DNA from: an uncultured Ectothiorhodospiraceae bacterium | GTDB taxonomy: Bacteria; Bacteroidota; Ignavibacteria; SZUA-365; GCA-2699105 | DNA length: 64,000 nt | Assembly: GCA_964408855.1 (NCBI GenBank) | Contig: CAYPBB010000010.1 | Span: 9,362-73,361 of the forward strand | Direction of reading: 5' to 3' | In this document: in pieces, positions 1 to 64,000 of the stretch | Layout: every line of letters starts with the position of its first letter | How positions within the stretch are numbered: position 1 is the stretch's first letter | Position numbers and translations under genes: made by a program | The notes under the pieces: model-generated | Databases searched by the model: none | The model's input: only the letters and a program-made list of their open reading frames with translations | Told to the model about the DNA's origin: nothing

Positions 1-881
1 ATGAGCGAACTGACGTGCAGTTGGGACGAGGCTTCGGCGAATTCGTTCGCCAGAACGCTTGCCATCGTATGCGCCGGATCGAAGAGCGACCACGACAGTT
101 CGGCGCGGTTACCGATCACCATAGTTACCGCCATCGTCTCTCCGACCGCTCTGCCGAGTCCCAGCAGTGTCGCTCCGAGGATACCGGATTTCGCCCCTTT
201 CAGCACGACCCGGATGGTTTCCCATTTCGTTGCGCCGAGCGCGTAGGCAGCCTCGCGCTGCGATGCGGGGATGGACCGCATCACATCTCTCGAGATGGAG
301 ATGATGATCGGCAGAACCATTATGGCAAGAATGATCACCGCCGCAAGCATCCCGAACCCATACGGCGCTCCCTTGAAAATCGGGAGATATCCGAAATGCT
401 TCATTAGAAACGGCTGTATATCCGTCCTGAGCCAGGGAATCAGCACAAAGATTCCGAACAAGCCGTATACGATACTCGGAATTGCGGCGAGCAGCTCCAC
501 CAGTAATGAAAGAGGGCGCTCCAGCCAGTCGGGGGCATATTCGGATAGAAAAATGGCGACCGCCATACTCATGGGGAGGGCTAACGCAAGCGCGACCAAC
601 GCGGAATACAGCGTTCCGGCGATATACGGAATGGCTCCGTATCGTTCGTTGACAGGATCCCATTCAGTGCTAGCGATAAAAGAATACCCGAAATGCTTGA
701 TCGATGGCATCGATTGAACCGTCATTTCATACGCCATCATGAACACGACGCCTAATACCATGAAGGCGAAAAACCGCGTGGTACTCTGAAAGAGCAGATC
801 GCCCTTGTTGCGCTTCGTCAGGGATTTGAAATAACGAGCAAACACAGCAGAGCGTTTGCCCTGCTGTGTTTGATGTGTCAT
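1..881 (-). CDS. pstC: Phosphate ABC transporter permease PstC (3' end runs off the window; absent from the ORF track)
   Basis: Manual minus-strand translation from ATG at 881: MTHQTQQGKR...STEWDPVNERYGAIPYIAGTLYSALVALALALPMSMAVAIFLSEYAP...LLVELLAAIPSIVYGLFG. Directly downstream of pstS. Confidence 0.93.
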   Translation of the reverse strand, partial: MTHQTQQGKRSAVFARYFKSLTKRNKGDLLFQSTTRFFAFMVLGVVFMMAYEMTVQSMPSIKHFGYSFIASTEWDPVNERYGAIPYIAGTLYSALVALALALPMSMAVAIFLSEYAPDWLERPLSLLVELLAAIPSIVYGLFGIFVLIPWLRTDIQPFLMKHFGYLPIFKGAPYGFGMLAAVIILAIMVLPIIISISRDVMRSIPASQREAAYALGATKWETIRVVLKGAKSGILGATLLGLGRAVGETMAVTMVIGNRAELSWSLFDPAHTMASVLANEFAEASSQLHVSSL

Positions 882-907
882 GGGGTTGTTGTTTGGGGTA
901 CCGTGAC

Positions 908-1945
908 TCATTTCTTTTTATATGTTATCTGATCCACCTTTTTCTGGCAGAGTTTGACGACTTCCTTCGGAAGCGGAGCGTAGTAGAGTTCTTTGGCATA
1001 CGCCTCGCCATCGGTAAGCGCCCACTTGAGGAATTTCTTCATTGCTTCCGCCTTCGTCTTGTCCTTCATCGTCTGGTAGACCAGCAGCCAGGTGAAACCG
1101 GAAATCGGGTACGCGTTCTTGCCGTCGGCGTTCGTCAGTGAAACGCGAAGATCCGCGGGCATCGATTTGATTGCGCCCGCCGCAGAAGCGGAAACGGATT
1201 CAAAGGAAGGCAGAACATAATTTCCGGCTTTATTCTTGATCTGCGCGTAGTCGAGTTTGTTTTGGACGGCGTATGCAAGTTCAACGTATCCGATCGAGCC
1301 GTCGGTTTGCTTTACGAGACCGGCGACGCCTTCGTTGCCCTTGCCGCCGAGACCGACCGGCCATTTCACGGCTTTGCCCGCGCCGACTTCCTTCTTCCAT
1401 GTCGCGCTGACCTTCGCCAGATAGTCGGTGAAGATGCTCGTCGTGCCGCTACCGTCGGAACGGTGTACCACGACAATCGCCGTTTCGGGTAACTTCACGC
1501 CTTTATTGGCGGCTTTAATTTTTGCGTCGTTCCACATGATGATCTTGCCGAGAAAAATGTCCGCAAGAATTTCGGGGGTGAGCTTCAAACCCTGCTCGAC
1601 TTTCGGCACGTTATACGTCACCACAACCGCGCCCATGACGGTGGGGATATGAAGAATATCGGTGCCCTGTTTCTTCTTGATCTGCGCCATTTCATCTTCG
1701 GATAGGAACGCATCCGATGCGCCGAAATCGACCGTGCCTTCGATCGTCTGCTTCACGCCGCCGCCGCTACCGATAGACTGGTAGTTAAATTCGACGCCGG
1801 TTTTCTGATGATAGAGATCGAACCATTTCGAATAAATCACGTACGGGAAGGTTGCCCCTGCGCCGTTCAGTTTCACTTGCGCACCTGCGATCGAGGGGGG
1901 GAGCCCCGCAATCAGGAGGCATACCGCAATTGCTTTCATCTTCAT
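908..1945 (-). CDS. pstS: Phosphate ABC transporter substrate-binding protein PstS
   Basis: Signal peptide; GAGATFPY, YQSIGSGGG, HRSDGSGTT, GKGNEGVA motifs. Confidence 0.97.
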   Translation of the reverse strand: MKMKAIAVCLLIAGLPPSIAGAQVKLNGAGATFPYVIYSKWFDLYHQKTGVEFNYQSIGSGGGVKQTIEGTVDFGASDAFLSEDEMAQIKKKQGTDILHIPTVMGAVVVTYNVPKVEQGLKLTPEILADIFLGKIIMWNDAKIKAANKGVKLPETAIVVVHRSDGSGTTSIFTDYLAKVSATWKKEVGAGKAVKWPVGLGGKGNEGVAGLVKQTDGSIGYVELAYAVQNKLDYAQIKNKAGNYVLPSFESVSASAAGAIKSMPADLRVSLTNADGKNAYPISGFTWLLVYQTMKDKTKAEAMKKFLKWALTDGEAYAKELYYAPLPKEVVKLCQKKVDQITYKKK

Positions 1946-1978
1946 TGATATTCCTATTGTTGTCGTTGTATAGTGTTA

Positions 1979-3076
1979 TTAGAATTCCCAGAAGAACGTC
2001 ACTCTCGGCACCAGGTCGTCGTTGTCCTGGCCTTCGAGCGTATGCATTTCAACGCCGGGCATGACATGCACCGTCGGCGCCACTGCAAAATCGACCGCGC
2101 CGATAATCAGCGCTTCCTGATCGTCCTTTGCGTCTGCATCCGAATTCGGATCGTACATATCGTACCGGGCGACGAGTTTAATGTTCTCCGTCAATCCTGC
2201 CCATGCCCAGAACGAAAGGCCGATGCCCGACTGCGACGCCAGCTCTCCGCCTGCATTGGCGTAGTTGTTTTGTTGCGATTTCATGAACGCTTCCACACCG
2301 GCGGAAAACGTGTTTTCGTGTTCGTAATTCGCGAACCCGGCAAAAACGAACGCGTTGTTATCCTTCATTTCGCCCGTTACCGGATCGGCCTTCTGTTTGT
2401 TTGAGGCGAAATCGCCGTACAGCGTCGCCTGAAATCCGGCGGCAGGTTTGAACTGCACCTGCGCATAATAGCGCTTGTACTTATTCGATTCCGGCGCGTT
2501 GCCGGAATTATTTCCGACTTTCACCCAGTAGCTCGCCATGCCCTTGTCGTCGAATTTCCCTTTGAGATCGAGACCGAGGTCGCGCGAGGAAACGATACCG
2601 AAATAATCGAGGATGGTTTTTTCGAGCGAACGGTAGCCCCAGGCGCTTTCCGATACTTCAAACGCGGGCGTCGGCGATATACCGGCGATGAGGTCTGCGC
2701 CGGAGTAGATGTTCTTCCATTTCAACCAGGCGTCTTTGACAAAAACGCCGATTTTCCCGTTGCTGGTATTGGCCGATTGATCGGCTTCCAGACGGAATCG
2801 GGAAGAAAAGTCTGCGTTGATGGTATAATCGGCGGTGAAGTAGATCCGGCGGAATTGCCAGCCGTTCTGGTCCTTCTTTTCCGGATTGATCTGGTCGGCG
2901 TTGTAATACGCATCGCCGAACATCAGTCCGCTGAATTTTACCGGGCCAATGGCGCCGGACGCCTGCTTCTCCTGCGACGGCGCTTTATCCTGTGCGTAAA
3001 CGGTCAGGGTTAACATTATTGCTCCCACCAGAGCAATGATTGCTGTTTTGCTTGTTCTCATAGATATGTCTGCCAT
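1979..3076 (-). CDS. Outer-membrane beta-barrel, probable phosphate-selective porin (porin O/P-like)
   Basis: Signal peptide, alternating beta-strands (FRRIYFTADY, FVKDAWLKW), C-terminal Phe (FFWEF); first gene of the pstS-pstC unit. Confidence 0.75.
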   Translation of the reverse strand: MADISMRTSKTAIIALVGAIMLTLTVYAQDKAPSQEKQASGAIGPVKFSGLMFGDAYYNADQINPEKKDQNGWQFRRIYFTADYTINADFSSRFRLEADQSANTSNGKIGVFVKDAWLKWKNIYSGADLIAGISPTPAFEVSESAWGYRSLEKTILDYFGIVSSRDLGLDLKGKFDDKGMASYWVKVGNNSGNAPESNKYKRYYAQVQFKPAAGFQATLYGDFASNKQKADPVTGEMKDNNAFVFAGFANYEHENTFSAGVEAFMKSQQNNYANAGGELASQSGIGLSFWAWAGLTENIKLVARYDMYDPNSDADAKDDQEALIIGAVDFAVAPTVHVMPGVEMHTLEGQDNDDLVPRVTFFWEF

Positions 3077-3130
3077 TCAATGTTTGAGCGAATACAAATG
3101 GTACTACGAAACTATACCCCCGGCATTAGT

Positions 3131-3163
3131 CCGGTGTTACTGTCATGTTACCAAATCGTTAAA
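3131..3163 (-). promoter_or_regulatory. Candidate Pho box (three 11-bp direct repeats)
   Basis: Minus strand TTTAACGATTT/GGTAACATGAC/AGTAACACCGG has TAAC at 11-bp spacing; plus strand contains CTGTCAT (3140-3146); lies between the divergent pst units. Confidence 0.6.
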
Positions 3164-3340
3164 TCGCCGGTGTCCCATTGCGGGGATGTTCCGATTCGCG
3201 CATTTTTCGAGACTGATAGCATCGCGGAATGAACTTTCCCCCGGACCCGCGTTGTTGTCGGACACAGCGGACAGGCATAATTCGTGTCCGCAGAGATACA
3301 CAAACAACGAGAAACGAGATATCCTCGAACCGCAGACCGA

Positions 3341-4099
3341 ATGAAAGATATCATCATACAATCGCAGCACCTTTCCTTCTTCTACGGCTCCAAACAGGCG
3401 CTGAACGATATCACGATGGATATATACTCAAGGAAGGTAACGTCGTTTATCGGTCCCTCGGGATGCGGCAAGACAACGTTTCTGAGAACGCTGAACCGCA
3501 TGAACGATCTTATTCCCGGAATAAAACTGACCGGCAATGTGCTGATCGAAGGAGAGGACATTTACGGCAGAGGAACGGATGTAGCCAGGTTGCGGAAGCG
3601 AATCGGGATGGTGTTTCAGAAATCAAATCCGTTTCCCGGGTCGGTGTATGAAAATGTGGCGTACGGACCGAGACTGGCGGGAATTGGTAAGAAGGCTGAG
3701 CTTGACGCAATCGTCGAACGAAGTCTGAGCCAGGCAGCACTTTGGGACGAGGTGAAGGACAGGCTGAAGCATTCGGCGACGGGGCTTTCAGGCGGTCAGC
3801 AGCAGCGGCTGTGCATCGCGCGCAGCCTCGCAGTGGAGCCGGATATTCTGCTGATGGACGAACCTGCCAGCGCGCTGGATCCCATTTCAACGCTGAAGAT
3901 CGAGGAACTCGTCCACGAGTTGAAAACAAAGTACACCATCATTATTGTGACGCACAATATGCAGCAGGCGGCGCGCATCAGCGACTATACCGCGTTTTTT
4001 TATCTCGGCGAACTGATTGAATATGACAAGACAAAAACGATATTTGTAAAACCCGAGAAACAACAGACTCAGGATTATATCACCGGCAGGTTCGGTTAA
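3341..4099 (+). CDS. pstB: Phosphate ABC transporter ATP-binding protein PstB
   Basis: GPSGCGKTT Walker [14 protein letters not shown] signature, LLMDEP Walker [12 protein letters not shown]-terminus; ATG 3341 preferred over the ORF-track start 3284. Confidence 0.97.
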
Positions 4100-4194
4100 T
4101 CGCTCAACCGGCTGTCTGCGGATGCGGCTCCGTTCCGCCGCGATCCGTTCAACACTCTCTTCATCATTATCATTGTACATCACCGGATCTACGT

Positions 4195-4923
4195 ATGTCT
4201 GACCATATCCTTTCACGCTACGACGAACAACTTCAAAAACTGCTGGCGACACTGATCAAGATGGGCAGTCTTGCGCAGGAACAACTGGAAGCGGTGCTCT
4301 CCGCGCTCGATACCGGCGACACCGCCGCCGCACAACTGGTAATAGACAGGGACGCAAAGATCGACAAGTACGACCTCAAGATCGAGAAGCGATGCCTGAA
4401 CCTCTTCGCGTTGCAGCAACCGGTCGCCACGGACCTGCGGGTCATCATGTCGTCGCTGGCAATCAACCGCAGCATCGAACGAATCGGCGATTACACTGTG
4501 AACATTGCCCGTGCCATTATCGCCGGCGGCACATTTTCGTCGCTCATCGAGGCAACCGCGATCCGGGAAATGGGAAGGAATGCGCTTGTCATGTTCGAAA
4601 CAGCGCTGAATGCGTTCATTCAGTACGATCCAGCGCTGGCACGAAAAGTTATCGCCTGCGACTCGGAAGTAGACGAACTCGACCGCGCCAACCGCGCGAA
4701 GCTCGTCGACCTGATGTCTCGCAATGGGTCGATGGCGCCGGCGGGCGTCGCGCTCATCGGCATCTGCAAGGACCTCGAACGTATCGCCGACGAATCGACG
4801 AATATTTCCGAGGAGGTCATCTTTGCCGTCGAAGCGACGAACGTACGCCACAAACACCTCGACGCCGTCGTTCTGGACGAACCCACCGGTACGCCGGAAC
4901 ATTCATCGCACGGCGACGAATAG
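4195..4923 (+). CDS. phoU: Phosphate signalling complex protein PhoU
   Basis: Two PhoU repeats (QQPVATDLR...IERIGDY; DLERIADESTNISE); follows pstB. Confidence 0.95.
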   Translation: MSDHILSRYDEQLQKLLATLIKMGSLAQEQLEAVLSALDTGDTAAAQLVIDRDAKIDKYDLKIEKRCLNLFALQQPVATDLRVIMSSLAINRSIERIGDYTVNIARAIIAGGTFSSLIEATAIREMGRNALVMFETALNAFIQYDPALARKVIACDSEVDELDRANRAKLVDLMSRNGSMAPAGVALIGICKDLERIADESTNISEEVIFAVEATNVRHKHLDAVVLDEPTGTPEHSSHGDE

Positions 4924-4966
4924 AACACCGCTCCCCGCATGCCGTTCCATCGGATAGCGCCGCAGA

Positions 4967-5281
4967 CTATGGTTCCGGCGGTGTATCCTGCGCCTTAATC
5001 TTCCTGATGGCGTCGCGGAGATAGGCGTTCTCCGCTTCGATAAGAGCGATTTGTTCCTTCAGCATGGCCTGTTCCTGTTCCTTCGTCAGCTCGGGAAATT
5101 CCTTCCCAAGAAATGCGTACTTCCCTTTCGGCGTGCAACCCTGGCTTCTGAGCCAGTTGTAGACCTCGACTGCCGAAGTTCGGTGCTTCACGGCGATTTC
5201 TTCGATCGTCGCGCCGTTGTTGTATTCCCGTGCAGCCTGAGCGGCGAGAGGATTCGCAAATTTCTTTCGAGGTTTCGGCAT
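4967..5281 (-). CDS. Small helix-turn-helix protein resembling IS3-family OrfA
   Basis: GATIEEIAVKHRTSAVEVYNWLR HTH plus coiled coil LKEQIALIEAENAYLR; RBS CAGGAG before MPKPRK; no OrfB and no clear terminal inverted repeats. Confidence 0.55.
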   Translation of the reverse strand: MPKPRKKFANPLAAQAAREYNNGATIEEIAVKHRTSAVEVYNWLRSQGCTPKGKYAFLGKEFPELTKEQEQAMLKEQIALIEAENAYLRDAIRKIKAQDTPPEP

Positions 5282-5373
5282 AATCGCTCCTGTGTACCGG
5301 TGCATTAGTACTGATTTTGTCCCTGATTTTCAAGTCTGTTGCGCTTTGCGACGCGCTTTTCTAAGTTGCCCGC

Positions 5374-6105
5374 ATGAATCTCTCATCCGCATTTCGCCGC
5401 GCCGGGAACCTTGCCGCGCCCTTTCTCGATCTCGTGTATCCGCCGCGATGCCTGGGCTGCGACGCGCCCATCCATTCGGGGGATGTGCTGTGCGGCAAAT
5501 GCGCCGGGGATATGATGGAACTGCATATCGGCGAAGACGGTTCGCAGGACCTGATTGAATCGCTCACCTACCCTCCCGCGGCAACGTTCATCGCCGCAGG
5601 ATATGATTACGAGAAGGAAAGCGTGATCGAAACCTGCCTGCACACGCTGAAGTACAAGGGCATGCACTCCGTCGGCGAATGGCTGGGGCGTCTGTTGGGC
5701 GAGCGGATGTACGGCACACCGATTCTGGACGGAGAACCGGTTCTCGTGCCTGTACCGCTGAACAAAACGAAGCAATTGGAACGCGGCTACAACCAGAGCG
5801 AATACATCGCCAGGGGCATTGCCGCCGAAACCGGTCTGGCAATAGAACCGGGAGTGCTGTACCGCACGCGCTACACCGAATCGCAATCCGCTGCGCTGTT
5901 GACGCAGGAAGAGCGGAAAGCCAACCTCGAAGGGGCGTTCGCCGTGCGCGAAGCAGCCGCCGAGCGAATCGCGCCCAGCCCCGTCATCGTTGTGGACGAT
6001 ATTATCACCACCGGTGCGACGTTGGGCGAATGCGTCCGCGCGTTGAACTCAGCAGGCATCGCCGACGTCCGTATTGCCGCCGTGGCGCACCCGCTGAGGC
6101 GGTGA
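5374..6105 (+). CDS. comF: ComF family double zinc-ribbon/phosphoribosyltransferase protein
   Basis: CLGC...CGKC zinc ribbon; VPVPL...ERGYNQS; VVDDIITTGATL PRTase motif. Confidence 0.9.
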   Translation: MNLSSAFRRAGNLAAPFLDLVYPPRCLGCDAPIHSGDVLCGKCAGDMMELHIGEDGSQDLIESLTYPPAATFIAAGYDYEKESVIETCLHTLKYKGMHSVGEWLGRLLGERMYGTPILDGEPVLVPVPLNKTKQLERGYNQSEYIARGIAAETGLAIEPGVLYRTRYTESQSAALLTQEERKANLEGAFAVREAAAERIAPSPVIVVDDIITTGATLGECVRALNSAGIADVRIAAVAHPLRR

Positions 6106-6170
6106 GGGAATTTCCCCAGTACGCAGGGCAGGCTCTTATTGTTTTCATTGGATAGGTTAGATACACATTT

Positions 6171-6749
6171 ATGAAACTACTTCTGCCTTTCATGCTCATC
6201 CTTGCCTTGTTTCCCAATGCAAACATGCAGGCGCAATGGCGCTACGGCGCATTTGCGGGCATGAACTACTCCGGCTACTGCGCGCCCCCCGGATGTTCTG
6301 ACTACGACGAGTTGTCATGGAACGGCGTGTTCGGCGTCCGGGTGGAATATGGATTCAATGAGCTCGTTTCCATTTTCGCCGCCCCTCAGCGTATACAGAA
6401 AAATGCGGGAGGATATCTCCTGGATGAAATTGAATTCCCCATCGGCGCCAGGTATGTCTTTTCGGAGGGGATGCTCGTTCCGTACGTAAGCGCAGGCGGA
6501 TCGGTCGCTGTGATTCTCAATCCGGGACATTTTTCAATCGAACGCCATGATATGGGCGCCCCGGTTGAAAGACAACTCTTCAAAGATGTCGATTACTTGT
6601 TGCATGCAGGGGTGGGCGTGGAGTGGGCGAAGTTGTTCACGTTCGAAACCCGGTATAGCCGGGGCATTACATCCATTGGAGCTGAAGATTCTAATATCGG
6701 GCTGTATTCCGAAGACTGGACAATTACGCTCGGATTTTTGATACGATAG
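6171..6749 (+). CDS. Outer-membrane beta-barrel (porin-family) protein
   Basis: Signal peptide, YGAFAGMNYS start, ETRYSRGITSI, terminal strand WTITLGFLIR. Confidence 0.7.
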   Translation: MKLLLPFMLILALFPNANMQAQWRYGAFAGMNYSGYCAPPGCSDYDELSWNGVFGVRVEYGFNELVSIFAAPQRIQKNAGGYLLDEIEFPIGARYVFSEGMLVPYVSAGGSVAVILNPGHFSIERHDMGAPVERQLFKDVDYLLHAGVGVEWAKLFTFETRYSRGITSIGAEDSNIGLYSEDWTITLGFLIR

Positions 6750-6760
6750 AATTATTTCGC

Positions 6761-7366
6761 CTACCATTGCAGTATATCGTACGATATAGCCAGAGAAATC
6801 CCGCCGGTGATTTTATCGATCTTCGGGATCGAATACACGCCCGCTTTGATCCCGAGTGCGAAGCGCCCGGACAGCGGCAGGTAATACGTCGCCGAACCAT
6901 AGTACGCCGCCATCCACGACGACGCATCGACTGTGGATTCATACGCCGTTACCGAGGATTGCACCAAACTCGCGCCCATTCCGCCGGAAATATTCAGCTT
7001 CCACACTTCCATATCGAACAACAGAATGAATGCGGCAGCGTTCAGACTTGCGTTCATTTCCGTCGTTCCGTACACGTCGGATACGACGGTTTTCGAGACG
7101 CGCTCCAGCTTCATATACGCCGCTTCTACGCCGATATTCAACCGGCGGTTCGGCTTCCACAGCATCGCACAGCCGGGAAGTAGCCAGTCTGCCTCCTTCC
7201 CCGCCGCTGCTCCCGAATGCAACATTGTGCCCAGTCCTGCGGAAGGTATCACCGCAACGGCAAACGTGCTGTCTCCTGAGGAACCGGGCAAATCCTGCGA
7301 ATACATCGAGACCGCAAGCAGCGCCACACACGCAGCAATTGCCGCGCTAATGCGTATAGTACTCAT
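6761..7366 (-). CDS. Hypothetical exported beta-barrel protein
   Basis: Signal peptide from MSTIRISAAIAAC; amphipathic strands; terminal Trp (SYDILQW). Confidence 0.6.
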   Translation of the reverse strand: MSTIRISAAIAACVALLAVSMYSQDLPGSSGDSTFAVAVIPSAGLGTMLHSGAAAGKEADWLLPGCAMLWKPNRRLNIGVEAAYMKLERVSKTVVSDVYGTTEMNASLNAAAFILLFDMEVWKLNISGGMGASLVQSSVTAYESTVDASSWMAAYYGSATYYLPLSGRFALGIKAGVYSIPKIDKITGGISLAISYDILQW

Positions 7367-8591
7367 ACGCCACCATTGCCGGGTAATTGGAAAGCATTCC
7401 ATCGGGATCGCTCCCGGTAAAGAACGTATGTATCAGGTCCTCCAAATCCACCGTCCATGTAAACACGCGCACGCCACGCGCATTCATTGCCGCGATACGA
7501 TCGTTGAGCAAACCGCGCGACCAGCGGGGTGCCCAGATAACGGAGCCGGATTCGATCACTCTCGGTTCGTCGAATTCGCACAGCGCAGGCGGGCGTTCGG
7601 CGGGAGAGAGCCGCAGGTATTCGTTATAGGGCGCGTCTTCCGCCAGTCCCATCACAATTTCGATATCCCTGCCCTGCCGCCGCGCCAGTTCGATATACTC
7701 CCGCTGCACTGCAGCCACTGTGGCAACGATGCCGTACGCCTTGATGTCGAGCCAGACAAGACGGTGATGCGTTTGTTCAATCGCCGTTTGAAGCGCCTCG
7801 CGAAGCGTCGGAATACGTTCGCCGTTTTTCAATGTGCACAGCGTTTTCAACTGCGCCAGCGTATAGTCCGATACCTTGCCGGTTATGTAATCTTCGTTGA
7901 TCAGCCGCGTTGTGAGGTACTGGTCGTGAAACAACACCGGCACGCCGTCTTTCGTACACTGCACGTCGATTTCCACGGCATTCGCGCCGAGGCGTTCGGA
8001 ATACCGGATCATCTCGCACGTGTTCTCCGAAACGGGCAGCCGGTCGATATTCCTCCCTCCTCCCCGGTGACCGATAATGTAAAAGTCCTCCGGTTTCCGC
8101 GTCAGTGCGCGCTTGAACCGCAGCGTTACGGGCTTCCAGGGAGGTTTGTTTCCGTCTCCGAACAATCCTCGTAAGGTTACCGATTCGGCAGTGCCCTCTC
8201 CGTGCAGAATACAATCAGCCGCAGCCGCTTCCGCCGAGAATGTCATTGTGCCGGTATACTCCGACTGTGCGAACCGCCAGAAGCCGCTGAACACGACGGC
8301 GGAATCGTTGTGCCCGCATTGCATAACGCAGTAGGCGGAATTCTTCCCGGCGAACAGCGAACAATAGCCGGCGTTCCATTTCAACACTACAGAATCGCCG
8401 AAATCCTCTCGTCCCTGTTCAACGATGAACACGCCTTCGGTCCGGCGTTGCATCTCCGCCGTCAGAGGCGAGGTATTCGACAGCGGATCGGGAACTGGCG
8501 GAGTGGGCGCCGATACGCCGGGGATATGGTTTTCGCATCCGGCAATCAGAGCAGCAGCGGCGATGAGCAGTATAATTCCAGCACCTTTCAT
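7347..8591 (-). CDS. Lipoprotein glycerophosphodiester phosphodiesterase (GDPD) with extra N-terminal domain
   Basis: Lipobox LIAGC; IIGHRGG, ENT, VEIDVQCTKDGVPVLFHD, RIPTLREAL, VFTWTVD motifs; ATGA overlap with upstream gene. Confidence 0.88.
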   Translation of the reverse strand: MKGAGIILLIAAAALIAGCENHIPGVSAPTPPVPDPLSNTSPLTAEMQRRTEGVFIVEQGREDFGDSVVLKWNAGYCSLFAGKNSAYCVMQCGHNDSAVVFSGFWRFAQSEYTGTMTFSAEAAAADCILHGEGTAESVTLRGLFGDGNKPPWKPVTLRFKRALTRKPEDFYIIGHRGGGRNIDRLPVSENTCEMIRYSERLGANAVEIDVQCTKDGVPVLFHDQYLTTRLINEDYITGKVSDYTLAQLKTLCTLKNGERIPTLREALQTAIEQTHHRLVWLDIKAYGIVATVAAVQREYIELARRQGRDIEIVMGLAEDAPYNEYLRLSPAERPPALCEFDEPRVIESGSVIWAPRWSRGLLNDRIAAMNARGVRVFTWTVDLEDLIHTFFTGSDPDGMLSNYPAMVAYEYYTH

Positions 8592-9295
8592 AGGATGAAT
8601 CCAAAGGATAGTTCGGGATAGAGGAGATATTGCCGGATGGTGGAGTACGAGAGCCACGACTGATGGTAGGTCCGTGCGTAGGTGAGTTTCGCCCCCAGAG
8701 CTACCCATTGGTCGTTCCATAGCGGCTGTTCGATAACAACGCCGATGCTGTACGCCGAATGCGGGTAGTACTCCTCGATCAGCAGGTAATCGTTCGACGA
8801 GGTGGAGAGGTAGCCGTACTGCACGTCGGCGGTTACCGAGACGCAGACGTCATCGAATGCCACTCCCGCCGACACGACGGGATGCAGGTTGATTCCGAAC
8901 GTTTTCAAATCGAAATAATGTGATTCAAGGTGACCGAACCACAGTCCTGTTTTCACACCCGCGCTCAACGCCACACCTTCGACCGGCGCATTCCAGTACA
9001 CACCCAACGTGCCCATGTTGGAGATATAATTCCCCTTGACCCCGAACGTCAACCCGATGCGTTCAGGCAATCCGATTCGATATTCCACATTCAACATCGG
9101 CGAAATGTTGATCTCCTCTTCCGCGATCTCCATTGGGATCTTGGTCACATTGACTCCTGCGGCGATCTTGTACTCCCACGAGTTGTACGCACGAGGATAA
9201 TAGAAATACACCGCTTCCCCGCCGCCGTTCTGCGCGCAGAGAGCGGAAGGCAAGAGAAACAACAGGAACAACGTATTGGAAATGCGCTCAATCAT
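8588..9295 (-). CDS. Hypothetical exported beta-barrel protein
   Basis: Signal peptide MIERISN...ALCAQ; alternating strands; ends ELSFGFIL. Confidence 0.62.
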   Translation of the reverse strand: MIERISNTLFLLFLLPSALCAQNGGGEAVYFYYPRAYNSWEYKIAAGVNVTKIPMEIAEEEINISPMLNVEYRIGLPERIGLTFGVKGNYISNMGTLGVYWNAPVEGVALSAGVKTGLWFGHLESHYFDLKTFGINLHPVVSAGVAFDDVCVSVTADVQYGYLSTSSNDYLLIEEYYPHSAYSIGVVIEQPLWNDQWVALGAKLTYARTYHQSWLSYSTIRQYLLYPELSFGFIL

Positions 9296-9565
9296 CGCAT
9301 GGTGCTTGTGGTGAAACGGTTCCGCGCCGGTATTCAGGATAACGACAGCACAGGTGGAGACATTGCGCGAACGCAACGCGTATTCACCCGCCGCTTTATT
9401 CTGTACGTCCGATGCAGGGTGGAGGTTCCTATTCAATGATTATTGCATGGGGATAAATAAATTTAGCCGATCGTCTATCCCGGCTTGCAGGGAAAGCGGA
9501 TTTCTCGCTATACTTGTGTTTACGATTTCCGAAACCGGGACAGACCCGAAAGCGTTCTTATAGAC

Positions 9566-12412
9566 ATGGCTTCAGCAAACGGCGCGAACTCAGGAAAAAA
9601 GAAGAAAAACGGCGCAGCGACGGCGGTATCGAAAACCGGCGCCGTCAGTGCTTCCGTTCCCAACAGGAATCTCATCATCCGCGGGGCGCGGGTCAATAAT
9701 CTGAAAAACGTCTCCCTCGAGCTTCCGCGCAACAATCTCATCGTTGTCACGGGAGTCAGCGGTTCGGGCAAGTCGTCGCTGGCATTCGATACCATCTACG
9801 CCGAAGGACAGCGCCGGTACGTGGAAAGCCTTTCCTCCTACGCGCGGCAGTTCCTCGAGCGCATGAACAAGCCCGACGTGGATTTCATTCAGGGTATCGC
9901 TCCGGCAATCTCCATCGAACAGAAAACAGTCACTCGCAATCCGCGCTCCACCGTCGGTACGACAACGGAGATCTACGATTACCTGCGCCTTCTCTATGCC
10001 CGCATCGGCAAAACCTATTGCCTGAACGAAGGGCAGCGCGTGCAGCGCGACAGCGTACGTACGGTGCTGGAACGCCTCGAGGCCGTCCCCGACGGTACGC
10101 GCATCTATGTGCTCTTCCCTCTGCACGGTCATGAAGGACATACGATTGCAGAAGAGCTTGAGACGCTCAAAAACCGAGGCTTCGCGCGTATACTCATGCA
10201 TGGAGAGATTGTAGAACTGGAGTCAGCGGCAACTCTCGACGCGGAGAAGTCCGACGTCTTCGTCCTTGTCGACCGTCTTGCCTGGCGGCGGGAAGACACG
10301 TCGCGGCTGACCGATTCGCTCGAAACGGCGTTCACCGAAGGCGACGGCTACGTGCGCATCCGCTTCCACGAGAGCGGCGAGGAGTGGCGGTTCAGCAACC
10401 GGCACGAATGCTCCGCATGCGGCACGCAATACATGGAGCCCGATCCACAGTTGTTTTCATTCAATTCGCCGGCAGGCGCGTGTCCCACCTGTCAGGGCTT
10501 CGGACGCACCACCGGCATCGACCGTAATCTGGTCGTCCCGAACGATATGCTCTCGCTTGCCGGGAATGCGGTTCAACCCTGGAGCACACCCAAACATAGC
10601 AAGCATTACCGCGACCTGTTGCGCGTCGCGAAAGACAAAGGCGTCCCGGTCAACACCCCCTGGCGCGAGATGACGAAGGAGCAACAGGAATTTGTCTGGA
10701 ACGGCGCAAAGGGCTTCCTCGGCGTGAAGGGGTTCTTCAAGATGGTCGAGGAGAACAACTACAAAATGCACTACCGCATTCTTGCCGCACGGTATCGGGG
10801 TTACACCACTTGCGAGGAATGCGGAGGCTCACGCCTGCGCCCTGATGCGCGGGCAGTGAAGATCGGCGGAAAATCGCTCGGCGACCTGACCACCATCAGC
10901 ATCGAGAAGCTACGGAATTTCTTCCGGGGACTTCAGCTCGGCGAATACGACCTGGAGGTTGCCGACCGCATTCTGGAAGAAATCAACAAGCGGCTGGGAA
11001 TACTGGTGGATATCGGTCTCGGCTACCTGACACTGGACCGGCTTTCGCATACGCTTTCGGGCGGCGAATCGCAGCGTATCAACATCGCCTCGTCGCTCGG
11101 CTCCACCCTTGTCGGAGCGCTATATGTGCTCGACGAACCCACTATCGGTCTGCATCCCCGCGATAACACGCGGCTCATCAATATCCTGCTCTCCATCCGC
11201 AATCTCGGGAACACCGTGCTGGTGGTGGAACACGACGCCGAAATGATGCAGCTTGCCGACCTCATTGTGGACATGGGTCCCTTCGCAGGCGAAAACGGCG
11301 GCGAGATCGTCGCCATCGCAACGCCGAAACAGATCGTCAAAGAGAAAGCCTCGCTGACGGGACAGTTCCTTGCGGGCAAACTCACGATTCCCGTTCCGAA
11401 GAAACGCCGCAAATCTACAAAACACGTTAGTATCCTCAGTCCCCGGCAGAACAATCTCAAAGGCGACGACATTGTCGTGCCGCTGGATGTGATGACCGTC
11501 GTCACGGGCGTGAGCGGCTCTGGCAAGAGTACGCTGGTACACGATATTCTGTACGGTGGATTGAAGAAGGAAATCGACGGGGTATTCGAAGGCGAAGTGG
11601 GGATGTTCGGAGGATTCAAGGGATCGTCGCACGTCAAACATGTCGAGATGGTGGATCAAAGTCCTATCGGGCGGACGCCGCGCTCCAATCCGATTACGTA
11701 TATCAAGGCGTTCGACGCCATCCGCGATGTGTTTGCCTCGACGCCCCGCGCGAAAATACAGGGGTACGCGCCGGGCTACTTCTCGTTCAACGTGCCCGGC
11801 GGCAGGTGCGATACCTGCGAAGGCGACGGCTTCATCAAGGTCGAGATGCAGTTCATGGCGGACCTGTTCCTCGAGTGCGAAACCTGCAAGGGCACGCGCT
11901 ACAAGAAGGAAATCCTCGACGTGGAATTCCGCGGCAAAAACATTGTCGATGTGCTGAACATGACGGTCGCCGAGGCGCTGAAGTTCTTCGAAGCCGTGCC
12001 GCGCATCACCAATCGTCTGCAGGTGCTGGAAGACGTGGGACTGGGCTATATGCGGCTGGGTCAAAGCGCGACGACGCTTTCCGGCGGCGAGGCGCAACGC
12101 CTGAAACTGGCGCTGCATCTCTTCTCCAGCACCGACGAGCATACGTTGTTTATCTTCGACGAGCCGACGACGGGTTTGCATCCCTACGATATTCACAAGC
12201 TGCTGGAATGCTTCAGTGCGCTGATCGATGCCGGACACAGCGTGCTCATCATCGAGCACAACCTCGACGTCATCAAATCCGCCGATTGGGTGATCGACCT
12301 GGGTCCCGAAGGCGGCGAGGCAGGCGGTTCGCTTGTCGCCGCAGGCACGCCCGAGGAAATTGTAAAGGTCAGGGGCAGCTACACGGGGCAGTATCTGAAG
12401 GATGTGTTGTAG
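9566..12412 (+). CDS. uvrA: Excinuclease ABC subunit A
   Basis: Two ABC cassettes (GVSGSGKS twice, [26 protein letters not shown]) and CxxC zinc fingers. Confidence 0.98.
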
Positions 12413-12515
12413 GGGGGAGTATAAACGCAGGTCGTTTAATGGATAGAAACTGAAGAACTTGTTTTATAATAATAAATTCCCGCCTCGAAGAACCCGTCAT
12501 CTTTCGATCGGAACA

Positions 12516-12541
12516 CTAGCACCGGCGTTCGCCGGTGCTAG
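12516..12541. terminator. Perfect hairpin between convergent uvrA and PKD genes
   Basis: CTAGCACCGGC-GTTC-GCCGGTGCTAG. Confidence 0.65.
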
Positions 12542-12592
12542 CAAAACCCCCACGTATCATTATTTCCATATAGAACGACGCACGCATCATAG

Positions 12593-14041
12593 TTATTTCC
12601 TATAGAAGTGAACGTCGATATACATATCGGACGTAGGTTCGGTTGAGAGCAAACTATAATACGAGCCGCGAATGTAACGTTCGTCATGAGCGCTATAACC
12701 TAAGGATAGTATGCTGCCAAAATCCTTTACGCCTTCAAGACGATAATGGCAGTCAGATCCCATTGCGGAGGAGATGGGGATATGTTTCGCAATCAACCTC
12801 ACGTTTTTTTCCAAATTAAACACACCCGCATTAAATGCTCCGGAATCGTCATGTGTATAGAGAGAATCGATCATTAATCCATCCGGCGACAACACGGCTA
12901 TGAATTTTACATCATGCGAAAAGCCGGACATTCCCGAACCCGCGGATTGCATCGCCTCGAAAGAAAACACGTTCCCGTTCCAACCAGTGCGCTTGAACGA
13001 ATCCATAAATGTTTCGATAACGAATCGATCGGAGTCATAAAATACTGAGTCGATTCCATTTGGAAAAGAATTGTTATAATAGTGTAGATTAAACCTCCCT
13101 TTGACATGAATTGTAACATCTATCCAATTCCATTGGCGCCATACCGGCTTGTTCTCCGTTACGACGATGTCCGTTGTTGCGATAAGGGGAAACGAAATGC
13201 TCAGGTCGCTTAACCTCAGTGTAACGCTGAAGGTACCTTTCGTTTTGTAGGTATGAGAAACGACCGGCGTGCTGATAAACTCATGCTGAGAGCCATCTCC
13301 GAAATCCCATTCATATGTTGGGGCGAACAATATGGCGCCATTGTGCTCAGCTTTGAATTGCACGGGGGCGCCTGCCTCCGGATTTGTAGTAAGCAGAACG
13401 ATTGACGCCGTTCTTGCAGTTGTCGGCTGAATCGTTAACGAATCGCGCATGACTGTATTGGTTGAAGCATCTTCGAGGCGCATCCGGACCGTATACTCGC
13501 GACTCTCTGCAAATGAATGCGAGACAGTATCGGCATTCCTGGTTACCGTCGGAGTGCCGTCTCCGAAGTCCCACTCAAACGAAGGGGCATCCAACGCCGG
13601 GCCGGTGTACTCTGCCTTGAACTGCACGGGCGCACCGACTTCCGGACTCGCGGTTAACGCCACGACGTGCACCGATCTCCCATCGGTAATTTGTACGATG
13701 ATCGAATCGCGCACGTCAATGTTTGTGGAAGAATCGACGAGATGTACCGTAACAGTGAACTGCCCGCCACTATAAAATGAATGCGATACCGTATCAGCGC
13801 TTGTGTTTACTGTAGGTGTGTTATCTCCAAAATTCCACGTAAAAGACGGATGAGCCAACGGGGCGCCTGTATACTGCGCCTTAAACACAACCGGCTCACC
13901 GATCGAGGGATTTGGCGTTTCAACGACAATGGACACACTCGGCGTCTGTGACGGCGCTATGGGATTGTCGTCTTTTGAGCATGAAGAAATGACAAGGAGG
14001 ATGACGACTAAAACAAATGTGAACCTAAAATGAAATAACAT
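12593..14041 (-). CDS. Lipoprotein with three PKD domains and an unknown C-terminal domain
   Basis: Lipobox ISSC; three repeats of PVxFKA...WxFGDxT...SHxF/Y; GGAGG RBS. Confidence 0.85.
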   Translation of the reverse strand: MLFHFRFTFVLVVILLVISSCSKDDNPIAPSQTPSVSIVVETPNPSIGEPVVFKAQYTGAPLAHPSFTWNFGDNTPTVNTSADTVSHSFYSGGQFTVTVHLVDSSTNIDVRDSIIVQITDGRSVHVVALTASPEVGAPVQFKAEYTGPALDAPSFEWDFGDGTPTVTRNADTVSHSFAESREYTVRMRLEDASTNTVMRDSLTIQPTTARTASIVLLTTNPEAGAPVQFKAEHNGAILFAPTYEWDFGDGSQHEFISTPVVSHTYKTKGTFSVTLRLSDLSISFPLIATTDIVVTENKPVWRQWNWIDVTIHVKGRFNLHYYNNSFPNGIDSVFYDSDRFVIETFMDSFKRTGWNGNVFSFEAMQSAGSGMSGFSHDVKFIAVLSPDGLMIDSLYTHDDSGAFNAGVFNLEKNVRLIAKHIPISSAMGSDCHYRLEGVKDFGSILSLGYSAHDERYIRGSYYSLLSTEPTSDMYIDVHFYRK

Positions 14042-14164
14042 TACGACCTCCAGGAGGTTAAAACCGGCAAAAATGGATGGCTATAGAATGGACAGCCGTA
14101 TCGTTGCTGAAGTTACAACAGCGGGATGAAGTCGGACAGCTAGATTCGGTCCCGCTATAACGCC

Positions 14165-14198
14165 GCAGGCGGGTGAAACCAGCGTGTCCTGATCGCGC
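14165..14198 (+). repeat. 34-bp direct repeat, copy 1 (intergenic)
   Basis: GCAGGCGGGTGAAACCAGCGTGTCCTGATCGCGC; 32/34 identical to 18693-18726. Confidence 0.9.
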
Positions 14199-14485
14199 TT
14201 AAATCCGCACTTCAACGGCGCCAGTTATAACTTGTGATCGCATTTCATCCCTCCTCTTCGGATTTATTGTTCTTTTTTCTTGCTTTCGTCGCATGCGGTC
14301 AGTATTATTGCTTGGTCTTTCATCTAACACTTCTTCGCGCGTTTTCTTATGGGAGCGTAATGCAAACTGACGATGCGGGGACATACACGTTCGATTGAGA
14401 TAATGTAGAATCTGGGAATCCAAGCCTCCACCGGATTCCTTCGTCTACGCGATGTAGGGTTTATTCACCTCCAAAGGTTCATGCT

Positions 14486-15442
14486 ATGCGTCTCGTTCCA
14501 GGACTTTGTGTCTCTTTCCTGCTGCTTCTTCTGGCGGCGCCATACACTTTGCCCGCGCAGGAGGAAGGAGCGATTTCCGCGACCATCATACCCGACGACT
14601 CGATGTTCGTTTACGGCGGTATGGTGTTCACACTAATTGTGCGTAATAATAGTGAGGATACGATTCTGTTCCTCGATACCATGAGCGATATGTATGTGCG
14701 GCTTGATAATGGGAAAGGGCGGGTGTATGTAAGCAAACGATTCTGGAGGCTCATTGTTGATACGATCCCAATAGCGCCATTGCACACTTTTAGAAGCAGA
14801 TTTGAACTAACAACATTGGGGGTGGCTGTAACTGCCTCAGATAACTTTGGTTGGGGTCCCTTCTTTGAGCCGGATATCTATGATATGCATGATACTCTTA
14901 TGTATTCTTCACCAGATAGTAAAAATGAGATAAAGCGGTGTATCATACATCAAACCGTTCACATCAATGAGACATCTCGAAAAGACAAGGAGTTACTTGA
15001 AGCGTATAGGGCTGCACAAAACAGAATGATGAGTTTCTTTTATGGAATGGAATTTGCGGGAGCAAGTTCAACGTCAGCATTTAGTGCTGGGCTTCGCGAT
15101 TACGCAACATTTGCAGATACCTGTTCCAATAAATGGCATCGGCGCAGATTTTTGCAGGCATATATAGAAATTGCAGTCGAGCAAATTCTTACTATGGGAA
15201 TGGGATACTTTATTCCCGATGATGCCGACGCTTTTAAGGCTGATATCAAGAAACGACTTGAATATTTTATTGTATCGTACCCGGATATGCCGTTTGCGCG
15301 GTTTTGTGCGATGCATTTGCGGTTGCACGATCCCGAGCCGGAGTTTATCGACAAGCTCAAACAACAGGGTATATTCCAACGCCTACTACCATATCTGACG
15401 AGTAAAACGGTCAGCTATCAGGAAGGCGATATATTGAGATAA
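14486..15442 (+). CDS. Hypothetical exported protein
   Basis: 318-aa ORF with signal peptide; first of four co-oriented AT-richer genes. Confidence 0.7.
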   Translation: MRLVPGLCVSFLLLLLAAPYTLPAQEEGAISATIIPDDSMFVYGGMVFTLIVRNNSEDTILFLDTMSDMYVRLDNGKGRVYVSKRFWRLIVDTIPIAPLHTFRSRFELTTLGVAVTASDNFGWGPFFEPDIYDMHDTLMYSSPDSKNEIKRCIIHQTVHINETSRKDKELLEAYRAAQNRMMSFFYGMEFAGASSTSAFSAGLRDYATFADTCSNKWHRRRFLQAYIEIAVEQILTMGMGYFIPDDADAFKADIKKRLEYFIVSYPDMPFARFCAMHLRLHDPEPEFIDKLKQQGIFQRLLPYLTSKTVSYQEGDILR

Positions 15443-15461
15443 TAACCAACAAAAACATCAA

Positions 15462-16334
15462 GTGGAGGGTATTATGAAGCAATCAAGATTCATTCAGATG
15501 ATCATTGGGTTGATCCTTTTAGCAATTATTGCAGGATGTGATGCGTCTCCAGAAAGCAATATTAGAACAAACAGCAGAATGCTAGGATCGAGTCAGCTGC
15601 CGACCGTGTATGTTCCTTACAACACAGATAATCCATATGATTCTATTGGCGTGATGCATAACGACGCCATCATATATGCGTTATGTCAGTTAAGTAGTTC
15701 GGACAGCACTACAGCGTTGTGTGTTGCAAGAACAAAACTTGGAATGGTCGATTGGATGACTACGCATTTGCCGTTTAGCGCAGTAACTGTAGGCGCAGCA
15801 TTTGACTCAGCGGGAATAGATGCCGCGAATATTAATCTGATACCAATCAATAACTTATTAAACAGCTACAGTCTTTCCGTGTATGCGGCAGGAGAGTGTG
15901 ATTACATAAATAGAATAATTCAAGTTGCGGCAATGTCAGCTTCCGTCGACGAGAAGAGAGATAGTATTCTCGCGATAGAATACGACGTCGTACATGGCGT
16001 TAATCCTACCCCAGATATTTTGTGTACTATTTCCATTGCGAAATATTCGTTGTATCTCTGGACACATGCCTTCGCGTCGTACTGTAAAACGAGTAGAGCC
16101 TGGATGTACGCTAAGCCTGCGGAATATTTAATGATGCCGTATATTATACATATTGCCGATGTGGTTGGGTATATTGAAGGAAGCATCGAAGCAGCCAGAC
16201 AGGGTTTATCTGGATGCGAGAGAAATGAATATATTGGTATGTATAAAACAGAAACCTCCGCCAATGCCTATTGCATGTATTACGAAGGCGCGGATCGTTG
16301 CGAGTTTTACGAATTGATGAACTGCGGTAACTAA
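15462..16334 (+). CDS. Hypothetical lipoprotein
   Basis: Lipobox IIAGC; GGAGG RBS; NPYDSIGVMHN and SIAKYSLYLW motifs. Confidence 0.72.
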   Translation: MEGIMKQSRFIQMIIGLILLAIIAGCDASPESNIRTNSRMLGSSQLPTVYVPYNTDNPYDSIGVMHNDAIIYALCQLSSSDSTTALCVARTKLGMVDWMTTHLPFSAVTVGAAFDSAGIDAANINLIPINNLLNSYSLSVYAAGECDYINRIIQVAAMSASVDEKRDSILAIEYDVVHGVNPTPDILCTISIAKYSLYLWTHAFASYCKTSRAWMYAKPAEYLMMPYIIHIADVVGYIEGSIEAARQGLSGCERNEYIGMYKTETSANAYCMYYEGADRCEFYELMNCGN

Positions 16335-16371
16335 CGTCTTACGCACAAACACCTAAAGATGGAGAACTACA

Positions 16372-17334
16372 ATGCACAAGCCGATAGGAACTGTTACGCT
16401 ACTTTGTGTTATAATGTTGCTCTACACATATCCCATGTATTCGCAAATACAGGTTTGGTACGACAACGACTCCTGCGATGTGATTCATAATACAAAAATC
16501 TCATATATGCCGCCAGTCATACCGTCAATGCCGTATCAGGTATTGGCGGGCTATGTGGCAATGGACAGCATTTTTAGAACGGCCAGCTACGATGCTTTGT
16601 TGTCGCGCGCAATGACCATGCCGAAAGACTCGATTGAAATGGGAATTCGCTTTTGGTTTTACATGAAGGATTACAATCCACTTTTATTTGGAGAATACTG
16701 GAAAGCTGCTGCAAAAAGATCCGACTACCTAATATCGCCCTCCCAACTTCAACAGGTACTACGAAAATGCTACTTTGAACGATTTGGTATTTGGAGCAAC
16801 ATAGCTGAAGTAATAATAGGTACTGACTATATTCTTCATGTACGGGTTATTGGACAATCGTCTTATCAATCTATTTTGCCCACGCTTGGGTATGAAGCCG
16901 AAAACTATTGCGCAAGGGTTGAGTTCATAGAAAAAGTTACGGGACAGATCTTACCAAATGCCTGTCAACACAATAATGCCGGGGATGAGGAACCTCCTGA
17001 ATGTTTGAATATTGGATGGGCAAGAATCGCGTTAAGTCAATGTACGACCTATGATGATTCGCTCCAGTCGTTGCCATATGGTCCCGATTTAATGGAAATC
17101 GGCAAAGAATATCTTGTCTTTCTCAATCTTGGAATGCTTTCGAACATAGACGAAGGGACAAGTACGTATAACGTTGGACAATCAACGAAGCTAGTAAGAA
17201 AAAACTGGGTTCTGCCGATAGAAAATGGAACGGTTACGGATAAGGAAAATGTGTTTGGATGGGGTGGAAGCGTACCAGTTGAGACATTCAAACAGTATAT
17301 TCATGAAAGCATAACAGAAGCAATTGGGAGGTAA
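16372..17334 (+). CDS. Hypothetical exported protein
   Basis: 320-aa ORF, GGAG RBS, hydrophobic N-terminus; overlaps start of next gene. Confidence 0.7.
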   Translation: MHKPIGTVTLLCVIMLLYTYPMYSQIQVWYDNDSCDVIHNTKISYMPPVIPSMPYQVLAGYVAMDSIFRTASYDALLSRAMTMPKDSIEMGIRFWFYMKDYNPLLFGEYWKAAAKRSDYLISPSQLQQVLRKCYFERFGIWSNIAEVIIGTDYILHVRVIGQSSYQSILPTLGYEAENYCARVEFIEKVTGQILPNACQHNNAGDEEPPECLNIGWARIALSQCTTYDDSLQSLPYGPDLMEIGKEYLVFLNLGMLSNIDEGTSTYNVGQSTKLVRKNWVLPIENGTVTDKENVFGWGGSVPVETFKQYIHESITEAIGR

Positions 17335-18571
17335 TATGCGCCTAATATCTTCATCTTTTGTGCTGTTTGTTGTCCTAACGGAATTGCTTGACACTAACTG
17401 TTGTGGGCAAGCGAATACATTCCCGCAATGCAGGACTAATCCTGCGCCTGGATACTGCATGCCTTACACTATTACTGGTGGTAATGTAGGACAAGAAGAC
17501 TGTGGCAGGACTCCTTATACATCTCCAAATGTAACTACGTATCGATGCAAAAGAAACCCAGAAGGCAACGACTATGCCCCTGATGTATGGTCGGCTTGTT
17601 CAACTGTACGTATTTGCGTTCGAGATTGGGACAAATTCGAAAATATGAGTAATGGTAGCGCCGAAGAATTTAAGGAAAGACGCTGTAAAACTGGCATAGA
17701 TATGGGCCTAAAGGACGCAGTGGACGATGTTCTGTACAGATATAAAACGGTATGTTCCGATTACGGAAGCACGTTTAGTAAATTCTACAATGGAGGAACT
17801 TGTGCTGATACCTTTCCAGACCTCCCGAATTGTGTCGTCCAAATTGATATGTGCACAGACTCAAAATCATGGTATACACTTACCAATGATTACGGAGTTG
17901 AATCGACATGTGGAATAGCAAGATTGCCGCAGAAACCAAGGTGCTTCATCGTTCTCAACTTCACGAAAAACTTCACTGTACAAGACTATCCTAACGGAGT
18001 ATCAAAACGATGGGCTGAACCAGGAGGATGTGACTGTACAACACTGAAGTGTAAATATTCTTCCTTAGATGAAAAATGTATTGACATCGAATCTGTGCTC
18101 TTACATGAATTCGGCCATATATTTGGCCTTCATCATATGATGTATTGTAACAGTACATGCACTCTTGAAAACCAAATGCAGATGGAATACTCAAATTACG
18201 CTTGTGGCAATGAGTTGGGCAATTGCGATAAATGCGGATTCTGTGCGCTATGGTGTCCAGCAAAATGCGGCTATACCGGCTCATCGGCGATCAATGGAAA
18301 TGAATATGCATCTCCCATGTCTCCGCGCTTCGAATTGTATCCAAATCCTTCGCCGCAAGCCGTGAACGTTGTTGTATCGATGCCTGTTGCAAACGCCGAT
18401 TTATTGGTTTATGACGAGTTGGGTGGCATCCGGGAATCGAGAGATATACATCGTTCCGGCAACGAAGCTGTGCTTATACTTGATTTTGCCCCGTATCCGA
18501 ATGGCACATACTATGTTGTGGTAACGAATACCTTCGGCATTACGTCGCGGACTGTGATCATTAATCGATAA
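17324..18571 (+). CDS. Cys-rich metzincin-type zinc metalloprotease with T9SS C-terminal sorting domain
   Basis: HEFGHIFGLHH = HExxHxxGxxH; about 30 Cys; C-terminal FELYPNPS...NGTYYVVV CTD. Confidence 0.82.
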   Translation: MGGNMRLISSSFVLFVVLTELLDTNCCGQANTFPQCRTNPAPGYCMPYTITGGNVGQEDCGRTPYTSPNVTTYRCKRNPEGNDYAPDVWSACSTVRICVRDWDKFENMSNGSAEEFKERRCKTGIDMGLKDAVDDVLYRYKTVCSDYGSTFSKFYNGGTCADTFPDLPNCVVQIDMCTDSKSWYTLTNDYGVESTCGIARLPQKPRCFIVLNFTKNFTVQDYPNGVSKRWAEPGGCDCTTLKCKYSSLDEKCIDIESVLLHEFGHIFGLHHMMYCNSTCTLENQMQMEYSNYACGNELGNCDKCGFCALWCPAKCGYTGSSAINGNEYASPMSPRFELYPNPSPQAVNVVVSMPVANADLLVYDELGGIRESRDIHRSGNEAVLILDFAPYPNGTYYVVVTNTFGITSRTVIINR

Positions 18572-18581
18572 GGTTCAAGCC

Positions 18582-20189
18582 CTACCCCACCACCTTTTCT
18601 ACCCATTGCTGGGCGCAGCGGATGCCGTCGATAGCGGCGGAGGTGATGCCGCCTGCGTAGCCCGCGCCTTCGCCGGCGGGATAGAAATTGCTGCAGGCGG
18701 GCGAAACCAGCGTCTCCTGATCGCGCACAATACGGTACGGCGACGAGGTGCGCGTTTCCGCGCCGAAGACCTGCGCCTCCGACGACCGGGCAAATCCGCG
18801 CATCTTCGTATCGAATATCCCGAATCCCCGCTGCAGGGCGTCGTACACAAACGCGGGAAACATCGTATGCATCGGAGCGGAGGCGATGGGATTGAGGCAG
18901 GAACTTTCGCCAAGCGTTTGCGACGCGCGTCCGTCGAGGAAATCGGTCAGACGCTGGGCGGGAATCACGTTGCTCATCCCCGGCGCATTCACCGAAGCGC
19001 GGAACTTCGCCTCGAGCTCCTTCTGAAACTCCAGTCCCGCATCCACTCCGGAATATCCCGCCTTGTCCAGATCCGCGAGGTTGACGTTCACCACCATCGC
19101 GGAATTGCTGAACCGTCCGCTTTTCAGGTAGTTGCTCATGCCGTTGGTCACGACGCCCTCGGCGCCCGTGCTGGCGTTGAGCACGTACCCGCCGGGACAC
19201 ATGCAGAAGCTGTACACCGCGCGGTTTGTCGCCCCTTCTGACGAGAGCCTGCCGTACTGCCAGGTTTGCGCCAGCTTGTACTGCGCCGTCTCGATACCGG
19301 GGTAGCGCTCGCTGTACTCCGAGCCGTACTGAATCCGGTTAATCGTATGCGCGCTATGCTCCACCCGCACCCCGACGGCGTACTCTTTCGTCTCCATGGG
19401 AATGCCCATGCGGCGAAGCAGCTCGTAGGTCTCGCGGGAGGAATGTCCCGTTGCCAGAAACAGCGCACCCGGCGCGTCGATTGTTCCAGCGGATGTTTCG
19501 ACTGTTTCCACGGCGCCTGAATCGCCGGTCGAAAAGCCGGTAAAACGCGTGTTGTAGCGAATCTCCACGCCGTGTGTCTGCATATCGGCAAGCATGCGGG
19601 TGATACACTGGCGGATCTTGTTGCTGCCGAGATGGGGATTGTACACGTAACGAATGTCCTCCGGTGCGCCGTAGGCAACGAACTGCTCCATGATAAATCC
19701 GATGTACGGCGAACGAATGCGCGTGATAAGCTTGCCGTCGGAATACGTGCCCGCGCCGCCCGCGCCGAAACAGATATTGCTGTACGGGTTTAATTCACCG
19801 CGTTTCATAAACCGCGCCATATCCCTGATGCGTTGCTCCATCGGAGGACCCTGTTCCAGAACGATGGGATTGAAACCGTGCAAATGCAGCCACAGAGCGC
19901 AGAAAATACCCGCGGGTCCCGTACCGACGATGACGGGTACCGGACGCGAACCGGAGGCGAAGGCACGCTGCGCTTTCGCGGACTGCGATTCGATCAACTG
20001 CCGGATTTCCTCGAGCGGATCGTCGAGATCGGTCGTCAGAGAGTACTGCACCTTGATTTCGCGCTGGCGCGCGTCGATGCTGCGTTTCAGAATGCGGTAC
20101 GGCACGGCGCTTCCGTGCATCTGCTCCACGGCGCGTTGAAGATCGGCTTCCGTGTGCGAAAAGGGCAAAATGATTTGAAACGCCGGCAT
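18582..20189 (-). CDS. Uncharacterised NAD(P)/FAD-dependent oxidoreductase (COG2509-like)
   Basis: IVGTGPAGIF dinucleotide fold; FGAGGAGTYSDGKL, YSFCMCPGG, ETRTSSP, YPAGEGAGYAGGITSAAIDG. Confidence 0.9.
   Translation of the reverse strand: MPAFQIILPFSHTEADLQRAVEQMHGSAVPYRILKRSIDARQREIKVQYSLTTDLDDPLEEIRQLIESQSAKAQRAFASGSRPVPVIVGTGPAGIFCALWLHLHGFNPIVLEQGPPMEQRIRDMARFMKRGELNPYSNICFGAGGAGTYSDGKLITRIRSPYIGFIMEQFVAYGAPEDIRYVYNPHLGSNKIRQCITRMLADMQTHGVEIRYNTRFTGFSTGDSGAVETVETSAGTIDAPGALFLATGHSSRETYELLRRMGIPMETKEYAVGVRVEHSAHTINRIQYGSEYSERYPGIETAQYKLAQTWQYGRLSSEGATNRAVYSFCMCPGGYVLNASTGAEGVVTNGMSNYLKSGRFSNSAMVVNVNLADLDKAGYSGVDAGLEFQKELEAKFRASVNAPGMSNVIPAQRLTDFLDGRASQTLGESSCLNPIASAPMHTMFPAFVYDALQRGFGIFDTKMRGFARSSEAQVFGAETRTSSPYRIVRDQETLVSPACSNFYPAGEGAGYAGGITSAAIDGIRCAQQWVEKVVG
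18693..18726 (+). repeat. 34-bp direct repeat, copy 2 (inside the oxidoreductase 3' end)
   Basis: GCAGGCGGGCGAAACCAGCGTCTCCTGATCGCGC. Confidence 0.9.
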
Positions 20190-20230
20190 AGTTATGGTGC
20201 GCTCTTGTAAATGGTGTTATAGAAATGCAG

Positions 20231-20653
20231 TTACAAACCGCCGCTTTGCGCGTTGCGGTTGAGTACTTCCCGGATTTTATCGCTGAGTTGTTCCTGAACG
20301 GTCACGGGGATATCGTTCAGCGAGAAGGTCGTTTTTTCGGCGGTGCGGCGCTCGACTTCCTTAAGGAGGCGTTCGAATTCCGCGACCAGTCTGTTTTTCT
20401 GTTCGTGCAGCGCCACTTCAATAGCGGCGAGTTGGAGAAAGCGATGATGAATATCCTTATCGCTCCATTGCTCAATTTCGCCATTCGGTATTTCCGGATC
20501 GCGGTTGTCGAGAACCGATACGATGACGCATTTTTCCGACGGATCGGTCAGATCGAAATTATTCACGAACAGCAGCGATTCCGTCTGTTGCAACACTCCG
20601 ACCGCGCGCAAAAGCCCGTGCAGATCGTCCTTGTTGATCGAATAATTGGTCAT
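20231..20653 (-). CDS. Hypothetical protein with C-terminal coiled coil
   Basis: ORF from MTNYSIN; host-like codon usage. Confidence 0.6.
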   Translation of the reverse strand: MTNYSINKDDLHGLLRAVGVLQQTESLLFVNNFDLTDPSEKCVIVSVLDNRDPEIPNGEIEQWSDKDIHHRFLQLAAIEVALHEQKNRLVAEFERLLKEVERRTAEKTTFSLNDIPVTVQEQLSDKIREVLNRNAQSGGL

Positions 20654-20809
20654 ACCTGTACACGATAAGTGGATACGATTGAGTGCGATGTAAAGTATGA
20701 AATGTTTGGCAGAGAATCTATTTAAAAAAAACGGTGTTAGTCTTTTGTGGAACGCCACAATTGGCGATTTTCGGTTTTTCCGGCAGAATTCAACAATAAT
20801 GACGATGGA

Positions 20810-23800
20810 ATGATGAAAGCGGGATTCGTGCTATGCACCCTCGGAGTGCTGTTTCTTCTTGCCTTGGGCGAAGCGCCGGCGCAATCGACCTGCGACGGAG
20901 ATAAATCCTGCACCGGCAACGCGCTCCAGTTTTTCGGCGGACAGTTCGACTATGTGGATGTGTTTACCACGCCCGCCCTCGAATCCATCGATCAAACGAA
21001 TCGGATGACCGTCGAGATGTGGATCAACGTCTCGCGCCAGCCGGGCGTGCGGCAGTATATCGGCGGCGTGTGGGGACCCCGCACCGACCGCGACGACCGC
21101 TGGGTGTTGTATATCGACGAAAACGATTCGCTCACATTCGAGCTCAGCAACGACTCGACGAATTTCGGGCCGTTCGATAACACCGTCGCGAAAACGGGGG
21201 TGGTTTACAACACATGGTTCCATCTTGCCGCGATGTGGGACGGTTCGACGCAGGAAGCGCGGCTCTATATCAACGGCTCGTTCATCGCGGTATCGCGCAA
21301 CGCGCAATATCCCATCGATGCGTTGCGTCCGAGCATCAGCTACCTGCAGTTCGCTACCTATAACGGTATCACCAACGATCCCGCCCGGAATAAAACACTC
21401 ACCGGCACGCTCGACGAAATCCGAATCTGGAACCGCATCGTACCGGACGACGAGCTGCGCTGCAACAGATACGCCGCGCTTTCGGGTAACGAAACGGGTC
21501 TGATTCTCTATTACCGTTGCAACGAATCGGGCGGCAACGAACTCTGCGACGCATCGCGATACGACGGCAGGGGTAACCGACGCGGCAATGCGCAGTTCGT
21601 CCCGTCGACGAGAATCGTTCCGCAAACTGTCTTCATCACTCCGGCGAATTTCAACTTCAATCTGTATTGCGTCTCCGATACGCTATTAACAGTGACCGTG
21701 TCCGATACATCCGCATGCGGAAACAGGGTACGCGTTTCGATCGGAGGGCAGGATGCGGCGGCATTCGCGCCGAACCGCACGCTGGTGCAATTGCAGCAGA
21801 ATATTCCGGAGACTATTCAGATTAGAACGAATCTGCGGGTGACGGGCGCCATAACCGCCATCGTCCGCGTTGAACCGGATAACGGATGCGCCTTTGCGGC
21901 GGATATTCCCATCAATATCAACCGGACGACACAGCTCAGCGCATCGATGGGGCATATCCAATTCGATACGCTGTTCGGTTGCGAGGGACGTTCGGTTGTC
22001 GATACTACTCTTACACTCTGCAACACAACGGCAGCCCCGCTGACAGTCAACGGAGTACTGTTAGCGAATCCCGCATTTATCGTATCGATTCCATCCGGTC
22101 CCCTCCCGCGAGTGCTCGCTCCCGGGGATTGTATCGATGTGCCGGTACGTTTCGCCCCTCCCGACACGGGCACATGGGCGGATACGCTCCGCATCGCCTC
22201 CACCGACGCCTGTCCTGGCAGCGGTCTGATACCGGTGAGAGGAATCCGCCGTGACATTGTGTTCACTACTATCGACAGCGTCGACTTCGATCTTCAGGAT
22301 GTTCCCTGCCGCATGTCGCTCAATCTTGCGGAGGAATTCTTCATCCGAGGAAGAGTGAGCGATGATTTCGTCGTCGAGGGCTTTGAATCCACGCTGCCCA
22401 TGTTCAGCAGCTCGACAACCGTTCCGTTTACTGTGCGCCCGGGACGCTCGTACCGCGCCAATATCAGGTTCCGGTCCAATGTGCAGGGTGTTTATCACGA
22501 TACCATACGCATTCGCATCAATTATCGCGGGTGCATCATCTACAAACGGATTCCGGTGCGCGCCACCGTCATCGGCGTTACGCTTGCGGCATCCGATACG
22601 CTCGTGCAATTCGGGACCGTGCGGGTGGGGCGTTCTGCAACGCGGACCGTTACCGTAAAGAATATCGGCATCGATCTGCGCCAGGTGTTCCCGTATCTCA
22701 GTTCCGGACGCGTGTTCAGTTTCACCGGTCCTTCGCCGGCACAGCTCGCTGCAGGCGACAGCGCGGCGTATACAATTACATTCCGCCCGCTCGAAGCGCG
22801 GTTCTATCGCGATACGCTCTGCTTTCAGGATGTGAACTGCCTCGTCCAGGTATGCATCATCCTCGAAGGCAACGGGCAGTTCGGAACGCTGGAGTTCGAT
22901 CCGGGGTACATCCTCGCGGAAAACGTCATCAACTGCAAGTGCAGGCTGGACACCATCACCGTCCGAAATATTTCCGGCGCGGCGCTGACGCTGCAATCGG
23001 TGTTGATTCAGGGTTCGCCGCATTTCACGTTCGTTCCCTCTCCGCCGCCTTCGAATGAAACACTCCCGCCGAACGGCACGCGCACATACATCATCCAATA
23101 TTGCCCGAACGGCACGCCCGATTTCATTACCGAGCGCGCCGACCTGGTGTTCAACACCAACGGCGCCGATACAACGCTTCGAATCCAGCTCATCGGCACG
23201 AACATTCAGCCCAAGCTGTTCGTCAGCGAACTCACGAACTACGGCGATGTGGAAGTCGGAACTACGCTCACGCGGCAAATACTGGTCACGAATGTCAGTC
23301 CCGTGCCTGTGCGCGTCGATAATATCGGCGGATTGCCTCCGGGCTATACGGTGGTATCCGCTGTTCCTCCGATTGGATCGACGTTGCAGTTCCGCGATAC
23401 CATGATCGTCAACGTGCAGTTCGCACCGGTGCAGAATATCGTCTATAGCGGCACTGTCACGGCCTCTTCCACCGATCCGTGTACGACATCGGCGCAGGGC
23501 GACATTACCGGTAGAGGCGTTATCGTACCGCTTTTCGTGCCGTGGACCACCATCGTTTTTTCCGAAGCGACCCGTTGCGACAGCGTTGTGCGTGCGGTCG
23601 GATTGGTGAACGACGGAAGCGTTCCGATCACAGTCGATTCGATATGGATCGCCGGTCCCGATGCTGCGGCGTTTGAATGGCGGGCGAAGACATTCAACGG
23701 CGTTCTCCCGCATAATGTCGGACCGAAATACGCCGATAGCATCGAGATCGTTTACAAACCGATCAATTCGCCCAGCGTCCTGAGTTTTGCGCAGATCTTC

Positions 23801-24886
23801 ATCGCGGCAACAAACCGGCTCGGTCAGGAAGTGTTCGCCATCAATCTTTCCGGGGGACGGATCGAACAATTCATTCCCAGCACGAATGCCGTCGCGTTTG
23901 CGCCTACGCCCGTCAATCAATGGGCGGGTCCGTTTTCCATTTCGTTCCAGAATCCCAGCTATATCGATACGCTGATAATCGATTCGCTCTCATTTAATCC
24001 CGACCAAGGTGTGTTCGGATGGGTGGGTACGCATCCGGCTATTATACCGCCCAGAGAAACCGTCACCTTCACGCTCGAATTCCGGCCGCGCGCGGCGCTC
24101 GACTACCGGGCAACGCTGCGGATGGTCAACCGGCAGCCATGCGCCGAGGTTGACACGACGATTTCGGTTACCGGCTCAGGCTATACGCCTCCATACCTCG
24201 TGACCCTGTGTATCGATCCCCCGCTGGAAGCGCGCATCGGCGATGAAATCGTCGTCCCCGTCATGCTGAACAGGGATATCCCCCAGAATCCTGTGGATAT
24301 CGATTTGTTCATCGAACATTATCATCTCGGAATGCGGTATCTGGGCGCAACGCCGGTGTTTTCGTCGCAACCCGTACTCGATACTGCGCGCGCAAACGGA
24401 ACAAAACTCTCGGTAAAGAACAACCAGGGTGTCGTCGCCGGACCGTTTATCAACATCCGGTTCAAGGTATTGCTTTCCGACAGAATCAGTCTGTTCGTGC
24501 GTTCGGATAGCATTACATTCGCATCGGACAGCACGTTTTTCATTGCACTGTTCGGCGACGGATGTTTTACGACGATGAACGTCAATCCCCACTGCGCTAT
24601 CGACCGCGTGTCGTTCACGGCGAATACCTACCAGTTGTTCCAGAACTACCCGAACCCATTCACCGCAGCGACAACCATTGAATTCGAATCGCTGGAAGAC
24701 ACGAATGTACGCGTCGATGTGCGCGATCTCCGGGGACGGGTTGTCGCCGTTCTCACCGATACCTATTATCTCAACGGCAGATACCGGCTGACGTTCGACG
24801 CTGCTGGATTTGCAGCCGGGGTGTACGTCTATACAATGCACACACCGAACTTCAATGCATCCCGTACCATGACCATCGTGAAATAA
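20810..24886 (+). CDS. Large T9SS-secreted surface protein: LamG/concanavalin-like domain, multiple choice-of-anchor-D/ASH-type Ig repeats, CTD
   Basis: TVEMWINV...WFHLAAMWDGS...LYING...GTLDEIRIWN (LamG); repeated FGxVxVG/TVxN/FxP Ig modules; LFQNYPNPF...GVYVY CTD. Confidence 0.85.
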   Translation: MMKAGFVLCTLGVLFLLALGEAPAQSTCDGDKSCTGNALQFFGGQFDYVDVFTTPALESIDQTNRMTVEMWINVSRQPGVRQYIGGVWGPRTDRDDRWVLYIDENDSLTFELSNDSTNFGPFDNTVAKTGVVYNTWFHLAAMWDGSTQEARLYINGSFIAVSRNAQYPIDALRPSISYLQFATYNGITNDPARNKTLTGTLDEIRIWNRIVPDDELRCNRYAALSGNETGLILYYRCNESGGNELCDASRYDGRGNRRGNAQFVPSTRIVPQTVFITPANFNFNLYCVSDTLLTVTVSDTSACGNRVRVSIGGQDAAAFAPNRTLVQLQQNIPETIQIRTNLRVTGAITAIVRVEPDNGCAFAADIPININRTTQLSASMGHIQFDTLFGCEGRSVVDTTLTLCNTTAAPLTVNGVLLANPAFIVSIPSGPLPRVLAPGDCIDVPVRFAPPDTGTWADTLRIASTDACPGSGLIPVRGIRRDIVFTTIDSVDFDLQDVPCRMSLNLAEEFFIRGRVSDDFVVEGFESTLPMFSSSTTVPFTVRPGRSYRANIRFRSNVQGVYHDTIRIRINYRGCIIYKRIPVRATVIGVTLAASDTLVQFGTVRVGRSATRTVTVKNIGIDLRQVFPYLSSGRVFSFTGPSPAQLAAGDSAAYTITFRPLEARFYRDTLCFQDVNCLVQVCIILEGNGQFGTLEFDPGYILAENVINCKCRLDTITVRNISGAALTLQSVLIQGSPHFTFVPSPPPSNETLPPNGTRTYIIQYCPNGTPDFITERADLVFNTNGADTTLRIQLIGTNIQPKLFVSELTNYGDVEVGTTLTRQILVTNVSPVPVRVDNIGGLPPGYTVVSAVPPIGSTLQFRDTMIVNVQFAPVQNIVYSGTVTASSTDPCTTSAQGDITGRGVIVPLFVPWTTIVFSEATRCDSVVRAVGLVNDGSVPITVDSIWIAGPDAAAFEWRAKTFNGVLPHNVGPKYADSIEIVYKPINSPSVLSFAQIFIAATNRLGQEVFAINLSGGRIEQFIPSTNAVAFAPTPVNQWAGPFSISFQNPSYIDTLIIDSLSFNPDQGVFGWVGTHPAIIPPRETVTFTLEFRPRAALDYRATLRMVNRQPCAEVDTTISVTGSGYTPPYLVTLCIDPPLEARIGDEIVVPVMLNRDIPQNPVDIDLFIEHYHLGMRYLGATPVFSSQPVLDTARANGTKLSVKNNQGVVAGPFINIRFKVLLSDRISLFVRSDSITFASDSTFFIALFGDGCFTTMNVNPHCAIDRVSFTANTYQLFQNYPNPFTAATTIEFESLEDTNVRVDVRDLRGRVVAVLTDTYYLNGRYRLTFDAAGFAAGVYVYTMHTPNFNASRTMTIVK

Positions 24887-24889
24887 CCT

Positions 24890-26836
24890 ATGCCGCAACG
24901 CCTCCGACGGACATTTGCATTTATATTTGTCTTCGCTTCCATCGCTACCTCCGTCCATGCGCAGGATTATATCCGCCTTGGAGTAACCGGAGGGTACAAC
25001 CGTAACTGGCACCACGCGGCATTGCCTCTGTTGACTGCGGAACCCGAATGCGGCAATTACACCTACGGGACCGGCAACGGCATGTACCTCGGGCTGGCAG
25101 GAGAAGTACCGGTCCTTACATGGCTGCGCGGTTCCGCGCGGCTTACCTGGTCGCAACTCGGCGGATCGCTGCAGACGCATTGCTCGCTGATCGAAGTAAC
25201 CGATCCCGCAACCGGCGCCATCGTCCCGCTCGTTCGCGAATACACGCGCACCGCAGCAATCGACTATCTTCAGCTCGAACTGGGCGGCAACATCGCACCA
25301 TTCGATTTTCCATTGTACGGTTCAGCGGGAGTCGGATTCGGGATTCCAACCGCTGCATCGAACGACGAGCATGAGCGCATCATATCGCCTTCGGGAGTGC
25401 GGTATCCCGATGGCACAATCAAGCGGAAGAACTATGAAGGCGATATCGCATCTCCATCCACGCGATTGGCGTTGTATGCTGGTCTTGGATACGATTATTT
25501 TCTGAAGCCGAATCTCATCCTTGCCCCGGAAATTGCATTCCACTATCCATTGACCGATGTCGCTTCCGGACTGGATTGGAACATCCAGTCGATGCGCGCG
25601 GGGATTTCGCTGCAATGGCTTATCGATCTCCGGGAACCCGAAGCGCCTCCTCCTCCACCCCCTCCGCCGCCGCCGCAAGTCCGGAAACCGGTTGCTCATA
25701 TCGGAGCGGCAACGGGCGCTTCCGTGGATATTACCGAAACTTACGTCACTGAAACCTTCCCGCTGCTGCCGTATGTCTTCTTCGAAAAAGGAACAGCGCG
25801 GATGATCCCCAGGTACGTGCAATTGGATAAGGAAGCGACGCAGGCGTTCACGGAAACCGGTCTTCCCCGGAAAAATCTTCTGATCTATTATCAGCTTCTC
25901 GATATCGTAGGATACAGAATGCGGCGGAATCCTTCGGCGAACATTACGCTCATCGGCGCGACAGATAACAAAGGAACCGAGGAGGGTAATGATAGTCTGG
26001 CGAGAGCACGAGCCAGCGAGGTGAAGCGTTATCTGACTTCCGTCTGGAGCATTGCGCCGGAACGCATTGCCATCAAATCCCAGAAGCTCCCGCCTATTCC
26101 GACCAGCCAGACATACGTTGAAGGCGACGAAGAAAACCGCCGCGTCGATATCGTCTCAAACGACGAAAGCCTTTTCCGCCCGGTTGTCCACGAGCGATTC
26201 AGCGAATTCGACATCAATCCGCCGGAACTGGCGCTTTCGCTCGGATCGGAAGCGGTTGACGGTATCGAGCGGTGGGACGTATCGATTTCGTTCTCAGGCG
26301 GCGTCGCGAAGGAATTCCACGGTGCGGGCTCACCGCCCGATTCGCTTCGTTGGTTGCTTTCCGAAGACCTCGCAGTCGGCGTGCAGTCGGAAGATGCGCT
26401 GCGCGCGACCCTGACCGTGTACGATCGGAACGGTGAGAGTTCGTCTTCCGAGGTCGCCATTCCCGTCTCCAAGAAACAGAATGCGTTCGAAGTCGGCAGA
26501 CTCAGCCTGATCGTCTTCGATTTCGACAGGGCGGATATCCGGGGACAGAACAAGGCGATGATCGAGAAATTCGTTGCCACCGCCATCAAACCCACGTCGA
26601 CCGCATCGATTACCGGTTCAACCGATATCCTCGGCGAGGAAGAACACAACAAGGAGCTTTCCGCCGCACGCGCCGAAAGCGTGAAAAACATCATCCTCGG
26701 TCAAAATCCCGGAATCCGCAATCTCGAAGCGCGGGGCATCGGCGAAGCGCCGGATTTGTACGACAATACCCTGCCTGAAGGCAGATTCTATTGCCGGACG
26801 GTATCGGTGGAAGTAAAAACACCGTTAGTAAAGTAA
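24890..26836 (+). CDS. OmpA-family protein: N-terminal beta-barrel, poly-Pro linker, two OmpA-like peptidoglycan-binding domains
   Basis: PPPPPPPPP linker; IGATDNKG...LARARASEV...ENRRVDI and ITGSTDILG...LSAARAESV...GRFYCRTV. Confidence 0.85.
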   Translation: MPQRLRRTFAFIFVFASIATSVHAQDYIRLGVTGGYNRNWHHAALPLLTAEPECGNYTYGTGNGMYLGLAGEVPVLTWLRGSARLTWSQLGGSLQTHCSLIEVTDPATGAIVPLVREYTRTAAIDYLQLELGGNIAPFDFPLYGSAGVGFGIPTAASNDEHERIISPSGVRYPDGTIKRKNYEGDIASPSTRLALYAGLGYDYFLKPNLILAPEIAFHYPLTDVASGLDWNIQSMRAGISLQWLIDLREPEAPPPPPPPPPPQVRKPVAHIGAATGASVDITETYVTETFPLLPYVFFEKGTARMIPRYVQLDKEATQAFTETGLPRKNLLIYYQLLDIVGYRMRRNPSANITLIGATDNKGTEEGNDSLARARASEVKRYLTSVWSIAPERIAIKSQKLPPIPTSQTYVEGDEENRRVDIVSNDESLFRPVVHERFSEFDINPPELALSLGSEAVDGIERWDVSISFSGGVAKEFHGAGSPPDSLRWLLSEDLAVGVQSEDALRATLTVYDRNGESSSSEVAIPVSKKQNAFEVGRLSLIVFDFDRADIRGQNKAMIEKFVATAIKPTSTASITGSTDILGEEEHNKELSAARAESVKNIILGQNPGIRNLEARGIGEAPDLYDNTLPEGRFYCRTVSVEVKTPLVK

Positions 26837-26863
26837 CAGGGACGACAGTCTGACGCAATAATA

Positions 26864-26891
26864 CGGGTACCGGCACATGGTACCTGCTTTT
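26864..26891 (+). terminator. Putative intrinsic terminator after the ompA-family gene
   Basis: CGGGTACC-GGCACAT-GGTACCTG followed by CTTTT. Confidence 0.5.
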
Positions 26892-26961
26892 GTCATTGCA
26901 TTACAGACATAAAAGACGTACCATTCCTGCGGTCTTTTTGGAATAATTTGTCTTTAATTCT

Positions 26962-28440
26962 ATGATCAAATTTCTACTGCTACCGCTCGTTTTTTTACTC
27001 TTCCTTTCAACAGCATCTGCTCAGGACTGGTATGCCTCCCTACAATCCGGCAATATCCATGTCTACGTGACCAACTATGATTCCAGCAGGATTATCGTTA
27101 CAGAGTTTCCCAATTACGGGGCATACATCAGGACGCTTGAAGCGTCCGATAGTGTGAGCGCTAAATCCGTGTTGTCTCAATTCAGAAGCACAACCGGAAG
27201 CCATGAAGTGTTCGAATTACTCGGCGCCTCGCAGGACGTGTTCGGTTACTGGATGAAATGGAGGGATCCGAGCGGAATCGTTATTAGTTTCCATCATCAA
27301 TTCGGAATAAATGGCGATACGATTCCGCAATTTCTTGCTGTTCCTCCCACGAAAGATACGCTGCTCGACTTCACGGAGAGGTTTGGTTTTTCCTGCAGCA
27401 ACTTCCGCTTTCTGGATACTCTTGTGTACGGTAAAACACTGCCTGCATTCGCCTATACGCATAAGACCGAAAGAAATGTATTCACCGTTATCGTCGCCAG
27501 GCCCATCGGCATTCTTCGAATCATCGATCAACAATCAGCGGACGAATGGTATCTGAGTAGCGCCGTCATAGGAAAGGATCGCTTCAACAGAGATACCCGT
27601 CCGCGAAGAGCGCCGCGAATCTGCAATGATTATACGGTTCAATACACAGAAACAAACGACGAACAACACTATTCATTCAATACGACCTACTCCGCTCACG
27701 ATACGACGATAAATAATTCCGACTACCTGTTCATCCTTTCTGAAAATTTGATGGATGATTGGTGGCCGTTTTATTCGTATGGCGATGGGAAGTCGCCTAT
27801 ATTCGGATACCGGAACGATACAATCGTACAATACACTGAATCGGGCGACATCGTATTGGAAGAGCGCCCTATCTCGCTAGGCGATATCATCACATACTAT
27901 AATCTGCTTGATATGTCGCCTCAATTCATGAGCATCGTAATCGATACGGGGAGCGTACCAATCAATGGAATATCGAAGGGGTATTTCACGTATGGACATA
28001 GCATGGCGGATAATGTATTTTTCGAGATCTGGGTTGAAGAAATCGGACTCTACACAAGACACATCTGGTCATATTTCTCCGGTAATACCATATTACAGCT
28101 CACGGAAGCCACAAACTGCGGCGAGCATTTTATCATTACCGGCATGGATGATCCGGCAGAGGCAACGCCGCGTACCTCATATCTCGCTGCCGACCTCTAC
28201 CCGAATCCCGTTTCAACAGAGCGCGGCACGATGACGTTGCATTTCGCGCACCCGATGAATCAGTCGATGCACATCGCCATCTCCGATGCGCTTGGACGGA
28301 TAGTATACACCTCGACACTTCCGGCGGTCTCGCAGGAAGAAATACAGATTCCCATCCGAACATTCAATCCGGGAATCTATTTCCTCTCCGCGACAGCCGG
28401 ACAACTCAACACGACAAAAAGGTTCTTTATCGTTCATTAA
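26962..28440 (+). CDS. T9SS-secreted protein of unknown function (paralogue 1)
   Basis: Signal peptide; LYPNPV...NPGIYFL CTD. Confidence 0.8.
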   Translation: MIKFLLLPLVFLLFLSTASAQDWYASLQSGNIHVYVTNYDSSRIIVTEFPNYGAYIRTLEASDSVSAKSVLSQFRSTTGSHEVFELLGASQDVFGYWMKWRDPSGIVISFHHQFGINGDTIPQFLAVPPTKDTLLDFTERFGFSCSNFRFLDTLVYGKTLPAFAYTHKTERNVFTVIVARPIGILRIIDQQSADEWYLSSAVIGKDRFNRDTRPRRAPRICNDYTVQYTETNDEQHYSFNTTYSAHDTTINNSDYLFILSENLMDDWWPFYSYGDGKSPIFGYRNDTIVQYTESGDIVLEERPISLGDIITYYNLLDMSPQFMSIVIDTGSVPINGISKGYFTYGHSMADNVFFEIWVEEIGLYTRHIWSYFSGNTILQLTEATNCGEHFIITGMDDPAEATPRTSYLAADLYPNPVSTERGTMTLHFAHPMNQSMHIAISDALGRIVYTSTLPAVSQEEIQIPIRTFNPGIYFLSATAGQLNTTKRFFIVH

Positions 28441-28458
28441 ACAGCGACGGAATTCATT

Positions 28459-29889
28459 ATGGGATATTTATACAAGCGATGCTATATACTCTTATTCGCT
28501 GCGATTTTAACGTGTATTCTTCAGCAGAATGTTTCCTACGCGCAAGGGCAATCGTTCGAGTGGCCGTTCAATCACGGCGACCGCGTGTTGATCGACTCCT
28601 GTCTACTCCGCTTCGATGAACCGGAAGAGTCTTTCAGTTCCAGGTACGATTCCGCTATTGCAATCAATCATACAGTCTATTTCTATCCTGATTTAAATCT
28701 CTTCTTTCGTCACGAGAATATTTGGTATCACGTAACAGAAGGCGGCGTTACCAAATCCGGTAATTTTGCGCTCGTCGATCGCGAGGCTCTACATGAACTC
28801 TTTCCGAATTCGCCCCCGTCCGCCGATACGACCTGGCTTTTCAACATGCGTATATACAATGACGGCACTACGCCGTACCGATACTGCACGAATGTCGTTG
28901 AGTTCGATACGACGGTGTTTGGAGAAACCGTGCATGCGTTTTCCGCCGATATTTACTCCGTCGCGGATACTCTTGAATACCGCATCACCATTACGGATAA
29001 ATACTGGCTCATCGCTCTTCAGCGGAGGAATACCCCCGCAGCCGAACTGACGAAGTATAAAATCGACAACCGGATGAACAATGTGGGACCGTACACGTAT
29101 TATTTTCCGGCACTTTGCAACACGCTTTCGTATACGTACCATGAACAAATGTACTCCGTGATTAATCCGCCGGGGTACAAGAGGATGGTAACCTCAGCGG
29201 TGAGAGATACCTCCATTAACGACACAACCTACTACCTGGGATTACCTGAGTTGTACCCGGGCGTGTCGGGTTGTTATCCTACAAGGATGGATAATGATAC
29301 CTTGTACTATCGGTACGGGGACACAGAGCAGGCAGTGCAGCTCCCCATTCTCTATCTTGGCGATATAATTAGAGATAATTATTGGGGTCCTTTCCAATGG
29401 CTGGTGGATGTTTCAGCGATAAATTACGAAGGCCTCCGGACGGCATACAAATATCTCAACGAATTACCCGGCTCTGTGGATACGTATAAAGGAGAACAGG
29501 TATTCGCGTCCAAATTGGGCTTATTCAGTTCAACCATGACAGATGATGATCGATACCTGACAACAGATCTTACATCGTTCACGCATTGCGCAAACGAAAC
29601 ATGGGTTGAAAAACCGGAAGCTGCCAACGAACTCGCGATGAGCCTTTACCCGAATCCCGTCTCATACGGGCGCGGTACGATAACATTACATTTCGCGCGT
29701 CCGGTATCTCTACCCCTGCACATCGCTATCACTGATGCACTCGGACGGATAGTATATACCTCGACACTTCCGGCAGCATCGCTGGAAGAAATACACATTC
29801 CGGTGCGTTCGTATTTACCTGGAATCTACCTCCTGTCAGCTTCGTCCGGGAAACTCCAAACAACGAAAAGGTTCTTTCTAATGCATTAA
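28459..29889 (+). CDS. T9SS-secreted protein of unknown function (paralogue 2)
   Basis: Signal peptide; LYPNPV...LPGIYLL CTD; body similar to paralogue 3. Confidence 0.8.
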   Translation: MGYLYKRCYILLFAAILTCILQQNVSYAQGQSFEWPFNHGDRVLIDSCLLRFDEPEESFSSRYDSAIAINHTVYFYPDLNLFFRHENIWYHVTEGGVTKSGNFALVDREALHELFPNSPPSADTTWLFNMRIYNDGTTPYRYCTNVVEFDTTVFGETVHAFSADIYSVADTLEYRITITDKYWLIALQRRNTPAAELTKYKIDNRMNNVGPYTYYFPALCNTLSYTYHEQMYSVINPPGYKRMVTSAVRDTSINDTTYYLGLPELYPGVSGCYPTRMDNDTLYYRYGDTEQAVQLPILYLGDIIRDNYWGPFQWLVDVSAINYEGLRTAYKYLNELPGSVDTYKGEQVFASKLGLFSSTMTDDDRYLTTDLTSFTHCANETWVEKPEAANELAMSLYPNPVSYGRGTITLHFARPVSLPLHIAITDALGRIVYTSTLPAASLEEIHIPVRSYLPGIYLLSASSGKLQTTKRFFLMH

Positions 29890-29912
29890 ACGGCGGCAGT
29901 ATTCATTACACT

Positions 29913-31343
29913 GTGGGGTACACCATGAAACGATGGTATGTAGTTGTCACATTTATCGCAGCGCATGCGATTCTCATTCAGCACAATGCCAACGCCCAGC
30001 GGCAACCGTTCGATTGGCCTTTCGGCGACGGGGACCGTGTTGTTATTGGGGATATGTTATTGAGGTTTGATGGTCCCGATACTGAGAGTAGATACAATTA
30101 CTTCGATACTCTGTTTTCAAAGATATTAACAGTACACGCCTATCCGGATATAGAATTGCTAACCGCAGACCATGAACGGAATGGGTATTTGTACGATGCC
30201 GGAATCACGTACACCGGAAATTTTGCATTAATTGATTGTCTCAACAGTGAAGTTGCGGAATTCTTCCCGCTTGCTCCACATCAGGACACCGTCTGGCTGC
30301 ATAAGCTTGGGTACGGGGATGCTGCCCCGGGCAAATTCAGGTACTGCACCAATTTCGTGGAATTCGATACAACCATTTACGAAGAGACCGTACACGCATT
30401 TTCAGCCGATATCTATGCGCTCGATCATACGCCGGTGTACCGGATCGCTATCGCGGACAAGTACTGGCTTCTCATGCTGGAAACGCCGGATCAACGAACA
30501 TCGACATTGAACCGATTCAAAATCGGATCTAGACTGAAAAATATCGGACCATATACGTTCGATTTTCCATTGATTTGTTCCTCGCTCAAATACACATATC
30601 TGAAGGAGGTCGTTGTCGGTCCCGGAGGCGAAACGATAAATGTCGCCCCAACACCGGTTGTTATTCACGACACAACATACTATCTCGGAATCCCCGAGTT
30701 GTTTCCAGGATACAAGTTTTCATATCCGCTCCGGTCGCAGGGCGGCAACCTCTATGTCAGAGAAAACGGCAAAGAACGGATGTACACTCCTCCGCAGCTC
30801 TATCTCGGCGATTCGTCATATACCGGCGAGTTCATGGGAGGTGAATGGGTGGTTCAAGTGGATTCGGGTAATTATATGGGAGAGCGGAAGATCTTTACAT
30901 TTGTTCAGGAGTATCCGCGCAATTTCGACAATATGCCGCAGCTACGAAGATTTGCTTCCAAACTGGGCTTCTGGGATGCAACCTTCCAGGATGTATTCAC
31001 CTATACCAAGTTTACCTTGCAGCAATTTACGCCGTGTTCAACCGACACCAGAGTTGACCGTCCTGAAACACCGGACGAAATGAGTATTTCTGTCTATCCC
31101 AATCCGGTTTCGCTCCGGCAAAATAGTATAGTAACTATCTCGCTCGTTTCGCCCGTTCGATCCTCGGCTGTACTATCGATACACGATGCAATCGGCAGGC
31201 AAGTGTTTACGTCGAACTTCGAATCGCTGGTGTCCGACTATCCAATATCGGTACCGCTGAAGAATCTTCTTCCCGGCAAATACTATATCTCCCTGGACGG
31301 TAAGGGCATTCATGCGAACGGATCGTTTACGGTACTAAAATAA
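29913..31343 (+). CDS. T9SS-secreted protein of unknown function (paralogue 3)
   Basis: Signal peptide; VYPNPV...LPGKYYI CTD; RYCTNxVEFDTT...ETVHAFSADIY shared with paralogue 2. Confidence 0.8.
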   Translation: MGYTMKRWYVVVTFIAAHAILIQHNANAQRQPFDWPFGDGDRVVIGDMLLRFDGPDTESRYNYFDTLFSKILTVHAYPDIELLTADHERNGYLYDAGITYTGNFALIDCLNSEVAEFFPLAPHQDTVWLHKLGYGDAAPGKFRYCTNFVEFDTTIYEETVHAFSADIYALDHTPVYRIAIADKYWLLMLETPDQRTSTLNRFKIGSRLKNIGPYTFDFPLICSSLKYTYLKEVVVGPGGETINVAPTPVVIHDTTYYLGIPELFPGYKFSYPLRSQGGNLYVRENGKERMYTPPQLYLGDSSYTGEFMGGEWVVQVDSGNYMGERKIFTFVQEYPRNFDNMPQLRRFASKLGFWDATFQDVFTYTKFTLQQFTPCSTDTRVDRPETPDEMSISVYPNPVSLRQNSIVTISLVSPVRSSAVLSIHDAIGRQVFTSNFESLVSDYPISVPLKNLLPGKYYISLDGKGIHANGSFTVLK

Positions 31344-31354
31344 TTCGGGTTACA

Positions 31355-32449
31355 TTAATCCGGTTTAAATCCTTCGATTGACATTACAGGATTGCCGTTT
31401 TCATCCCAATACGTGGGCGTTCCGGTAATCCTGTTATTTTTGTATTCAATCTCAGCTTTTTTCCTGCCATTCAGGTACCACCATCGGGCTGTGCCATGCT
31501 TCTTCCCTTTCTTATATTCAATTCTTGAATTCGCTATTCCGTTCTTATACCAAATCGTATTCACCCCCTCCATCCCGCAATCCGAACTCATCACTTCACG
31601 CCGCATCAATCCATTTTTATTCCACGATAGCTCGATACGGCATCTCCCTGTCCTATCTGAATGGATTTCAAATCCTTTTATCCCATGATAATAACTATAC
31701 TGCTTGCCGTAGTTTATATCTTTGCTATTTAACAATGCATCTACTGAAAGTTCATTACCAAAGCTTCCCAATTCACTGACATCTATCCCTCTTCCGCCAT
31801 CGCTCACCATTATTGACTTTCGGATACCGCTTGAATATTCAATCTGATATCGATATCCGCTTTCTGTATCATCGTAATGTTTATAGTGTTGCCCTTCTCT
31901 TTCCCCAGGGTATGACATGCTGCTTATGCACGTTCCATTCTTCCATTCCCCTGTATAACTCAGCATACCTGTAGGTCCCCAATGGCGGGAGGTTCCATGT
32001 CTTACCCCGTTCATATACGGCGTCTCGCTTTCTCTTGCTCCGTACTGGTTCCACATATTCTCAACTCCGTGCTTCTTCCCGTTGCGATAGCATGTTTCGC
32101 GCAGCTTCATACCATTATCCCGATAGAATGTCTGTTTTCCGTCGACAGGAAGAAACGGCGTGAAGGACATCAGTACGCCTTTCCAGAACAGTTGGCCATT
32201 GGGATAGAAATAGTATGCCGAATCCACCGGCTTACCTTCCTGGAAATGAACAACAGCCTCAAATGCCTTATCGCCGCTATTGAATGCTACGGTGTCCGCC
32301 AAATTGCTTCCGAGGGCTATTCTCCACGTGCCCTCCCTGGCGCCGTTGATGTTATAGTGCGGCAAGGCGTCGGCGTTCTGGGCATGTAGCACAATCGAAG
32401 AACAAATTACGAGGAAAACAGAAATATATACTTGTTTAATGTGATTCAT
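31355..32449 (-). CDS. MORN-variant repeat protein (YwqK antitoxin-like), exported
   Basis: Signal peptide; repeated Y..G..HG....W/Y...G units. Confidence 0.8.
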   Translation of the reverse strand: MNHIKQVYISVFLVICSSIVLHAQNADALPHYNINGAREGTWRIALGSNLADTVAFNSGDKAFEAVVHFQEGKPVDSAYYFYPNGQLFWKGVLMSFTPFLPVDGKQTFYRDNGMKLRETCYRNGKKHGVENMWNQYGARESETPYMNGVRHGTSRHWGPTGMLSYTGEWKNGTCISSMSYPGEREGQHYKHYDDTESGYRYQIEYSSGIRKSIMVSDGGRGIDVSELGSFGNELSVDALLNSKDINYGKQYSYYHGIKGFEIHSDRTGRCRIELSWNKNGLMRREVMSSDCGMEGVNTIWYKNGIANSRIEYKKGKKHGTARWWYLNGRKKAEIEYKNNRITGTPTYWDENGNPVMSIEGFKPD

Positions 32450-32467
32450 AATACACCAGAAAATTTT

Positions 32468-33259
32468 TTATTCGTCCAAATCGCGCACAGCATATTTCCA
32501 GTCCCATTGCTCGCAACCGCATACGTCCAACGGAATAAACCGTCCCCGGTCGAAGCATACCGATTCCACGAGATTCCCTGCCTCATCCCATCGCCATGCC
32601 GCTCCCTGTAATTCTCCGCTCACCCAGGTTGTATCCGATTCCTTTTCGCCCGACTCATACCACCTGCTGGCGATACCTTCCCGTTTACCATACGCATAGG
32701 ATATTTCGAATTTCTTCATCCCCGACGGATACCAGCCGGTTTCAATACCATGCTTCATGCCGCACGTATAGGGAGATTGAGATTCCATTGCACCTGTATC
32801 ATTCCTGTGTACTCTTTCCCCATGTAACCTCCCATGCCGCCATTGTTCTTCGCGTGTGATTACCCCCTGTGTATTCATGCTAACATGCTTTCCGTCCCGC
32901 ACCCCATGCGAATAGTGTCCCTTTGAACGTAATTCGCCCGTCTCGTACCACGATAGAGTCTCACCATCAAGAACGCCGTCTTTGTAGGTATGCATAAACC
33001 AACGCTTCCCGTCTTTAGCATACTCTATTTCAGGACCGTTTTTCACATCGTCCTTGTACATCGCCGTTTTGAACAGCGTCGAATCGAATCGCCTGAATTC
33101 CGCAAGACCGTTGCGCATGCCATTTCTGTATTGAAATGTGATCTTCATTGCATGACCGTAAGGACATATCGTGTTCGTGCTGTCCGGCGGTGTATCCTGT
33201 GCAACGGCTGCGTAGCCAACCAGTATATATGTCAGGTAAAGGGCTATAGGCGCTTTCAT
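32468..33259 (-). CDS. MORN-variant repeat protein (YwqK antitoxin-like), exported
   Basis: YKDGVLDGETLSWYETGELR-type repeats. Confidence 0.82.
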   Translation of the reverse strand: MKAPIALYLTYILVGYAAVAQDTPPDSTNTICPYGHAMKITFQYRNGMRNGLAEFRRFDSTLFKTAMYKDDVKNGPEIEYAKDGKRWFMHTYKDGVLDGETLSWYETGELRSKGHYSHGVRDGKHVSMNTQGVITREEQWRHGRLHGERVHRNDTGAMESQSPYTCGMKHGIETGWYPSGMKKFEISYAYGKREGIASRWYESGEKESDTTWVSGELQGAAWRWDEAGNLVESVCFDRGRFIPLDVCGCEQWDWKYAVRDLDE

Positions 33260-33830
33260 GGGATGCCGACCGATTGTTGATTGTTTAGTAAGAATCTACG
33301 ACTCCTGCAATCGGCTTACAACCCATAAATCCGGTACCATCCGCCGGCATATTACATGTTGAGTCAGGTCATTGCTGGCGGTGTATCTCCGAATCATCTG
33401 GCCATATGGGCGATTCACTCCCTCATTGCCGACAAAACCATTATGATACTTCGTCGTTTCTTTACGGAGAGAGAGCGCTGAACGTCCGGCTTTGCGGCGA
33501 TTTCGTTGGTCGTCTGAGAAGATGAACATCAACCGCTCCGGTTCGTTTATCAGATCGATCCGCCCGTTCTTCTGCAGCGGGCAATTGAACACCAGAACCA
33601 ACAATCCAGAATCGTCTTTCAGCGCCGACTGAAGCTTCGATGCAATGCCCCCCTGCTATCTCTGAAGGTATCCGAGGCATTTCCAATACAAATATTGCAT
33701 CCACATGGAAATGTTCAAAAATCTGTTGATTGAAGCTCGTTTTCGAACCGCAATGTGAAACGTTGTATCGCCGAAACGACAAGAACCGGTGTTGATCCCG
33801 GTTCCTGTCGAGTTGTTGTGGTTATACCGG

Positions 33831-34898
33831 TTACTTCGCCCTGAGCGACGCCATGTCGATGACAAAGCGGTATTTGACATCGCTTTTCTCCATCCGGACG
33901 TAGGCTTCGTTGATATTCCGAATATCGATGACTTCCACATCGGCGGTAATATTGTGTTCGCCGCAGAAATTCAACAGTTCCTGCGTTTCCGCAATCCCTC
34001 CGATCAACGAACCTGCGACCGATTTCCTCCCCATGATAAGAGGAACGGTGCTGAGGAACGGCTCCAGACCGCCGAGATATCCGACCAGAACGATGGTACC
34101 ATTCAGAGCTAGAGTAGGCATATAGGGATTGAGATCGTGGATGTTCGGTACCGTATCGATTATCAGATCGAACCGGCCGTTTACCGACTTCATCTGCTCC
34201 GCGTCAGTAGAAAGAACCACCGCATCCGCTCCAATCCGGCGAGCATCCTGCTCTTTGCCTGGCGTGCGTGTGAAGAGCGTCACCGAGGCTCCAAGCGCCT
34301 TCGCGAGTTTCAAAGCCATGTGTCCAAGACCGCCGAGACCTACAACGGCGACATGGCTCCCTTTCCCAACCTTCCAATGCCGTAGCGGCGACCATGTCGT
34401 GATACCGGCGCAGAGCAGCGGCGCAGTGCCGGCGAGATCGAGCCCTTCGGGCACGCTCAATACAAACCTGTCGGGAACGACGATGACATCCGAATAACCG
34501 CCATACGTCGGCGTATGGTCGTGCCGGTCCACGCTGTTGTACGTAAACGTTGCGATCTCTTCGCAATACTGCTCCTGATCCTGTTCGCATGCCGCGCAAT
34601 GTCCGCAAGAATCGACCATGCAGCCGACGGCGACACGATCGCCAATGTTGAAGCCCTTTACTTCGCTGCCGACGCCGGCGACCCGCCCAATAATTTCGTG
34701 CCCCGGAACCATCGGGAAAATGCTCCCACCCCAGTCGTCGCGTACCTGGTGCAAATCGGAATGACAAACGCCGCAGTAAAGAATTTCAATTACCACATCG
34801 TCGTTTCGCGGCCCGCGGCGTTCAAAATGATAGGGAGTGAGCGTAGCCTTCGCCGACTGCGCCGCATAACCTTGTGCTTTCATGTTCAGATTCCTCAT
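33831..34898 (-). CDS. Zn-dependent NAD(P)-dependent alcohol dehydrogenase/aldehyde reductase (cinnamyl-ADH/YahK family)
   Basis: YCGVCHSD, PGHEIIG, CMVDSCGHCAAC, GLGGLGH, KYRFVID. Confidence 0.93.
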   Translation of the reverse strand: MRNLNMKAQGYAAQSAKATLTPYHFERRGPRNDDVVIEILYCGVCHSDLHQVRDDWGGSIFPMVPGHEIIGRVAGVGSEVKGFNIGDRVAVGCMVDSCGHCAACEQDQEQYCEEIATFTYNSVDRHDHTPTYGGYSDVIVVPDRFVLSVPEGLDLAGTAPLLCAGITTWSPLRHWKVGKGSHVAVVGLGGLGHMALKLAKALGASVTLFTRTPGKEQDARRIGADAVVLSTDAEQMKSVNGRFDLIIDTVPNIHDLNPYMPTLALNGTIVLVGYLGGLEPFLSTVPLIMGRKSVAGSLIGGIAETQELLNFCGEHNITADVEVIDIRNINEAYVRMEKSDVKYRFVIDMASLRAK

Positions 34899-34981
34899 TG
34901 ATAATGATAGTGTCCGCTGTTTTCGCGGCGTTTAAATGCGTAATTCACTCCGGCGATACACCGGCTATCGCTCCACGCGGC

Positions 34982-36115
<1,134 letters not shown>

Positions 36116-36185
36116 TCAACAGGTATTTTAACTCGGTATAAAACACCGCTAACACCTAATAAATAAATCAGTTGAACGGTATTCG

Positions 36186-37088
36186 ATGGATTCAGCACTT
36201 GATACACTAAAAGCAAACATTGCACAATGGACCGGAGACTGCGATAGAACCGAAACGCGGGTACCCGGACTATCGCTCTACCGCAAAACCGCGCCCACGG
36301 AACCCGGCAGCGGTATGTACGAACCAAGCGTATGTCTGGTAGCACAGGGAGCAAAACTTGTACAACTCGGAAATGAAACCCTGGTGTACGACGAGAAACA
36401 TTACCTCATCACATCAATGCATCTCCCCACAGTTGTGCAGGTTACCTCAGCCAGTCCCGGGAAGCCATACCTGGGGCTGTCGCTCAGACTCGATCGTAAA
36501 AACATCGCACAATTAATGCTGGACGATAATCTCCCGGCATCGCGTATCCGCGTCTCGGCACGCGGAATGGCAACAGGGATTATTACCGAAGCCATGCTCG
36601 ATGCATTCAATAGACTGATTGATTTGCTTCGAGAACCGGAGAGTATTCCAGTCCTTTCGCCGCTAATTCAGCGGGAAATCATGTACCGTCTGCTCACCGG
36701 CGATCAAGGCGCACGTTTACGGCAGGTAGCGGTAACGGGAAGCCACAGCCATCAGATCGCTCAGGCAATTGATTGGTTGAACGTACACTTCAACAAACCT
36801 CTTGTGGTAAGCGAGCTTGCCGGTATCAGCGGCATGAGTGCATCGACGTTCCATCACCATTTCAGAGAAATGACAGCAATGAGTCCGCTCCAATACCAGA
36901 AGTGGTTGCGCCTTCATGAAGCGCGCAGGCTTATGCTCGCCGAACGTCTCGATGCTTCGAGCGCTGCATTCGAGGTGGGATACGAAAGTCCGTCGCAGTT
37001 CAGCCGCGAATATACCCGGCATTTTGGCGTGCCGCCTCGCAAGGACGTCAACACAATAAGAGAGATGGAAGTTGTCGAAGATGTATAA
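36186..37088 (+). CDS. AraC family transcriptional regulator (YqhC-like), divergent from the reductases
   Basis: MYEPSVCLVAQGAK N-domain; MSPLQYQKWLRLHEARRLM...VGYESPSQFSREY HTH. Confidence 0.93.
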   Translation: MDSALDTLKANIAQWTGDCDRTETRVPGLSLYRKTAPTEPGSGMYEPSVCLVAQGAKLVQLGNETLVYDEKHYLITSMHLPTVVQVTSASPGKPYLGLSLRLDRKNIAQLMLDDNLPASRIRVSARGMATGIITEAMLDAFNRLIDLLREPESIPVLSPLIQREIMYRLLTGDQGARLRQVAVTGSHSHQIAQAIDWLNVHFNKPLVVSELAGISGMSASTFHHHFREMTAMSPLQYQKWLRLHEARRLMLAERLDASSAAFEVGYESPSQFSREYTRHFGVPPRKDVNTIREMEVVEDV

Positions 37089-37191
37089 CGCATTCTGGAT
37101 GCAGTTCTTGTATTCCGCTATCGGCGTTCGGACATACATCGCCGATTGTACCATTAATGCATCCGTATTGCGTGCTTCTGTGCGGCAAGGA

Positions 37192-37227
37192 TGGAATCTA
37201 CCAAAGGCATTCCTTTAGTAGATTCCA
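37192..37227. terminator. Long hairpin between convergent genes
   Basis: TGGAATCTACCAAAGG-CATT-CCTTTAGTAGATTCCA, 16-bp stem with one mismatch. Confidence 0.55.
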
Positions 37228-37418
37228 CATAGATAGCGTAGGCTGCGATGGAATAGTTTTAATAAAAGGGCGCACTGGGACGCCCTGACAATTCATATAC
37301 CGGATCTGCACCGTCCTGGTATTCTACCAATGTGCGAAACTCTGTTAGAATCCAGACTTCATACGGATCAAGGAATTCCTCGAAACCGGTAAGAGAAACG
37401 TCCAAGCATTTTCTTGTG

Positions 37419-39761
37419 TTAAAACGTCACTGTTTGTACTGTACTCGACAGCGTAAATGTTTTTTTCAATGTGCCGCCGGAATACGCTCCACCGGTATAT
37501 AAACCATCCGTCAGAGTTCCTGTAGAAGTTCCGCCAGTGTATACTTTATATGTTTCTCCCTTTTTTAACGACGAAGAAGAAAAGATGATATTGCTGTAGC
37601 TGCGATTCGGGGCGAATGTCGCCAGTTCGTTTCCGTTTCCATCTTCAATATGAATCAATGTCCCCGCAGAGATCCCTTGATTGCTTCCGCAAATAACCGT
37701 GTTTTGCGTGGATGTATTATCGGGCATTTGTGACATATTTGACCGCGGTTCGGCGGCAATAAAATATCCGCCGTTGACAAGATAGTTGCCGTTCACATCG
37801 ACACCCACTTCCGGCTGGGATTGCGGGCCGTGCACTAAAACAGTGCCACCATTGATCGTCAGGTTGCCATTGCTATCCAGTGCATCTCCCCTGGAGGCAT
37901 TCAAATAGACATATCCGCCGTTGATGGTAATATCGCTCCCGTCGTTTGTTTCGCCGCCATTTCCATATGTTGCATTAAACGCATCATCGCTTGCGGTAAC
38001 CTTAATTGTTCCGGCGTTCACATGTATAATTGGCGATTCCATTCCTTCAACGGATTCCTTAATGGTTATAGTGCCGCCGTTGATGGAGAGCTTTGTTCCT
38101 GATTTGATGCCGTCATCAGCCGATGAAATGGCGATGGTTCCACTTTCTATTGTAATCTCACCTTCCGCCGATATTGCCTTCGCTTCCGCGTAATCGCCGG
38201 CGTTTGGTCCCTGTCCCGATGAAATAGTAACGGACTTGCCGCTTGTTGTCACATTAACTTCCGGCGCCGTACCCGATTTACCTATAGCGATATCGCCATC
38301 GCATGAAATGCCTTTTCCTGCCGCGCCAGAATGTTTTATTGTTACCGCACCGTCGACAATAGCAATATTGCCGTCTGCTTTGATACACGGGCCATGGTAG
38401 GCGTCTGGTTGGCCTAGTTCATTCGTATATTTTGCGCCGCTTCCGCTTGAAGTGATGGCAAGCGTTCCGGAATTGACGGTAAGATTGCCGTTGATGGAGA
38501 TGCCTCTTCCGGCCGCACCAACTGTATTTATCGTAATTACTGCGTTTGATAGCGATACATCTTTATCAGATGCTATTGCCGTACAATAGGAAGGTTCGTA
38601 ACCCGATCCCGATGCTTCCAAAACGGCTTTCCCTGATGTGTATATATCCACGACACCGCCCGAGATCGCTATTCCCTGTCCGGCATTTATTCCTTTTCCC
38701 ATATCGCCATTAACCGTAATATGTATCGCGCCACCGGTGATTGCGATGGTGCTGTCTGTTTTAATAGCGTCCTGATCCTCAGTCGTAGTAATTATCGTCA
38801 ACGTACCGCCGGTAATTTCAACGATGTTTTCATCGCCATCAATTCCATCGCCGCTGGAAGCGATATTTACAGTCCCGCCGTTCAGGAAAAATCCGTCTTT
38901 TGCATGAATGCCGTCTTTTACTGCGCTGTGAACCGTAATCGAGCCGTTCGTGATTTTGATGTAATCGTCGCTTGCCAGAGCGTGCTGGTCTGTGCCGTTC
39001 CCATAAATATCGAGACTTCCGGCCCCCTCGAAAACTAATTGCCCTTCGCTGAAAAAGGCGGCATCCTGGTCTTCATCATTGGGCGGATCAGCATATACGG
39101 CGCCGTCGCTCAGTTTGTTGCTTGTCCCATCGGCAAGGTAGATGGTTACTTTCTTACCGGTCTGAATATTGATCGCCGGCCCGTCGTTGTTTGTAATCAC
39201 GAGATCGTCTAGCTCAATGATGACTTTATTATCAGAGTAGAGTTTAAACGAACCGTCATCCGTTGAGCCTGATAGCACATATTTTATATCGCTTGTTGCT
39301 GCGGTTGAAGTCACCGTAACATCTGCATGCTCGACATCGACGGCGATGCGCTTAAATGGATTTATTACCGAAACCGTAGTATGGAGGTATGTAATATACA
39401 CGGTGGAATCCGTTAGCGGGCTGAATGTAATGCTGTCTATCGCCGAAAGAGCGAATTGCATATTTCCTTGGCCGGTCTGAATATGGATTATGGAACTCTC
39501 GCTATTGAAATACATACTATCTATTTCAGAATTCAGGAACTGATACGCGCCCTGATCCGTATGAATCCACATCAGTTGAATCGCCCCACTGGAAGTATCG
39601 CCCGAACCATCGATAGTAAATGTGATGCTGGCAATGCTTGGGACAGAATAGTCGTCCGCGACACCGCTATTCTTTTCTACTTCAAGTACTTGGGCACAGG
39701 CGCTGACGGCAAGAATTGCAACGCTCAGGATGCTGATGTATATATGTTTCATGATTCGCAT
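37419..39761 (-). CDS. Carbohydrate-binding domain protein (Cthe_2159/DUF4353-like beta-helix) with three N-terminal short repeats
   Basis: YVLSGSTDDGS...GPAINIQTGKKVTIYLADG...EDQDAAFFSEGQL, DGIHAKD, DALDSNG; repeats ending SITF/SMYF/SITF. Confidence 0.82.
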   Translation of the reverse strand: MRIMKHIYISILSVAILAVSACAQVLEVEKNSGVADDYSVPSIASITFTIDGSGDTSSGAIQLMWIHTDQGAYQFLNSEIDSMYFNSESSIIHIQTGQGNMQFALSAIDSITFSPLTDSTVYITYLHTTVSVINPFKRIAVDVEHADVTVTSTAATSDIKYVLSGSTDDGSFKLYSDNKVIIELDDLVITNNDGPAINIQTGKKVTIYLADGTSNKLSDGAVYADPPNDEDQDAAFFSEGQLVFEGAGSLDIYGNGTDQHALASDDYIKITNGSITVHSAVKDGIHAKDGFFLNGGTVNIASSGDGIDGDENIVEITGGTLTIITTTEDQDAIKTDSTIAITGGAIHITVNGDMGKGINAGQGIAISGGVVDIYTSGKAVLEASGSGYEPSYCTAIASDKDVSLSNAVITINTVGAAGRGISINGNLTVNSGTLAITSSGSGAKYTNELGQPDAYHGPCIKADGNIAIVDGAVTIKHSGAAGKGISCDGDIAIGKSGTAPEVNVTTSGKSVTISSGQGPNAGDYAEAKAISAEGEITIESGTIAISSADDGIKSGTKLSINGGTITIKESVEGMESPIIHVNAGTIKVTASDDAFNATYGNGGETNDGSDITINGGYVYLNASRGDALDSNGNLTINGGTVLVHGPQSQPEVGVDVNGNYLVNGGYFIAAEPRSNMSQMPDNTSTQNTVICGSNQGISAGTLIHIEDGNGNELATFAPNRSYSNIIFSSSSLKKGETYKVYTGGTSTGTLTDGLYTGGAYSGGTLKKTFTLSSTVQTVTF

Positions 39762-39767
39762 TCTTCA

Positions 39768-40247
39768 TTACTTGGATAATACAAATTTTCTCGTTAGCTG
39801 TCGGGCTCCCGCCCGAATTGTGTATAAGTAGACCCCCGAAGAAACCTGTTCATCGCGCTGGTCTTTCCCGTCCCAGACGACCTGGTGCATGCCCTGGTTT
39901 TGAATACCATCGACCAGTTCCCTTACCGCCTTCCCATGGATATCATAGATGCAAAGCCATACTCTCTCTGATCGAGGAATCTGGTATTCGATTACCGTCG
40001 TTGGATTGCATGGATTCGGATAGTTTTGCTTCAACACGATGGATTCAGCGGCCGGCTCCCCGCTATTATCTCCTGCGCCGTTAACATTCAGGAACACTAT
40101 TTTTCTGATGCCGCTTAACGAATGCGTAGATACCATGCCGTCTTTCATTTTAATGTTCATAGTATAATTTTGACTATGAGCCGATGAAGACAGAATTAGC
40201 GATAGCGTGAATGCTGCTATGACAGTTGCACTTTTAACGATTCTCAT
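39768..40247 (-). CDS. Small T9SS protein: short N-terminal module plus FlgD-Ig-type CTD
   Basis: Signal peptide; LKQNYPNP...IYDIHG...VWDGKD...SSGVYLY. Confidence 0.8.
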   Translation of the reverse strand: MRIVKSATVIAAFTLSLILSSSAHSQNYTMNIKMKDGMVSTHSLSGIRKIVFLNVNGAGDNSGEPAAESIVLKQNYPNPCNPTTVIEYQIPRSERVWLCIYDIHGKAVRELVDGIQNQGMHQVVWDGKDQRDEQVSSGVYLYTIRAGARQLTRKFVLSK

Positions 40248-40713
40248 CGCTCTATTCTCTTCTTTGAGTAGATGAAATTATGATTTGCTCAGGAACCTGG
40301 CCGTTGTTTGTCTTCGGATCTTCGCTCACACACGAACGGATTAGCAAGAGTGATTTTGTGTATTGCTCCAGGGCAAACCTGGCGTACGATAAATCAAAAC
40401 AAATATCTTGGAAAAGCTGATCCCTCTTGTGCGAGTAACGTTCGCGAATGGCATTTGATGAATCAGTCCATGAGCATTCATACAAGGGACACGTCATCAG
40501 CTAAAAGGTTTAAGCGGACACCAGGGAAATCATCATGGGAAAAGTATGGGATTTGTTTTATCGAAGAACCCGAAGTGATGCGCTCGGAAGCACTCAGATT
40601 GTTCTCAAAGATTGCGCAGATCGGATGGGACTACCTCACAATCCATCCAGCTAAACATATTTCCGTTTTACTATCCCGCGCCGATCGAAGATGATCGGCA
40701 TTCCGTCTGGGAA

Positions 40714-40929
40714 CTACGCCCGCTGTCCGGACTTGAGATCGCGTTCGCGTTTCTCTGCTTCCAAGCGATTGAGAAATTCTTCCGTATACACCAAAGTCCA
40801 TGGTATACCGCGTTTCGTGAAGGTACTTTTCCCGGAATTATGCTGTTACAACCGCACCTCCAGATCCATTGTTGAACCGATGTACCGCTTTCGCAGGGTC
40901 GGACTCCAGAGCACGTACGTGTAAAACAT
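40714..40929 (-). pseudogene. GIY-YIG nuclease (UPF0213/YhbQ-like) with in-frame stop
   Basis: MFYTYVLWS..RKRYIGST.DLEVRL*QHNSGKSTFTKRGIPWTLVYTEEFLNRLEAEKRERDLKSGQRA*; TAA at 40846-40848. Confidence 0.85.
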
Positions 40930-40970
40930 TGTCACTCCCTCAGTAAGCAAAAGAGAGCCCGTCAGTCGCC

Positions 40971-41253
40971 GGACTCCTTTCGCGGAGAGGGTGGGATGCG
41001 AATCCGGCGGACGTGTCTGCATCCGGCCACCGACGGACCGGACTTTTCTCGCCGTACGCCTCGACAGCACACGGGTATTAATAAGGAGTCCGGATCTAGG
41101 ACTCCTTTCGCGGAGAGGGTGGGATGCGAATCCGGCGGACGTGTCTGCATCCGGCCACCGACGGACCGGACTTTTCTCGCCGTACGCCTCGACAGCCCAC
41201 GGGTACTAAAAAGGAGTCCGGATCTAGGACTCCTTTCGCGGAGAGGGTGGGAT
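40971..41253 (-). repeat. 128-bp tandem repeat (2 full units plus partial third), each with a terminator hairpin and a degenerate tRNA-Ser 3' end
   Basis: GGACTCCTTTCGCGGAGAGGGTGGGAT at 40971, 41099 and 41227; units 1 and 2 differ at 3 positions. Confidence 0.95.
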
Positions 41254-41262
41254 TCGAACCCA
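41239..41262 (-). other. 3' fragment of tRNA-Ser (T-arm plus acceptor strand), probable att core
   Basis: Minus strand TGGGTTCGAATCCCACCCTCTCCG (TTCGAATC T-loop, CCTCTCC acceptor strand, G discriminator); no tRNA 5' half upstream. Confidence 0.8.
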
Positions 41263-41481
41263 TAGCAGCCTAACTCGGCGTGTGACAATGGGTTAAATAC
41301 ACAGATTTCAAACCTTTCACATTTCTTTCACAAGTCTGAAGGCTTTCAGTGTTGCAGAGTTGCAGGCTTGCACGGCTACGATGGCTTGAGGTTCATTCCG
41401 AATCTATTTACGTTACCACCATATATGCTTAATTCGTCTGCGAGAAACGGGTCTTTGATCCCAGAATGGTCGGGGTGTTTT

Positions 41482-42972
41482 TTATCTCGCTTTTTTCGGA
41501 TTAGTTCTTGATTCTATCGATGGCGAACTTGTTTGAACATCAGAATGGTTATGCGTTTGTTCAATTCTGATTGAAGACGGTACAATTATTTCGAGTTTCT
41601 CAACACTTGTATTAGTTTGCTTAGAACTCCCGTAATTGGCGATGCACCAAGTAATAAGAAGTAAGCTGAATGCGAGAACTGCATAAAATACAGAGATCTT
41701 TTGTTTTGAATGTAGTTTGAACGATGGACTTCTCTCGCTTATCGATTTTGTCAGGTTCAATTCTGGGTAATGCTTTGACCAAATATCTTCAATTCTTGAT
41801 GAGCTCAAAACAGCACCTATTAGCAAATTGTGATACCAATGTCTGTCCATGAACCAGAAGACGCCCATCACAAACACACCTACGATTGGCATCAGAACTC
41901 CTGCAGACATCTCAAATCCAAGGACTGATATTGAGTAGTGCTCGTTTGCTAACCAACCAGTAGCAACAATAGTAAATGTAAATAGCGTTAGGGCGAAGTT
42001 CCTGATACGAAGCTCCAGGTCGTTGAAATGCATCTGAACCTCAATTGCCTTTTCCCAGATCTCCCTTGCTTCAGCGAAACGTGTGCTACGATCGTGTCCT
42101 ACATATTGCTCAAATTTGTATTGGTCTTGAATCTCCTTGTATGACTTTTTAAGGACAATCGTAGGTTCATTTGTAGATGTCTTCTTCTCCTCTTTTGCTT
42201 TTTTCTCTCGTTCTACTTCCTCATCGGACCAATGTGTAACCTCCCTTAGAAGATTGTATGCATCATTATCTGTTTCGGACCCATACTTGGCGTATATGCT
42301 ATCTACATTGACATCATTTGCCATCGCGATATCGCGATCCAGTTTGTCGCCAACGTAAATGACCTCGTCTGTTTTCAACCCGAAGTCACGAATAATAATG
42401 TTCAAGATTTCCGGGTTTGGTTTTTTTGTTTCCTTAGACAGATATCTGAACTGCGTGATTTTAGGTTCCCAGTATCCTTCTTCATAGTAACGCTTTGCGG
42501 AGGCTGGTAATCCTTCGTCGATAGGTGCATATACGAAGTCTATGAGGCCATCCAAACCCAAATGCTTTATCCGATACTTCGTGTAGAATGCACTTGACTC
42601 TGTGAAACCGACAACAAGTGTACCGGAAGCTGCTGCAAGTCGCAGTGTTTCAAGTACACCATCGTAAAGTTGAAGACTGTTCTTTTTATTGGAATTGTAT
42701 TCGTGAATAATGCTTCGTTTGTCTCCAGCACTGTCCTCAAAACGGCTCTTCTGCTCTTCGGTTAGACAATCCAATTCATGATAGAAGTGTGAAGATTCCG
42801 ACGAACCGTACTGTTGATGTAACCGTTTGAATGAAGCCTTAAGTTCTTCTCGGTCTACGGAAAACTCTTCTGCTATACGATTGAAGTATGGCTTGAACGA
42901 AGCATGCCACATACCGAGCCAATCCCAGATTGTATCATCTAAATCGGTAACGAGCATCTTAATTGCCTTCAT
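41482..42972 (-). CDS. HAD-superfamily phosphatase fused to a C-terminal three-TM domain; candidate anti-phage protein
   Basis: DLDDT (motif I), FTES (II), KKPNP (III), YVGDKLDRD (IV); three hydrophobic helices after about residue 305. Confidence 0.8.
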   Translation of the reverse strand: MKAIKMLVTDLDDTIWDWLGMWHASFKPYFNRIAEEFSVDREELKASFKRLHQQYGSSESSHFYHELDCLTEEQKSRFEDSAGDKRSIIHEYNSNKKNSLQLYDGVLETLRLAAASGTLVVGFTESSAFYTKYRIKHLGLDGLIDFVYAPIDEGLPASAKRYYEEGYWEPKITQFRYLSKETKKPNPEILNIIIRDFGLKTDEVIYVGDKLDRDIAMANDVNVDSIYAKYGSETDNDAYNLLREVTHWSDEEVEREKKAKEEKKTSTNEPTIVLKKSYKEIQDQYKFEQYVGHDRSTRFAEAREIWEKAIEVQMHFNDLELRIRNFALTLFTFTIVATGWLANEHYSISVLGFEMSAGVLMPIVGVFVMGVFWFMDRHWYHNLLIGAVLSSSRIEDIWSKHYPELNLTKSISERSPSFKLHSKQKISVFYAVLAFSLLLITWCIANYGSSKQTNTSVEKLEIIVPSSIRIEQTHNHSDVQTSSPSIESRTNPKKAR

Positions 42973-43230
42973 AGTTGCTCCTTGGGTGAAGATTGCAGCG
43001 AAAAAAGATAAAATGGATGGAAACTAAAATATGATCACTAAGGGAAAGGATCAACCTGCATCACATGTGAGATCAACGCAACTAAACCTTGGTAAATTGA
43101 GGACACCATAAGGATGATCGTGTTTGGTGCCATTTCTAACATTCTACCGACTTCCTTGCAAAAGAACAAAGAGGCTAGAAGATGACCATAGTATTGCAGA
43201 GTTGCAGACGTTTGAACGATATCGAACTAC

Positions 43231-43656
43231 TCACTCAGTTGGTTGTGAAAGCAATTTCTCTTTCAACTCCGGTTTAAAATCAAACTCCCCCCAGCCTGAG
43301 CGAGTAAGAACACATTCATCCCATCCGGAGATTATTGCATTGAGGTGAGAGAGGATATTTCTTTCTGGTTCTTTCGATTTCCCTAGATCCATTTTTCTTC
43401 GTCGCATGAATTCCAGGATATCATTGCTCTTGACCGGCATCCGTTTTTCTCTAATTAATGCGATCGTAGCTTCATAGACGGATTTCCGCACACTTCCCCA
43501 ACGCGCCGGAGAAGGTCTTTGATCAGCCACTATAGCAGGCATAGCTTTCTCAAGAAGTTCAAGAACGGCCAATTCTTTCTTCTTTAATTCAGCAATCTTT
43601 TCCCGTATTCCTACGAGGTAAAGTTCCAATTCATGACGTGTTTTATCTGTGAGCAT
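43231..43656 (-). CDS. Hypothetical coiled-coil plus winged-helix-like protein
   Basis: Heptad N-terminus; VYEATIALIREKRMPVKSNDILEFM...RSGWGEF pattern; start uncertain. Confidence 0.55.
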   Translation of the reverse strand: MLTDKTRHELELYLVGIREKIAELKKKELAVLELLEKAMPAIVADQRPSPARWGSVRKSVYEATIALIREKRMPVKSNDILEFMRRRKMDLGKSKEPERNILSHLNAIISGWDECVLTRSGWGEFDFKPELKEKLLSQPTE

Positions 43657-43860
43657 ATCCATATCAGACTCACAATAAACATAGGCATAAATCACGTCCA
43701 TTTCAATCTCAAAGAGATTTATCCTCTTGCTAATAAGAGAGAATGTATGAAACTCTCTTATTATTTGCAAGAGTTTTTGCTCTTGTCGGTGAGTTTTTCT
43801 ACTTTTGGTACAAAATCATCACCGATTGTCATCCACAACCTGTGCACTATTAGAAATACG

Positions 43861-44442
43861 ATGAAATCCGACGAGAAAGACGATATGTCCGGAATACATG
43901 AACTATTCGAAGAATTTGGGCTGAAGCTCAAAAACAACCCAACCTCCGAAGAACTGAGATTCTTGCTTGAAAAGTTTATCGAAGAAACGCGGTTCACGCT
44001 CGCCTATCTGAATGAGTATGGAGCAATCACTAAGGTTGCACTCACTGAACTCTTTGGCGCTCTTGTCATGCTTATCAAATCCGAAAACGAAAAGACAGCG
44101 AATGTACAGGGTACGATTCAAAAGGCACTTGATCTCTTGAAAGCCATTCACATGAACACGGAACTGTCGCCAGAACAAGTCGTTGCGTACAGAGAAGACG
44201 TTTTTCGAATCATCGATGAAGCACGATCAGAAGCAGCTGAATCGAGACAATTCAACAGAGAAATCTTTTATGTGGCGTGCTATGTTGGTGGCGGTGTCGT
44301 ATTGACTACTATTGGCGTAGGTGTTTGGATGTTAACAAAAGGCCAGAGTTCTGGAATGCTAGCGAAGGGCGGCCAAATGGCTATGAAGGGCATTGATGCA
44401 GCTAAATCTGTATGGCACGCTAAAAAGGTTATTGGTAAGTAG
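43861..44442 (+). CDS. Hypothetical helical protein with C-terminal Gly-rich hydrophobic segment
   Basis: ORF from MKSDEKDD; FYVACYVGGGVVLTTIGVGVWMLTKG. Confidence 0.6.
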   Translation: MKSDEKDDMSGIHELFEEFGLKLKNNPTSEELRFLLEKFIEETRFTLAYLNEYGAITKVALTELFGALVMLIKSENEKTANVQGTIQKALDLLKAIHMNTELSPEQVVAYREDVFRIIDEARSEAAESRQFNREIFYVACYVGGGVVLTTIGVGVWMLTKGQSSGMLAKGGQMAMKGIDAAKSVWHAKKVIGK

Positions 44443-44501
44443 GTCTTAAGTATACTCCACTGAAGCGATCAAATGATATTAACACAGGGATTCAGAATGC
44501 T

Positions 44502-45470
44502 ATGATCAAAAACATTTGCCTGTCCAGGCTTTTCGTCGCATTTTCTTTGAGCATCATCATGGCAGCATGCTCAGATCCTGAGTACAAGAACCAGATAAAC
44601 AGCGAAGGGCAGAGAGATGGATATTGGAAGCTATACCTTGACAAAAGTTATAAACCCACGCCCCTCGAAGTCTTAGCTCCTTTTTATGCCTTGCTCGAAT
44701 ACGACGATGGTGCGATAGACAGCGATGTTATGATCCATTATAGAACTGGTGAACTGCATTGGAAGGGAACACTTTTATCGTTTTCACCATTCCGAGTAGG
44801 AGATGGTGTAAATCATTTTTATCACAGAAATGGTACACTGCAAGCCAAGATTCCAATAAAGGACCAACAAATACATGGAAACGCTATTGAATGGTTTGAG
44901 TCTGGGAACAAGCAACGTTCATGTTCATATGCACATGGTTTAAAGGATGGAGTAGAAACAATATGGGATGCACAAGGATGTAAGACTGCGGAAATCCACT
45001 GGAACATGGGGAAGAAATATGGCACAGAGATCACCTGGTTCAATGTGGATAAAATACGAAGTTACACAGAATGGAAAAACGACATTTTGCATGGTAGGAA
45101 AATGTATTATGATCTAGGATTCAAAATAGTTGAGAACTATAGCTACGGGCAATTAAATGGTATTCGGGAAGAATACTGGCCGAACGGAGATCTCAGAGTT
45201 ACGACATCATATCTAAACGGGATAAAGCATGGACCGGAGATTGGATATTACAATGATGGGAGAAAGAAAAGCCTAATAAACTGGAATACTGGCTTAGAAA
45301 ATGGTATATGTCAATGCTGGCATCCAAATGGAGTCAAAGAAGAAGAATCGACTTACAGCAATGGTAAACAAACCGGAATCCAAGTCACATGGGACTCACT
45401 AGGTAATATCACAAGTAAAAGCGAATGGGACAATGGCAATTTCTTGGGTGTAACGTATGAAAGGAAATGA
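44502..45470 (+). CDS. MORN-variant repeat lipoprotein (YwqK antitoxin-like)
   Basis: Lipobox MAAC; repeats; LHWKGTLLSFSPF matches LFWKGVLMSFTPF of 31355-32449. Confidence 0.8.
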   Translation: MIKNICLSRLFVAFSLSIIMAACSDPEYKNQINSEGQRDGYWKLYLDKSYKPTPLEVLAPFYALLEYDDGAIDSDVMIHYRTGELHWKGTLLSFSPFRVGDGVNHFYHRNGTLQAKIPIKDQQIHGNAIEWFESGNKQRSCSYAHGLKDGVETIWDAQGCKTAEIHWNMGKKYGTEITWFNVDKIRSYTEWKNDILHGRKMYYDLGFKIVENYSYGQLNGIREEYWPNGDLRVTTSYLNGIKHGPEIGYYNDGRKKSLINWNTGLENGICQCWHPNGVKEEESTYSNGKQTGIQVTWDSLGNITSKSEWDNGNFLGVTYERK

Positions 45471-45639
45471 CTCGATAATTCTGCATAGGGTTACTTGACT
45501 TTTACATAATATCATATATATTGTACGTGTGGGCAATATACCTAACCACCCCTGCAAACCTCAAAAATCCCCAACTGCAAACTCATTGCCAAGAACAACG
45601 CTCACAATATAGCTGTTGCATTTAAATATGTAGTATAAC

Positions 45640-45668
45640 TTGACAATACCAATTATTTATAGTATACT
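45640..45668 (+). promoter_or_regulatory. Consensus sigma70-type promoter of the replication module
   Basis: TTGACA-17 bp-TATACT, about 60 bp before the RBS CAGGAG and ATG 45731. Confidence 0.65.
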
Positions 45669-45730
45669 CTACTATTGAAGCCCATTAGCAAAATGTTCGT
45701 TATATTAATCAACAGACAGGAGTTTATTCC

Positions 45731-46015
45731 ATGAATACCTTTGATACACGAGATTTCTATCTCGCTTGTTTCCTGCATACAGAAGGGATAAGACTCTCTG
45801 GCCATTCGCGAGATGGCTCCAGAGTGATCTTTCATTTCAAGCTAACCGAAGAAACTGAAAACCTAGTGGATAAATATTTCCGGATGGACGCAGAAGTCAA
45901 TCCGATTGAGTACAGCTCGTCTATCAAGCATTTGAAGCACGTGATGTACGACTATACACCGATAATATTGGAGAATGAAGAATGTACAACAACACAGAGA
46001 ACACTAATGAACTAA
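45731..46015 (+). CDS. DUF5659-like small phage/satellite protein
   Basis: TRDFYLACFL...G..L.....GSRVIFHF pattern. Confidence 0.65.
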   Translation: MNTFDTRDFYLACFLHTEGIRLSGHSRDGSRVIFHFKLTEETENLVDKYFRMDAEVNPIEYSSSIKHLKHVMYDYTPIILENEECTTTQRTLMN

Positions 46016-48147
46016 ACTTCACATTTTCGTACGCAGAAAATCCCAATTTAATGGGATGGCTGACAAAATTCGAAACCAAAACAATCCCCACACCGGAACT
46101 CAACGAGTTCTTCACCACATACACATACAGTACAATAATCTGGGACGGACAAAGAAACGGAGATAATTTTTCCTATGCTGTAGGAGGAATTCTAGACTTT
46201 GACAATAAACCCGATGATGAGAGACAGTGGACTATAGATGAAGCAGTAGCTGCGTTTGAGGCAAACAATATGGCCTATGCATTGATCACCAGTAAATCAC
46301 ACACCTCGGACATACCCAAATTCCACGTATTTATACCGTTTAATAGAGTAGTTTATAACGTCGATGATTACAGACGGGTTATGCACTATCTAGTACATGT
46401 ACTGTATCCAGGCAGTGATAAAAAAATAAAAGATGGCGGCAGACAGATATTCCAAAGTCCGAAGAGCGCAATTTACCGTGATAATTTTCGATTACCATGT
46501 TTCAATATAGATACTGCAGCTTATCTGGAACCGGCAACTAGCCAGACATTGGTTTCGAGTTCTGCAGTGCCTACAGTAAAATCGTATAAACCGACGACAG
46601 CCAGTGCGAAGCAAAGAGATATTGAAACTATCAATAAGTCAGATGCATGGAAACCGGGTACGAAAGTACGCCTTGGAAATGGTTCAGTCGTTGCCATGGA
46701 TAGTGTCACGAAGTTAAATCGCGCTTTCTGTAATTGGCATGAAGTATCTGATAGACCATCGGCGGTTGTTGGATATTCTGAACGAAGCAGAAACCATTTC
46801 ATGCATTGTTTCAAGTGCAAAACTACCTTTTGGAAAGTCATGGATATAGATGTTACTCTCGCTAACTTCTATTCCTTTGGAAAATCTATCTATGAAGCAA
46901 GCATTTCCAACAACCTCTTTTACTTCACAGATATCGGAAAAGACAAGCTCGCAATATGAACTGGTGCCCCAACCAAGGAAAAGGCCGAGGAGTATTACCG
47001 TAAAGTAGTTAACGAGAAACATCTAGCAGTAACGCCAGCAGTAGAATACTATGGCAATCCTGATATCACGACTGCTCGGTTTGAACTTGACATGAGTAAA
47101 TGCAAAGCCAAGGTAGAGATTCCGCCAATACAGACCGATATTGATGACGATCAATTCATTGAGGATTACCTTGACCAGGTATTTGGTGAATACAAGGAGA
47201 CGATCAAACTCTACATGGCTCTTGTGATCTTCAGTAATTACCGACGACTTCCGACGCTAATCCTCACAGGAGCCAGATCCGCCAGTAAAACGACATTTGC
47301 GAACTTGTTATCTGCTGCATACCATTCAATGAGTACGACAATCCAGACAGTTCTCACGAGCTTTAATCCCTGGGCTGGGAAGAAAATCGTGACTCTTGAT
47401 GAGGGAGCTTCAGAAGGCAAGAGCCAGTATCGCGAGTTTAAGCGTATTTCAGGAGGAGAATGGATTTCTATCAACGAGAAATACAAAAACGAGTATAAGG
47501 TTCGGAATAATTCAACCCTTATCATACTCAGTAACGACATGTTTCCGATTACAGTCGAAGAAAGCGAAATCCCAACTGACGAAGCAGCGAACCAATTCCT
47601 GGTACTAAGACTTAGTAAACTCAACAAAACCCCCGACCCCCTTTATGGCAAAAAATTGGAAGAACGTTTAGGACACTATATTCAGAATGTTCTGCGTTCC
47701 ATCTATGATAGTCACGATACTTCTGTTTCTCGATACGGGATGTTGGTACCCATAACGGAATGGGAGGAACAGCTCTTCAAGAACAGCATGACAGAGACGG
47801 ATTACGTAATCGAATCGCTCATTGACGCGTTAGTCGATATACTAAACGGAAGTTCTGACTTTTACTCGTCGGATGACACACTAAAATTTGCACTTGAGGA
47901 AGGATATGTTCCAAAGGAAGTCATTGACAAGATCGCCAAGGAACATAAGATGAAAATCTCAGAGATCCACGAACGATTAACTTCAAAAGGTCTTTGTGAA
48001 CCACTCCGAAAGCAGGCAACCGAGAAATATGAAAGACCACAAATAAACGGGAAACGTCCCAGATGCCGGGAAATGACAAATGACCTGAAAACTATGCTGG
48101 ACGAATTGAAGTCTACGAATTCAGCACCAGATTTGTTCGGTGAATAA
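45982..48147 (+). pseudogene. Primase(-polymerase)-like/Zn-finger/DUF5906-type SF3 helicase fusion interrupted by one in-frame TGA (46957-46959)
   Basis: Both track ORFs (45982-46959 and 47092-48147) share one frame and the gap is open (AI*TGAPTKEKAEEYYRK...); TSKSH..KFHVFIP, CNWH...HCFKC, TGARSASKTTF, VTLDEG, IILSN motifs. Confidence 0.75.
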
Positions 48148-48149
48148 CA

Positions 48150-48400
48150 AAAATGGTCCAACCTGGTCCAGGATTGTCCAGGTAACTCGGACCGTGTAAC
48201 TTGTTGATTTATACATAGTTATCTATTGCCGTCCAGGTTGTCCGGTTTTTTATAAATGTACTACGCGAAAAAGAGATTATAGAGATAATAGTTTTCTGTT
48301 TTTCCTGGACAAACCGGACAACAAAACTTAAGTTATTGATATGTATATATTTACAACGTCCCAAAAACTTGGACGAACTTGGATCACTAATCCGGTCCAC
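48150..48400. promoter_or_regulatory. Candidate replication origin (GTCC/GGAC iterons around an AT-rich core)
   Basis: Multiple GTCCA(G)/GGAC motifs; inverted repeat GTTGTCCGGTTT (48237-48248) / AAACCGGACAAC (48311-48322); directly downstream of the helicase. Confidence 0.55.
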
Positions 48401-48431
48401 ATAAACGAAAATGAAATTAAGGTGAAGCATC

Positions 48432-48830
48432 ATGAATATACTTGATACACTAAAACAGCACCCCCGGTTAACAATATCGGGGTACGACGGAGACCCAAAT
48501 GACCCTGAATACGAAGTAAAACGCAATCAACTGAGAATTGAGATGAATTCGTTGGAAATCGCGATCGATTACCTTGAGAGATGTCAAAAGACAAAGGGAT
48601 TCGGTATGACCTACTCTATAGACAGCTACGTTTTGAAACACCATATGGAAGGAAGCAGCCGGGGATACGGCCCTCGAAAGGGATACGTGAGCCAAGGGAC
48701 CGCGATTCTAGCCTGTTTACTGGCGGGATACAAAATAAAACCCGGCGAGCCTTCAGAGCCGAACGTACGTATTGCACTCAAAGAACCAAAACATCGAGTA
48801 GTAGAAACCGCCCTTTTATGGCAGCAATGA
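48432..48830 (+). CDS. Hypothetical protein typical of primase-linked satellite modules
   Basis: DSYVLKHHMEG...YVSQGTAILACLLAGY pattern. Confidence 0.65.
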   Translation: MNILDTLKQHPRLTISGYDGDPNDPEYEVKRNQLRIEMNSLEIAIDYLERCQKTKGFGMTYSIDSYVLKHHMEGSSRGYGPRKGYVSQGTAILACLLAGYKIKPGEPSEPNVRIALKEPKHRVVETALLWQQ

Positions 48831-48867
48831 GGTAACGTGAGTTAATTTTCCCATTTTGTTACTACAT

Positions 48868-48943
48868 TGAAAATAGTATAGACTATTCTGATAGAAAATC
48901 GTTAAATTATTATTTATCGCATAAATAGTCTATACTATTTTCA
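48868..48943. repeat. 20-bp perfect inverted repeat with 36-bp spacer
   Basis: TGAAAATAGTATAGACTATT ... AATAGTCTATACTATTTTCA; each arm contains AATAGT-N4-ACTATT. Confidence 0.85.
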
Positions 48944-49375
48944 TCCAAAAGTGATAATCCCCTAGAAAATGGGTCCCATACCCCACCCCCCCGGGAGTGG
49001 AGTCAGACTGCCATACAAAACAAACCCGTTTTCTGGAGAGAATTCGGGTTTCGATTTTTTTTTGCCCATATTTTGGGAACCCCATTAGCGATTTTGCCCC
49101 GGATTCTAGAAGAGTCTTCCTTTTTACCGCGATAGGATTCACCAAGATCGCCCCGAAGATGCTATGTCCTATATTACTTGACACTTACAACAGCACGGCC
49201 CCTCTGATGCTGCCATCCTCCCCCAGCATTACGTTTCCATCAAATTGCTCATACATATTTCGTCATTCTGCACAATTTTCGTAAGTTTGCCCTTACAGTT
49301 TCAGAAATCTCAGTGTTTTTCGGTGACAATGGACGACCGTTAAAACGGGGGCCCTACCAAGTAAGTGAGAGTATT

Positions 49376-52300
49376 ATGACTTGCTTCTCAAGGATATCCA
49401 AAAATTCTCAAATTCGTACTTCACGTTCACTTCTATTTGCTGTGCTGCTCGTGATGTCTGGGATTCTTACATTATCCTTCGAGAGTAATGCTCAATGTGT
49501 CGTTTTTACCTCACCTACAAGCGGAACAATCGTTTCGCCTGGTGAGACTATCACAGTCACGGGAAATGTAATCAGTCCGAGTAGCTATGGACACTACGTA
49601 ACAATTTATTTCGGCACAACGAATTGTGAAATAGGCGAAATGGTGAGTGGATCGTCTTGTTCTTCAGCTTCCTCGGGAGGTTTTAGCGTCAATATTACCA
49701 TCCCAAATTATGTTGCGACAAATTGCATATACAGAATCTATGGTAGTATTGGTGGAAATTGCGATCCAAAGGAACCCGATCATCCCTGTGCCTGTAACGG
49801 CAACGGAGCATCTATTGAATTGGTCATAACCTGCGATGGCGCACCTCCATACCAACTTCAAGCCCCAAATTTAATATCCCCCATTAATTTTGAAGACAGA
49901 GTACGGAATCCAGCATACCATACCTGGGGAGATGTTCAGAACGCAGAGTTCTACGAAATTCAAGTCGACCCCTCTCCTAATTTCGATACGATTGTTCTTC
50001 AAGATTCCCTTGGCAAACCCTACTACGTTCCGATATTCAGAACAACTATTGATAGAACACAAACTGAGTTTATAGATTTTGCACCTGATTGGGAGAACAC
50101 AACATTTTATTGGCGTGTTCGTGCTGGATCATGTGACTGTAAGGTTTGGGGCCCATGGTCCGAGACATGGAGTTATACTACTGCACCTTGCATATCATTA
50201 GAGTTGCCCTTGAATGGTACAATATTTCAATCCGGTGAAATTACTTTGGTAGAAGGCCGAATTGTGGAGCCGCTTCTCTGGGGTAAAGAGGTAAGTGTAT
50301 GGCTAAATGGCCCCTACTATTATCCACCTGATCCCCAATACCCACCAAGTGAGATCGGACATGGATGTTCCTCCTTGAATGATGGAAGCTTCTCTTTGGA
50401 AATCACCCTGCTATCAGATCCTGGTGATGGTATTGCGCGTTCATTGGTCGATGGTGGATGGACCTTGACCCCTTATGTATTATCCAACGACGACTGTATT
50501 GGTGATGAGTATTATTGCGGTGGTGTTTCACAAGGTATATTCTACATCTACAACGACCTCCCACTTACACGTATTCAGGAACAAATTGGGCGAAATACTT
50601 CGTCAATCTATGTAGATGATCCAGTTGATATAATCACTGGAAACTTTCTTTATTCTGCGAACGATATCCACATCCCTGACAAGTTGGGAATCAACCTTAC
50701 TCGCAATTACAACAGCCAAAATATTCAGAATTCAGAACTCGGTGCAGGTTGGTCTTTCACGTTCGGTGCATCGCTTCAATTAGTTGATGATTGGAGAATC
50801 ATTGCACGCGGGGACGGAAGAAGGTTCGTCTTCAAGATGGATAGCTTGGGGACATACATACCCATGGAGTTTGCAGGAACAGAAGGTACGCTCGATTCAG
50901 CCACAACCGTTTGGACCTACACCAGCAAGTACGGATACAAGTATGATTTTGATAACACGGGACTGCTGCAATCCCTCAGTGACAGAAACGGAAACGAGAC
51001 AAGGTGCTTCTACAAAACGCACAACATGATCGATAGCTTGGTCATTCCTGGGGATAGACGTATTACCTTCTCATACTTGACAAGTCCGGATACGCTCATC
51101 GAATCCATTACTGATTTTATCGGCAGGACTCACAGGTATGCGTACGACACCGAAAGTAATCTTATCAGCTATATCAATCCTAGAGGCGACACGACCAAGT
51201 ACGAGTACGATACACAGCATCATCTGACAAAAATCATTGATCCCAGGGGCAACGTGTTTATTCAGAACAACTATGACCCCAAGGGACGTGTGATTGAGCA
51301 GTACGATGCCTTCGGTGCACGAACCGAGTTTGTGTACGATACGCTCGGGATGAGTACATACGTAGTCAACTACCTCGGTGATACAACAACATACGTCTAC
51401 GATCAGCACCACAGGATACTTTCGCAAACAACAGCTCTTGGATACTCTGAGTCATACGCTTACGATTCAACAAACAATCGAGCGTCGATCGATGACATGA
51501 ACGATGAGCTGTTCTCCTATCCTGAATACAGCCCCTTTGGTGATGTTGCCAGGGAGGAGAATCCTGTCTCGCAGGTCCGTACGTTCTCATACGATAGCAC
51601 AACAGGCGACTTGCTTGCGAGAGGTGATGACCTTGGCACCCTGGAAGAACGGAGCTACTCCACAAACGGTCTCCTCTTACAGCTAACGGATGCAAATGGA
51701 TCAGCGACCAATATGACATACGATGGTTATGGCTACCTGGAATCGACATCCATGGTAGCAGATGGGGCTTCCCGGACTACAGAATACGATTACGACATAG
51801 CCGGACGTATGCTCTCCAGGAAGAATCCGGAAGGAGATGTCACGGATTATCAATACGATGAATCTGATAATGTCACGTCTACCCTCTTTGCCAACGGAGC
51901 CAGTACTCAGAATGAATATGACGCAAACGACAATCTCATCAAGTCGATAGATCGAAACGGTAATGAGACCCGCTTTGAGTACGATGTAAACAATAACCTG
52001 CGGTTTGTTTACGCTCCTGAGAGCAAAACGACGGAGTATCGTTACGACAGTTTGAATCGCGTGACCAGTATGATCGATGCCGAAGGCGGTGTCTATGCGT
52101 ATCAATACGATGCCATGGGAAGAAAGACGCTTTCCATTGATCCGATAGGACGAACTACACACATGGGATACGACGGCAATGGCAACATGCTGTTCTCCAC
52201 CTCACCGAAAGGCGATACGACGCAGTTTATCTACAACGCTATCAATCAACTTGTTGAGAAGGTTAGTCCCGAAGGAAACACAACAAGTTACAGCTATGAT

Positions 52301-55300
52301 GTACGGGGAAGTCTCACTCAGATATCATATCCGAGTGGCAATACAATAGAGTACACATACGACGGGAACGGGAACCAGACATCAAAGAAGGAATATCTCG
52401 ACTCTACGACTACAAGGACCACAACCTACACATACAACGAAGCCAACCAGCTTGTGGAAACAACATATCCAAGCGGTGGAAAGGAGAAACGTACCTACGA
52501 CCGGAATGGCAATCTGATTGAACTGGTTACCATTGATGGCAAAACGACAGCATACGAATACAACGAGATGAACCGGGTTTCGAAAGAAACTGATTACAGG
52601 CAATTCTCCCAAGCGTATCAGTATGACAACAATCTGAACCTTCTTTCTGAGACTGATGATCTTGGAAGGCGGACAGCATACGCATACGACAAGGTCAACA
52701 GACAGGTAAGCACTACCGATCCCATCGGGAATACAGACTCCCTGGTGTACGACAAGCTCGATCGCGTTGTGCAAATGATCGATGCCAATGGAAATGCAAC
52801 AGTGTATGGCTATGATGCCGCTGGTCAACTGACTAGCGTCACGGATCCGCTTGGTAATTCCATGTCGTACCAGTATGATCTCAACGGTAATCTGTCACAG
52901 ATCACTTATGGAAATGGAAGAGTTGTAAGCGGCTTCATCTATGATAAGGACAACCGGTTACTCAACGAACCCGATCCGCCGACGTGGTACACGTACGATC
53001 CAAATGGCAACATTGCCTCGAAAGTCGATGCGAATGGTGATACAACTTCATACGAATACGATGGCGCCAATCAACTGCTCAGGAAGACCTTCAGCAGCGG
53101 AGGGAGCGTCCAGTATTCCTATAATGCAAATGGACTAGTGGAAAGCATAGAAGATGAGCAAGGACTTATCCGGATGCAGCACAATGCCGCAAATCAGTTG
53201 CTGGAACTTGCCACCCCGGATGGTATAATCCAGTACCAATATGCCGGTCCGAACAGGGTATCGATGAAGTATCCGAATGATGAGTTGCTCAAGTACTCCT
53301 ACGACCGCAACCGGCTTACAACCATTGAAGGGACCAGGGATGCAATAAGCTATACGTACTATGACAATGGACTCATTGAATCTTTGACCTATCCTGATAG
53401 TTCCGTTACTTATTATGCTTATGACGAAGCGAACCAGTTAGAGACGATCCTCAGTGAAACATCCGATGGTGAACTCATCACATCGGATGCTTACAAGTAC
53501 GATGAAGCAGGGAACAGAGTGATCAACATTCGCACGAGGCGCAGAAACCCCGGATTTGTCGGGGTACTTGTGGACAGCACGCTTCCCATGACGGCACTTC
53601 TAGCAAAGCATTTCTTCGATTCGCCAGTGGATACTATTCTCATCTGCTCCAATAGAGGATTCGCGCACAATGCTACTATAGCTGCCTATGCAAGTAAGCT
53701 CAATGCTCCGGTATTGTATGTGAATCCAAACACTCTGGTCGGCTCTCCCGAATTTACTACCGTCTTCTCGGACTTGACAGCAGGGTTCTCAGCTCCGCAT
53801 GCCATCGTATTTGGCGATGAAACTACCGTTTCCGATTACGTCGTTTCGCAATTGCACAGACTTGGTTGTACTACGGTGAGGATTTTTGGCAACAATCGTT
53901 TCGAAACCGCCAATCTCGTTGCCTCAAAGTTGCCAGTATATTCTGGTCAAAGAAAAGCATTCCTCACGGGATCATCGAATCCGGAAGACCTGGCCATATC
54001 TGCGTATGCTTCGGCGCTTCTGGGCATTCCTCAGTATATGACGTACAACGACGAGCTTGCACCTGAAACACTTGCTGCATTACAATCAGCGGGAATAGAT
54101 TCCATCATTGTTGTTGGCAACTCCATATCCGACGCTGTACTTCAGCAGTTGATAAGCAATGGAATTGTAGTAGTGCAACGATTTGATCAAGACAATATCC
54201 GCGAGCGTAGCGCAGCCATTCTGACAAACAGCGGGACCAACTTGGCTGAGAAGGGTCCCCTTTATCTTTGCGAGTCAAAGAACTTCAGGGAAGCGATTGC
54301 CATTTCAACTTACGTTGCGAACAGGAGCGGGTATGTCATCTGTGTGGATGATCCGGCCGACTATCTTGCAACAGTCTCGGACATGATCTCAATTGGCACT
54401 GAGGTTGATTCGATTTTCCTGCTGCAGACAAATCCGTTTGTCGACCAACAGGCGATTCAAATCCAACAGACGTTTTTCGGATACGAGGTTGATACTGTAC
54501 GCTACACCTACGATGATATGAACCAGCTTCTTGCCGAGAGCAGCAAGACATTTGGTGTGATGCAGTACACGTATGATGCCAACTACAATCGATCACGCCT
54601 TGTGGACAATGGTGTTGCTACCGATTACGCCTACGATACCTGGGACCGTCTTATCTCTGCCGGTACTACTGCGATGAATTACGACGGCAATGGAAACTTG
54701 ATAACCGAAACTGACGCTGACAAAACAAGTCAGTATGTATGGGATAGTCGTGGACGGCTCGCCGAGTACAACAATTCTCTTGGAGATACTGCACGATACA
54801 CCTACGATGCGCTAAACCATCGCATTCGTATTTCGAACATTCATTCCGAAGCATCTCCTGAGACAACCTCCTTGGTCTATGGTGACGATTGGGATGCTAT
54901 CCTCGAATTCGGTACGGCAGAAGACTCAATCAACTATCTGAGTGGTTTTGGTATCGATGATGTGTATCTGTCCCGCTCAGAGCAGGTATCGTTCCTCTAC
55001 AAAGATGCACTAGGGAGTATTGTTAGCGCAAGTAGCGACGAATCACAATCGTTCTCATCCTTGATGTACGATGGATTTGGGAATGCGAACCGGAATCTGA
55101 GTGTGTTTCCTTTGAGGTACTCGTACACAGGGCGGGAGTATGATTCACCTCTCAAGGGCTATTATTACCGAAATCGCACATACTCAGCTAGAAGAGGAAG
55201 ATTTCTATCGATGGATCCTATTGATCCACAAAAATGGTATTCTAGCAGTTTAAATAAGTACATTTATGTTAAAAACAATCCAGTGCGCTGCATCGATCCG

Positions 55301-55837
55301 AATGGGTATTATGGAATTGCGGTCAACTTCAATGCATCTATAGCATACTACGTTGGATTAGATTTTGACGTTACAATTGGATACGATGATAAGATTGGCT
55401 TATATAACAGCAATGACGTTGGGCTGCTCATCGGTATGGGATTGGATGGTAATGCATCTCTCGATATAGTTACAGAAGATAAAGTTCTGACTAGACATGG
55501 AGTAATTGTAAAGATACCAATTTCTGCCGATTTAGAGGTAGTTAAAGTCATTAGTGCAACACTCCTTGGCTTAGAGTATAGAGTTGGATCAGATGAAATC
55601 AGTATAAATCCCGATGTTGCATTTGCCAATGTCCATGGTGGTAGCAAAATTAATTTCTCTCTAAAAGAGTTGCAGTTGCCTGACGCTTATCCCAAGTTTG
55701 GCTTGCGCGGCGGGGTCGGGGCAGCACTAAAAATCGCCTCTATCTCGTATAGAAGTGAGAATACTATTGATATATCATGGATTACACCACATATATATAA
55801 TGCGAAAAGGATGTTAGACGAAATCATATTAAGATAA
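49376..55837 (+). CDS. Rhs/YD-repeat protein: signal peptide, Ig/FN3-like domains, DUF6531, YD repeats with inserted CWB2 trimer, Rhs core, about 176-aa C-terminal domain
   Basis: DPVDIITGN...LTRNYNSQ...LGAGWSFTF (DUF6531); YxYD repeats; GNNRFETA (CWB2); YSYTGREYD...YYYRNRTY...FLSMDP...NNPVRCIDPNG. Confidence 0.93.
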   Translation: MTCFSRISKNSQIRTSRSLLFAVLLVMSGILTLSFESNAQCVVFTSPTSGTIVSPGETITVTGNVISPSSYGHYVTIYFGTTNCEIGEMVSGSSCSSASSGGFSVNITIPNYVATNCIYRIYGSIGGNCDPKEPDHPCACNGNGASIELVITCDGAPPYQLQAPNLISPINFEDRVRNPAYHTWGDVQNAEFYEIQVDPSPNFDTIVLQDSLGKPYYVPIFRTTIDRTQTEFIDFAPDWENTTFYWRVRAGSCDCKVWGPWSETWSYTTAPCISLELPLNGTIFQSGEITLVEGRIVEPLLWGKEVSVWLNGPYYYPPDPQYPPSEIGHGCSSLNDGSFSLEITLLSDPGDGIARSLVDGGWTLTPYVLSNDDCIGDEYYCGGVSQGIFYIYNDLPLTRIQEQIGRNTSSIYVDDPVDIITGNFLYSANDIHIPDKLGINLTRNYNSQNIQNSELGAGWSFTFGASLQLVDDWRIIARGDGRRFVFKMDSLGTYIPMEFAGTEGTLDSATTVWTYTSKYGYKYDFDNTGLLQSLSDRNGNETRCFYKTHNMIDSLVIPGDRRITFSYLTSPDTLIESITDFIGRTHRYAYDTESNLISYINPRGDTTKYEYDTQHHLTKIIDPRGNVFIQNNYDPKGRVIEQYDAFGARTEFVYDTLGMSTYVVNYLGDTTTYVYDQHHRILSQTTALGYSESYAYDSTNNRASIDDMNDELFSYPEYSPFGDVAREENPVSQVRTFSYDSTTGDLLARGDDLGTLEERSYSTNGLLLQLTDANGSATNMTYDGYGYLESTSMVADGASRTTEYDYDIAGRMLSRKNPEGDVTDYQYDESDNVTSTLFANGASTQNEYDANDNLIKSIDRNGNETRFEYDVNNNLRFVYAPESKTTEYRYDSLNRVTSMIDAEGGVYAYQYDAMGRKTLSIDPIGRTTHMGYDGNGNMLFSTSPKGDTTQFIYNAINQLVEKVSPEGNTTSYSYDVRGSLTQISYPSGNTIEYTYDGNGNQTSKKEYLDSTTTRTTTYTYNEANQLVETTYPSGGKEKRTYDRNGNLIELVTIDGKTTAYEYNEMNRVSKETDYRQFSQAYQYDNNLNLLSETDDLGRRTAYAYDKVNRQVSTTDPIGNTDSLVYDKLDRVVQMIDANGNATVYGYDAAGQLTSVTDPLGNSMSYQYDLNGNLSQITYGNGRVVSGFIYDKDNRLLNEPDPPTWYTYDPNGNIASKVDANGDTTSYEYDGANQLLRKTFSSGGSVQYSYNANGLVESIEDEQGLIRMQHNAANQLLELATPDGIIQYQYAGPNRVSMKYPNDELLKYSYDRNRLTTIEGTRDAISYTYYDNGLIESLTYPDSSVTYYAYDEANQLETILSETSDGELITSDAYKYDEAGNRVINIRTRRRNPGFVGVLVDSTLPMTALLAKHFFDSPVDTILICSNRGFAHNATIAAYASKLNAPVLYVNPNTLVGSPEFTTVFSDLTAGFSAPHAIVFGDETTVSDYVVSQLHRLGCTTVRIFGNNRFETANLVASKLPVYSGQRKAFLTGSSNPEDLAISAYASALLGIPQYMTYNDELAPETLAALQSAGIDSIIVVGNSISDAVLQQLISNGIVVVQRFDQDNIRERSAAILTNSGTNLAEKGPLYLCESKNFREAIAISTYVANRSGYVICVDDPADYLATVSDMISIGTEVDSIFLLQTNPFVDQQAIQIQQTFFGYEVDTVRYTYDDMNQLLAESSKTFGVMQYTYDANYNRSRLVDNGVATDYAYDTWDRLISAGTTAMNYDGNGNLITETDADKTSQYVWDSRGRLAEYNNSLGDTARYTYDALNHRIRISNIHSEASPETTSLVYGDDWDAILEFGTAEDSINYLSGFGIDDVYLSRSEQVSFLYKDALGSIVSASSDESQSFSSLMYDGFGNANRNLSVFPLRYSYTGREYDSPLKGYYYRNRTYSARRGRFLSMDPIDPQKWYSSSLNKYIYVKNNPVRCIDPNGYYGIAVNFNASIAYYVGLDFDVTIGYDDKIGLYNSNDVGLLIGMGLDGNASLDIVTEDKVLTRHGVIVKIPISADLEVVKVISATLLGLEYRVGSDEISINPDVAFANVHGGSKINFSLKELQLPDAYPKFGLRGGVGAALKIASISYRSENTIDISWITPHIYNAKRMLDEIILR

Positions 55838-55904
55838 CTATATCTCAATGGATGTTATACGAATCTAGATTGTCAATAAGTGATAATGCATTGATACTGA
55901 GGTA

Positions 55905-58517
55905 ATGATGATATACGTAATTGTTGATTCACTTGCACTATTTTCATTTATTTGTTGTTTGTTTCAATCGGCATTTGCGCAATCTGTGAATCCTGTGGGT
56001 ACGTCACTAGAGGTTTATGAATCATCTAACTCTATAAGTGTTGGTATTGTTTCAATTTCGCAAATTAATTCACACTCTTTCCTGCATGAACTGCGCTCAG
56101 GTGGAAACGGCTCCCTCATCGCATCCATTCCCGATCAATTGAAAGGCATGCCAACGTCCATCGCCGTTTTCGACCATACTATCCTAATCGGCTACCAGGA
56201 CTCAAACGAAGTACTCTTTTACAACTGTGTAACCTCTGCACAAACTTCCATCAAGTCTCCGAACAAGCATCTATTCGGTACTACTATCTCCAATGTCGCG
56301 AGTAGCTCTGGTCATGATTATTTTTGTGTTGCAGCAGAAACGTCCGGACAGGTCTTTCTGTATGATGGGCTCCCTAGTGCATTTGACCTATACGAACAGG
56401 TTCTTGAAGGTCTTCCCAGTTCTGGCTATGGACGAAGCTTGAGAGTTATTGACAATCTCACGGGCAATAATAAACCGTACGTTATTGTAGGAGGCCCATA
56501 CACATCAGATTCACTTATGGAGTACGGGAAGATTTACCTGTACTCAGGCCAACCGTTTGTCTTGGTGGATTCGATTTCAGGACCATGTGAATACTCGCAT
56601 TTTGGATCATCTCTTTCATCGGGCGATGTAAACGGCGACAGCTATCACGATCTAGTAGTAAGCGCCCCTGGCTCGGGAAATCATCACGAAGGAGCTGTCT
56701 ACGTGTACTACGGAGGGCCTCATTTCGATACAACCCCGGACAAAGCCTACTACGGGACACAGGCAGACGAATTGTTCGGTAACTCCATTCTTGCAGTAGA
56801 TCGTCGAACTGCTATGATTGGTGGCCTCGCGATTGGCAGCTACAATGCATCGCACAATGGCCAGTCCCGCAACGGCGCCTTGCACTGGTACAACATCACA
56901 AATCCACCGAACAGCAAAGCGGATACGGTGATCTATGGCGAAGCATCAAGCGATCACATGGGCTGGGCTTCTGCATTCATGTCCAAGTCTGCCACCTCTG
57001 ATTCCTGCGCAATACTCTACTCGTCACCGTACAATAGCTCGGCCAACAGTATTGAAGGCAAGGTGCATGTACTGGACCTCTTCAAACCGCGAGTCAAAGG
57101 ATTCGTAATCAATACATACCCGGAAAACATTGGCCTTAAGATCAAGGTCGAAAACAAGGAGTATCGGGACGGAGTCACTCTCGAATCAATCGTCGGAACG
57201 CCCTATCTGTTGTATACACAGGAAGTGCAGTATTCAGACTCGACTAATCAGCAAGTTCGCTGGCGTTTCGACCGGTGGAGTGATGGTGGAGAAAGAATCC
57301 ACAACGTCACCGCCGAAGAAGGAACTGTGATTACGGCATACTTCAAGAAAGAGGTAATGATTACATCGAGCGTCCTTCCGAACTGCGGCTCAACAGGTGT
57401 GTACGGTACAATCGAAGGTAATGAGTGGCATCAGGTGGGAACCTCGGAAACGCTCACCGCTATTCCGAGTCCCGGCGCAATGTTTTCGGGTTGGGAAGGC
57501 GCGGTCTCTCAAACCTCAGAGACTTTGACGCACGACTTCACTGAACCAACCACAGTTATTGCACGCTTCAAACTTCAGAATCCTGAAATAGACGATGTAC
57601 TCAACACGAGCATCAGCAGCAACGACCTGTCGATGGATATTTACTGGCATGATAATGCAAAAGGATTGGCAGAAGTTTGGACACTTGAGCGTAAATCATC
57701 TGTTGGAAATACGTGGAGTGAAGTAGCAACGCTCATCACGGGAAACAGTCCATACAGGGATACACACCAGCTCATCGAAAAAAGTAGCTATGCCTACCGG
57801 TTAAGAGCGAATTCATGCGATCCGACCAGCAATTCAGGCTATGGCGATATAGACCTTACAACGGTATTGGGGATGGATTCTGTCGTCATAGTCGAACCGC
57901 AGCCTCCGCTTGTAATTCAATATGACGACAATCACAATCCACTCGGAAATTTCCTGGTGAAGTTTTCACTCACGAACAAAACCGTGGATGAGTTCGAAGA
58001 CTCTCTTACTACGGAATTCATGGTCATGTCTGGGAATGTAGCATTGGCACCAGGTGAGATAGCATCGAAGCCATACTATGGTATCTTCACGACACAGGAG
58101 AATTACATCGCTACTTGGGAATGTGTCCCTGCGTATCAACCGTCAGACGACCTGGCAGTTGTCGCAATCAGATACTACCGCACCCCAGAACGCGCCGACA
58201 CTGCCTACAGTGAACCAATCGAGATTACACATACGATTGTCGGAATAGAATCGCCTCCTTCGGTACAATCGTACCGACTCTTTCAGAACTATCCCAATCC
58301 GTTTAGCGGCAACACAACCATTCTCTTCTACGCCAGTTCAAGCGCGACTGTCTCTTTGGTCATCCATGACATACTTGGCCATCCCGTGTACAAACGTGGA
58401 ATAGAGCCTACCGTAGGCCTCAATAGAATTGACATCAGCGGACTCCCATCCGGATCATATCTCTACGTTCTCCAAACTAATGAAGGATCGTTGTCCGGGA
58501 TAATGATAGCAAGATAA
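55905..58517 (+). CDS. T9SS-secreted FG-GAP/integrin-alpha propeller protein with InlB-type repeat and FN3-like domains
   Basis: Signal peptide; GDVNGDSYHDLVVSAPG...GAVYVYYG; FDRWSDGG, FSGWEG; LFQNYPNPF...SGSYLY CTD. Confidence 0.85.
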   Translation: MMIYVIVDSLALFSFICCLFQSAFAQSVNPVGTSLEVYESSNSISVGIVSISQINSHSFLHELRSGGNGSLIASIPDQLKGMPTSIAVFDHTILIGYQDSNEVLFYNCVTSAQTSIKSPNKHLFGTTISNVASSSGHDYFCVAAETSGQVFLYDGLPSAFDLYEQVLEGLPSSGYGRSLRVIDNLTGNNKPYVIVGGPYTSDSLMEYGKIYLYSGQPFVLVDSISGPCEYSHFGSSLSSGDVNGDSYHDLVVSAPGSGNHHEGAVYVYYGGPHFDTTPDKAYYGTQADELFGNSILAVDRRTAMIGGLAIGSYNASHNGQSRNGALHWYNITNPPNSKADTVIYGEASSDHMGWASAFMSKSATSDSCAILYSSPYNSSANSIEGKVHVLDLFKPRVKGFVINTYPENIGLKIKVENKEYRDGVTLESIVGTPYLLYTQEVQYSDSTNQQVRWRFDRWSDGGERIHNVTAEEGTVITAYFKKEVMITSSVLPNCGSTGVYGTIEGNEWHQVGTSETLTAIPSPGAMFSGWEGAVSQTSETLTHDFTEPTTVIARFKLQNPEIDDVLNTSISSNDLSMDIYWHDNAKGLAEVWTLERKSSVGNTWSEVATLITGNSPYRDTHQLIEKSSYAYRLRANSCDPTSNSGYGDIDLTTVLGMDSVVIVEPQPPLVIQYDDNHNPLGNFLVKFSLTNKTVDEFEDSLTTEFMVMSGNVALAPGEIASKPYYGIFTTQENYIATWECVPAYQPSDDLAVVAIRYYRTPERADTAYSEPIEITHTIVGIESPPSVQSYRLFQNYPNPFSGNTTILFYASSSATVSLVIHDILGHPVYKRGIEPTVGLNRIDISGLPSGSYLYVLQTNEGSLSGIMIAR

Positions 58518-58539
58518 GAACCTAAATTCGGGGTCACGC

Positions 58540-58580
58540 GAAAGGCACACATCTGGTCAAATGCACTGGGTGTGCCTTTC
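58540..58580. terminator. Hairpin between convergent units
   Basis: GAAAGGCACAC ... GTGTGCCTTTC. Confidence 0.55.
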
Positions 58581-58743
58581 TGTAATTGAACTAGCAATCT
58601 CCTCGCTGAAAGAAGTTTCTACCCATCCCCCCCAGCGTGTTGACTAAGAGTTCCCTAACTCAAGACCTGATTACCTGGAAAGGGTACGGCCTATATTTAC
58701 CTACCCCCGGGTCTTCGATTCTGAGAATTTTCTGGGGGATTGT

Positions 58744-59451
58744 TCACCCTATCACCGTCCTTTCCAACCGGTCCTTCCAGCGCTCCCAGTCCGGCATGGC
58801 TGCCGACATCAGCCGGTAGAATTTCTTGTCGTGATTTGGATGAACTAGATGGCAAAGCTCATGTATGATGACGTAATCGATACACACGAGCGGGGCTTTT
58901 ATGAGTTCGGTGTTCAGCGTAATGGTGCCATGGCCGGTGCAGCTCCCCCAACGTGATGTCATCGTTCGCAAGATGATTTTGGGATATGCAGCGCCTCGTT
59001 TAGCGAACCAGGGGTAATACCCATCAACCTTCCGGTTGAACATTTCTGATGCATGCTTCCGGTACCAATCTCGCATCACTTTTTTAGCTGAGGAAGAATC
59101 CATTGGCTCCGGTAATTCTACCTCAAAGAACTTCCCCACTAGCCGTACTCGTCTCTTCTCGCCTAGTCTGATTTTCAATCGATATTGCCGCCCCAGGTAG
59201 TAGTGCGTTTCTCCGCTCACGTATTCACGTGGAGGTTGAAGAGGGTGGAATTGGTCGAAATAGTTGAGTTGCTTCACAATCCAGGGTGCTTTGCGAAGAA
59301 TTCTAGACTTTACTTCCTCCAGCGGCTTTCCACTTGGCACTATTGCTTCGACTCTCATATCCGGATGCACATTGATCGTCAAGGACCTACGATCACGTTC
59401 GTGAACGATTACAACAAACCGTGTACTTCCATATTCGAAGAATAACTTCAA
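58744..59451 (-). CDS. M48/YgjP (DUF45) family metallopeptidase associated with type I R-M
   Basis: YVSGETHYYLG, MTSRWGSC, YVIIHELCH..HPNH...FY; directly downstream of hsdR. Confidence 0.9.
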   Translation of the reverse strand: MKLFFEYGSTRFVVIVHERDRRSLTINVHPDMRVEAIVPSGKPLEEVKSRILRKAPWIVKQLNYFDQFHPLQPPREYVSGETHYYLGRQYRLKIRLGEKRRVRLVGKFFEVELPEPMDSSSAKKVMRDWYRKHASEMFNRKVDGYYPWFAKRGAAYPKIILRTMTSRWGSCTGHGTITLNTELIKAPLVCIDYVIIHELCHLVHPNHDKKFYRLMSAAMPDWERWKDRLERTVIG

Positions 59452-59457
59452 GGTCTA

Positions 59458-62400
59458 CTACCTTTCTTCCCTGCTCTGGGCAATAGCAAGACACCGATCC
59501 ATAATCTCATCGAACTGGTCCACATCCACAGACAACCCATCATCCAACGCTTCGAAGAGCAGATCATCCAGTTCATTTCGCATCTTGTTCTTTTGTGGTT
59601 CGTTGTAGTACCAGTTCACAATGCGTAGACGATTGATGACCTCATCTATTTTAAGACACAACTCTGCTGTTTTTTCAGCATCCGAATCGCCCGAGAAATT
59701 CTTGATGCTTCGAAAATATGCAGCCGCGACATCATTGTTTTGCAACCTGGCCGGCAGATCGTCTCCGCGTCTCGTACGAACTTGCTCCTCAAACTGTCTT
59801 ACCTTCGATAGATACTCGCTCTCACTGATACGCTTGTTACGAAAATCGTCGATCGTAGCCTGGATCAGTTCAGAGAAACGCTTATAGAATTCCGGATCCC
59901 TGTCCCAAAGCTCATTGATTGATTTCTTTGTCCTGTGAGCGATTGTGTCAGCTTTTGCTGCATCTGTTGAGAGCGCATCAACCTCAGCCTGGAATGCATC
60001 TTTCTCAAAGATGTTTACGGGTGCAATTATCGTTTCTACCTCTTCAGCACCAACGTACGTGTCAAGTAGTCTCTTGATTTTCGGTTCGTACTCTGCGAAG
60101 TCTACACTTTCGGCGAACCTGCGTCCCAGGCTGTGACGAATCTTGTTATAGCGTTTCAGATCTTGCTTGTACATCTCAATTGTAGCTGCAGGAGTAATCT
60201 CGTGGAACCTGACTGTCGATAGGGCCATTTCCATGACGTTCGCAAACTCTCGGAGGTTAGCATAGAACTTATCCCGTTCCGATCGTTCAGTCAGAAACTG
60301 CGCAATCTCCTCTGTGTCGTAGCGATTTCTTAGCGTTGTGAACTGACCGACCAGGACACTGTGTTTCTGCTTGACATCAGGCAACTGTTCTTTCACATCT
60401 GTCAGCAATCCTACCAGGTCTTTCGCGTCGAAATCTTCGAGCTTCTCGTAGAGCTTCAAAGCATTATCCAGCTCGCCAAGCACTCCGCGATAATCGATGA
60501 TGTAGCCATATTCCTTGGCTTCATACAGTCTGTTCACCCTGGCAATTGCCTGTAGGAGTGTATGCTCTTTCAGCATGCGAATGAGATAGAGAATAGTATT
60601 CCGAGGGGCGTCAAATCCTGTAAGAAGCTTATCGACGACAATGATTATCTCCGGATCGTCAGCGTTCTTGAAATTGGTGATAATCTGCGTATTGTACTTC
60701 TCCTCGCTTCCCCAACGGTACATCATCTTCTTCCAAAAGTCCAGCACGTCGTTCTTGTCGTCGTCACCTTCGATTTCACCTTCGCGATCATCGGGTCCGG
60801 AGATAAGAACCTCCGATGTCACCCGCTTAAAGGAATCAAGGTATTTCTTGTACTTCAATGCCGTAGCTTTGCTGGACGTTACCAGTTGAGCTTTGCGGTC
60901 CTTTCCTTTCCAGTTGTCAGCGAAATGCTCACTTATGTCCCAGGCAATTCTCATTATTCGCTGTTCAACGTTGTTGATCTGATCAGTGCTGGAGTACCGT
61001 TTCTTTAGGTCATTTGCTTCTTCCTTTGACAGCCTTTTTGTGACTTTCTCAAACCAATCGTCAATACTCTCCTTTTGTACGATTTGCTGAGAATGCCGAC
61101 CTTCGTAAAGTAACGGGACGACGGCTCCATCATCCACTGCTTGATTGATCGTATAGGTATCGATCAATCCACCAAACCGTTTTATGGTATCCTTTTCATT
61201 TCTTCTAACCGGCGTCCCTGTGAAGCCAATGAAACATGCCTTTCTCAACACGCGCTTCATTGCGCTGTGCAGTTTTCCATATTGAGTACGGTGCCCCTCG
61301 TCGACAAGCACGAAGACTTCTGTGCTGTCGATTGGCGCCTTCATCTTTACAAGCGCCGTCTCGAACTTATCAATGACTGTTGTAATGATACTGACATTAC
61401 GCCGTTCCAACATCTCGGCAAGATGTTTCCCGGATTTCGCTCTCTCCGGCTCCAGGTTGCAGTCAGAGAATGTATTGTAGATCTGCTCATCGAGATCAAC
61501 ACGGTCAGTAACGACGACGATTGTTTCGCCTTTAATCGCAGGTGACTGAAATATCCCTTGGACCAGCATCACCATACTTAACGACTTCCCACTTCCTTGC
61601 GTATGCCAGACCACTCCGCCTCTACGAGTCCCATCTTCATCAAATTCCAGTATCCTTTGCAGCATCTTTTCAACAACGAAATACTGCTGATACCGTGGTG
61701 TTTTTCGGACTCCCCTATCGAAGATGCTATATGACCGTATATTCTTGAGCAAGCGCTCACGGTTACAAAGCGCAAACAACAACCGGTCCTGCTCCGTTAC
61801 CATGCGATCGACATGATATTCGTTGGTTTCCTCGTTGACCACTCGTCCGCCCGGGATTGCGAGAGCACGGAGCTGTTCATTACTTAGACTCAGGTCGAAT
61901 ACCCTTTTTACGTCATCATCTGAATACTCGCGCTCCTTCCATACCGACCAGTACTCTCGTGATGTACGGACAGTCCCGTACTTTGCTGCACTCTCGGCCA
62001 CTGCAATCAGGAGTTGGGCGTAGTGAAACAGGCGTGGGATTTCATCCTCGTTCTGGTTCTTTATCATTTGATTGACAGCCTGGTCAACCGGGTCTGTTGT
62101 ACCTGGCGCCGCCCTGTCCTTACATTCGATGACCACTACGGGGATGCCGTTGATGAACAGCACAATGTCGGGTATTCGGTGCTTGTGCATACCAGACCGC
62201 TCTACCTTGAACTCCTCAACGACGTGGTAAACGTTACGATCCGAATTTTCCCAGTCGATGTAATGCAGTGTTTTGCTTTTAACGTCCTCACTTACTGTAA
62301 ACGATTTCCCATGTGTTAGTATCTCGTGGATTTTCTGATTCGTGGGGATAAAGCCACTTTCCTCCCTGCGCTTCAGGTCAAGCACAGCATCGCGGATAAC

Positions 62401-62622
62401 AGTCTCCGGGAAACGATGCTTCTTCCCAAGATGTTCATATTCTGCGTTTTGTTTGAGCCATTCACTAAGAACTTTCTCAAGTAAAACATTCGAGTAATCC
62501 TCCCCGCGTAGTTCGTAGACCTCGCCATCTGACAGATACTCCCAGCCAAGCTTTTGCAAAAGTATCAGGGCAGGGAGCTTGCTCTGTTCGTCCTCGTTGT
62601 GCTGGTGGATGTAGATTGCCAT
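59458..62622 (-). CDS. hsdR: Type I restriction enzyme R subunit
   Basis: PDIVLFINGIPVVVIECK nuclease motif; HTQGSGKS, VDEGHR, FTGTP, LLTGFDAP, LLQAIARVNR helicase motifs. Confidence 0.97.
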   Translation of the reverse strand: MAIYIHQHNEDEQSKLPALILLQKLGWEYLSDGEVYELRGEDYSNVLLEKVLSEWLKQNAEYEHLGKKHRFPETVIRDAVLDLKRREESGFIPTNQKIHEILTHGKSFTVSEDVKSKTLHYIDWENSDRNVYHVVEEFKVERSGMHKHRIPDIVLFINGIPVVVIECKDRAAPGTTDPVDQAVNQMIKNQNEDEIPRLFHYAQLLIAVAESAAKYGTVRTSREYWSVWKEREYSDDDVKRVFDLSLSNEQLRALAIPGGRVVNEETNEYHVDRMVTEQDRLLFALCNRERLLKNIRSYSIFDRGVRKTPRYQQYFVVEKMLQRILEFDEDGTRRGGVVWHTQGSGKSLSMVMLVQGIFQSPAIKGETIVVVTDRVDLDEQIYNTFSDCNLEPERAKSGKHLAEMLERRNVSIITTVIDKFETALVKMKAPIDSTEVFVLVDEGHRTQYGKLHSAMKRVLRKACFIGFTGTPVRRNEKDTIKRFGGLIDTYTINQAVDDGAVVPLLYEGRHSQQIVQKESIDDWFEKVTKRLSKEEANDLKKRYSSTDQINNVEQRIMRIAWDISEHFADNWKGKDRKAQLVTSSKATALKYKKYLDSFKRVTSEVLISGPDDREGEIEGDDDKNDVLDFWKKMMYRWGSEEKYNTQIITNFKNADDPEIIIVVDKLLTGFDAPRNTILYLIRMLKEHTLLQAIARVNRLYEAKEYGYIIDYRGVLGELDNALKLYEKLEDFDAKDLVGLLTDVKEQLPDVKQKHSVLVGQFTTLRNRYDTEEIAQFLTERSERDKFYANLREFANVMEMALSTVRFHEITPAATIEMYKQDLKRYNKIRHSLGRRFAESVDFAEYEPKIKRLLDTYVGAEEVETIIAPVNIFEKDAFQAEVDALSTDAAKADTIAHRTKKSINELWDRDPEFYKRFSELIQATIDDFRNKRISESEYLSKVRQFEEQVRTRRGDDLPARLQNNDVAAAYFRSIKNFSGDSDAEKTAELCLKIDEVINRLRIVNWYYNEPQKNKMRNELDDLLFEALDDGLSVDVDQFDEIMDRCLAIAQSREER

Positions 62623-62626
62623 GTTT

Positions 62627-64000
62627 TTATTGTCCCTCCAACGCAGAAAACATCTTGTTAATAAAGCCTACTAACTCTGTGCGAGTCAATTCTCTTTCAG
62701 GTATAAAATCATCTATCTGATGACTTTCAGCGTTTGCTATTACCCTAATTTCGTTCAGCATTTCTGTCTTTTTATCGCTGATTAACGACCTATGTTTCAA
62801 TTCAGCGATCTTTGCTGACAGTTTGTCAATCTTTGATATGTACCGATAATATTGTCTGTTCAATACACCTTCTAATACATCTCGCATGAGATGTTGAATA
62901 TAGCTGATTGATTGCCCTGAATCATTTCTACAGTAGTCGTCTAACTCCTCTACTTTTTGCGCAAAACTATCTTTTGCGAATTCAGATGGATCACAGCGTT
63001 CATACCTGCTGCCAGTATCATCACAGCGAATTTCGAACTCTCCACTAACACCATATTTCTTCTTATCCCGGTAGTACTTTTGATGTTGAATAGCAACACT
63101 TTTCCGATGTGTTAACACAATTGTTTGCAAGCAGTCGGACGAAAGAGTTGCAATAATCTTTGCAGTCTGATATCTTCGGTCATCATCCATGCTTGTTAAT
63201 GGATCATCGTAGATCACAATTGTATCCGATAGTTTTGGATCGTACTTCAGCGATGCAATGAAGAATGCAAACGCAAGAGAATTCCGATCTCCACCGCTGA
63301 GTATATTCTTGAAACAAGGGACATTTTCACTCGAAGAGAGTGGAGCACCTTCACCGTTGATCACAATCTCGAATTCTGCGAGTTTACCCATCCTCTTGTC
63401 AGTCTTTTCTTTAAATGACCGAACAGAAAACGATGTATTCAGTTCCTTCAGTACTCTGTTTATCTCATCTTCGTAGTTGGAGAAGTTTCCAAGATACTTA
63501 TTCAGTTTGTCCTCGATTTCCTTGAACTTATCATCTGCTTTTTCTTTCTCTTCCTTGGCAGAATTGTAGCCAGTCACCCATACCATTCCCTCTTCAGTGA
63601 ATCGAAATAGGCGATGCTCGAATCCGCGCGTCTTTTTCTTCGCGTCTTCAATGCTGGCCGGACTCTCAGCCCGCTCTTTAAACGATGTTACCCTCTCATT
63701 GAGCGTCTTAATTTGTTCATTTATATCTGTCACAATCTGTTGAATCACAGATTTGGCGTCTTTGTACTTTTCTACGGCACCAGGTTCTGCCGTGCGATTG
63801 AGGTCTTCCACTTTTCGATTGAGTTCATTCTTCAGTGCTTCAAATGCTTTGCTCAACTGAGTCTTGAGTGCTTCCTGATCAACATCTTCGGTCAGAGAAC
63901 CTGAGAGCTCCTCCTTGATAATACTCGACCAGGAACTTATTTGGGCATCAATTTTCTGTATCTCAAGAATGAGCTTGTCTATGATGGTGTTAGCATCAAA
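62627..64000 (-). CDS. RloC-like AAA_13/SMC-type ATPase with C-terminal HEPN-like domain (5' end outside the window)
   Basis: Frame open to 64000; long coiled coil, LSGGDRNSLAFAFF signature, IVIYDDPLTSMD Walker B, IVLTH; HLMRDVLE...IANAESH. Confidence 0.75.
   Translation of the reverse strand, partial: FDANTIIDKLILEIQKIDAQISSWSSIIKEELSGSLTEDVDQEALKTQLSKAFEALKNELNRKVEDLNRTAEPGAVEKYKDAKSVIQQIVTDINEQIKTLNERVTSFKERAESPASIEDAKKKTRGFEHRLFRFTEEGMVWVTGYNSAKEEKEKADDKFKEIEDKLNKYLGNFSNYEDEINRVLKELNTSFSVRSFKEKTDKRMGKLAEFEIVINGEGAPLSSSENVPCFKNILSGGDRNSLAFAFFIASLKYDPKLSDTIVIYDDPLTSMDDDRRYQTAKIIATLSSDCLQTIVLTHRKSVAIQHQKYYRDKKKYGVSGEFEIRCDDTGSRYERCDPSEFAKDSFAQKVEELDDYCRNDSGQSISYIQHLMRDVLEGVLNRQYYRYISKIDKLSAKIAELKHRSLISDKKTEMLNEIRVIANAESHQIDDFIPERELTRTELVGFINKMFSALEGQ

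Follow-up and report, generated by a model that had tools for sequence, protein, structure and literature searches.

The 128-bp tandem array at positions 40971-41258 of the window, that is, of the whole 64-kb stretch of DNA that was analysed, is most likely an ordinary feature, composed of leftover integration sites rather than of tRNA mimics. The explanation preferred here, with moderate confidence, is that two of its three repeat copies (B and C) bounded an earlier insertion at an att site, that this insertion decayed and was duplicated, and that the third copy (A) represents the attR side of the island now resident at the locus. The repeat is the block from T arm to 3′ end that is typical of tRNA att sites and it lies at an island edge, and for this reason a reading as att sites or integration scars fits best. 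A preliminary description of this DNA had offered att sites, scars of serial integration, tRNA mimics and processed small RNAs as possible roles; its observation of the array is confirmed, and its interpretation is partly supported, with relics of att sites upheld and a tRNA mimic not supported. On the preferred reading, the array is evidence of repeated use of the tRNA-Ser site in this genome. In addition, it locates one edge of a defence and toxin island (RHS, type I restriction, RloC-like), which helps to delimit the island and to predict its excision products.

As listed in Table 1, three copies of a 35-bp repeat alternate with two spacers. TRF reports a period of 128 with 2.2 copies, 97% matches, 0 indels and a score of 548, and a 35-nt pattern made of the tRNA end and the following 12 nt matches the minus strand at 40971, 41099 and 41227 with 0, 0 and 2 mismatches, respectively; these are its only sites in the window, and 100 shuffles gave 0 matches. 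Each copy comprises 23 nt of a tRNA-Ser 3′ end, from the T arm to the discriminator, and a 12-nt trailer. On the minus strand, the order is island DNA, copy A, terminator T1 and spacer, copy B, T1 and spacer, copy C, terminator T2, a GIY-YIG pseudogene and the chromosome, and no further copy of the unit occurs within the 64-kb window. The exact 128-bp period, the hairpin with a TAGATCC loop in each unit, the additional GC-rich stems and the substitutions common to the array copies had all been described before, and all are borne out: the hairpin follows copies A and B, both inner complements (TCCGG...CCGGA and GGATGC...GCATCC) are present in the sequence, and copies B and C have the same two differences from the copy at 41227-41261, namely G53 to A and A58 to C. 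G53 and A58 are universally conserved in tRNAs. Spacers A and B differ at 3 positions, all in the first 25 nt, and units A and B at 5, all in the first ~60 nt.

Table 1. Features of the array and its surroundings (positions in the window).
Feature	Position	Strand	Description or basis
Copy A, orphan tRNA-Ser 3′ fragment	41227-41262	-	TGGGTTCGAATCCCACCCTCTCCG (41262-41239) + trailer CGAAAGGAGTCC
Spacer A, 93 nt	41134-41226	-	3′ half of T1 + G+C-rich stretch
Copy B	41099-41133	-	GGATTCGCATCCCACCCTCTCCG + 12-nt trailer CGAAAGGAGTCC; 0 mismatches to copy C
Spacer B, 93 nt	41006-41098	-	TRF, sequence
Copy C	40971-41005	-	Identical to copy B; unique chromosomal sequence beyond
T1 after copy A	41210-41236	-	Arms 41210-41219/41227-41236; perfect 10-bp stem, 7-nt loop
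T1 after copy B	41083-41107	-	Arms 41083-41091/41099-41107; same stem, U-tract decayed to TTATTAAT
T2	40944-40980	-	5′ half common with repeat; other 3′ half GGCGACTGACGGGCTCTC, then TTTTGCTT
Small GIY-YIG nuclease pseudogene	40714-40929	-	71 codons; Pfam GIY-YIG 3.1e-14
Non-coding island end beside copy A	41263-41481	-	~220 bp; TRF, sequence
8-bp periodic repeat	41340-41377	-	4.6 copies, 76% matches; TGCAAGCC TGCAACTC TGCAACAC, TGCAA-type (TRF)
Horizontally acquired island	41482-64000, past window end	.	G+C, Pfam, best relatives

The tRNA likeness of copy A and that of copies B and C begin within 1 nt of a common position, G51/T50, and to the left of this edge A and B/C each have their own sequence. 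In tRNA orientation, copy A is flanked by island DNA to the left and by unit sequence to the right, copy B has unit sequence on both sides, and copy C is followed on its 3′ side by native unique DNA and the other terminator. The sequence TGGGTTCGAATCCCACCCTCTCCG at 41239-41262 is Ser-specific, its last 15 nt occurring only in tRNA-Ser among the ARAGORN-called tRNAs of the matches listed, from at least 120 loci fetched with a 15-nt core. The preliminary description, which had called it an exact tRNA end, was thus right about the sequence but not in so far as the end of a gene was meant: ARAGORN found 0 tRNA or tmRNA genes in the 64-kb window, and no Rfam family reached its gathering threshold there. 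As there is no tRNA gene in 64 kb, copy A is an orphan 3′ fragment. A degenerate whole tRNA-Ser paralogue was rejected because the likeness stops at G51/G52. A coding role of the array was also rejected, since the period of 128 bp is not a multiple of 3; the two spurious open reading frames across the array have no Pfam match, and look-ups of their proteins gave no match. Around copy C only, a 10-nt inverted repeat (CGCCGGATTC / GAGTCCGGCG, 90% complementary) spans 40967-41009; a palindrome of the large-serine-recombinase type was considered at this place and rejected, as the symmetry is limited to the outer 10 nt.

Two kinds of terminator-like hairpin accompany the copies. T1, with the form AAAGGAGTCC-TAGATCC-GGACTCCTT(T), follows copies A and B; after copy A, its 3′ half reads TAGATCC GGACTCCTTT and TTTTTAG comes next, giving a terminator-like arrangement with a fold of -22.8 kcal/mol (z -3.8). 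T2 follows copy C and had been missed in the earlier work as regards its 3′ half. It is an imperfect hairpin with a U-tract, in which the 5′ half AAAGGAGTCC is shared and copy C continues into GGCGACTGACGGGCTCTCTTTTGC; a terminator scan flagged it at 40977-40954, and its fold amounts to -25.9 kcal/mol (z -3.3). T2 is probably the native terminator of the tRNA, and both T1 and T2 probably serve as terminators today. If the GG just outside the 35-bp repeat on the native side is included, 11 bp can pair with the T1 3′ half, which hints that the ancestral hairpin may have been AAAGGAGTCCGG...CCGGACTCCTTT.

The array starts exactly at the end of island DNA. On the tRNA-5′ side of the outer fragment lies horizontally acquired DNA, recognised by a shift in G+C (0.41-0.48 in the island vs 0.53-0.58 in much of the left part), by mobile and defence genes and by discordant best relatives. 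The best homologues of the island's HAD protein are at most 52% identical, and those named by source come from Bacteroidota genera, whereas the best relatives of the chromosomal 780-aa neighbour are Melioribacteraceae, at ~55% protein identity. These nearest genomes, reached through the 780-aa neighbour, are not syntenic and have no tRNA at the locus. The cargo of the island includes a HAD-family membrane protein, a DUF5659 protein, a DUF5906 primase-like protein, a 2174-aa RHS-repeat protein, a T9SS substrate (T9SS-tailed FG-GAP protein), YgjP and the type I restriction protein HsdR; an AAA_13/DUF4145 (RloC-like) gene overruns the window end. The genes for RHS, T9SS-tailed FG-GAP, YgjP, HsdR and AAA_13/DUF4145 proteins occupy 49313-64000. 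No contig encoding the island HsdR was returned on look-up. The left part of the window holds ordinary genes, and no recombinase or integrase gene was found in the 64 kb. Within the non-coding island end, the 8-bp periodic repeat lies 80-115 nt from copy A and is a candidate set of arm-type recombinase binding sites. In addition, two overlapping terminator-like hairpins lie on the plus strand at 41453-41489, directly after the stop of the minus-strand HAD gene, where there is no plus-strand gene to terminate.

The layout can be accounted for by the following proposed order of events. The island would have integrated into the 3′ part of a tRNA-Ser gene, so that the array forms the distal (attR-side) junction and the intact tRNA-Ser and the integrase would lie past the window, at the far end of the island. 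Copy A would be the tRNA 3′ end displaced by the resident island (the proposed attR), and its position is the one expected for the distal junction (attR) of a tRNA-targeting island that measures at least 23 kb. Copies B and C would bound two copies of the 128-bp unit (the 35-bp repeat plus 93 bp), a probable remnant of an earlier insertion at the same site that decayed nearly to its two arms, as a miniature 'cis-mobilizable element' (CIME). The presence of 2.27 copies implies that a 35-bp direct repeat around 93 bp predates any tandem duplication, and such a prior repeat is exactly the product of a site-specific insertion into a tRNA 3′ end. A second copy of the unit would then have arisen when the 35-bp repeats underwent unequal exchange, through homologous recombination or the action of a recombinase, and the island may have integrated into the att site beside the resident relic, leaving copy A to flank it. 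Copy B would correspond to an attP-like internal junction and copy C to the attR-like outermost junction. The inserted DNA is proposed to have brought its own T1 3′ half and to have pushed T2 to the far end; carrying this half, it would have left the rebuilt tRNA terminated. Of the readings offered earlier, that of att sites or serial-integration scars fits the context best; the spacers are copies of one another and point to one duplicated relic, not to two independent scars.

The two 'substitutions' of copies B and C, in GGATTCGC|ATCCC, would likewise be the core arm of the old element and not mutations of the tRNA end, since the likely T-loop crossover is to the right of both, so that they can be read as the element's own arm sequence. 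The core arm of B/C forms GGAT/ATCC inverted repeats. As in tRNA att sites, the repeat consists of the 3′ part of the tRNA, starts in or next to a loop and runs past the 3′ end, and all 3 copies point the same way. A T-loop start is also seen elsewhere: at no fewer than about 35 tRNA-Ser loci, the gene and a fragment a short way downstream share a block of identity whose first base lies 0-3 nt ahead of ATCCCACC (T loop). The units are probably inert DNA today, although copies B and C might retain some use as secondary sites of recombination. If TAGATCCGGACTCC... stands to the right of the tRNA-Ser at the far end, the island would belong to the same family as the relic.

It has been reported that integration, decay to a CIME and accretion of a further element form a route to such tandems (PMC5704250), and that the ssrA islands of Dehalococcoides carry tandem repeats starting from the T loop, with one base consistently unlike the gene (PMC3146451). 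In the CIME-ICE/IME tandems of streptococci and in the Dehalococcoides ssrA islands, as in the array, successive insertions downstream of a small-RNA gene are set off by direct repeats of the gene's 3′ part, and internal repeats likewise mark decayed elements without recombination genes (PMC5704250, PMC3146451). The array differs from these systems in that its 'elements' are only 93 bp long and are mutual copies, that its repeat runs 12 nt beyond the tRNA into the terminator stem, and that the recombinase and the intact gene are absent from the window. Several points weigh against the att-relic reading. There is neither an integrase nor an intact tRNA-Ser in the window, so the target of the island is a presumptive one; the collections searched yielded no relative or empty site; the 93-bp remnant is very small and contains nothing recognisably element-derived; and the clustering of the 5 unit differences in the first ~60 nt is left unexplained. 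Furthermore, arrays of tRNA 3′ ends occur without a nearby island at E. coli tyrT and at three tRNA-Ser loci (L137, L048 and L057), which means that an integration history is not the sole route to this layout.

A possible, though rather unlikely, account is that the units are an RtT-like element, namely a native transcribed trailer repeat of tRNA-Ser that was parted from its gene by integration of the island, its units being freed by tRNA-processing enzymes, with the 5′ segment paired to the tRNA-like 3′ strand. The comparison with E. coli tyrT made in the preliminary description proved apt, as the locus, when examined, had the same layout: it has a period of 178 and 3.1 copies, each unit ends in ATCCTTCCCCCACCACCA, and four RF00391 matches score 133-137 bits. 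In RtT (E. coli tyrT-tyrV, RF00391, rttR), as in the array, head-to-tail units lie on the tRNA strand with the tRNA 3′ end terminal, the fractional last copy is the tRNA end alone, and all copies but the last share one trailer. However, the RtT units are 178 bp long and follow intact tRNA genes, whereas those of the array are 128 bp long, do not directly follow an intact tRNA and are parted from any tRNA by the island DNA that precedes copy A. Similarly, the T loop of RtT is interrupted by ~65 nt of G+C-rich hairpins, while the T arm of the array is uninterrupted but altered.

Other tRNA-Ser loci bear on the same account. Pairs of tRNA-Ser cores with a distance of 113-143 bp between them were sought with a gapped pattern, which gave at least 120 loci. 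Among the matches listed, about two thirds are tandem pairs of tRNA-Ser genes, and at least about 40 loci from many phyla have a tRNA-Ser with a downstream copy of its 3′ end, several of them as arrays. The core with trailer, the variant core, the shortened core with trailer and the T1 hairpin had no exact matches in the collections scanned, which for each query were one or more of genome_contigs, viral_contigs and the JGI metagenomes, and a spacer 20-mer had 5 metagenome matches, all in unrelated and mostly coding sequence. The units at the >= ~40 loci (numbered between L038 and L155, for instance L051, L053, L075, L079, L088, L096, L113, L117, L122 and L128) measure 113-143 bp, follow tRNA-Ser and end in (CGA)ATCCCACCCTCTCCGCCA; they often begin with a terminator, contain an 'anti-T-arm' GGTGGGATGAGAACCC and have the T loop interrupted by G+C-rich hairpins. 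Among the matches listed, many units have a 5′ segment complementary to ATCCCACC, and a gammaproteobacterial group has inner hairpins in common with E. coli RtT. No Rfam family matched these units at its gathering threshold; only the gammaproteobacterial group (L088) comes near RtT, and, among the matches listed, units of other phyla are not recognised by the RtT model. The occurrence of tRNA-3′-end units after tRNA-Ser in many phyla indicates that the RtT layout at tyrT is no enterobacterial oddity.

Further arrangements were noted in the same survey. In L137 (rc 1476-1962), L048 and L057, the 3′ half of tRNA-Ser(CGA), from the anticodon loop onwards, is arrayed with a period of 81-87 bp, with 1 extra copy in two genomes and 4 in the third; these arrays separate the tRNA from a conserved downstream gene, and no island is present. 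In L070 (5415-5546, uncultured Ignavibacteria), L115 and L131, a pseudo-tRNA-Ser has its T loop split after GGGTTC by REP-like perfect palindromes, such as TCAGCCGGAGGCTGA present twice. The L070 contig stops at the second core, as do the Logan contigs of the window's organism.

In support of an RtT-like element, many tRNA-Ser genes carry such units and several of them fold strongly (z -4 to -6.6); the L088 unit matches RF00391 with 39 bits (E 2.5e-6), and among four Saccharibacteria units, 7 of 32 pairs have undergone compensatory changes. The window unit could form an outer pairing of 11 bp with a 2-nt bulge, between GGTGG-cc-GGATGC and GCATCC-CACC, and its GCGAG could pair with the acceptor strand, the register being that of the Saccharibacteria units. 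Moreover, the changed base at position 58 is the site of the T-loop insertion in RtT-type units. On the other side, the array has no RF00391 match at E ≤ 10, far from the scores of the E. coli units; the duplex between core and upstream spacer is not clearly above shuffles (p 0.03-0.08); RtT-type units have a P2 hairpin and G+C-rich inner hairpins that the array lacks; of the three spacer differences, one disrupts a predicted pair; and the T1 hairpin after copy A would block read-through. A sigma-70-like promoter was not found, and the phylum may use other promoters. The folds of the units are unremarkable, at z -1.6 and +0.7, and the fold and covariance analysis of the unit that had been proposed earlier brought, at E ≤ 10, nothing beyond weak matches resembling tRNA ends, and no notable structure apart from the terminators. 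Membership of the window unit in the RtT-like class is accordingly doubtful.

A broader form of this account, in which the units are the Ignavibacteriota version of a widespread and largely unrecognised class of tRNA trailers that includes E. coli RtT, is considered unlikely. Such units would be modular, with ends that match the neighbouring tRNA (a 5′ anti-T-arm and a 3′ T-arm/acceptor strand), and would represent either small mobile DNAs with the T loop as their insertion site or RNAs released by processing. The window array would then be a stripped-down member, in which the base at position 58 marks the usual insertion point. The att-relic and RtT-like readings may converge if RtT-type units descend from T-loop insertions; a shared origin by site-specific insertion in the T loop, if true, would explain the source of RtT-type repeats, and the window array alone does not establish it.

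Amplification driven by DNA breaks, in which a once-intact GIY-YIG nuclease cut near the tRNA end and repair through short repeats duplicated the unit, is quite improbable, and it concerns the copying of the unit rather than its nature. It has been reported that SegB, a GIY-YIG nuclease of phage T6, drives tandem amplification of a tRNA-Tyr segment via homologous recombination (PMC13096335). As in T6 (PMC13096335), a GIY-YIG gene in the window adjoins tRNA sequence and a tandem repeat; unlike in T6, these stand in a bacterial chromosome, the nuclease gene is disrupted and forms no part of the unit, and no complete tRNA occurs within the units. The pseudogene starts 41 nt after copy C and has an in-frame TAA at codon 28 (bases 40846-40848), a stop that is also present in the independent contig L001. 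A small GIY-YIG gene lies 40-70 nt 3′ of a tRNA-Ser end on the same strand in the window and in L115 (2972-3608), L081 (4169-4378) and L062 (5011-5220), four unrelated lineages in all. L115 (Calditrichia) has two GIY-YIG copies, each between a tRNA-Ser and a tRNA-Ser 3′ fragment or pseudo-tRNA. These positions next to tRNA-Ser, and in L115 between duplicates of its 3′ end, speak for a role of the nuclease; its inactivation and its place outside the repeat unit speak against one, as does the want of evidence for a cleavage site, and ordinary unequal crossing-over between the 35-bp repeats suffices.

It is very improbable that the units are tRNA mimics or decoys, that is, tRNA-like RNAs that interact with enzymes acting on tRNAs, for example the island's RloC-like nuclease. 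The only points in favour are the 23-nt match to the tRNA-Ser 3′ end and the presence of the AAA_13/DUF4145 gene in the same island, and this gene lies ~21 kb from the array and not beside it, as had been stated in the preliminary description. RloC-type enzymes cut the anticodon loop, and the units have no anticodon loop to serve as target; they also have no acceptor 5′ strand, D arm or anticodon arm, and G53 and A58 are replaced in B and C. No cloverleaf was recognised by ARAGORN or by the Rfam tRNA model, even at E ≤ 10, and a cmscan of 40800-41500 at that threshold gave no tRNA, RtT or sX4 match. Together with the z values of the unit folds, this argues against a tRNA mimic or a processed small RNA. 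The only cmscan matches at E ≤ 10 were an antisense plastid tRNA-Ser-end motif, SpF41 and a viral pseudoknot, and the fold of the whole array (z -2.0) is due to the terminators. SpF41 (RF02435, Streptococcus) aligns weakly to copy A and T1 (17 bits, E 7.7), covering T arm, acceptor strand and terminator with a score far under the gathering threshold. In the model of sX4 (RF02223, Xanthomonas), which has no match in the window, a tRNA-Ser is joined to a trailer that folds back onto the T-arm strand. SpF41 and sX4 are both sRNA candidates that consist of a tRNA 3′ fragment and a terminator. [quoted passage not shown]

Independent read support was sought in Logan contigs of three sequencing runs (SRR12489243, SRR12489244 and SRR12489248), for which k is taken to be 31. 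All five contigs break at the repeat. Those with the chromosomal neighbour (L001-L003) all start with CGCATCCC...GGAGTCCGGCG at copy C, and those with the last gene of the island all finish with ...GAATCCC...GGAGTCCTAG. These breaks match the k-mer branch points predicted for three junction types, namely A (GAATCCC..TCC-TAG), B (GCATCCC..TCC-TAG) and C (GCATCCC..TCC-GGC). As A-, B- and C-type junctions are all present in the reads, there are at least 2 spacers, the read support applying to junction types and not to the exact copy number. Mis-assembly across a single tRNA fragment, which the earlier work had named as a way in which the array might prove false, is barely credible: short-read assemblers do break here, with five of five contigs stopping at the repeat, but the two spacers differ at 3 positions, and the breaks in all three runs fall where three junction types predict them, so that the array is no assembly artefact.

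Follow-up and report, generated by a model that had tools for sequence, protein, structure and literature searches.

In the right-hand part of the window (the whole stretch of DNA that was analysed, 64,000 nucleotides long), a short piece of a tRNA-Ser gene on the minus strand lies between a hairpin with tandem repeats on its left and AT-richer DNA on its right, which encodes a candidate replicon followed by genes of defence and competition. The features are as follows, with coordinates, strand and the basis of each assignment:

40971..41226, minus: two 128-nt tandem units (tandem-repeat and mismatch matches)
41206..41238, minus: terminator-like hairpin and T-run, directly 3' of the tRNA fragment (read from the sequence)
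41239..41262, minus: putative displaced 3' tRNA-Ser fragment, att-type junction (exact match to intact tRNA-Ser 3' ends)
41482..42972, minus: HAD-type hydrolase fused to a transmembrane C-terminal part, 496 aa (PADLOC, Pfam)
43231..44442, both strands: divergent ORF pair without known family (156/179 aa on minus, 231/269 aa on plus)
44502..45470, plus: MORN_2-repeat protein, cargo (Pfam MORN_2, 4.8e-14)
45731..46015, plus: DUF5659 small protein, first gene of the conserved replicon core (Pfam, 1e-10)
45982..48147, plus: primase-helicase replicase (domains and colinear alignment to fused relatives)
48149..48356, no strand: candidate replication origin, directly 3' of the replicase gene (TKGTCCRG sites and inverted repeats)
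48432..48830, plus: 132-aa core protein, no assigned function (homologue after the replicase in contig L132)
48868..48943, no strand: perfect 20-nt inverted repeat with 36-nt spacer, at the border of the low-GC replicon block and the RHS block
49313..55837, plus: RHS/YD-repeat polymorphic toxin, 2174 aa (Pfam RHS_repeat, 1.2e-116 in 18 stretches)
55905..58517, plus: FG-GAP repeat protein with T9SS C-terminal sorting domain (domain search)
58744..64000, minus: promoter-distal end of a type I R-M operon (domain matches, contig L125)
58744-59451, minus: YgjP-like metallopeptidase of this operon
59458-62622, minus: HsdR of this operon
62627 to beyond 64000, minus: AAA_13 / PDC-S06 ATPase of this operon, 781 aa in full
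Upstream in the operon, past the window (L125): 246-aa ORF, 174-aa ORF, 202-aa PDC-S54-like protein, HsdS, KAP NTPase (PDC-S49), HsdM, half HsdS and a PLD-domain, ZacB-like 904-aa gene

The tRNA-Ser fragment and the adjoining repeats

The fragment consists of 24 nt (TGGGTTCGAATCCCACCCTCTCCG in the tRNA sense) and comprises four of the five bases of the T-stem 5' arm, the T-loop, the T-stem 3' arm, the 3' strand of the acceptor and the discriminator. An earlier note on this DNA had described the last 24 nt of a tRNA-Ser on the minus strand, which is exact at 41239-41262, and no intact tRNA was found in the window by ARAGORN and Rfam. The reverse complement of the 25-mer CGCGGAGAGGGTGGGATTCGAACCC, located at 41237-41261 on the plus strand, coincides exactly with how intact tRNA-Ser genes end at their 3' side, and none of 100 shuffles gave a match at three or fewer mismatches; homology to the intact genes ends at the T-stem 5' arm. 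The same 3' end occurs in an intact tRNA-Ser of an IMG/VR prophage (L002, 13955-14043), where an integrase adjoins it, and in at least 119 genome stretches from many phyla. In another genome (L042), a 58-nt tRNA-Ser fragment lies in the same geometry beside an AKR homologue. The sole significant match of a relaxed Rfam scan was the plastid motif RF04351, whose consensus contains the T-arm complement GGGAUUCGAACCC and which we take to be the antisense of trnS.

The hairpin on the 3' side of the fragment, AAGGAGTCC-GGATCTA-GGACTCCTT at 41211-41235, has arms at 41211-41219 and 41227-41235, a loop of 7 nt and a T-run on the minus strand; it also stands downstream of the Hydrolase-TM gene, and it is not among the terminators listed by a consensus terminator scan. 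The 128-nt tandem repeat spans 40971-41258 with 2.2 copies and 97% matches. Each unit opens with a hairpin arm and a degenerate tRNA-Ser 3' end bearing two mismatches, the third, partial copy is the perfect tRNA-Ser fragment that abuts the foreign DNA, and the leftmost copy is followed by a terminator-like hairpin (40977 to 40954). The degenerate units are probably older att-type scars amplified by unequal crossing-over, and the extra att-like copies suggest repeated use of the integration site. Every metagenome contig breaks at these repeats, and a 35-mer across the tRNA end and hairpin is absent from the JGI metagenomes. A terminator and repeats to the left of the fragment had already been reported in the earlier note and are indeed present; that the repeats carry copies of the tRNA end was not mentioned there.

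To the right of the fragment, GC falls to 0.40-0.48 from 0.53-0.58 in core DNA, GC3 to 0.38-0.55 from 0.60-0.75, and the tetranucleotide correlation with the core from 0.5-0.9 to between -0.1 and 0.3, a state that persists through 64000, as the earlier description of AT-richer foreign DNA had it. Two compositional classes can be distinguished within this region, at 42-50 kb (correlation about -0.1, GC 0.41) and at 50-64 kb (correlation 0.2-0.3, GC 0.45-0.49), while the left flank at 27-41 kb is intermediate and not pure core, with correlations of 0.5-0.88. Metagenome contigs of 100% identity, one of which (L125) overlaps the window by 1550 nt, carry low GC for another 11 kb past the window end. 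Since the foreign block thus reaches from the fragment through the window end and these 11 kb, the island measures at least 33.7 kb, a lower bound that exceeds the earlier estimate of at least 22.7 kb. No recombinase gene, integrase, intact tRNA-Ser or T-loop motif was found in the 33.7 kb examined, nor was there a second att copy of at least 12 nt from 41.27 kb to window-equivalent 75 kb. The intact tRNA-Ser and integrase that the earlier note predicted for the far end thus do not lie within this distance. No close relative was found, and no homologous left flank is present among the matches that the genome scan listed.

Replicon core and cargo

The DUF5659 gene overlaps the start of the replicase gene, and it precedes a replicase also in four unrelated contigs (L003, L132, L133, L134) in which the core of this mobile-element replicon is kept; relatives share with the island no genes other than DUF5659, the replicase and the 132-aa gene. 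The replicase combines an N-terminal BT4734-like/AEP-like domain (hhalign probability with BT4734-like_N 51%), a Zn ribbon and an SF3/D5-type DUF5906 NTPase (Pfam, 1.2e-15), and it matches the P4-family primase C-terminal domain (TIGR01613) at 8.7e-10, under the cut-off of that model, and the PDB 'Primase' 6k9c at 1.7e-11. A primase-like gene is also encoded by NBU1. One in-frame TGA (46957-46959), an ordinary stop codon here, splits the gene into ORFs of 325 aa and 351 aa; when read through, the product is colinear with fused relatives of 685-706 aa, with no gap at the stop, and the stop recurs in an independent assembly (L001). The candidate origin holds five TKGTCCRG sites, three on the plus and two on the minus strand, together with more inverted repeats (I2, I5 and I6) around an AT-rich core; a stretch of 158 nt (48164-48321) thus contains half of the window's ten sites, against an expectation of about 0.02. 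The 132-aa protein, which has no family or PDB match, resembles its L132 homologue at 35% identity (tblastn, 1.4e-11). DUF5659 protein, primase-helicase, iteron-like candidate origin and 132-aa protein make up the replicon core, so the small-protein/primase-helicase/ori core announced in the earlier note is there, albeit with an interrupted replicase.

The cargo of defence and competition genes that had been described previously is likewise recovered as Hydrolase-TM, an RHS toxin and a type I R-M operon. The 496-aa protein unites in one ORF the matches to the two PADLOC models of 'Hydrolase-TM', a two-gene defence system (Hydrolase, 9.7e-61, aa 5-292; Hydrolase-TM, 5.3e-24, aa 304-462), with HAD_2 and Hydrolase as its Pfam matches. 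The divergent ORF pair has no match in Pfam, PHROG, NCBIfam, PADLOC or PDB, its single-sequence AlphaFold model is unusable (pLDDT 50), and its plus-strand member has a C-terminal TM segment. The MORN_2 protein, whose N-terminus looks by eye like a lipoprotein signal, shares only 24-25% identity with the MORN proteins at 31-33 kb. The RHS toxin carries a DUF6531 domain and inserted CWB2 repeats, and its C-terminal ~170 aa are unique; the end of its core aligns with TccC and Rhs structures, and the tail is without a match. Contigs L123 and L124 confirm that the FG-GAP gene is contiguous with the RHS gene and the R-M operon, in which candidate defence genes are embedded.

Origin of the island

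We assign a probability of about 0.6 to the following reading: a large genomic island entered a tRNA-Ser gene through site-specific recombination in its T-arm, and 41239-41262, the 3' end displaced in the process, marks the island's distal junction. In tDNA-integrated islands, the displaced 3' fragment marks the distal junction (Islander, PMC4383910), and the att junction claimed earlier fits this geometry, with element DNA on the 5' side of the fragment and the terminator on its 3' side. Crossovers usually fall into two classes, of which the T-stem is one, with 1836 of the 3919 islands in Islander (PMC4383910), so the position of the fragment supports integration. The sharp, sustained and coincident compositional break, the low GC of the identical contigs past the window end and the defence and competition cargo support an island. 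The presence of the replicon core in four unrelated contigs counts for a mobile-element origin, and both the L042 fragment and the location of the L134 core, near a tRNA and a serine recombinase with defence cargo, count for an island. Several observations run against this reading: the 33.7 kb lack a recombinase, an intact tRNA-Ser and a second att; no close relative was found; composition is mosaic within the island, and even the left flank departs from pure core; the replicon core occupies the fragment end and is read toward the presumed tRNA end, opposite to L134; and the replicase has a premature stop.

It is possible, but rather unlikely, that islands were accreted in tandem, such that a small integrative replicon, now without its recombinase end, survives only in the ~8-kb low-GC block (41.26 to ~48.9 kb), and the RHS, FG-GAP, R-M and PLD genes belong to one or several further islands that came in later at that tRNA, or arrived by other routes, with the internal att since deleted. 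The two compositional classes, the perfect 20-nt inverted repeat at the block border, the restriction of the genes shared with relatives to the core, the already broken replicase and the 125 tandem arrays at tDNAs known from Islander (PMC4383910) would all agree with this, whereas no att copy, not even a 12-nt part, is seen between 41.27 kb and window-equivalent 75 kb, the block border shows no recombinase remnant, and mosaic composition is normal within single large islands. Improbable in our estimate is an origin without integration, in which the 24-mer would be the stump of a tRNA-Ser gene or pseudogene left by deletion or rearrangement, or merely the end of the 128-nt repeat, the low-GC DNA having arrived by unrelated routes. 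Three tRNA-like ends in tandem array with non-tRNA sequence and a hairpin are indeed not producible by integration alone, and no partner att site was found in 33.7 kb; however, the T-stem arm, where crossover canonically takes place (PMC4383910), is exactly where the stump starts, it is the perfect copy that abuts the foreign DNA, the compositional break falls at the same point, and neither the rest of the window nor the loci compared (through L128) contain the 93-nt body of the repeat unit.

The label of a P4/PICI-type satellite, with an IME as its alternative, is the part of the earlier note that finds no support. An active element of either type, excising, replicating and being packaged by a helper or mobilised, is very improbable here, despite a primase-helicase of the P4 alpha C-terminal superfamily adjoining an iteron-like origin, defence genes beside the att site as at P4 and PICI hotspots, and satellites known in Flavobacteria and other marine taxa (PMC9618062). 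Capsid, terminase and conjugation genes are absent by Pfam and PHROGs, as had been stated, and no packaging, hijacking or transfer genes were found; the lack of structural genes would suit a satellite. Against it, at least 33.7 kb without an integrase are already 2-3x the size of known satellites, which have medians of 9.5-14 kb and very rarely exceed 20-30 kb (PMC10085698); no AlpA/HTH_17-type regulator, small terminase, capsid-remodelling gene or relaxase was found in these 33.7 kb, nor an oriT; and IMG/VR, GenBank phages and PLSDB plasmids are essentially devoid of the replicase family. Satellite identity is not supported, the sole satellite-like trait being a primase-helicase with origin whose gene carries an in-frame stop.

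The locus is thus probably the end, marked by the displaced fragment, of a large tRNA-Ser genomic island that is probably composite and may be decaying: an ordinary tRNA-linked island in a poorly known soil bacterium rather than a demonstrable phage satellite. On integration, the tRNA 3' end brought in by the element would have made the gene whole again at the far (right) end, and the recombinase would, by precedent, be a tyrosine integrase; the original 24 nt stayed behind here together with their terminator. The island, which looks composite over its at least 33.7 kb, may be divided into an 8-kb, very low-GC block with the fused Hydrolase-TM gene and the replicon core with its iteron-type candidate origin, and a second block with the RHS toxin, the T9SS-secreted FG-GAP protein, the type I R-M operon with its candidate defence ATPases and the PLD-domain gene. 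After excision, the circle would have replicated from the candidate origin by means of the primase-helicase; since a TGA now interrupts the replicase, the element is probably immobile or in decay, and if so, it would be a fixed 'multi-conflict' island that supplies its host with anti-phage and anti-competitor functions.

Comparison with known elements

The island shares with Islander tDNA islands a displaced 3' tDNA fragment in the right orientation, a T-stem crossover and anomalous composition, and its size is in their upper range (peaks at 13.6 and 39.9 kb; PMC4383910). Islander islands are, however, also defined by a regenerated tDNA and an integrase, neither of which is in the 33.7 kb seen here, and a further difference is that the present fragment is accompanied by two degenerate copies in tandem. 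Vibrio pathogenicity island-2, 57 kb long at a tRNA-Ser, with the tyrosine integrase IntV2, type I R-M cargo and attL/attR direct repeats (PMC3014918), is likewise a large island at this target with type I R-M and other accessory genes; it belongs to another phylum, a relationship in sequence is not expected, and its excision has been demonstrated. The Bacteroides mobilizable transposons NBU2 and MTnBf8 (PMC13597742) also have an FCB-group host, a tRNA-Ser target and an attR beside the tRNA, but are below 15-17 kb and carry integrase and mobilisation genes, whereas the present island is more than twice as long and shows no relaxase or integrase. P4-like satellites and PICIs (SatelliteFinder, PMC10085698) resemble it in the P4 alpha/D5 primase-helicase with origin, defence near att and missing structural genes; it is larger, its replicase is interrupted, and psu/delta/sid, AlpA, small terminase, capsid-morphogenesis genes and integrase are not in view.

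Hydrolase-TM and R-M are co-located with competition toxins also in the Serratia 'multi-conflict' islands, which differ as hotspots between conserved core genes in Enterobacterales (bioRxiv 10.1101/2024.01.28.577318); here, the island is tRNA-linked, in an uncultured FCB-type soil bacterium, and its RHS gene is without a visible T6SS or immunity gene. The only relative with chromosomal context, L134, is an Ignavibacteria MAG locus (family of protein MCU7490531.1) and an uncharacterised integrative element, in which ~4.5 kb separate the core from a tRNA-Asn and a serine recombinase of the A118/TP901 type, and genes for Mrr, Schlafen/AlbA_2 and PDDEXK proteins come after the core. It is alike in its DUF5659 and primase-helicase core (29-38% identity), its place beside a tRNA gene and its nuclease-type defence cargo; it differs in its tRNA-Asn target, the large serine recombinase abutting the tRNA, an HTH_3 repressor upstream, a fused and intact replicase, and a core at the recombinase end that reads away from the tRNA. 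L134 is also the sole related element with a visible recombinase, and that large serine recombinase is unlike the tyrosine integrase presumed for the present island.

The tRNA-Ser fragment and the repeat beside it

When the junction is considered as a whole, its most economical reading is that it forms the distal end of a large genomic island at a tRNA-Ser gene. The plus-strand 25-mer CGCGGAGAGGGTGGGATTCGAACCC at 41237-41261 is, in reverse complement, identical to the 3' end of intact tRNA-Ser genes, and the stretch with tRNA identity, 41239-41262 on the minus strand (TGGGTTCGAATCCCACCCTCTCCG, 24 nt), reaches no further than the T-stem's 5' arm when aligned to 30 tRNA-Ser genes of the FCB group (Bacteroidota, Ignavibacteriota, Chlorobiota and Calditrichota). 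At up to three mismatches the 25-mer matches the window three times, once perfectly and twice, at 40981 and 41109, with two mismatches; 100 dinucleotide-preserving shuffles produced not a single match at that level. Across many phyla, at least 119 genome stretches contain it, and in an IMG/VR prophage contig (L002) it belongs to a tRNA-Ser(CGA) at 13955-14043 with a tyrosine integrase immediately upstream. No tRNA was detected anywhere in the window by ARAGORN or by Rfam at gathering thresholds, and the sole match of a relaxed Rfam scan was the plastid motif RF04351, whose consensus includes the T-arm complement and which we take to be the antisense of trnS. Thus, the 24-nt minus-strand 3' fragment of a tRNA-Ser that an earlier note had recognized from the sequence alone stands, coordinates included.

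According to the principle behind Islander, an island restores the tDNA that it splits and the displaced fragment marks the island end, as in thousands of cases (PMC4383910). In that set, 3' fragments accompany 3760 of 3919 islands and 1836 sites lie in the T-stem region, which together with the anticodon loop makes up the canonical crossover sublocations (PMC4383910). The fragment studied here is displaced in the same orientation at the island end, with the foreign DNA on its 5' side, and its boundary falls in the T-stem region. A recombinase would have made this junction, and the intact tRNA-Ser should lie further to the right.

On the minus strand, a hairpin with arms at 41211-41219 and 41227-41235 adjoins the 3' side of the fragment and is followed by TTTTT. 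A tandem repeat with a 128-nt unit occupies 40971-41258 (2.2 copies, 97% matches), and its unit starts with the hairpin arm and a degenerate tRNA end that reads GGATTCGCATCCCACCCTCTCCGCG in tRNA sense. Followed to 41261, the array has every unit opening with a copy of the tRNA-Ser 3' end and the two left copies having two identical substitutions. Its length of 2.27 copies points to an ancestral arrangement in which two 35-nt stretches enclosed 93 nt and which was amplified by unequal crossing-over. Since the T-stem position at which the degenerate copies begin is the same, they may represent older att-type scars. The leftmost copy has a terminator-like hairpin of its own (40977 to 40954), and the 93-nt unit body has no further copy in the window or in the loci compared (up to L128). 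The units were also considered as tRNA genes or structured RNAs, and this was rejected given that neither ARAGORN nor Rfam matched them and that they fold no better than shuffled sequence (z = -1.9). Short-read contigs from three samples all break at the repeat, those of the left flank ending inside it, at 41000.

The left side had been described as native-looking; the terminator-like hairpin and the repeats are indeed present, but the description holds only in relative terms, since the composition of the 27-41 kb flank is intermediate (tetranucleotide correlation of 0.5-0.88 with the host-typical core). Within this flank, 26962-31343 harbours three tandem paralogous genes (476-492 aa) for T9SS-sorted products, the two closest pairs being 32% and 39% identical, and two MORN_2-repeat genes follow, all with a lowered GC3 of 0.49-0.55. 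The aldo-keto reductase encoded at 34982-36106 has a 51% identical counterpart in the MAG26 locus JAHLLH010000012.1 (L042), where, in the region 6767-7990, a tRNA-Ser(CGA) 3' fragment that is 58 nt long and begins in the anticodon loop is 170 nt away from the reductase gene, in the same geometry as in the window. This suggests another occupied tRNA-Ser site and perhaps also a long-standing synteny of reductase and tRNA-Ser.

Composition, extent and cargo of the island

Core genes of the window (pst/phoU, the UvrA paralogue and a large T9SS protein) have a GC of 0.53-0.60 and a GC3 of 0.60-0.75. From 41.3 to 64.0 kb, GC3 is 0.38-0.55 in every ORF, and the tetranucleotide correlation with the core lies between -0.12 and 0.32 in every 4-kb window, so that the AT-richer foreign DNA noted earlier to the right of the fragment extends to the window's edge. 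In all overlaps, the window is matched with 100% identity by Logan contigs that derive from three runs (SRR12489243, SRR12489244 and SRR12489248) of a single soil study; two of them (L123 and L124) confirm the joins from the RHS gene through the FG-GAP gene to the restriction-modification (R-M) operon. Another, L125, which was reached together with sister contigs via the exact YgjP and full AAA_13 protein sequences, continues to window-equivalent 74,972 with a GC of 0.40-0.50. By virtue of this identity the island measures at least 33.7 kb, well beyond the minimum of 22.7 kb first proposed.

Where the low-GC replicon block gives way to the RHS block, 48868-48943 forms an inverted repeat whose 20-nt arms match perfectly and are spaced 36 nt apart. 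A second compositional island at 12500-18600 (GC of 0.42-0.45 and a tetranucleotide correlation of 0.16 with the core), with neither tRNA nor recombinase nearby, sits between the UvrA paralogue and a FAD-dependent protein; it encodes a PKD-domain protein (minus strand) and four consecutive ORFs (290-415 aa) without Pfam match.

The far end was sought on both the window and L125. An intact tRNA-Ser was found neither in 41.3-64 kb nor in the next 11 kb, and the L125 extension is devoid of tRNA, T-loop motif or att sub-match of at least 12 nt. Pfam gave no recombinase domain in the scanned ORFs of 41.3-64 kb, nor did precomputed Pfam hits or PADLOC reveal a recombinase among the called genes of L125, two of whose ORFs had no match at all. 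Across the window, the larger ORFs scanned contain no integrase, transposase, relaxase, capsid, portal or terminase domain, in agreement with the remark that capsid, terminase and conjugation genes are not in view. An exact 40-mer of the window's right end had no match in the genome or metagenome contig collections, exact-protein searches returned nothing for HsdR, the AAA_13 fragment, FG-GAP or Cthe_2159, and the last gene reached, for a 904-aa PLD protein, yielded only relatives of at most 45% identity. The source contig measures 98,699 nt, of which at most 23.7 kb lie beyond the end of L125. Likewise, a 35-mer across the tRNA end and the hairpin is absent from the JGI metagenomes, no homologous left flank appeared among the 25-mer genome matches listed, and no close relative was present among the GTDB-representative loci listed or in the JGI metagenome scan.

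Genes of the island in the window and on its continuation, L125
41482-42972, minus: Hydrolase-TM fusion, 496 aa, matched by both PADLOC Hydrolase-TM models
43231-44442, both strands: two divergent ORFs, no match
44502-45470, plus: MORN_2-repeat protein, its N-terminus of lipoprotein type as read by eye
45731-46015, plus: DUF5659 protein
45982-48147, plus: replicase (primase-helicase)
48432-48830, plus: 132-aa ORF
49313-55837, plus: RHS protein, 2174 aa
55905-58517, plus: FG-GAP protein, 870 aa, with a T9SS sorting domain, the next gene after RHS
58744-64000, minus: YgjP, HsdR and an AAA_13/PDC-S06 ATPase (781 aa in full, running off the window)
L125, in order away from the window: 246-aa ORF, 174-aa ORF, 202-aa PDC-S54-like protein, HsdS, KAP NTPase (PDC-S49), HsdM, half HsdS, PLD-domain ZacB-like protein (904 aa)

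The cargo fits the defence and competition role assigned to it in the earlier note, as judged from protein families: a Hydrolase-TM system, a type I R-M system and an RHS toxin were identified, and this cargo would defend the host. Because both models of the two-gene Hydrolase-TM defence system match the single 496-aa ORF (9.7e-61 and 5.3e-24), this candidate defence gene is a fused variant. The genes hsdR, hsdM and hsdS belong to one operon, with HsdR in the window and HsdM and HsdS on the 100% identical L125. This operon (58744-64000 and L125 2652-12346) is unusually decorated: five extra genes, encoding the KAP NTPase (PDC-S49), the 202-aa PDC-S54-like protein, two unknown ORFs and the AAA_13 ATPase (PDC-S06), stand between hsdM and hsdR, a YgjP peptidase gene follows hsdR and an extra half hsdS precedes hsdM. 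The RHS protein combines 18 RHS repeat stretches with a DUF6531 domain, and its core end aligns to TccC and Rhs structures, the last ~170 aa being unique; it thereby has the YD-repeat shell, conserved core end and variable C-terminal tip of RHS/YD polymorphic toxins. No immunity gene was identified, there being no small immunity-type ORF after the RHS gene. CWB2 cell-wall-binding repeats are inserted at ~aa 1520-1610, inside the RHS-repeat region. Finally, the ORFs at 43231-44442 and the 132-aa ORF have no family or PDB match, and a single-sequence AlphaFold model of the 156-aa protein from the divergent pair reached a pLDDT of 50.

The replicon core and its relatives

The small-protein/primase-helicase/ori core proposed earlier is present in its genes and in an origin-like site, but its replicase is interrupted: one TGA, at 46957-46959, divides it into ORFs of 325 and 351 aa in a common frame. 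With the 325-aa ORF as query, exhaustive HMMER searching yielded 140 relatives, most of the best being 650-720 aa long with DUF5906 in the C-terminal half, and the read-through product (721 aa) is colinear with two fused relatives, the 44 'intergenic' codons aligning with no gap at the stop. The TGA is also present in an independent assembly (L001), and recoding was rejected on the grounds that TGA is the stop codon of five further island genes and of three host genes. We conclude that it is either a recent nonsense mutation or a tolerated split; one relative (L003) has a naturally split replicase, divided at a different place. A single in-frame stop in an otherwise intact replicase would mean that the island is seen early in immobilisation. 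Taken together with the two compositional blocks and the inverted repeat at their border, the broken replicase makes it likely that the island is composite and decaying.

The N-terminal domain of the replicase is weakly BT4734-like/AEP-like (hhalign probability 51%, E = 1.6e-4) and is followed by a CxxH...CxxC ribbon. In its C-terminal half, the replicase has matches to DUF5906, to the PDB 'Primase' entries 6k9c and 6k9e and, below cut-off, to the P4-family primase C-terminal model. Five of the window's ten TKGTCCRG sites fall within 158 nt directly downstream of the replicase, where they surround an AT-rich core, three of them on the opposite strand to the other two; more inverted repeats accompany them. 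This layout looks like that of an iteron-type origin, and the cluster is a candidate origin that would function in replication.

The replicase family has no match among GenBank phages or PLSDB plasmids, and none or one weak match in IMG/VR, searched with a single protein and two alignments. Relatives of the replicon core could be read in four genomic contexts.

Genomic contexts of replicon-core relatives
L003: HTH_17, DUF5659, BT4734-like primase, DUF5906, then variable genes
L132 (Tara): DUF5659, fused replicase, homologue of the 132-aa ORF
L133: DUF5659 and replicase pair amid small GIY-YIG and HNH genes
L134 and L135: 362-kb Ignavibacteria MAG contig (JGI Ga0393737_000002) and a Logan contig identical over a 16.7-kb overlap

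In L134, the host's core genes stop at an intact tRNA-Asn (5342-5414), whose 3' end is overlapped, in the region 5245-6997, by the 3' end of a 540-aa ORF absent from the gene calls and identified as an A118/TP901-1-type large serine recombinase; an HTH_3 repressor, DUF5659, an intact 681-aa replicase and small ORFs come next, and the cargo comprises PDDEXK/REase, Schlafen-AlbA_2 and Mrr genes, with GC falling progressively. A degenerate second copy of the 5' part of the tRNA-Asn lies ~100 nt upstream. This arrangement indicates that the replicon family inhabits tRNA-linked integrative elements with defence cargo, and it is the best outside support for the general idea of the earlier note. Serine recombinases are not the usual tDNA integrases; by analogy with L134, the recombinase of the island need not be of the tyrosine type. 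The two loci differ in that the replicon core of L134 lies at the recombinase end, whereas that of the window lies at the fragment end in the opposite orientation.

Members of the core come from one unknown soil lineage, one Ignavibacteria MAG and one Tara (marine) metagenome contig. That the DUF5659 protein, AEP-like primase/SF3 helicase, iteron origin and 132-aa protein together constitute an undescribed integrative replicon family of FCB-group bacteria, which inserts at tRNA genes, shuttles defence and competition cargo and is maybe helper-dependent (satellite-like) for transfer, is an unlikely proposal. As the core recurs in integrated Ignavibacteria elements and a Tara contig, and given its absence from the phage, plasmid and IMG/VR collections, it could serve as a usable marker for integrative elements in these phyla.

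Comparison with known integrative elements

Bacteria acquire defence and competition genes most commonly through islands linked to tRNA genes, so that one more is unsurprising. Three details are of modest value: the replicon core as a marker, the stage of decay, and the lineage, a soil bacterium of FCB type in which an island of this kind carries both a Hydrolase-TM fusion and a type I R-M operon with many added genes.

Whereas the junction and the island of the original interpretation persist, its label of a P4/PICI-type satellite does not. Phage satellites (P4-like, PICI, cfPICI and PLE) span ~7-20 kb, with medians of 9.5-14 kb (PMC10085698), and here at least 33.7 kb extend from the junction without the other end being reached; Islander sizes peak at 13.6 and 39.9 kb (PMC4383910). 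A primase/replicase and an origin, as in satellites, are present, though the TGA interrupts the replicase. Neither a satellite integrase nor an AlpA-type or repressor regulator was found in the 33.7 kb, and the window has no HTH gene upstream of DUF5659, in contrast to HTH_17 in L003 and HTH_3 in L134. The ORFs scanned gave no Pfam or PHROG match to a helper-hijack module (psu/delta/sid, small terminase, capsid morphogenesis or own capsid), although small ORFs of no known family may encode such functions. On size and the missing hijack module, membership in the P4, PICI, cfPICI and PLE families was therefore rejected. Satellites in FCB taxa are, moreover, already known (PMC9618062), which weakens the novelty argument that they are poorly described in this lineage. 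The alternative of an IME was likewise abandoned, as no relaxase (Mob) domain of the IME/NBU kind occurs in any ORF scanned; in comparison with NBU-type elements, the island lacks a relaxase and is too large, and this assignment was rejected too (PMC13597742). The island works in the manner of other tDNA islands, among them VPI-2, which occupies a tRNA-Ser and carries type I R-M (PMC3014918), and the cargo resembles that of the 'multi-conflict islands' of Serratia (bioRxiv 10.1101/2024.01.28.577318).

Follow-up and report, generated by a model that had tools for sequence, protein, structure and literature searches.

The closest described system is pFR97, the 'Hydrolase + 3TM' cassette that E. 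coli 2862600 carries in its P4-satellite hotspot; cloned away from its element, the cassette inhibits T7 only, in E. coli (Rousset 2022, PMC9122126). HHpred analysis of its hydrolase gave matches including 5'-nucleotidase families, the supplementary table labels the cassette 'Hydrolase + 4TM', and abortive infection was suggested by analogy with TM-effector systems (PMC9122126). The family is named Rst_Hydrolase-3Tm in DefenseFinder and hydrolase-TM in PADLOC. In the literature on its mechanism, we found the system only listed and no mechanistic paper, the published E. coli phenotype being T7 plaques; the system is likewise absent from a 2026 T7-kinase paper. A second pair from the P4 hotspot, pFR96 'Phosphoesterase + HAD', appears in Table S2B among the 'additional tested systems', apart from the pFR97 table (Rousset 2022, PMC9122126). 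Copies of the pFR96-type pair are found on Klebsiella and Enterobacter plasmids and in a defense context, directly adjoining Hachiman. Its first gene encodes the partner, a 549-aa metallophosphoesterase that is not a membrane protein.

We analyzed a 64-kb stretch of DNA (the window) in which homologs of both pFR97 proteins are joined in one gene. The combination of a cytoplasmic enzyme or sensor with a small multi-helix membrane protein is a layout shared with the TM effectors of CBASS and Pycsar, with RexAB, and with the 2TM protein of retron Ec48. The resemblance is of layout only, as kinship in sequence or structure with these systems was not found and, unlike CBASS/Pycsar-type systems, the locus has no second-messenger synthase, its enzyme being a phosphatase-type hydrolase.

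The fused gene and its match to pFR97

The gene lies at 41482..42972 on the minus strand and encodes 496 aa from an ATG start, with the stop codon counted in the 41482 end of the open reading frame (ORF). The chain comprises a HAD-superfamily phosphatase domain (residues 1-292; 42097..42972, minus strand), assigned by Pfam, BLASTP, and Foldseek and predicted to be cytoplasmic with a helical C1-type cap, and a 3TM module (residues 293-460; 41593..42096, minus strand), assigned by PADLOC Hydrolase-TM, BLASTP, and AF2. Residues 5-292 matched PADLOC model PDLC03008 'Hydrolase' with E 9.7e-61, covering profile positions 4-287 of 288, and residues 304-462 matched PDLC03009 'Hydrolase-TM' with E 5.3e-24 (profile positions 23-185 of 210). 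In BLASTP against the reference pFR97 protein sequences (Table S2A, PMC9122126), the N-terminal part (residues 6-292) paired with positions 5-287 of the E. coli hydrolase at 35% identity and E 8e-62, and the C-terminal part (residues 293-454) with positions 9-178 of the 3TM protein at 31% identity and E 2e-25. The alignment is colinear and seamless, hydrolase residue 287 running straight into 3TM residue 9. Because both halves match the pFR97 pair colinearly, we regard the 496-aa protein as a single-chain version of the known two-gene defense system, and it very probably belongs to the Hydrolase-3TM defense family. The initial annotation had pointed to Rst_Hydrolase-3Tm as a possible relative of unconfirmed homology and had proposed a natural fusion; the homology is borne out for both halves by the PADLOC models and by BLASTP to the validated proteins, and the hydrolase and 3TM homologs do lie within one uninterrupted ORF.

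The protein shares with pFR97 the hydrolase-first order, the HAD motifs, the three TM helices, and the conserved HFND...RNF and D..WYH..LL.GAV motifs, is homologous over essentially the full lengths of both proteins, and may likewise be mobile-element cargo. It differs in being one 496-aa chain rather than the product of two adjacent genes (288 + 210 aa), in its host, which is probably Bacteroidota-like and not an enterobacterium, and in its carrier, which is not a P4 satellite (psu-int hotspot) yet has a gene for a P4-type primase C-terminal domain. With an identity of only 31-35% and a probably Bacteroidota-like host, the phage range of pFR97 is not transferable to this protein. The HAD-IA hydrolase of pFR96 is also related to the HAD domain described here, with 28.5% identity over residues 4-250 (E 5e-23).

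Catalytic site and membrane module

The Pfam families HAD_2, Hydrolase, and Hydrolase_like all exceeded their curated cut-offs for the 496-aa protein. The four HAD motifs, which had been described as intact, were each located on the minus strand as quoted: motif I DLDDT (residues 10-14; 42931..42945), with nucleophile Asp10 and acid/base Asp12, motif II FTES (residues 123-126; 42595..42606), motif III KKPNP (residues 183-187; 42412..42426), and motif IV GDKLDRD (residues 208-214; 42331..42351). They match the patterns DxDxT, T/S, K, and (G/S)Dx3-4D of HAD phosphatases of C1-capped subfamily I. The catalytic residues D10, D12, T124, K184, D209, and D214 were retained in 89-93 of the 93 aligned homologs. 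D10, D12, and T14 of motif I were found in 92 and T124 of motif II in all 93; K184 and P185 of motif III and G208 and D214 of motif IV were invariant, and D209 was present in 89, the other four having N. As judged from this alignment, the catalytic residues are under strong conservation.

In the AF2 model of the whole protein (pLDDT 90.1, pTM 0.75), strand 1 is separated from the core by helices 18-99, giving a Rossmann-like core with a helical cap after motif I; at its C-terminal end, the domain closes with a conserved helix (LLREVTHWSDEEVEREKK) and a short beta unit. The best Foldseek matches were C1-capped HAD phosphatases, namely 2hoq, HDHD4/NANP, and phosphoglycolate phosphatases, with probability 1.00 and E from 1e-8 to 1e-5, at an identity of 12-18% that is uninformative on specificity. 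In the established classification of the HAD superfamily, capped members use small molecules. As the predicted fold is C1-capped like that of phosphoglycolate, sugar, and nucleotide phosphatases, the substrate of the domain is probably a small molecule. A PHROGs search of the fused protein gave nothing useful, and no match to it was found in the GenBank phage collection.

Near-invariant catalytic residues are also expected if turnover is the output of the system. In such a reversed wiring, the HAD domain would be an effector that destroys a phosphorylated compound needed by the phage, and the 3TM module would anchor it and sense or gate, making cell death unnecessary; as an example, the dNMPs and dNTPs that T7 recycles from host DNA could be depleted once the 3TM module senses DNA injection or a perturbation of the envelope. 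T7 depends on recycled host nucleotides, and protection limited to T7 would suit this use. The capped HAD fold is common to nucleotidases and phosphometabolite phosphatases, the cap aromatics W18, W22, F26, and Y92, which are conserved in the homolog alignment, could stack a base, and 5'-nucleotidase families are, as noted, among the HHpred matches of the pFR97 hydrolase (PMC9122126). On the other hand, constitutive nucleotidase activity would be toxic, so that a gate would still be needed, and none was pinpointed in the protein. The related HAD hydrolase of pFR96, moreover, has a metallophosphoesterase in place of the 3TM partner, whereas elsewhere the effector is the part that is usually swapped. 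We consider the reversed wiring, including the example of T7 nucleotides, unlikely.

Three TM helices were predicted by AF2 and hydropathy, and all hydrophobic segments quoted in the initial annotation were found in the protein. Modeled alone, the 3TM module reached pLDDT 93.3 and pTM 0.84. Its helix 295-344 consists of a juxtamembrane part and TM1 (residues 324-341, RNFALTLFTFTIVATGWL; 41950..42003, minus strand), delimited by the sequence, the homolog alignment, and the AF2 helix, and is followed by a beta hairpin (residues 347-356) on the outside. Helix 357-398 contains TM2 (residues 358-374, GVLMPIVGVFVMGVFWF; 41851..41901, minus strand; hydropathy peak 348-377) and a cytoplasmic stalk; a short helix (residues 407-414) then precedes TM3 (residues 428-444, VFYAVLAFSLLLITWCI; 41641..41691, minus strand), which is supported by a hydropathy peak at 425-449 and AF2 helix 422-451. 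TM1 is the least hydrophobic of the three and Thr-rich, with T329 kept in at least 90% of homologs. The C-terminal tail (residues 452-496; 41485..41619, minus strand) is poorly conserved, varies in length between homologs, and is predicted to be disordered and outside the cytoplasmic membrane, with pLDDT below 50 for residues 472-496. A Pfam match of TM3 and the tail to STING_LBD (E 0.095) was rejected as noise. Lys and Arg number zero in loop 343-356 and eight in loop 375-425, and one homolog, P0086, carries an OmpA-like domain at its C-terminus, in the position of the tail; another, P0184, has a class-B acid phosphatase at this end. In the predicted topology, the HAD domain is accordingly cytoplasmic and the C-terminus lies outside.

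The conserved residues of the module are polar (Q313, H315, N317, D318, R324, N325, D376, W379, Y380, H381, E395, and S415), and the invariant ones, H315, N317, D376, Y380, H381, and E395, are both polar and juxtamembrane. Given these invariant residues and a module family of 865 clusters, the 3TM module is more than an anchor. Such conserved juxtamembrane motifs exceed the needs of an anchor, which argues against the reversed wiring; in favor of it, homolog P0184 ends with a class-B acid phosphatase and so joins the module to another HAD phosphatase, of periplasmic type. Since the partner in P0184 is a different phosphatase, a phosphatase recurs as the companion of the module.

A Foldseek search of the PDB with only the module as query retrieved nothing beyond generic helical bundles, with a best E of 1.0. 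Calcium channels, matched at E 0.03 by the module profile in PDB sequences, were rejected as relatives, the matches being due to chance. PF24838 8xMP, an octameric membrane protein family, weakly matched 35 of 87 stand-alone relatives of the module (best E 7e-7), and the one match checked scored 18 bits against a 30-bit cut-off; the window protein and its 3TM module gave no match to PF24838. The relationship to 8xMP would be a distant one at most, and our literature search for the 8xMP family found no paper. As the module is without a structural or sequence relative of known function, a pore-forming role would be assigned by analogy with other TM effectors.

Fusion, distribution, and genomic context

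Among 83 loci with the 3TM module, the fused form was found at 34 (5 of these incomplete), whereas the hydrolase gene was directly upstream of the 3TM gene at 42, often with a 4-nt overlap, downstream of the module at 2, and absent at 5. The fused form also made up 31 of 150 cluster representatives, with the HAD domain N-terminal in every fused protein. A neighbor-joining tree of the TM domain, which is a rough one, implied at least nine fusion or fission changes. By this survey of loci, the hydrolase and the 3TM module are very seldom encoded apart, and they appear to have been repeatedly fused or split. One clade without a hydrolase (loci L068, L079, and L085) was considered as a second type of system and rejected; as the neighbors there are an RNA methyltransferase or a transposase, we take these to be orphan 3TM modules.

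A protein search found 218 homologs, with E of at most 1e-90 for all 120 that were listed, a similarity well outside the range of chance. A pattern search of one genome each of 185,579 species revealed a patchy distribution, with 191 confirmed stretches. The family is present in Bacteroidota, Acidobacteriota, Alpha-, Beta-, and Gammaproteobacteria, Planctomycetota, Actinomycetota, one CPR genome, and one archaeal MAG, and the fused forms are spread over many phyla. The contexts of single homologs include type III R-M with GmrSD and serine recombinases; HATPase_c_3 with HNH and a methyltransferase; a mobilizable element that encodes a relaxase and a DUF5906 primase; a Rhizobium plasmid, beside an ABC-three-component system; and a conjugative Arthrobacter plasmid, between a recombinase and an ISL3 transposase. 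The commonest of 132 neighbor proteins were DNA methyltransferases, resolvases, ResIII, GmrSD, DndB, and AAA_21, as qualitative family counts without a matched control. Ordinary housekeeping genes flank the homologs at some loci, on one side. Housekeeping-only surroundings, which would have spoken against the defense role proposed from the window alone, were thus not what we found: homologs adjoin R-M, GmrSD, and ABC-three-component systems, recombinases, and transposases and are carried on plasmids. The family is sporadic and carried on plasmids, islands, and mobile elements beside other defense genes.

These data bear on the reading of the protein as a non-immune, membrane-tethered housekeeping or accessory phosphatase, acting on lipid phosphates, phosphoglycolate, or envelope precursors, that travels on mobile elements and affects phages indirectly, for example through a change of the surface receptor. 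The majority of HAD enzymes serve metabolism, and some HAD phosphatases that act in lipid metabolism are anchored in the membrane. The receptor of T7 is LPS, and an envelope change could yield resistance to T7 only. The one-sided housekeeping neighbors would suit this reading, as would the database names of the homologs, 'HAD family hydrolase' and 'phosphoglycolate phosphatase', but these are automatic, family-level labels only. It is made very unlikely by the patchy distribution (191 stretches among the 185,579 species), the presence in phyla whose envelopes differ greatly, Actinomycetota and the archaeal MAG among them, the repeated placement in R-M and defense clusters, on plasmids, and beside recombinases, and the match to both proteins of a T7-blocking cassette from a defense hotspot.

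In the window, the fused gene sits in a stretch of lower G+C. A 58-nt tRNA-Ser-like 3' fragment (GGGTTCGAATCCCACCCTCTCCGCG; 41239..41296, minus strand), comprising the variable arm, the T arm, and the acceptor 3' strand of an incomplete tRNA, lies 186 nt beyond the stop codon and has a terminator hairpin downstream of it, at lower coordinates. In a permissive Rfam scan, the fragment matched RF04351, presumably a model antisense to plastid trnS, on the plus strand with E 0.005, under the gathering score. No tRNA or other RNA was found by Rfam at gathering thresholds, and no intact tRNA by ARAGORN, in the 64-kb window. A search for att copies in the window returned a local 128-bp tandem array only. 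The gene had been placed as the first inside an att site; the tRNA-Ser 3' fragment agrees with this placement, whereas a second copy of the fragment and an intact tRNA are absent from the window and no integrase was found among the larger ORFs scanned from 41.3 to 64 kb. It is plausible that the fragment is an island boundary or an att remnant, and the opposite end of such an island may be located past the window.

Farther on, a gene for a primase/helicase-like N-terminal part (45982-46959, plus strand), matching PHROGs DNA primase/helicase families, is followed by one for a P4-type primase C-terminal NTPase with DUF5906 (47092-48147, plus strand; Pfam DUF5906, E 1e-15, and PHROGs). The pair at 45982..48147 belongs to a small element, mobile or replicative. 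In Zunongwangia, a DUF5906 gene adjoins a fused homolog, and BLAST of the window neighbors against all related loci for a third conserved gene returned the DUF5906 protein only, at one locus, so that the family has no conserved third gene in its vicinity. The R-M and HEPN ATPase genes that had been assigned to the same element are present, as a type I restriction subunit gene (59458-62622) and an AAA_13+DUF4145 ATPase gene (from 62627 to past the window end); they lie 16-20 kb from the fused gene, beyond genes for an RHS toxin and a T9SS-secreted protein, and may or may not share one element with it.

The position at the margin of a region that resembles a mobile element and contains P4-type primase genes, here and in Zunongwangia, the plasmid copy between recombinase and transposase, and the tight 1:1 coupling of the two parts would also fit a toxin-antitoxin-like module that serves the stabilization or exclusion of the primase element, with a membrane toxin, an enzyme as neutralizer, and no response to phage. 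Covalent fusion, however, rules out differential stability, and yet 34 of the 83 loci are fused; the E. coli pair protected against T7 when cloned off its element; and a simple neutralizer would have no need of a conserved catalytic site. We regard such a module as extremely improbable.

Proposed mode of action and implications

Overall, the protein is probably best explained as a Hydrolase-3TM defense protein in which an enzyme is coupled to a membrane effector, with abortive infection as the probable outcome. The fused protein would oligomerize through its 3TM module and reside in the inner membrane. The capped HAD domain would bind and dephosphorylate a small phosphorylated compound whose level shifts on infection, the most plausible candidates being nucleotides and other phosphometabolites, and the state of the enzyme, its occupancy or turnover, would be relayed into the membrane via the long helices 295-344 and 357-398, which bear the conserved QxHFND and DxxWYH motifs. 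The membrane module would then turn leaky, and growth stop or death of the infected cell would precede phage release. The direction of the signal, with the enzyme sensing and the membrane part executing, is put forward tentatively, as the data also fit the opposite wiring, with sensing by the membrane part and an effector role for the HAD domain.

The metallophosphoesterase-paired HAD hydrolase beside Hachiman is consistent with an enzyme module that stays constant while its effector partners are exchanged. In a more far-reaching version, which we think improbable, the HAD clade would be an immune phospho-sensor that gates exchangeable effectors, and the fused protein a phosphatase-gated oligomeric pore, opened by a phospho-compound that the phage makes or by proteome-wide hyperphosphorylation by T7-type kinases. 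If true, such a pore would be a channel coupled to enzyme turnover and thus a new principle of sensing, and its membrane module would be without structural precedent.

The two-gene system was already known and validated against T7; the single-chain variant is new, and the gain is incremental rather than conceptual. The fused forms show that the hydrolase and the membrane protein function as a single physical unit at 1:1 stoichiometry, and they fix the orientation of the predicted topology, with the enzyme cytoplasmic and the C-terminus outside. They also establish the junction, at which the C-terminal helix of the hydrolase passes into the juxtamembrane helix with the HFND motif. For genetics, biochemistry, and cryo-EM, the fused gene provides a construct consisting of a single gene. 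Rule sets that demand two separate genes probably miss it, and two-gene detection rules probably undercount the Hydrolase-3TM system, the range of the family being far wider than the enterobacterial P4 hotspot and many of its members carrying generic HAD labels.

Identity of the fused gene

The window gene, an ORF of 496 aa on the minus strand (41482..42972) with an ATG start in the window ORF list, contains every motif and hydrophobic string quoted in the initial annotation: the HAD motifs DLDDT (residues 10–14), FTES (123–126), KKPNP (183–187) and GDKLDRD (208–214), and hydrophobic stretches at residues 324–341, 358–374 and 428–444. Pfam assigned residues 4–238 to the HAD superfamily, with HAD_2, Hydrolase and Hydrolase_like each exceeding the curated cut-offs. 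A protein search recovered 218 homologues (E ≤ 1e-90 for each of the 120 listed), and the catalytic HAD residues were retained in 89–93 of the 93 that were aligned. Judged by its sequence, the gene is real and its HAD part appears catalytically competent.

Two different PADLOC models matched two different halves of the protein, PDLC03008 "Hydrolase" covering residues 5–292 (E = 9.7e-61; profile positions 4–287 of 288) and PDLC03009 "Hydrolase-TM" residues 304–462 (E = 5.3e-24). As references we took both protein sequences of an experimentally validated cassette, plasmid pFR97 ("Hydrolase + 3TM"), which stems from the P4 hotspot of E. coli 2862600 and is given in Table S2A by Rousset et al. 2022 (PMC9122126). 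With BLASTP, window residues 6–292 aligned to residues 5–287 of the pFR97 hydrolase (35% identity, E = 8e-62) and residues 293–454 to residues 9–178 of the pFR97 3TM protein (31% identity, E = 2e-25). Compared with this pair, the join in the window protein is colinear and seamless, as it would be without the stop codon and the second gene's first eight codons. The homology of both halves to the pFR97 proteins bears out the earlier reading of a natural HAD–3TM fusion and the "hydrolase plus 3-TM" link proposed with it. In the pFR97 study (PMC9122126), the E. coli pair acted specifically against phage T7, whose growth it inhibits, and abortive infection was proposed for it by analogy with other TM effectors, with no mechanism given; we found no later mechanistic work on Hydrolase-3TM in the literature. 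The window gene is a fused variant of this known, mechanistically unexplained defence family.

Coupling and distribution of the two parts

Searching the membrane module alone (residues 293–460) against 1.84 billion cluster representatives returned 865 clusters with E ≤ 1e-3; at E ≤ 1e-10 there were 519. Among the 150 best representatives, 119 were stand-alone 3TM proteins (median 217 aa) and 31 carried a HAD domain in the same chain, N-terminal in all; 16 of the fused representatives were full length and the others fragments. When one genome from each of 185,579 species was scanned by pattern, 191 stretches were confirmed, and the 80 best were from Bacteroidota, Acidobacteriota, Alpha-, Beta- and Gammaproteobacteria, Planctomycetota, Actinomycetota and Verrucomicrobiota, and further from Rokubacteria, Binatia, a CPR genome and a Bathyarchaeia MAG.

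Loci from the species scan, three others and the window made up a set of 83, searched with purpose-built HMMs of both halves. The hydrolase gene lies directly 5′ of the 3TM gene in 42 loci, frequently with a 4-nt overlap; the two are fused in 34 (5 of them incomplete) and in reversed order in 2. Five loci are without a hydrolase, two possibly cut by contig ends and three forming one orphan clade. A neighbour-joining tree built from the TM domain requires no fewer than nine fusion/fission changes, a count indicating the order of magnitude only because the tree is rough, and no conserved third gene was found near related loci. From the gene-order counts, the tree and the absent third gene, we conclude that the hydrolase and the 3TM protein are one obligatory unit, repeatedly joined and split. 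That this unit is a toxin–antitoxin-like module stabilising its element is scarcely credible, such a role being a poor fit with covalent fusion. The window gene is one among many natural single-chain forms, a state that is widespread and, as far as we found, apparently undescribed so far.

The orphan clade (L068, L079 and L085, from Paenalcaligenes, Ottowia and Methyloglobulus) adjoins an RlmF-type methyltransferase or a DDE transposase; at L085 the gene of a second, 8xMP-like membrane protein lies 1.4 kb upstream of the 3TM-module gene.

Genomic neighbourhoods

The relatives are carried on mobile elements and in defence islands. In Flavobacterium alkalisoli, SNF2/DUF4391, GmrSD and type III R-M genes are followed by the fused gene and then by two serine recombinases, and in Sphingobacterium the fused gene comes before HATPase_c_3, HNH and N6_Mtase genes. 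On the Rhizobium etli plasmid pRetIE4771c (L091), a fused homologue adjoins a divergent ABC-three-component system (DUF3732 protein, middle component and ABC-3C protein; 3945–7578), and an Arthrobacter conjugative plasmid has a homologue between a recombinase/TnpV pair and an ISL3 transposase. Five viral contigs in IMG/VR carry the system, one in the fused form; GenBank phages gave no match. A census of three genes on either side of 22 loci (132 proteins) had D12 methyltransferase and resolvase as its commonest Pfam families (4 each), with ResIII, GmrSD, N6_N4_Mtase, N6_Mtase, HATPase_c_3, DndB and AAA_21 at 2 each; PADLOC matches among the 132 were type II methyltransferases, mREase_IV, MADS components, HEC-06 and "Orf5". 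The association with defence and mobile elements is qualitative, as the census had no matched control; with methyltransferases, resolvases, GmrSD and DndB among the neighbours, the contexts are not housekeeping ones only.

In Zunongwangia, the fused gene terminates a mobilisable element that also has genes for DUF5906, Toprim and relaxase proteins. A carrier of this kind is seen in the window as well. Encoded 5′ of the window gene are unknown proteins and a MORN-repeat protein, together with two proteins of primase/helicase type, of which one is DUF5906 (P4-type primase C-terminal NTPase). Two partly overlapping ORFs on opposite strands directly 5′ of it (43231–44442; 179 aa, minus, and 269 aa, plus, the latter with a C-terminal hydrophobic segment) had no Pfam, PADLOC or PHROGs match and no relatives near other HAD–3TM loci. 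A tRNA-Ser-like 3′ fragment of 58 nt (41239–41296, minus strand), 186 nt 3′ of the stop codon, reads as variable arm, T arm and acceptor 3′ strand and is followed by a terminator hairpin. Just past it is a 128-bp tandem array (40971–41258; 2.2 copies, 97% identical), each unit ending in the same ~35 nt of terminator hairpin and tRNA-Ser-like acceptor end; a proper T-loop (GGGTTCGAATCCC) occurs only in the last, partial copy, and GGATTCGCATCCC in the two full copies. Serial att remnants are one possible origin of the repeats, duplication of a pseudo-tRNA end another. Logan contigs carrying the window gene terminate at this array. Adjoining the tRNA-like fragment is a GIY-YIG nuclease-like gene (~40700–40940, minus strand; MFYTYVLWSPTLRKRYIGSTMDLEVRL, an in-frame stop, then QHNSGKSTFTKRGIPWTLVYTEEF...), probably a pseudogene.

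The G+C content is 0.39–0.43 at 42–49 kb versus 0.47–0.49 in the 4 kb before the window gene, and 0.51–0.59 across most of the window's first 27 kb. A second low-G+C stretch (14000–18000; 0.42–0.46 versus 0.51–0.59 around it) is possibly another inserted element. Farther from the window gene, the gene of an RHS/YD-repeat protein of 2174 aa with DUF6531 and CWB2 domains (49313–55837, plus strand) has a 3′ end where G+C falls to 0.39 (55–56 kb), a feature typical of exchangeable toxin tips. The T9SS sorting domain of the FG-GAP protein encoded next (55905–58517, plus strand) suggests a host of the Bacteroidota/FCB group. These are followed on the minus strand (58744–64000) by genes for a YgjP-like metallopeptidase, a type I HsdR (PADLOC REase_I, E = 2e-191) and an ATPase with AAA_13 and DUF4145 whose frame leaves the window end, a layout similar to that of type I R-M loci in which a PrrC/RloC-type anticodon nuclease is embedded. 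The initial annotation had placed the window gene inside the att site of an R-M-carrying element. A position at the island edge is reasonable and an att site plausible, but neither an intact tRNA nor a second copy of the tRNA-Ser-like fragment was found within the 64-kb window, nor an integrase among the window ORFs scanned.

Predicted structure and proposed mechanism

The AlphaFold2 model of the window protein (93-sequence alignment) had pLDDT 90.1 and pTM 0.75, and that of the membrane module alone pLDDT 93.3. The predicted HAD core, with a helical cap (cap helices 18–99), ends in a conserved helix (250–262) and a small beta unit, and is followed by a 50-residue helix (295–344) with TM1 as its second half, a short hairpin on the outside (347–356), a 42-residue helix (357–398) comprising TM2 and a cytoplasmic extension, a short helix (407–414), TM3 (422–451) and a disordered tail. 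Foldseek neighbours of the enzyme part are C1-capped HAD phosphatases (PH1655, HDHD4/NANP and phosphoglycolate phosphatases; 12–18% identity), matches that suggest a small-molecule phosphatase type without specifying the substrate. For the membrane module, we found neither a sequence nor a structural relative in the PDB (Foldseek best E = 1.0). Weak matches to Pfam PF24838 ("8xMP, octameric membrane protein family") were seen in 35 of 87 stand-alone relatives (best E = 7e-7); the window protein did not match this family, on which no literature was found.

The HAD domain is predicted to be cytoplasmic and the C-terminus outside because of the loop charges (no Lys/Arg in loop 343–356, eight in loop 375–425) and two relatives: P0086 (802 aa), a fused HAD–3TM protein with an additional C-terminal OmpA-like domain, and P0184 (424 aa), whose N-terminal 3TM module precedes a class-B acid phosphatase (HAD IIIB) that would lie outside the membrane. 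The latter hints that phosphatases recur as 3TM partners on either membrane side. The module's invariant residues are polar and lie immediately before TM1 (Q313, H315, F316, N317, D318, R324 and N325) and immediately after TM2 (D376, W379, Y380, H381 and E395), on the predicted cytoplasmic face beside the enzyme. With invariant polar residues on its enzyme-facing side, the module exceeds the needs of a passive anchor.

A HAD-IA hydrolase on Klebsiella and Enterobacter plasmids, 28.5% identical to window residues 4–250 (E = 5e-23), pairs with a 549-aa metallophosphoesterase through a 4-nt gene overlap, directly 5′ of Hachiman hamA/hamB (L093, Enterobacter hormaechei plasmid NZ_CP043384.1, 3355–5837; also 9 Klebsiella plasmids). 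The pair corresponds to the P4-hotspot "Phosphoesterase + HAD" cassette in Table S2B ("additional tested systems") of Rousset et al. 2022 (PMC9122126), and the metallophosphoesterase appears to be a second type of partner for this HAD clade. Provided that both HADs serve the same function, the enzyme stays constant and its partner is exchangeable. Elsewhere among defence systems, the constant part is usually the sensor and the exchanged part usually the effector. Mainly because of this partner exchange, and thus indirectly, we tentatively rank an enzyme that senses and a membrane module that executes over the reverse wiring. The reverse, in which the HAD domain would be the effector (for example by depleting recycled dNMPs, which would suit T7) and the membrane part a sensor or anchor, is rather unlikely. 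That the protein is an accessory membrane phosphatase, with phage effects at most indirect, seems very unlikely.

With the enzyme as sensor, the window protein may assemble as a membrane oligomer, in which the capped HAD would turn over a small phospho-compound whose availability is altered by infection; the two long helices would relay the enzyme state to the membrane module, which would render the membrane leaky and so abort the infection. Any connection with the hyper-promiscuous T7 kinase (PMC13645617) would be speculative; that paper does not mention Hydrolase-3TM. The fused forms provide a Rosetta-stone argument for direct interaction of hydrolase and 3TM protein, fix the topology, offer a one-gene experimental handle, and correct the annotation and detection rules for the family.

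Follow-up and report, generated by a model that had tools for sequence, protein, structure and literature searches.

A CWB2 cell wall-binding module inserted into the YD-repeat shell of a signal peptide-bearing Rhs protein from a diderm bacterium

Introduction

The CWB2 trimer is a triangular prism that fixes the S-layer and Cwp proteins of Clostridioides difficile to an anionic polymer of the cell wall. Binding of this anionic ligand requires all three repeats (PMC4973711), and within the trimer the first repeat lends a strand to the third (PMC8881574). Across the Firmicutes, the distribution of the module follows that of a gene dedicated to polymer synthesis (bioRxiv 10.1101/2025.04.02.646754).

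YD-repeat shells with extra folded domains have precedents in the BC cocoons of Tc toxins and in the teneurins, the latter with NHL/FN-plug domains. TcB bears an FG-GAP-type propeller on its YD shell. The Rhs cages associated with type VI secretion systems (T6SS), including Pseudomonas protegens RhsA (7q97), Photorhabdus Rhs1/Tre23 (7pq5), Tse5 (8cp6) and Salmonella bongori Rhs (8qjd), carry PAAR/VgrG and immunity genes but no signal peptide, and are described as smooth, “lacking protrusions and decorations” (bioRxiv 10.1101/2024.02.26.582050). Gram-positive bacteria possess Rhs toxins that depend on Sec and carry wall-binding regions, among them Bacillus subtilis WapA and Streptococcus suis WapA1/2 (PMC12704120). 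The hosts of WapA are monoderm and immunity genes are present; its wall-binding region lies at the N-terminus and belongs to types other than CWB2 (LysM and others in S. suis; PMC12704120). The TANFOR toxins of Bacteroidetes are polymorphic, possess a signal peptide and lack a C-terminal sorting domain (CTD) of their own, and the enrichment of their neighborhoods in proteins with type IX secretion system (T9SS) CTDs has prompted the proposal that their export is linked to T9SS (PMC7073777).

Here we analyze an Rhs protein encoded in a 64,000-nucleotide stretch of DNA (hereafter, the window), in which the original prediction had placed a complete CWB2 trimer between two consecutive YD repeats.

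Results

Domain architecture of the Rhs protein

The open reading frame is uninterrupted from 49313 to 55837, with the ATG at 49376 taken as the start (Table 1), and an identical copy of the gene is present on an independent Logan contig (L004). The mature protein, of ~235 kDa, comprises, after the Sec signal, a variable N-terminal region, the DUF6531 plug, the YD shell, the Rhs core and a C-terminal tip. Pfam analysis of the whole protein identified DUF6531, CW_binding_2 and RHS_repeat, the last in 22 stretches, and NCBIfam additionally detected YD_repeat_2x and Rhs_assc_core. The plug (residues 415-486; PF20148, 61 bits) contains a motif of the ADPVDxxTGN type, and RHS_repeat and TEN_YD-shell matches cover the initial portion of the shell. 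The Rhs-associated core occupies residues 1898-1977 (nt 55067-55306), scores 55.2 bits against a TIGR03696 cut-off of 32.5 and ends with ...NNPVRCIDPNG. The spliced shell matches the T6SS Rhs cages in phmmer searches with E-values of 1e-23 to 1e-37, the shell and the core being homologous, and the DUF6531-type plug and the DPxG cleavage motif are common to both.

Table 1. Coordinates of the Rhs gene, its parts and the downstream gene in the window
Feature	Position	Strand	Details
Rhs/YD-repeat polymorphic toxin gene with internal CWB2 module	49376..55837	+	2153 aa
Sec-type signal peptide	49376..49492	+	residues 1-39; predicted cleavage between SNA and Q
Variable N-terminal region, probably Ig/FN3-like	49493..50617	+	residues 40-414
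DUF6531 N-terminal plug and first part of YD shell	50618..53545	+	to residue 1390
CWB2 insertion	53546..54493	+	residues 1391-1706; 316 aa, 34.0 kDa
CWB2 insert parts		+	~14-residue disordered linker, then three alpha/beta units (AF2 model)
CWB2 units	about 53576-53869, 53870-54172, 54173-54481	+	borders from the secondary structure of the model
C-terminal part of YD shell with Rhs-associated core	54494..55306	+	TIGR03696
Polymorphic C-terminal tip	55307..55837	+	residues 1978-2153; 19.1 kDa
Secreted FG-GAP beta-propeller protein	55905..58517	+	870 aa; downstream of Rhs gene
Type A T9SS C-terminal sorting domain of FG-GAP protein	58290-58493	+	residues 796-863

In the translation, a plausible signal peptide, MTCFSRISKNSQIRTSRSLLFAVLLVMSGILTLSFESNA followed by Q, was recognized by eye: its n-region is basic, its core (LLFAVLLVMSGILTL) hydrophobic and its cleavage site A-x-A-like. 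Neither PAAR, VgrG and CTD nor SpvB and TcdB_mid domains were detected by Pfam in the whole protein, in agreement with the original prediction of a Sec leader in place of PAAR/VgrG. The protein thus resembles the WapA-type toxins in combining a signal peptide, a YD cage, an Rhs core, a polymorphic tip and an element of the wall-binding type on one polypeptide.

The insert is a CWB2 trimer

The insert is a genuine CWB2 module by both family and fold. When excised, it scores 53.5 bits against PF04122 (E 3.6e-14; cut-off 24.9), and phmmer comparison with the PDB retrieves Cwp8 (5j6q, E 3.8e-9) and SlpA HMW chains (E 3e-4 to 6e-3). The AF2 model (pLDDT 76.3, pTM 0.75; modelled residues 1-14 below 50) matches Cwp8, Cwp6 and SlpA in Foldseek over ~310 columns (E 1e-13 to 1e-10, TMq 0.64-0.77; 0.75-0.77 for 5j6q and 5j72), and as a whole trimer superposes on these C. 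difficile proteins with TM 0.73-0.77, the next unrelated match having an E-value of 5e-3 and a TMq of 0.18. Thus, as in Cwp8, Cwp6 and SlpA HMW (PF04122; 5j6q, 5j72, 7acy), three tandem units form one pseudo-threefold prism, and the trimer proposed initially proves to be complete. The three-unit reading is based on the profile and fold matches rather than on visible repetition: the similarity among units, which had also been claimed, is weak at the level of direct comparison (z 2.4-3.1, equalled by 4-11 of 300 shuffles).

Sequence identity to the C. difficile proteins is 13-19%, and the canonical motifs are only partly kept. The PILL motif, which is required in C. difficile, has PVLY, PQYM and YVIC as its counterparts in the window protein. 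RIxGxxRxxT is retained by a single unit, with further degradation in both relatives described below. RIFGNNRFETANLVA, at about 53879-53923, encloses the stretch first noticed at 53888-53911. The net charge of the insert in the three proteins that carry it (-11, 0 and -5) gives no information, as values between -21 and +6 occur among canonical trimers. The C. difficile modules are terminal, at the N or the C terminus of a surface protein (PMC4973711), whereas this one is internal, in a beta-hairpin shell.

The insertion site and the position of the module relative to the cage

The YD run ends with ...YKYDEAGNRVINIRTRRR (residue 1390, nt 53545) and restarts with VDTVRYTYDDMNQLL (residue 1705, nt 54488), at the borders originally given, ~270 residues ahead of the cleavage site. 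In the alignment with the insert-less Rhs protein P0004, residues 1206-1390 correspond to 2618-2805 and residues 1707-1817 to 2806-2918, so that, judged from such alignments, the insertion is a clean indel between consecutive repeats. Because the third repeat of a CWB2 trimer takes up a strand from the first, the two ends of the module lie near each other, an arrangement suited to insertion in a turn. The GC content at third codon positions (GC3) is 0.50 in the insert and 0.53 in the shell. Together with the identical site in three diverged proteins and the shell-like conservation, this composition indicates that the insertion is old and has been maintained.

By our own estimate, the folded 34-kDa module has a volume of ~41,000 A3. 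The lumens of Rhs cages are about 25,000 A3 and those of BC cocoons about 37,000 A3 (bioRxiv 10.1101/2024.02.26.582050), and since the module exceeds a lumen that would also hold the 19-kDa tip, the trimer is probably displayed outside the cage.

The architecture is conserved and very rare

Among the best 150 matches from a search of 1.84 billion representative proteins, the architecture was found in only three proteins, from two genomes with GC contents of 30% and about 50%. Besides the window protein, these are two paralogs (P0121 and P0122) encoded in a single 30%-GC Bacteroidetes metagenome-assembled genome (MAG), both with the insert at the identical site and with hydrophobic leaders. Overall, the three proteins are 33-36% identical; the insert, at 26-32%, is about as conserved as the shell, and the plug with the first part of the shell is 36-41% identical to those of P0121 and P0122. 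No published description of an Rhs protein with CWB2 was found in the literature, which bears out the initial impression of an unfamiliar architecture. The Rhs cage with a CWB2 insert is therefore confirmed as a real and conserved architecture that is very rare. That a chimeric assembly or an error in gene calling fused an Rhs gene with a CWB2 gene from Firmicutes is suggested only by the unusual domain mix, and is refuted for practical purposes by the continuous frame and the separate Logan contig, by two genes of another genome that share the architecture and its junctions, and by the agreement in composition between insert and flanks.

Both ends of the protein are variable

The N-terminal regions and the tips of P0121 and P0122 differ from each other and from those of the window protein. 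The N-terminal region of the latter aligns in part with that of P0121, but not with that of P0122, which has a different N-terminus. Its sole Pfam match, Big_7, has an E-value of 0.006 and misses the cut-off, which leaves the predicted Ig/FN3-like nature probable but weak. The alignment of the three homologs extends to the DPxG motif, beyond which they diverge, the window tip being unrelated to the other two. This tip (pI 5.0, zero Cys, GC 0.386 compared to 0.47 in the shell) displays an alternating hydrophobic pattern resembling strands, has no match in Pfam, NCBIfam, PADLOC, the PDB or plasmids, and yields a single-sequence AF2 model with pLDDT of 28.7.

An FG-GAP protein with a T9SS sorting domain is encoded downstream

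The product of the next gene contains FG-GAP (44.8 bits), Flg_new_2 and Por_Secre_tail (35.3 bits) domains in Pfam and scores 38.7 bits against TIGR04183 (cut-off 23). Homologous genes with a type A CTD (25-28% protein identity) lie directly downstream on the same strand in all three insert-bearing loci, with gaps of 67, 82 and 17 bp, consistent with a putative operon, and are absent beside the five closest insert-less Rhs genes. In Tc toxins, the propeller is carried on the shell, whereas here it is a separate T9SS-sorted protein and the domain inserted into the shell is CWB2; no such partner accompanies WapA. Type A T9SS sorting domains occur in at least five proteins of the window, which also encodes an OmpA-family protein, and relatives were found only in the Bacteroidetes MAG. 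These features support a T9SS-bearing diderm host, in line with the diderm proposed originally and in contrast to the host of the C. difficile modules.

Discussion

The insert is best read as a decoration that faces outward from a Sec/T9SS-linked Rhs cage and serves in binding or anchoring, and of the roles it may have, we tentatively prefer anchoring on the producer. According to this scenario, the cage would be exported by Sec from a T9SS-bearing diderm of the Bacteroidota type, with the YD shell enclosing a swappable 19-kDa tip behind the aspartyl-protease Rhs core. A complete CWB2 pseudo-trimer would have entered the turn between two YD repeats long ago and become a fixed decoration on the cage exterior. 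The prism would act as a non-covalent anchor and, jointly with the putatively co-transcribed FG-GAP propeller sorted to the cell surface by T9SS, would keep the loaded cage on the producer's envelope; its predicted target is an anionic, A-LPS-like surface glycan or the FG-GAP partner itself, and target and activity would be set by the variable N-terminal domains and toxin tips. The constant parts of polymorphic toxins usually serve trafficking or anchoring, and the constancy of the insert, while both ends vary (GC3 0.37 and 0.335), argues for such a role. The FG-GAP partner, present at all three insert-bearing loci and at none of the five insert-less ones, likewise speaks for it. These three loci come from two genomes, however, so that common descent might explain the pairing as well as a link in function would, and the pairing does not mark the insert as the interface. 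The partial retention of PILL and RIxGxxRxxT counts against the scenario, and we know of no CWB2 ligand in Bacteroidota and no T9SS cargo without a CTD. A T9SS role in the export of the Rhs protein would be as hypothetical as it is for TANFOR toxins, which have a different scaffold (neither an Rhs cage nor CWB2) and do possess immunity genes. If correct, the anchoring scenario would provide a T6SS-independent diderm counterpart of the wall-associated, WapA-like Rhs strategy.

It is possible, if rather doubtful, that the external prism instead recognizes the secondary cell-wall polymer of Gram-positive competitors, so that a released or surface-held cage is concentrated on monoderm prey. The named close relatives of the module all belong to Bacillota (Salisediminibacterium, Oscillospiraceae and Kallipyga), and CWB2 has been demonstrated to bind only one ligand, which is a wall polymer of Gram-positive bacteria (PMC4973711). 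Moreover, no immunity-like small gene follows the toxin at any of the three insert-bearing loci, which fits targets unlike the producer, whereas insert-less relatives have such genes (SUKH in L003, small ORFs in L047 and L048); immunity genes could, however, be located elsewhere in the genome. A prey-specific receptor binder would also be expected to diversify, but it is the N-terminal domains that vary, the module staying constant and its binding motifs being degraded. To our knowledge, there is no route for a 235-kDa cage across a thick wall.

The degraded motifs would accord with a protein-protein platform, a reading that we nevertheless consider unlikely, in which CWB2 without glycan binding docks the FG-GAP/T9SS partner, for piggy-back export or tethering, or acts as a tile in the oligomerization of cages, as the CWB2 tiles of SlpA form lattice contacts (PMC8881574). 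The Rhs protein has no outer-membrane export signal of its own in Pfam, and insert and partner strictly co-occur (3/3 versus 0/5 loci). However, the sample is tiny, and we know of no precedent for T9SS hitch-hiking.

Finally, it is quite improbable that the insert is a tolerated relic, that is, a once-captured domain persisting as a neutral bulge of the shell. The tiny family, the degenerate motifs and a unit-to-unit similarity that barely exceeds chance would accord with such an origin, but a neutral bulge of 316 residues is expected to decay or vanish, whereas lineages of 30% and about 50% GC have both retained the frame, all three units and a fold predicted with confidence, and the insert is as well conserved as the shell.

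Identity and fold of the inserted module

The segment that interrupts the YD-repeat shell of the 2153-aa Rhs protein encoded in the window is a genuine CWB2 (CW_binding_2, PF04122) trimer, as the original prediction had proposed, and is recognized as such both by its profile match (Pfam) and by a match of the whole module at the level of the fold (Foldseek). The YD run is broken where it had been read to break, ending at ...YKYDEAGNRVINIRTRRR (residue 1390, nt 53545) and restarting at VDTVRYTYDDMNQLL (residue 1705, nt 54488). Excised and searched with Pfam, the proposed check on its identity, the 312-residue segment scores 53.5 bits with PF04122 (E 3.6e-14, cut-off 24.9), and the full-length protein 43.3 bits; Pfam alone marks just two PF04122 stretches in the insert. 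In a phmmer search against all PDB sequences the best match is Cwp8 of Clostridioides difficile (E 3.8e-9 over 208 residues), followed by six SlpA HMW chains.

The AlphaFold2 model of the insert, built from a three-sequence alignment (mean pLDDT 76.3, pTM 0.75), consists of a disordered 14-residue linker followed by three consecutive strand-helix units. Compared with the PDB by Foldseek, this model matches Cwp8 (5j6q; E 1.8e-13, TMq 0.75, 324 columns), Cwp6 (5j72; TMq 0.77) and the SLPH module of SlpA (7acy; TMq 0.73). The significant matches are CWB2 modules only, the next one having E 5e-3 and TMq 0.18, and the alignments to the Cwp8 and Cwp6 modules cover 309-324 columns, so that the match of the predicted model spans the whole prism rather than one unit.

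Within the insert, unit-versus-unit similarity is marginal by plain pairwise alignment (z 2.4-3.1), and the canonical RIFGNNRFET motif is present in the middle unit only. Anchoring in C. difficile depends on the PILL strand motif (P[ILV][ILV][LV], one per unit; PMC4973711). The corresponding positions read PVLY, PQYM and (G)YVIC in the window protein, and in its two relatives with the same insert PILF, PILL and YVLC (P0121) and PVVF, PVLL and LLVI (P0122); the hydrophobic strand is retained in the three proteins, and strict conservation of the motif is absent. The net charge and pI of the insert are uninformative on an anionic ligand, as canonical trimers range from -21 to +6. No further CWB2-like sequence is found elsewhere in the 64-kb window.

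Architecture of the Rhs protein

The protein is encoded by a single ORF (49313-55837, + strand) with an ATG at 49376. By eye, its N-terminus reads as a Sec leader of typical form, MTCFSRISKNSQIRTSRS-LLFAVLLVMSGILTL-SFESNA|Q. Beyond the domains listed in the table, partial matches to TEN_YD-shell (Pfam) are found, solved Rhs cages match the protein at E 1e-37, the plug motif of the PVxxxTG type, DPVDIITGN, is kept in the window protein, P0121 and P0122 alike, and the core carries an aspartyl-protease motif of the DPxG type (...GRFLSMDP...NNPVRCIDPNG). From these sequence features, the protein is predicted to be an intact Sec-targeted Rhs cage with every motif required for self-cleavage. PAAR, VgrG, SpvB and T9SS sorting domains are not detected in it by Pfam or NCBIfam, nor TcdB_toxin_mid by Pfam.

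The three proteins can be aligned up to DPxG, past which their C-terminal regions (tips) are mutually unrelated. Searches of Pfam, NCBIfam, PADLOC, PDB and plasmids gave no match to the tip of the window protein, and the single-sequence AF2 model of this tip reaches a pLDDT of only 28.7. There are sharp breaks of GC3 within the gene: the shell and the insert are at 0.53 and 0.50, the N-terminal region at 0.37 and the tip at 0.335. Low GC at the ends is what is classically seen when Rhs ends have been swapped, and the pattern suggests that both ends have been exchanged by recombination around a stable core formed by the shell and the insert.

A further observation in the shell concerns NEPDPPTWYTYD (residues 1198-1203, nt about 52967-52984), the PDPPT motif of which is invariant in all three family members; alignments of the window protein to other Rhs proteins mostly begin right after it. 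PDPPT may be a clade-specific shell feature.

Coordinates of the Rhs gene, its domains, the downstream partner genes and genes of the lower-GC block
Feature	Sequence	Position	Remarks
Rhs gene	window	49376-55837 (+)	2153 aa
Variable N-terminal region	window	nt 49493-50617
DUF6531 plug (PF20148)	window protein	residues 415-486	61.1 bits, cut-off 24.1 (Pfam)
RHS_repeat (PF05593)	window protein		22 stretches, 380 bits (Pfam)
TIGR01643 (YD_repeat_2x)	window protein		274 bits (NCBIfam)
CWB2 insert (PF04122)	window protein	residues 1391-1706, nt 53546-54493
Rhs-associated core (TIGR03696)	window protein	residues 1898-1977	55.2 bits, cut-off 32.5 (NCBIfam)
Tip	window protein	residues 1978-2153, nt 55307-55837
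Partner gene	window	55905-58517	870 aa, 67 bp downstream of Rhs; secreted FG-GAP propeller with type A T9SS CTD
Partner gene	L001 (locus of P0121)	8878-10965	695 aa, 82 bp after P0121; CTD sub-threshold (Pfam 19.9 bits, E 9e-4)
Partner gene	L002 (locus of P0122)	12286-13779	497 aa, 17 bp after P0122; CTD 25.6 bits, above cut-off 23
DUF5659 gene	window	45731-46015	lower-GC block
DUF5906 NTPase-like gene	window	47092-48147	lower-GC block
YgjP-like metallopeptidase	window	58744-59451	lower-GC block
Type I restriction R subunit	window	59458-62622	lower-GC block
AAA_13/DUF4145 gene	window	62627-63856	lower-GC block

Relatives and rarity of the architecture

When 1.84 billion representative proteins were scanned exhaustively with the insert as the HMMER query, 6734 CWB2 proteins were obtained at E<=1e-3. 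Apart from the window protein, the best 150 of these include just two long proteins that are matched in their interior, namely P0121 (2204 aa, match 1445-1726) and P0122 (2122 aa, match 1379-1664), which are also the top two matches (118 bits each). Each has a signal peptide, DUF6531, YD repeats, CW_binding_2 above threshold (44.3 bits in P0121 and 29.4 bits in P0122, cut-off 24.9) and an Rhs core, and both can be aligned with the window protein from end to end (33-36% identity), the insert occupying precisely the same site. They are paralogs from one MAG, Bacteroidetes bacterium FW215_bin.12 (SCSM01000011 and SCSM01000007), deposited in GenBank as hypothetical proteins (TAL70172.1 and TAL70500.1). 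At 29-31%, the GC content of their loci is below that of most of the window (about 52%), and the CWB2-Rhs family therefore spans distant lineages. A Logan contig of SRR12489248 contains an identical copy of the window gene.

Word-index searches with the full protein and with a three-protein profile returned about 120 Rhs proteins, with PF04122 in the window's own only; negatives of this search are incomplete, as P0121 and P0122 were not recovered even when part of the query, and an insert-only query missed even the window protein. A scan of JGI metagenomes with the insert profile gave no further relative. The nearest canonical CWB2 proteins with a named source all belong to Bacillota. The view that the architecture had not been described holds for the literature on CWB2 and Rhs, where no report of CWB2 in an Rhs protein was found, and no description of it was found in the literature on T9SS with RHS, YD or FG-GAP proteins. 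CWB2-bearing Rhs proteins are thus rare, conserved and structurally unexpected.

The N-terminal regions differ among the three proteins, that of P0122 being unrelated to that of the window protein. In P0122 (L002 5900-12268), residues about 50-330 contain, by eye, Asp-box-like SxxxGxTW motifs in place of the Ig/FN3-like N-terminal region, which suggests a propeller of the BNR/sortilin type. A BNR/Ycf48-like protein is encoded as a separate gene (L001 11176-12477) two genes downstream of P0121.

Insertion site

In BLAST comparisons of residues 1200-1900 with insert-less Rhs homologs, the flanks of the insert form colinear pairs that abut in the subject: residues 1206-1390 and 1707-1817 of the window protein correspond to residues 2618-2805 and 2806-2918 of the homolog P0004, and three other homologs (P0003, P0009 and P0029) show the same clean-indel pattern. 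The insert replaces the turn that joins the second strand of one YD repeat to the first strand of the next, and its GC and GC3 (0.48 and 0.50) are close to those of the shell (0.47 and 0.53). The insertion is clean and old. It lies about 270 residues ahead of the C-terminal cleavage site; its mapping by sequence onto a solved cage is ambiguous in register because of the YD repeats. An assembly chimera is all but ruled out by the relatives with the same architecture, the identical Logan copy and the similar composition of insert and flanks.

Partner gene and missing immunity genes

The gene next to the Rhs gene encodes an FG-GAP/T9SS-CTD protein at all three insert-bearing loci, with nothing small in the 17-82 bp gap. 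The CTD of the window partner scores 35.3 bits with Pfam and 38.7 bits with TIGR04183 (cut-off 23), and the L001 and L002 partners share 25-28% identity with it over the propeller. Extra middle domains (Flg_new_2/InlB B-repeat) are present in the window partner and missing from the other two copies. A tblastn search found no partner homolog beside any of the five closest insert-less Rhs genes, so the partner appears to travel with the CWB2-bearing clade (three of three versus none of five loci, a very small sample). A metagenome scan with the partner profile gave 41 loci, in none of which tblastn detected Rhs or CWB2; the proteins matched there are therefore FG-GAP or CTD proteins of a generic kind.

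A small immunity-like ORF after the toxin gene is absent from all three insert-bearing loci (window 55838-58743, L001 8796-11175, L002 12269-13853). Among the five closest insert-less loci, three have small ORFs downstream (SUKH in L003, others in L047 and L048), and L046 and L049 have large unrelated genes at this place. An immunity gene could be located elsewhere in the genome.

Relation to known classes

The window protein has all the defining features of Rhs polymorphic toxins except an adjacent immunity gene. Rhs cages are usually viewed as generic smooth containers, the delivery of which is set by N-terminal adaptors, PAAR/VgrG for the T6SS and wall-binding regions in Gram-positives. T6SS-delivered Rhs effectors have PAAR or VgrG, or else a prePAAR/chaperone context, and no signal peptide, whereas the window protein lacks PAAR/VgrG and has a signal peptide. 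With CWB2 modules the insert shares the profile match and, in the predicted model, the three-unit pseudo-threefold prism; however, such modules, which attach non-covalently to an anionic secondary wall polymer, are usually terminal in monoderm surface proteins, whereas this one is internal (residues 1391-1706 of 2153) and its host is a diderm with a T9SS. A Sec signal is common to the window protein and the WapA-type Rhs proteins, but the wall-binding region of WapA is N-terminal and its host Gram-positive; by analogy, the window protein may work like WapA, though outside that class. Type A T9SS cargo carries a C-terminal Por_Secre_tail/TIGR04183 domain, which the Rhs protein lacks and the partner genes carry. 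The BC component of Tc toxins combines SpvB, TcdB_toxin_mid and an in-chain propeller, and has TcA as its partner; the window protein has neither domain, and the FG-GAP propeller is a separate gene.

Possible roles of the module

The insert has a mass of 34.0 kDa and the tip of 19 kDa, and a folded 34.0-kDa module occupies roughly 41,000 A3 at the usual 1.2 A3/Da (our own estimate). The enclosed volume is about 25,000 A3 in T6SS Rhs cores, the cages of which are described as smooth and undecorated, and about 37,000 A3 in the Tc BC cocoon (bioRxiv 10.1101/2024.02.26.582050). As an insert of this volume would be unable to share the lumen with the tip, we infer that the CWB2 prism faces outward as an external decoration on the cage and binds something. 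In CWB2 trimers, a strand of the first unit is donated to the third (PMC8881574), and therefore the ends of the module meet, as insertion at a turn demands.

Several roles of the prism are conceivable. Tentatively favored, and quite possible, is retention of the loaded cage on the surface of the producer, where it would be bound to an anionic surface glycan or to the partner. This reading is preferred because the module and the partner are constant while the N-termini and tips vary, and because the Rhs protein itself lacks an outer-membrane signal. The known CWB2 ligand belongs chemically to the same class as the anionic LPS to which T9SS cargo is attached in some Bacteroidota. A surface-retained cage would be the diderm counterpart of the wall-associated WapA toxins (PMC12704120).

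Recognition of Gram-positive prey by the prism, the function originally suggested, finds arguments in the affinity of the module with Bacillota, in the sole known CWB2 ligand being Gram-positive and in the missing adjacent immunity genes, and is nevertheless rather doubtful. A module serving purely for protein docking or tiling is unlikely. It is improbable that the prism of a conserved CWB2-bearing family is a tolerated relic. Similarly small is the likelihood of a composite scheme, a T6SS-independent, T9SS-linked Rhs weapon of Bacteroidota in which a Firmicutes-derived CWB2 prism would act as the receptor-binding domain for Gram-positive wall polymers and the detached FG-GAP propeller as a surface tether or carrier, the targeting being diderm-to-monoderm and an immunity gene unneeded. 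If the module did bind such polymers, it would be a rare documented re-use of anchoring for targeting across the monoderm/diderm divide.

Whatever its ligand, the predicted architecture indicates that a binding module which is complete and folds independently can be accommodated at a hairpin turn of the shell wall itself, a design kept across distant lineages. This bears on how Sec-exported Rhs toxins of diderms that lack adaptors exit or stay on the cell, for which the conserved partner provides a lead towards the T9SS, and on the roles of CWB2 modules outside Gram-positive walls. The insertion site may also be a permissive one for engineering decorated Rhs or teneurin-like cages.

Host and genomic surroundings

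The diderm nature of the host, assumed in the original prediction, is supported by the Bacteroidetes relatives and by the window itself, where an OmpA-family protein and at least five proteins carrying a type A T9SS sorting domain are found. UvrA is also encoded in the window, and no T6SS genes were found among the scanned window ORFs. The Rhs gene lies within a lower-GC block (42000-64000; GC 0.44 versus 0.52 upstream), which, because of this composition and of its DUF5906, DUF5659, type I restriction R, YgjP and AAA_13/DUF4145 genes, was probably acquired as a mobile or defence island; neither an integrase nor a tRNA was seen in the window.

Four successive same-strand ORFs (318, 290, 320 and 415 aa) at 14486-18571 coincide with a GC trough of 0.42-0.44 and have no Pfam match at E<=1e-5. 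T9SS cargo genes are clustered at 20747-31343, where they include a 1379-aa protein with LamG and ASH/HYDIN-type Ig domains and a CTD, the 648-aa OmpA-family protein, and a row of three proteins, each about 480 aa long (26962-28440, 28459-29889 and 29913-31343), two of them with a CTD and the third with DUF3244. Three scattered proteins with MORN_2, a MORN repeat variant, are encoded at 31355-33259 and 44502-45470, one of them just upstream of the Rhs island.
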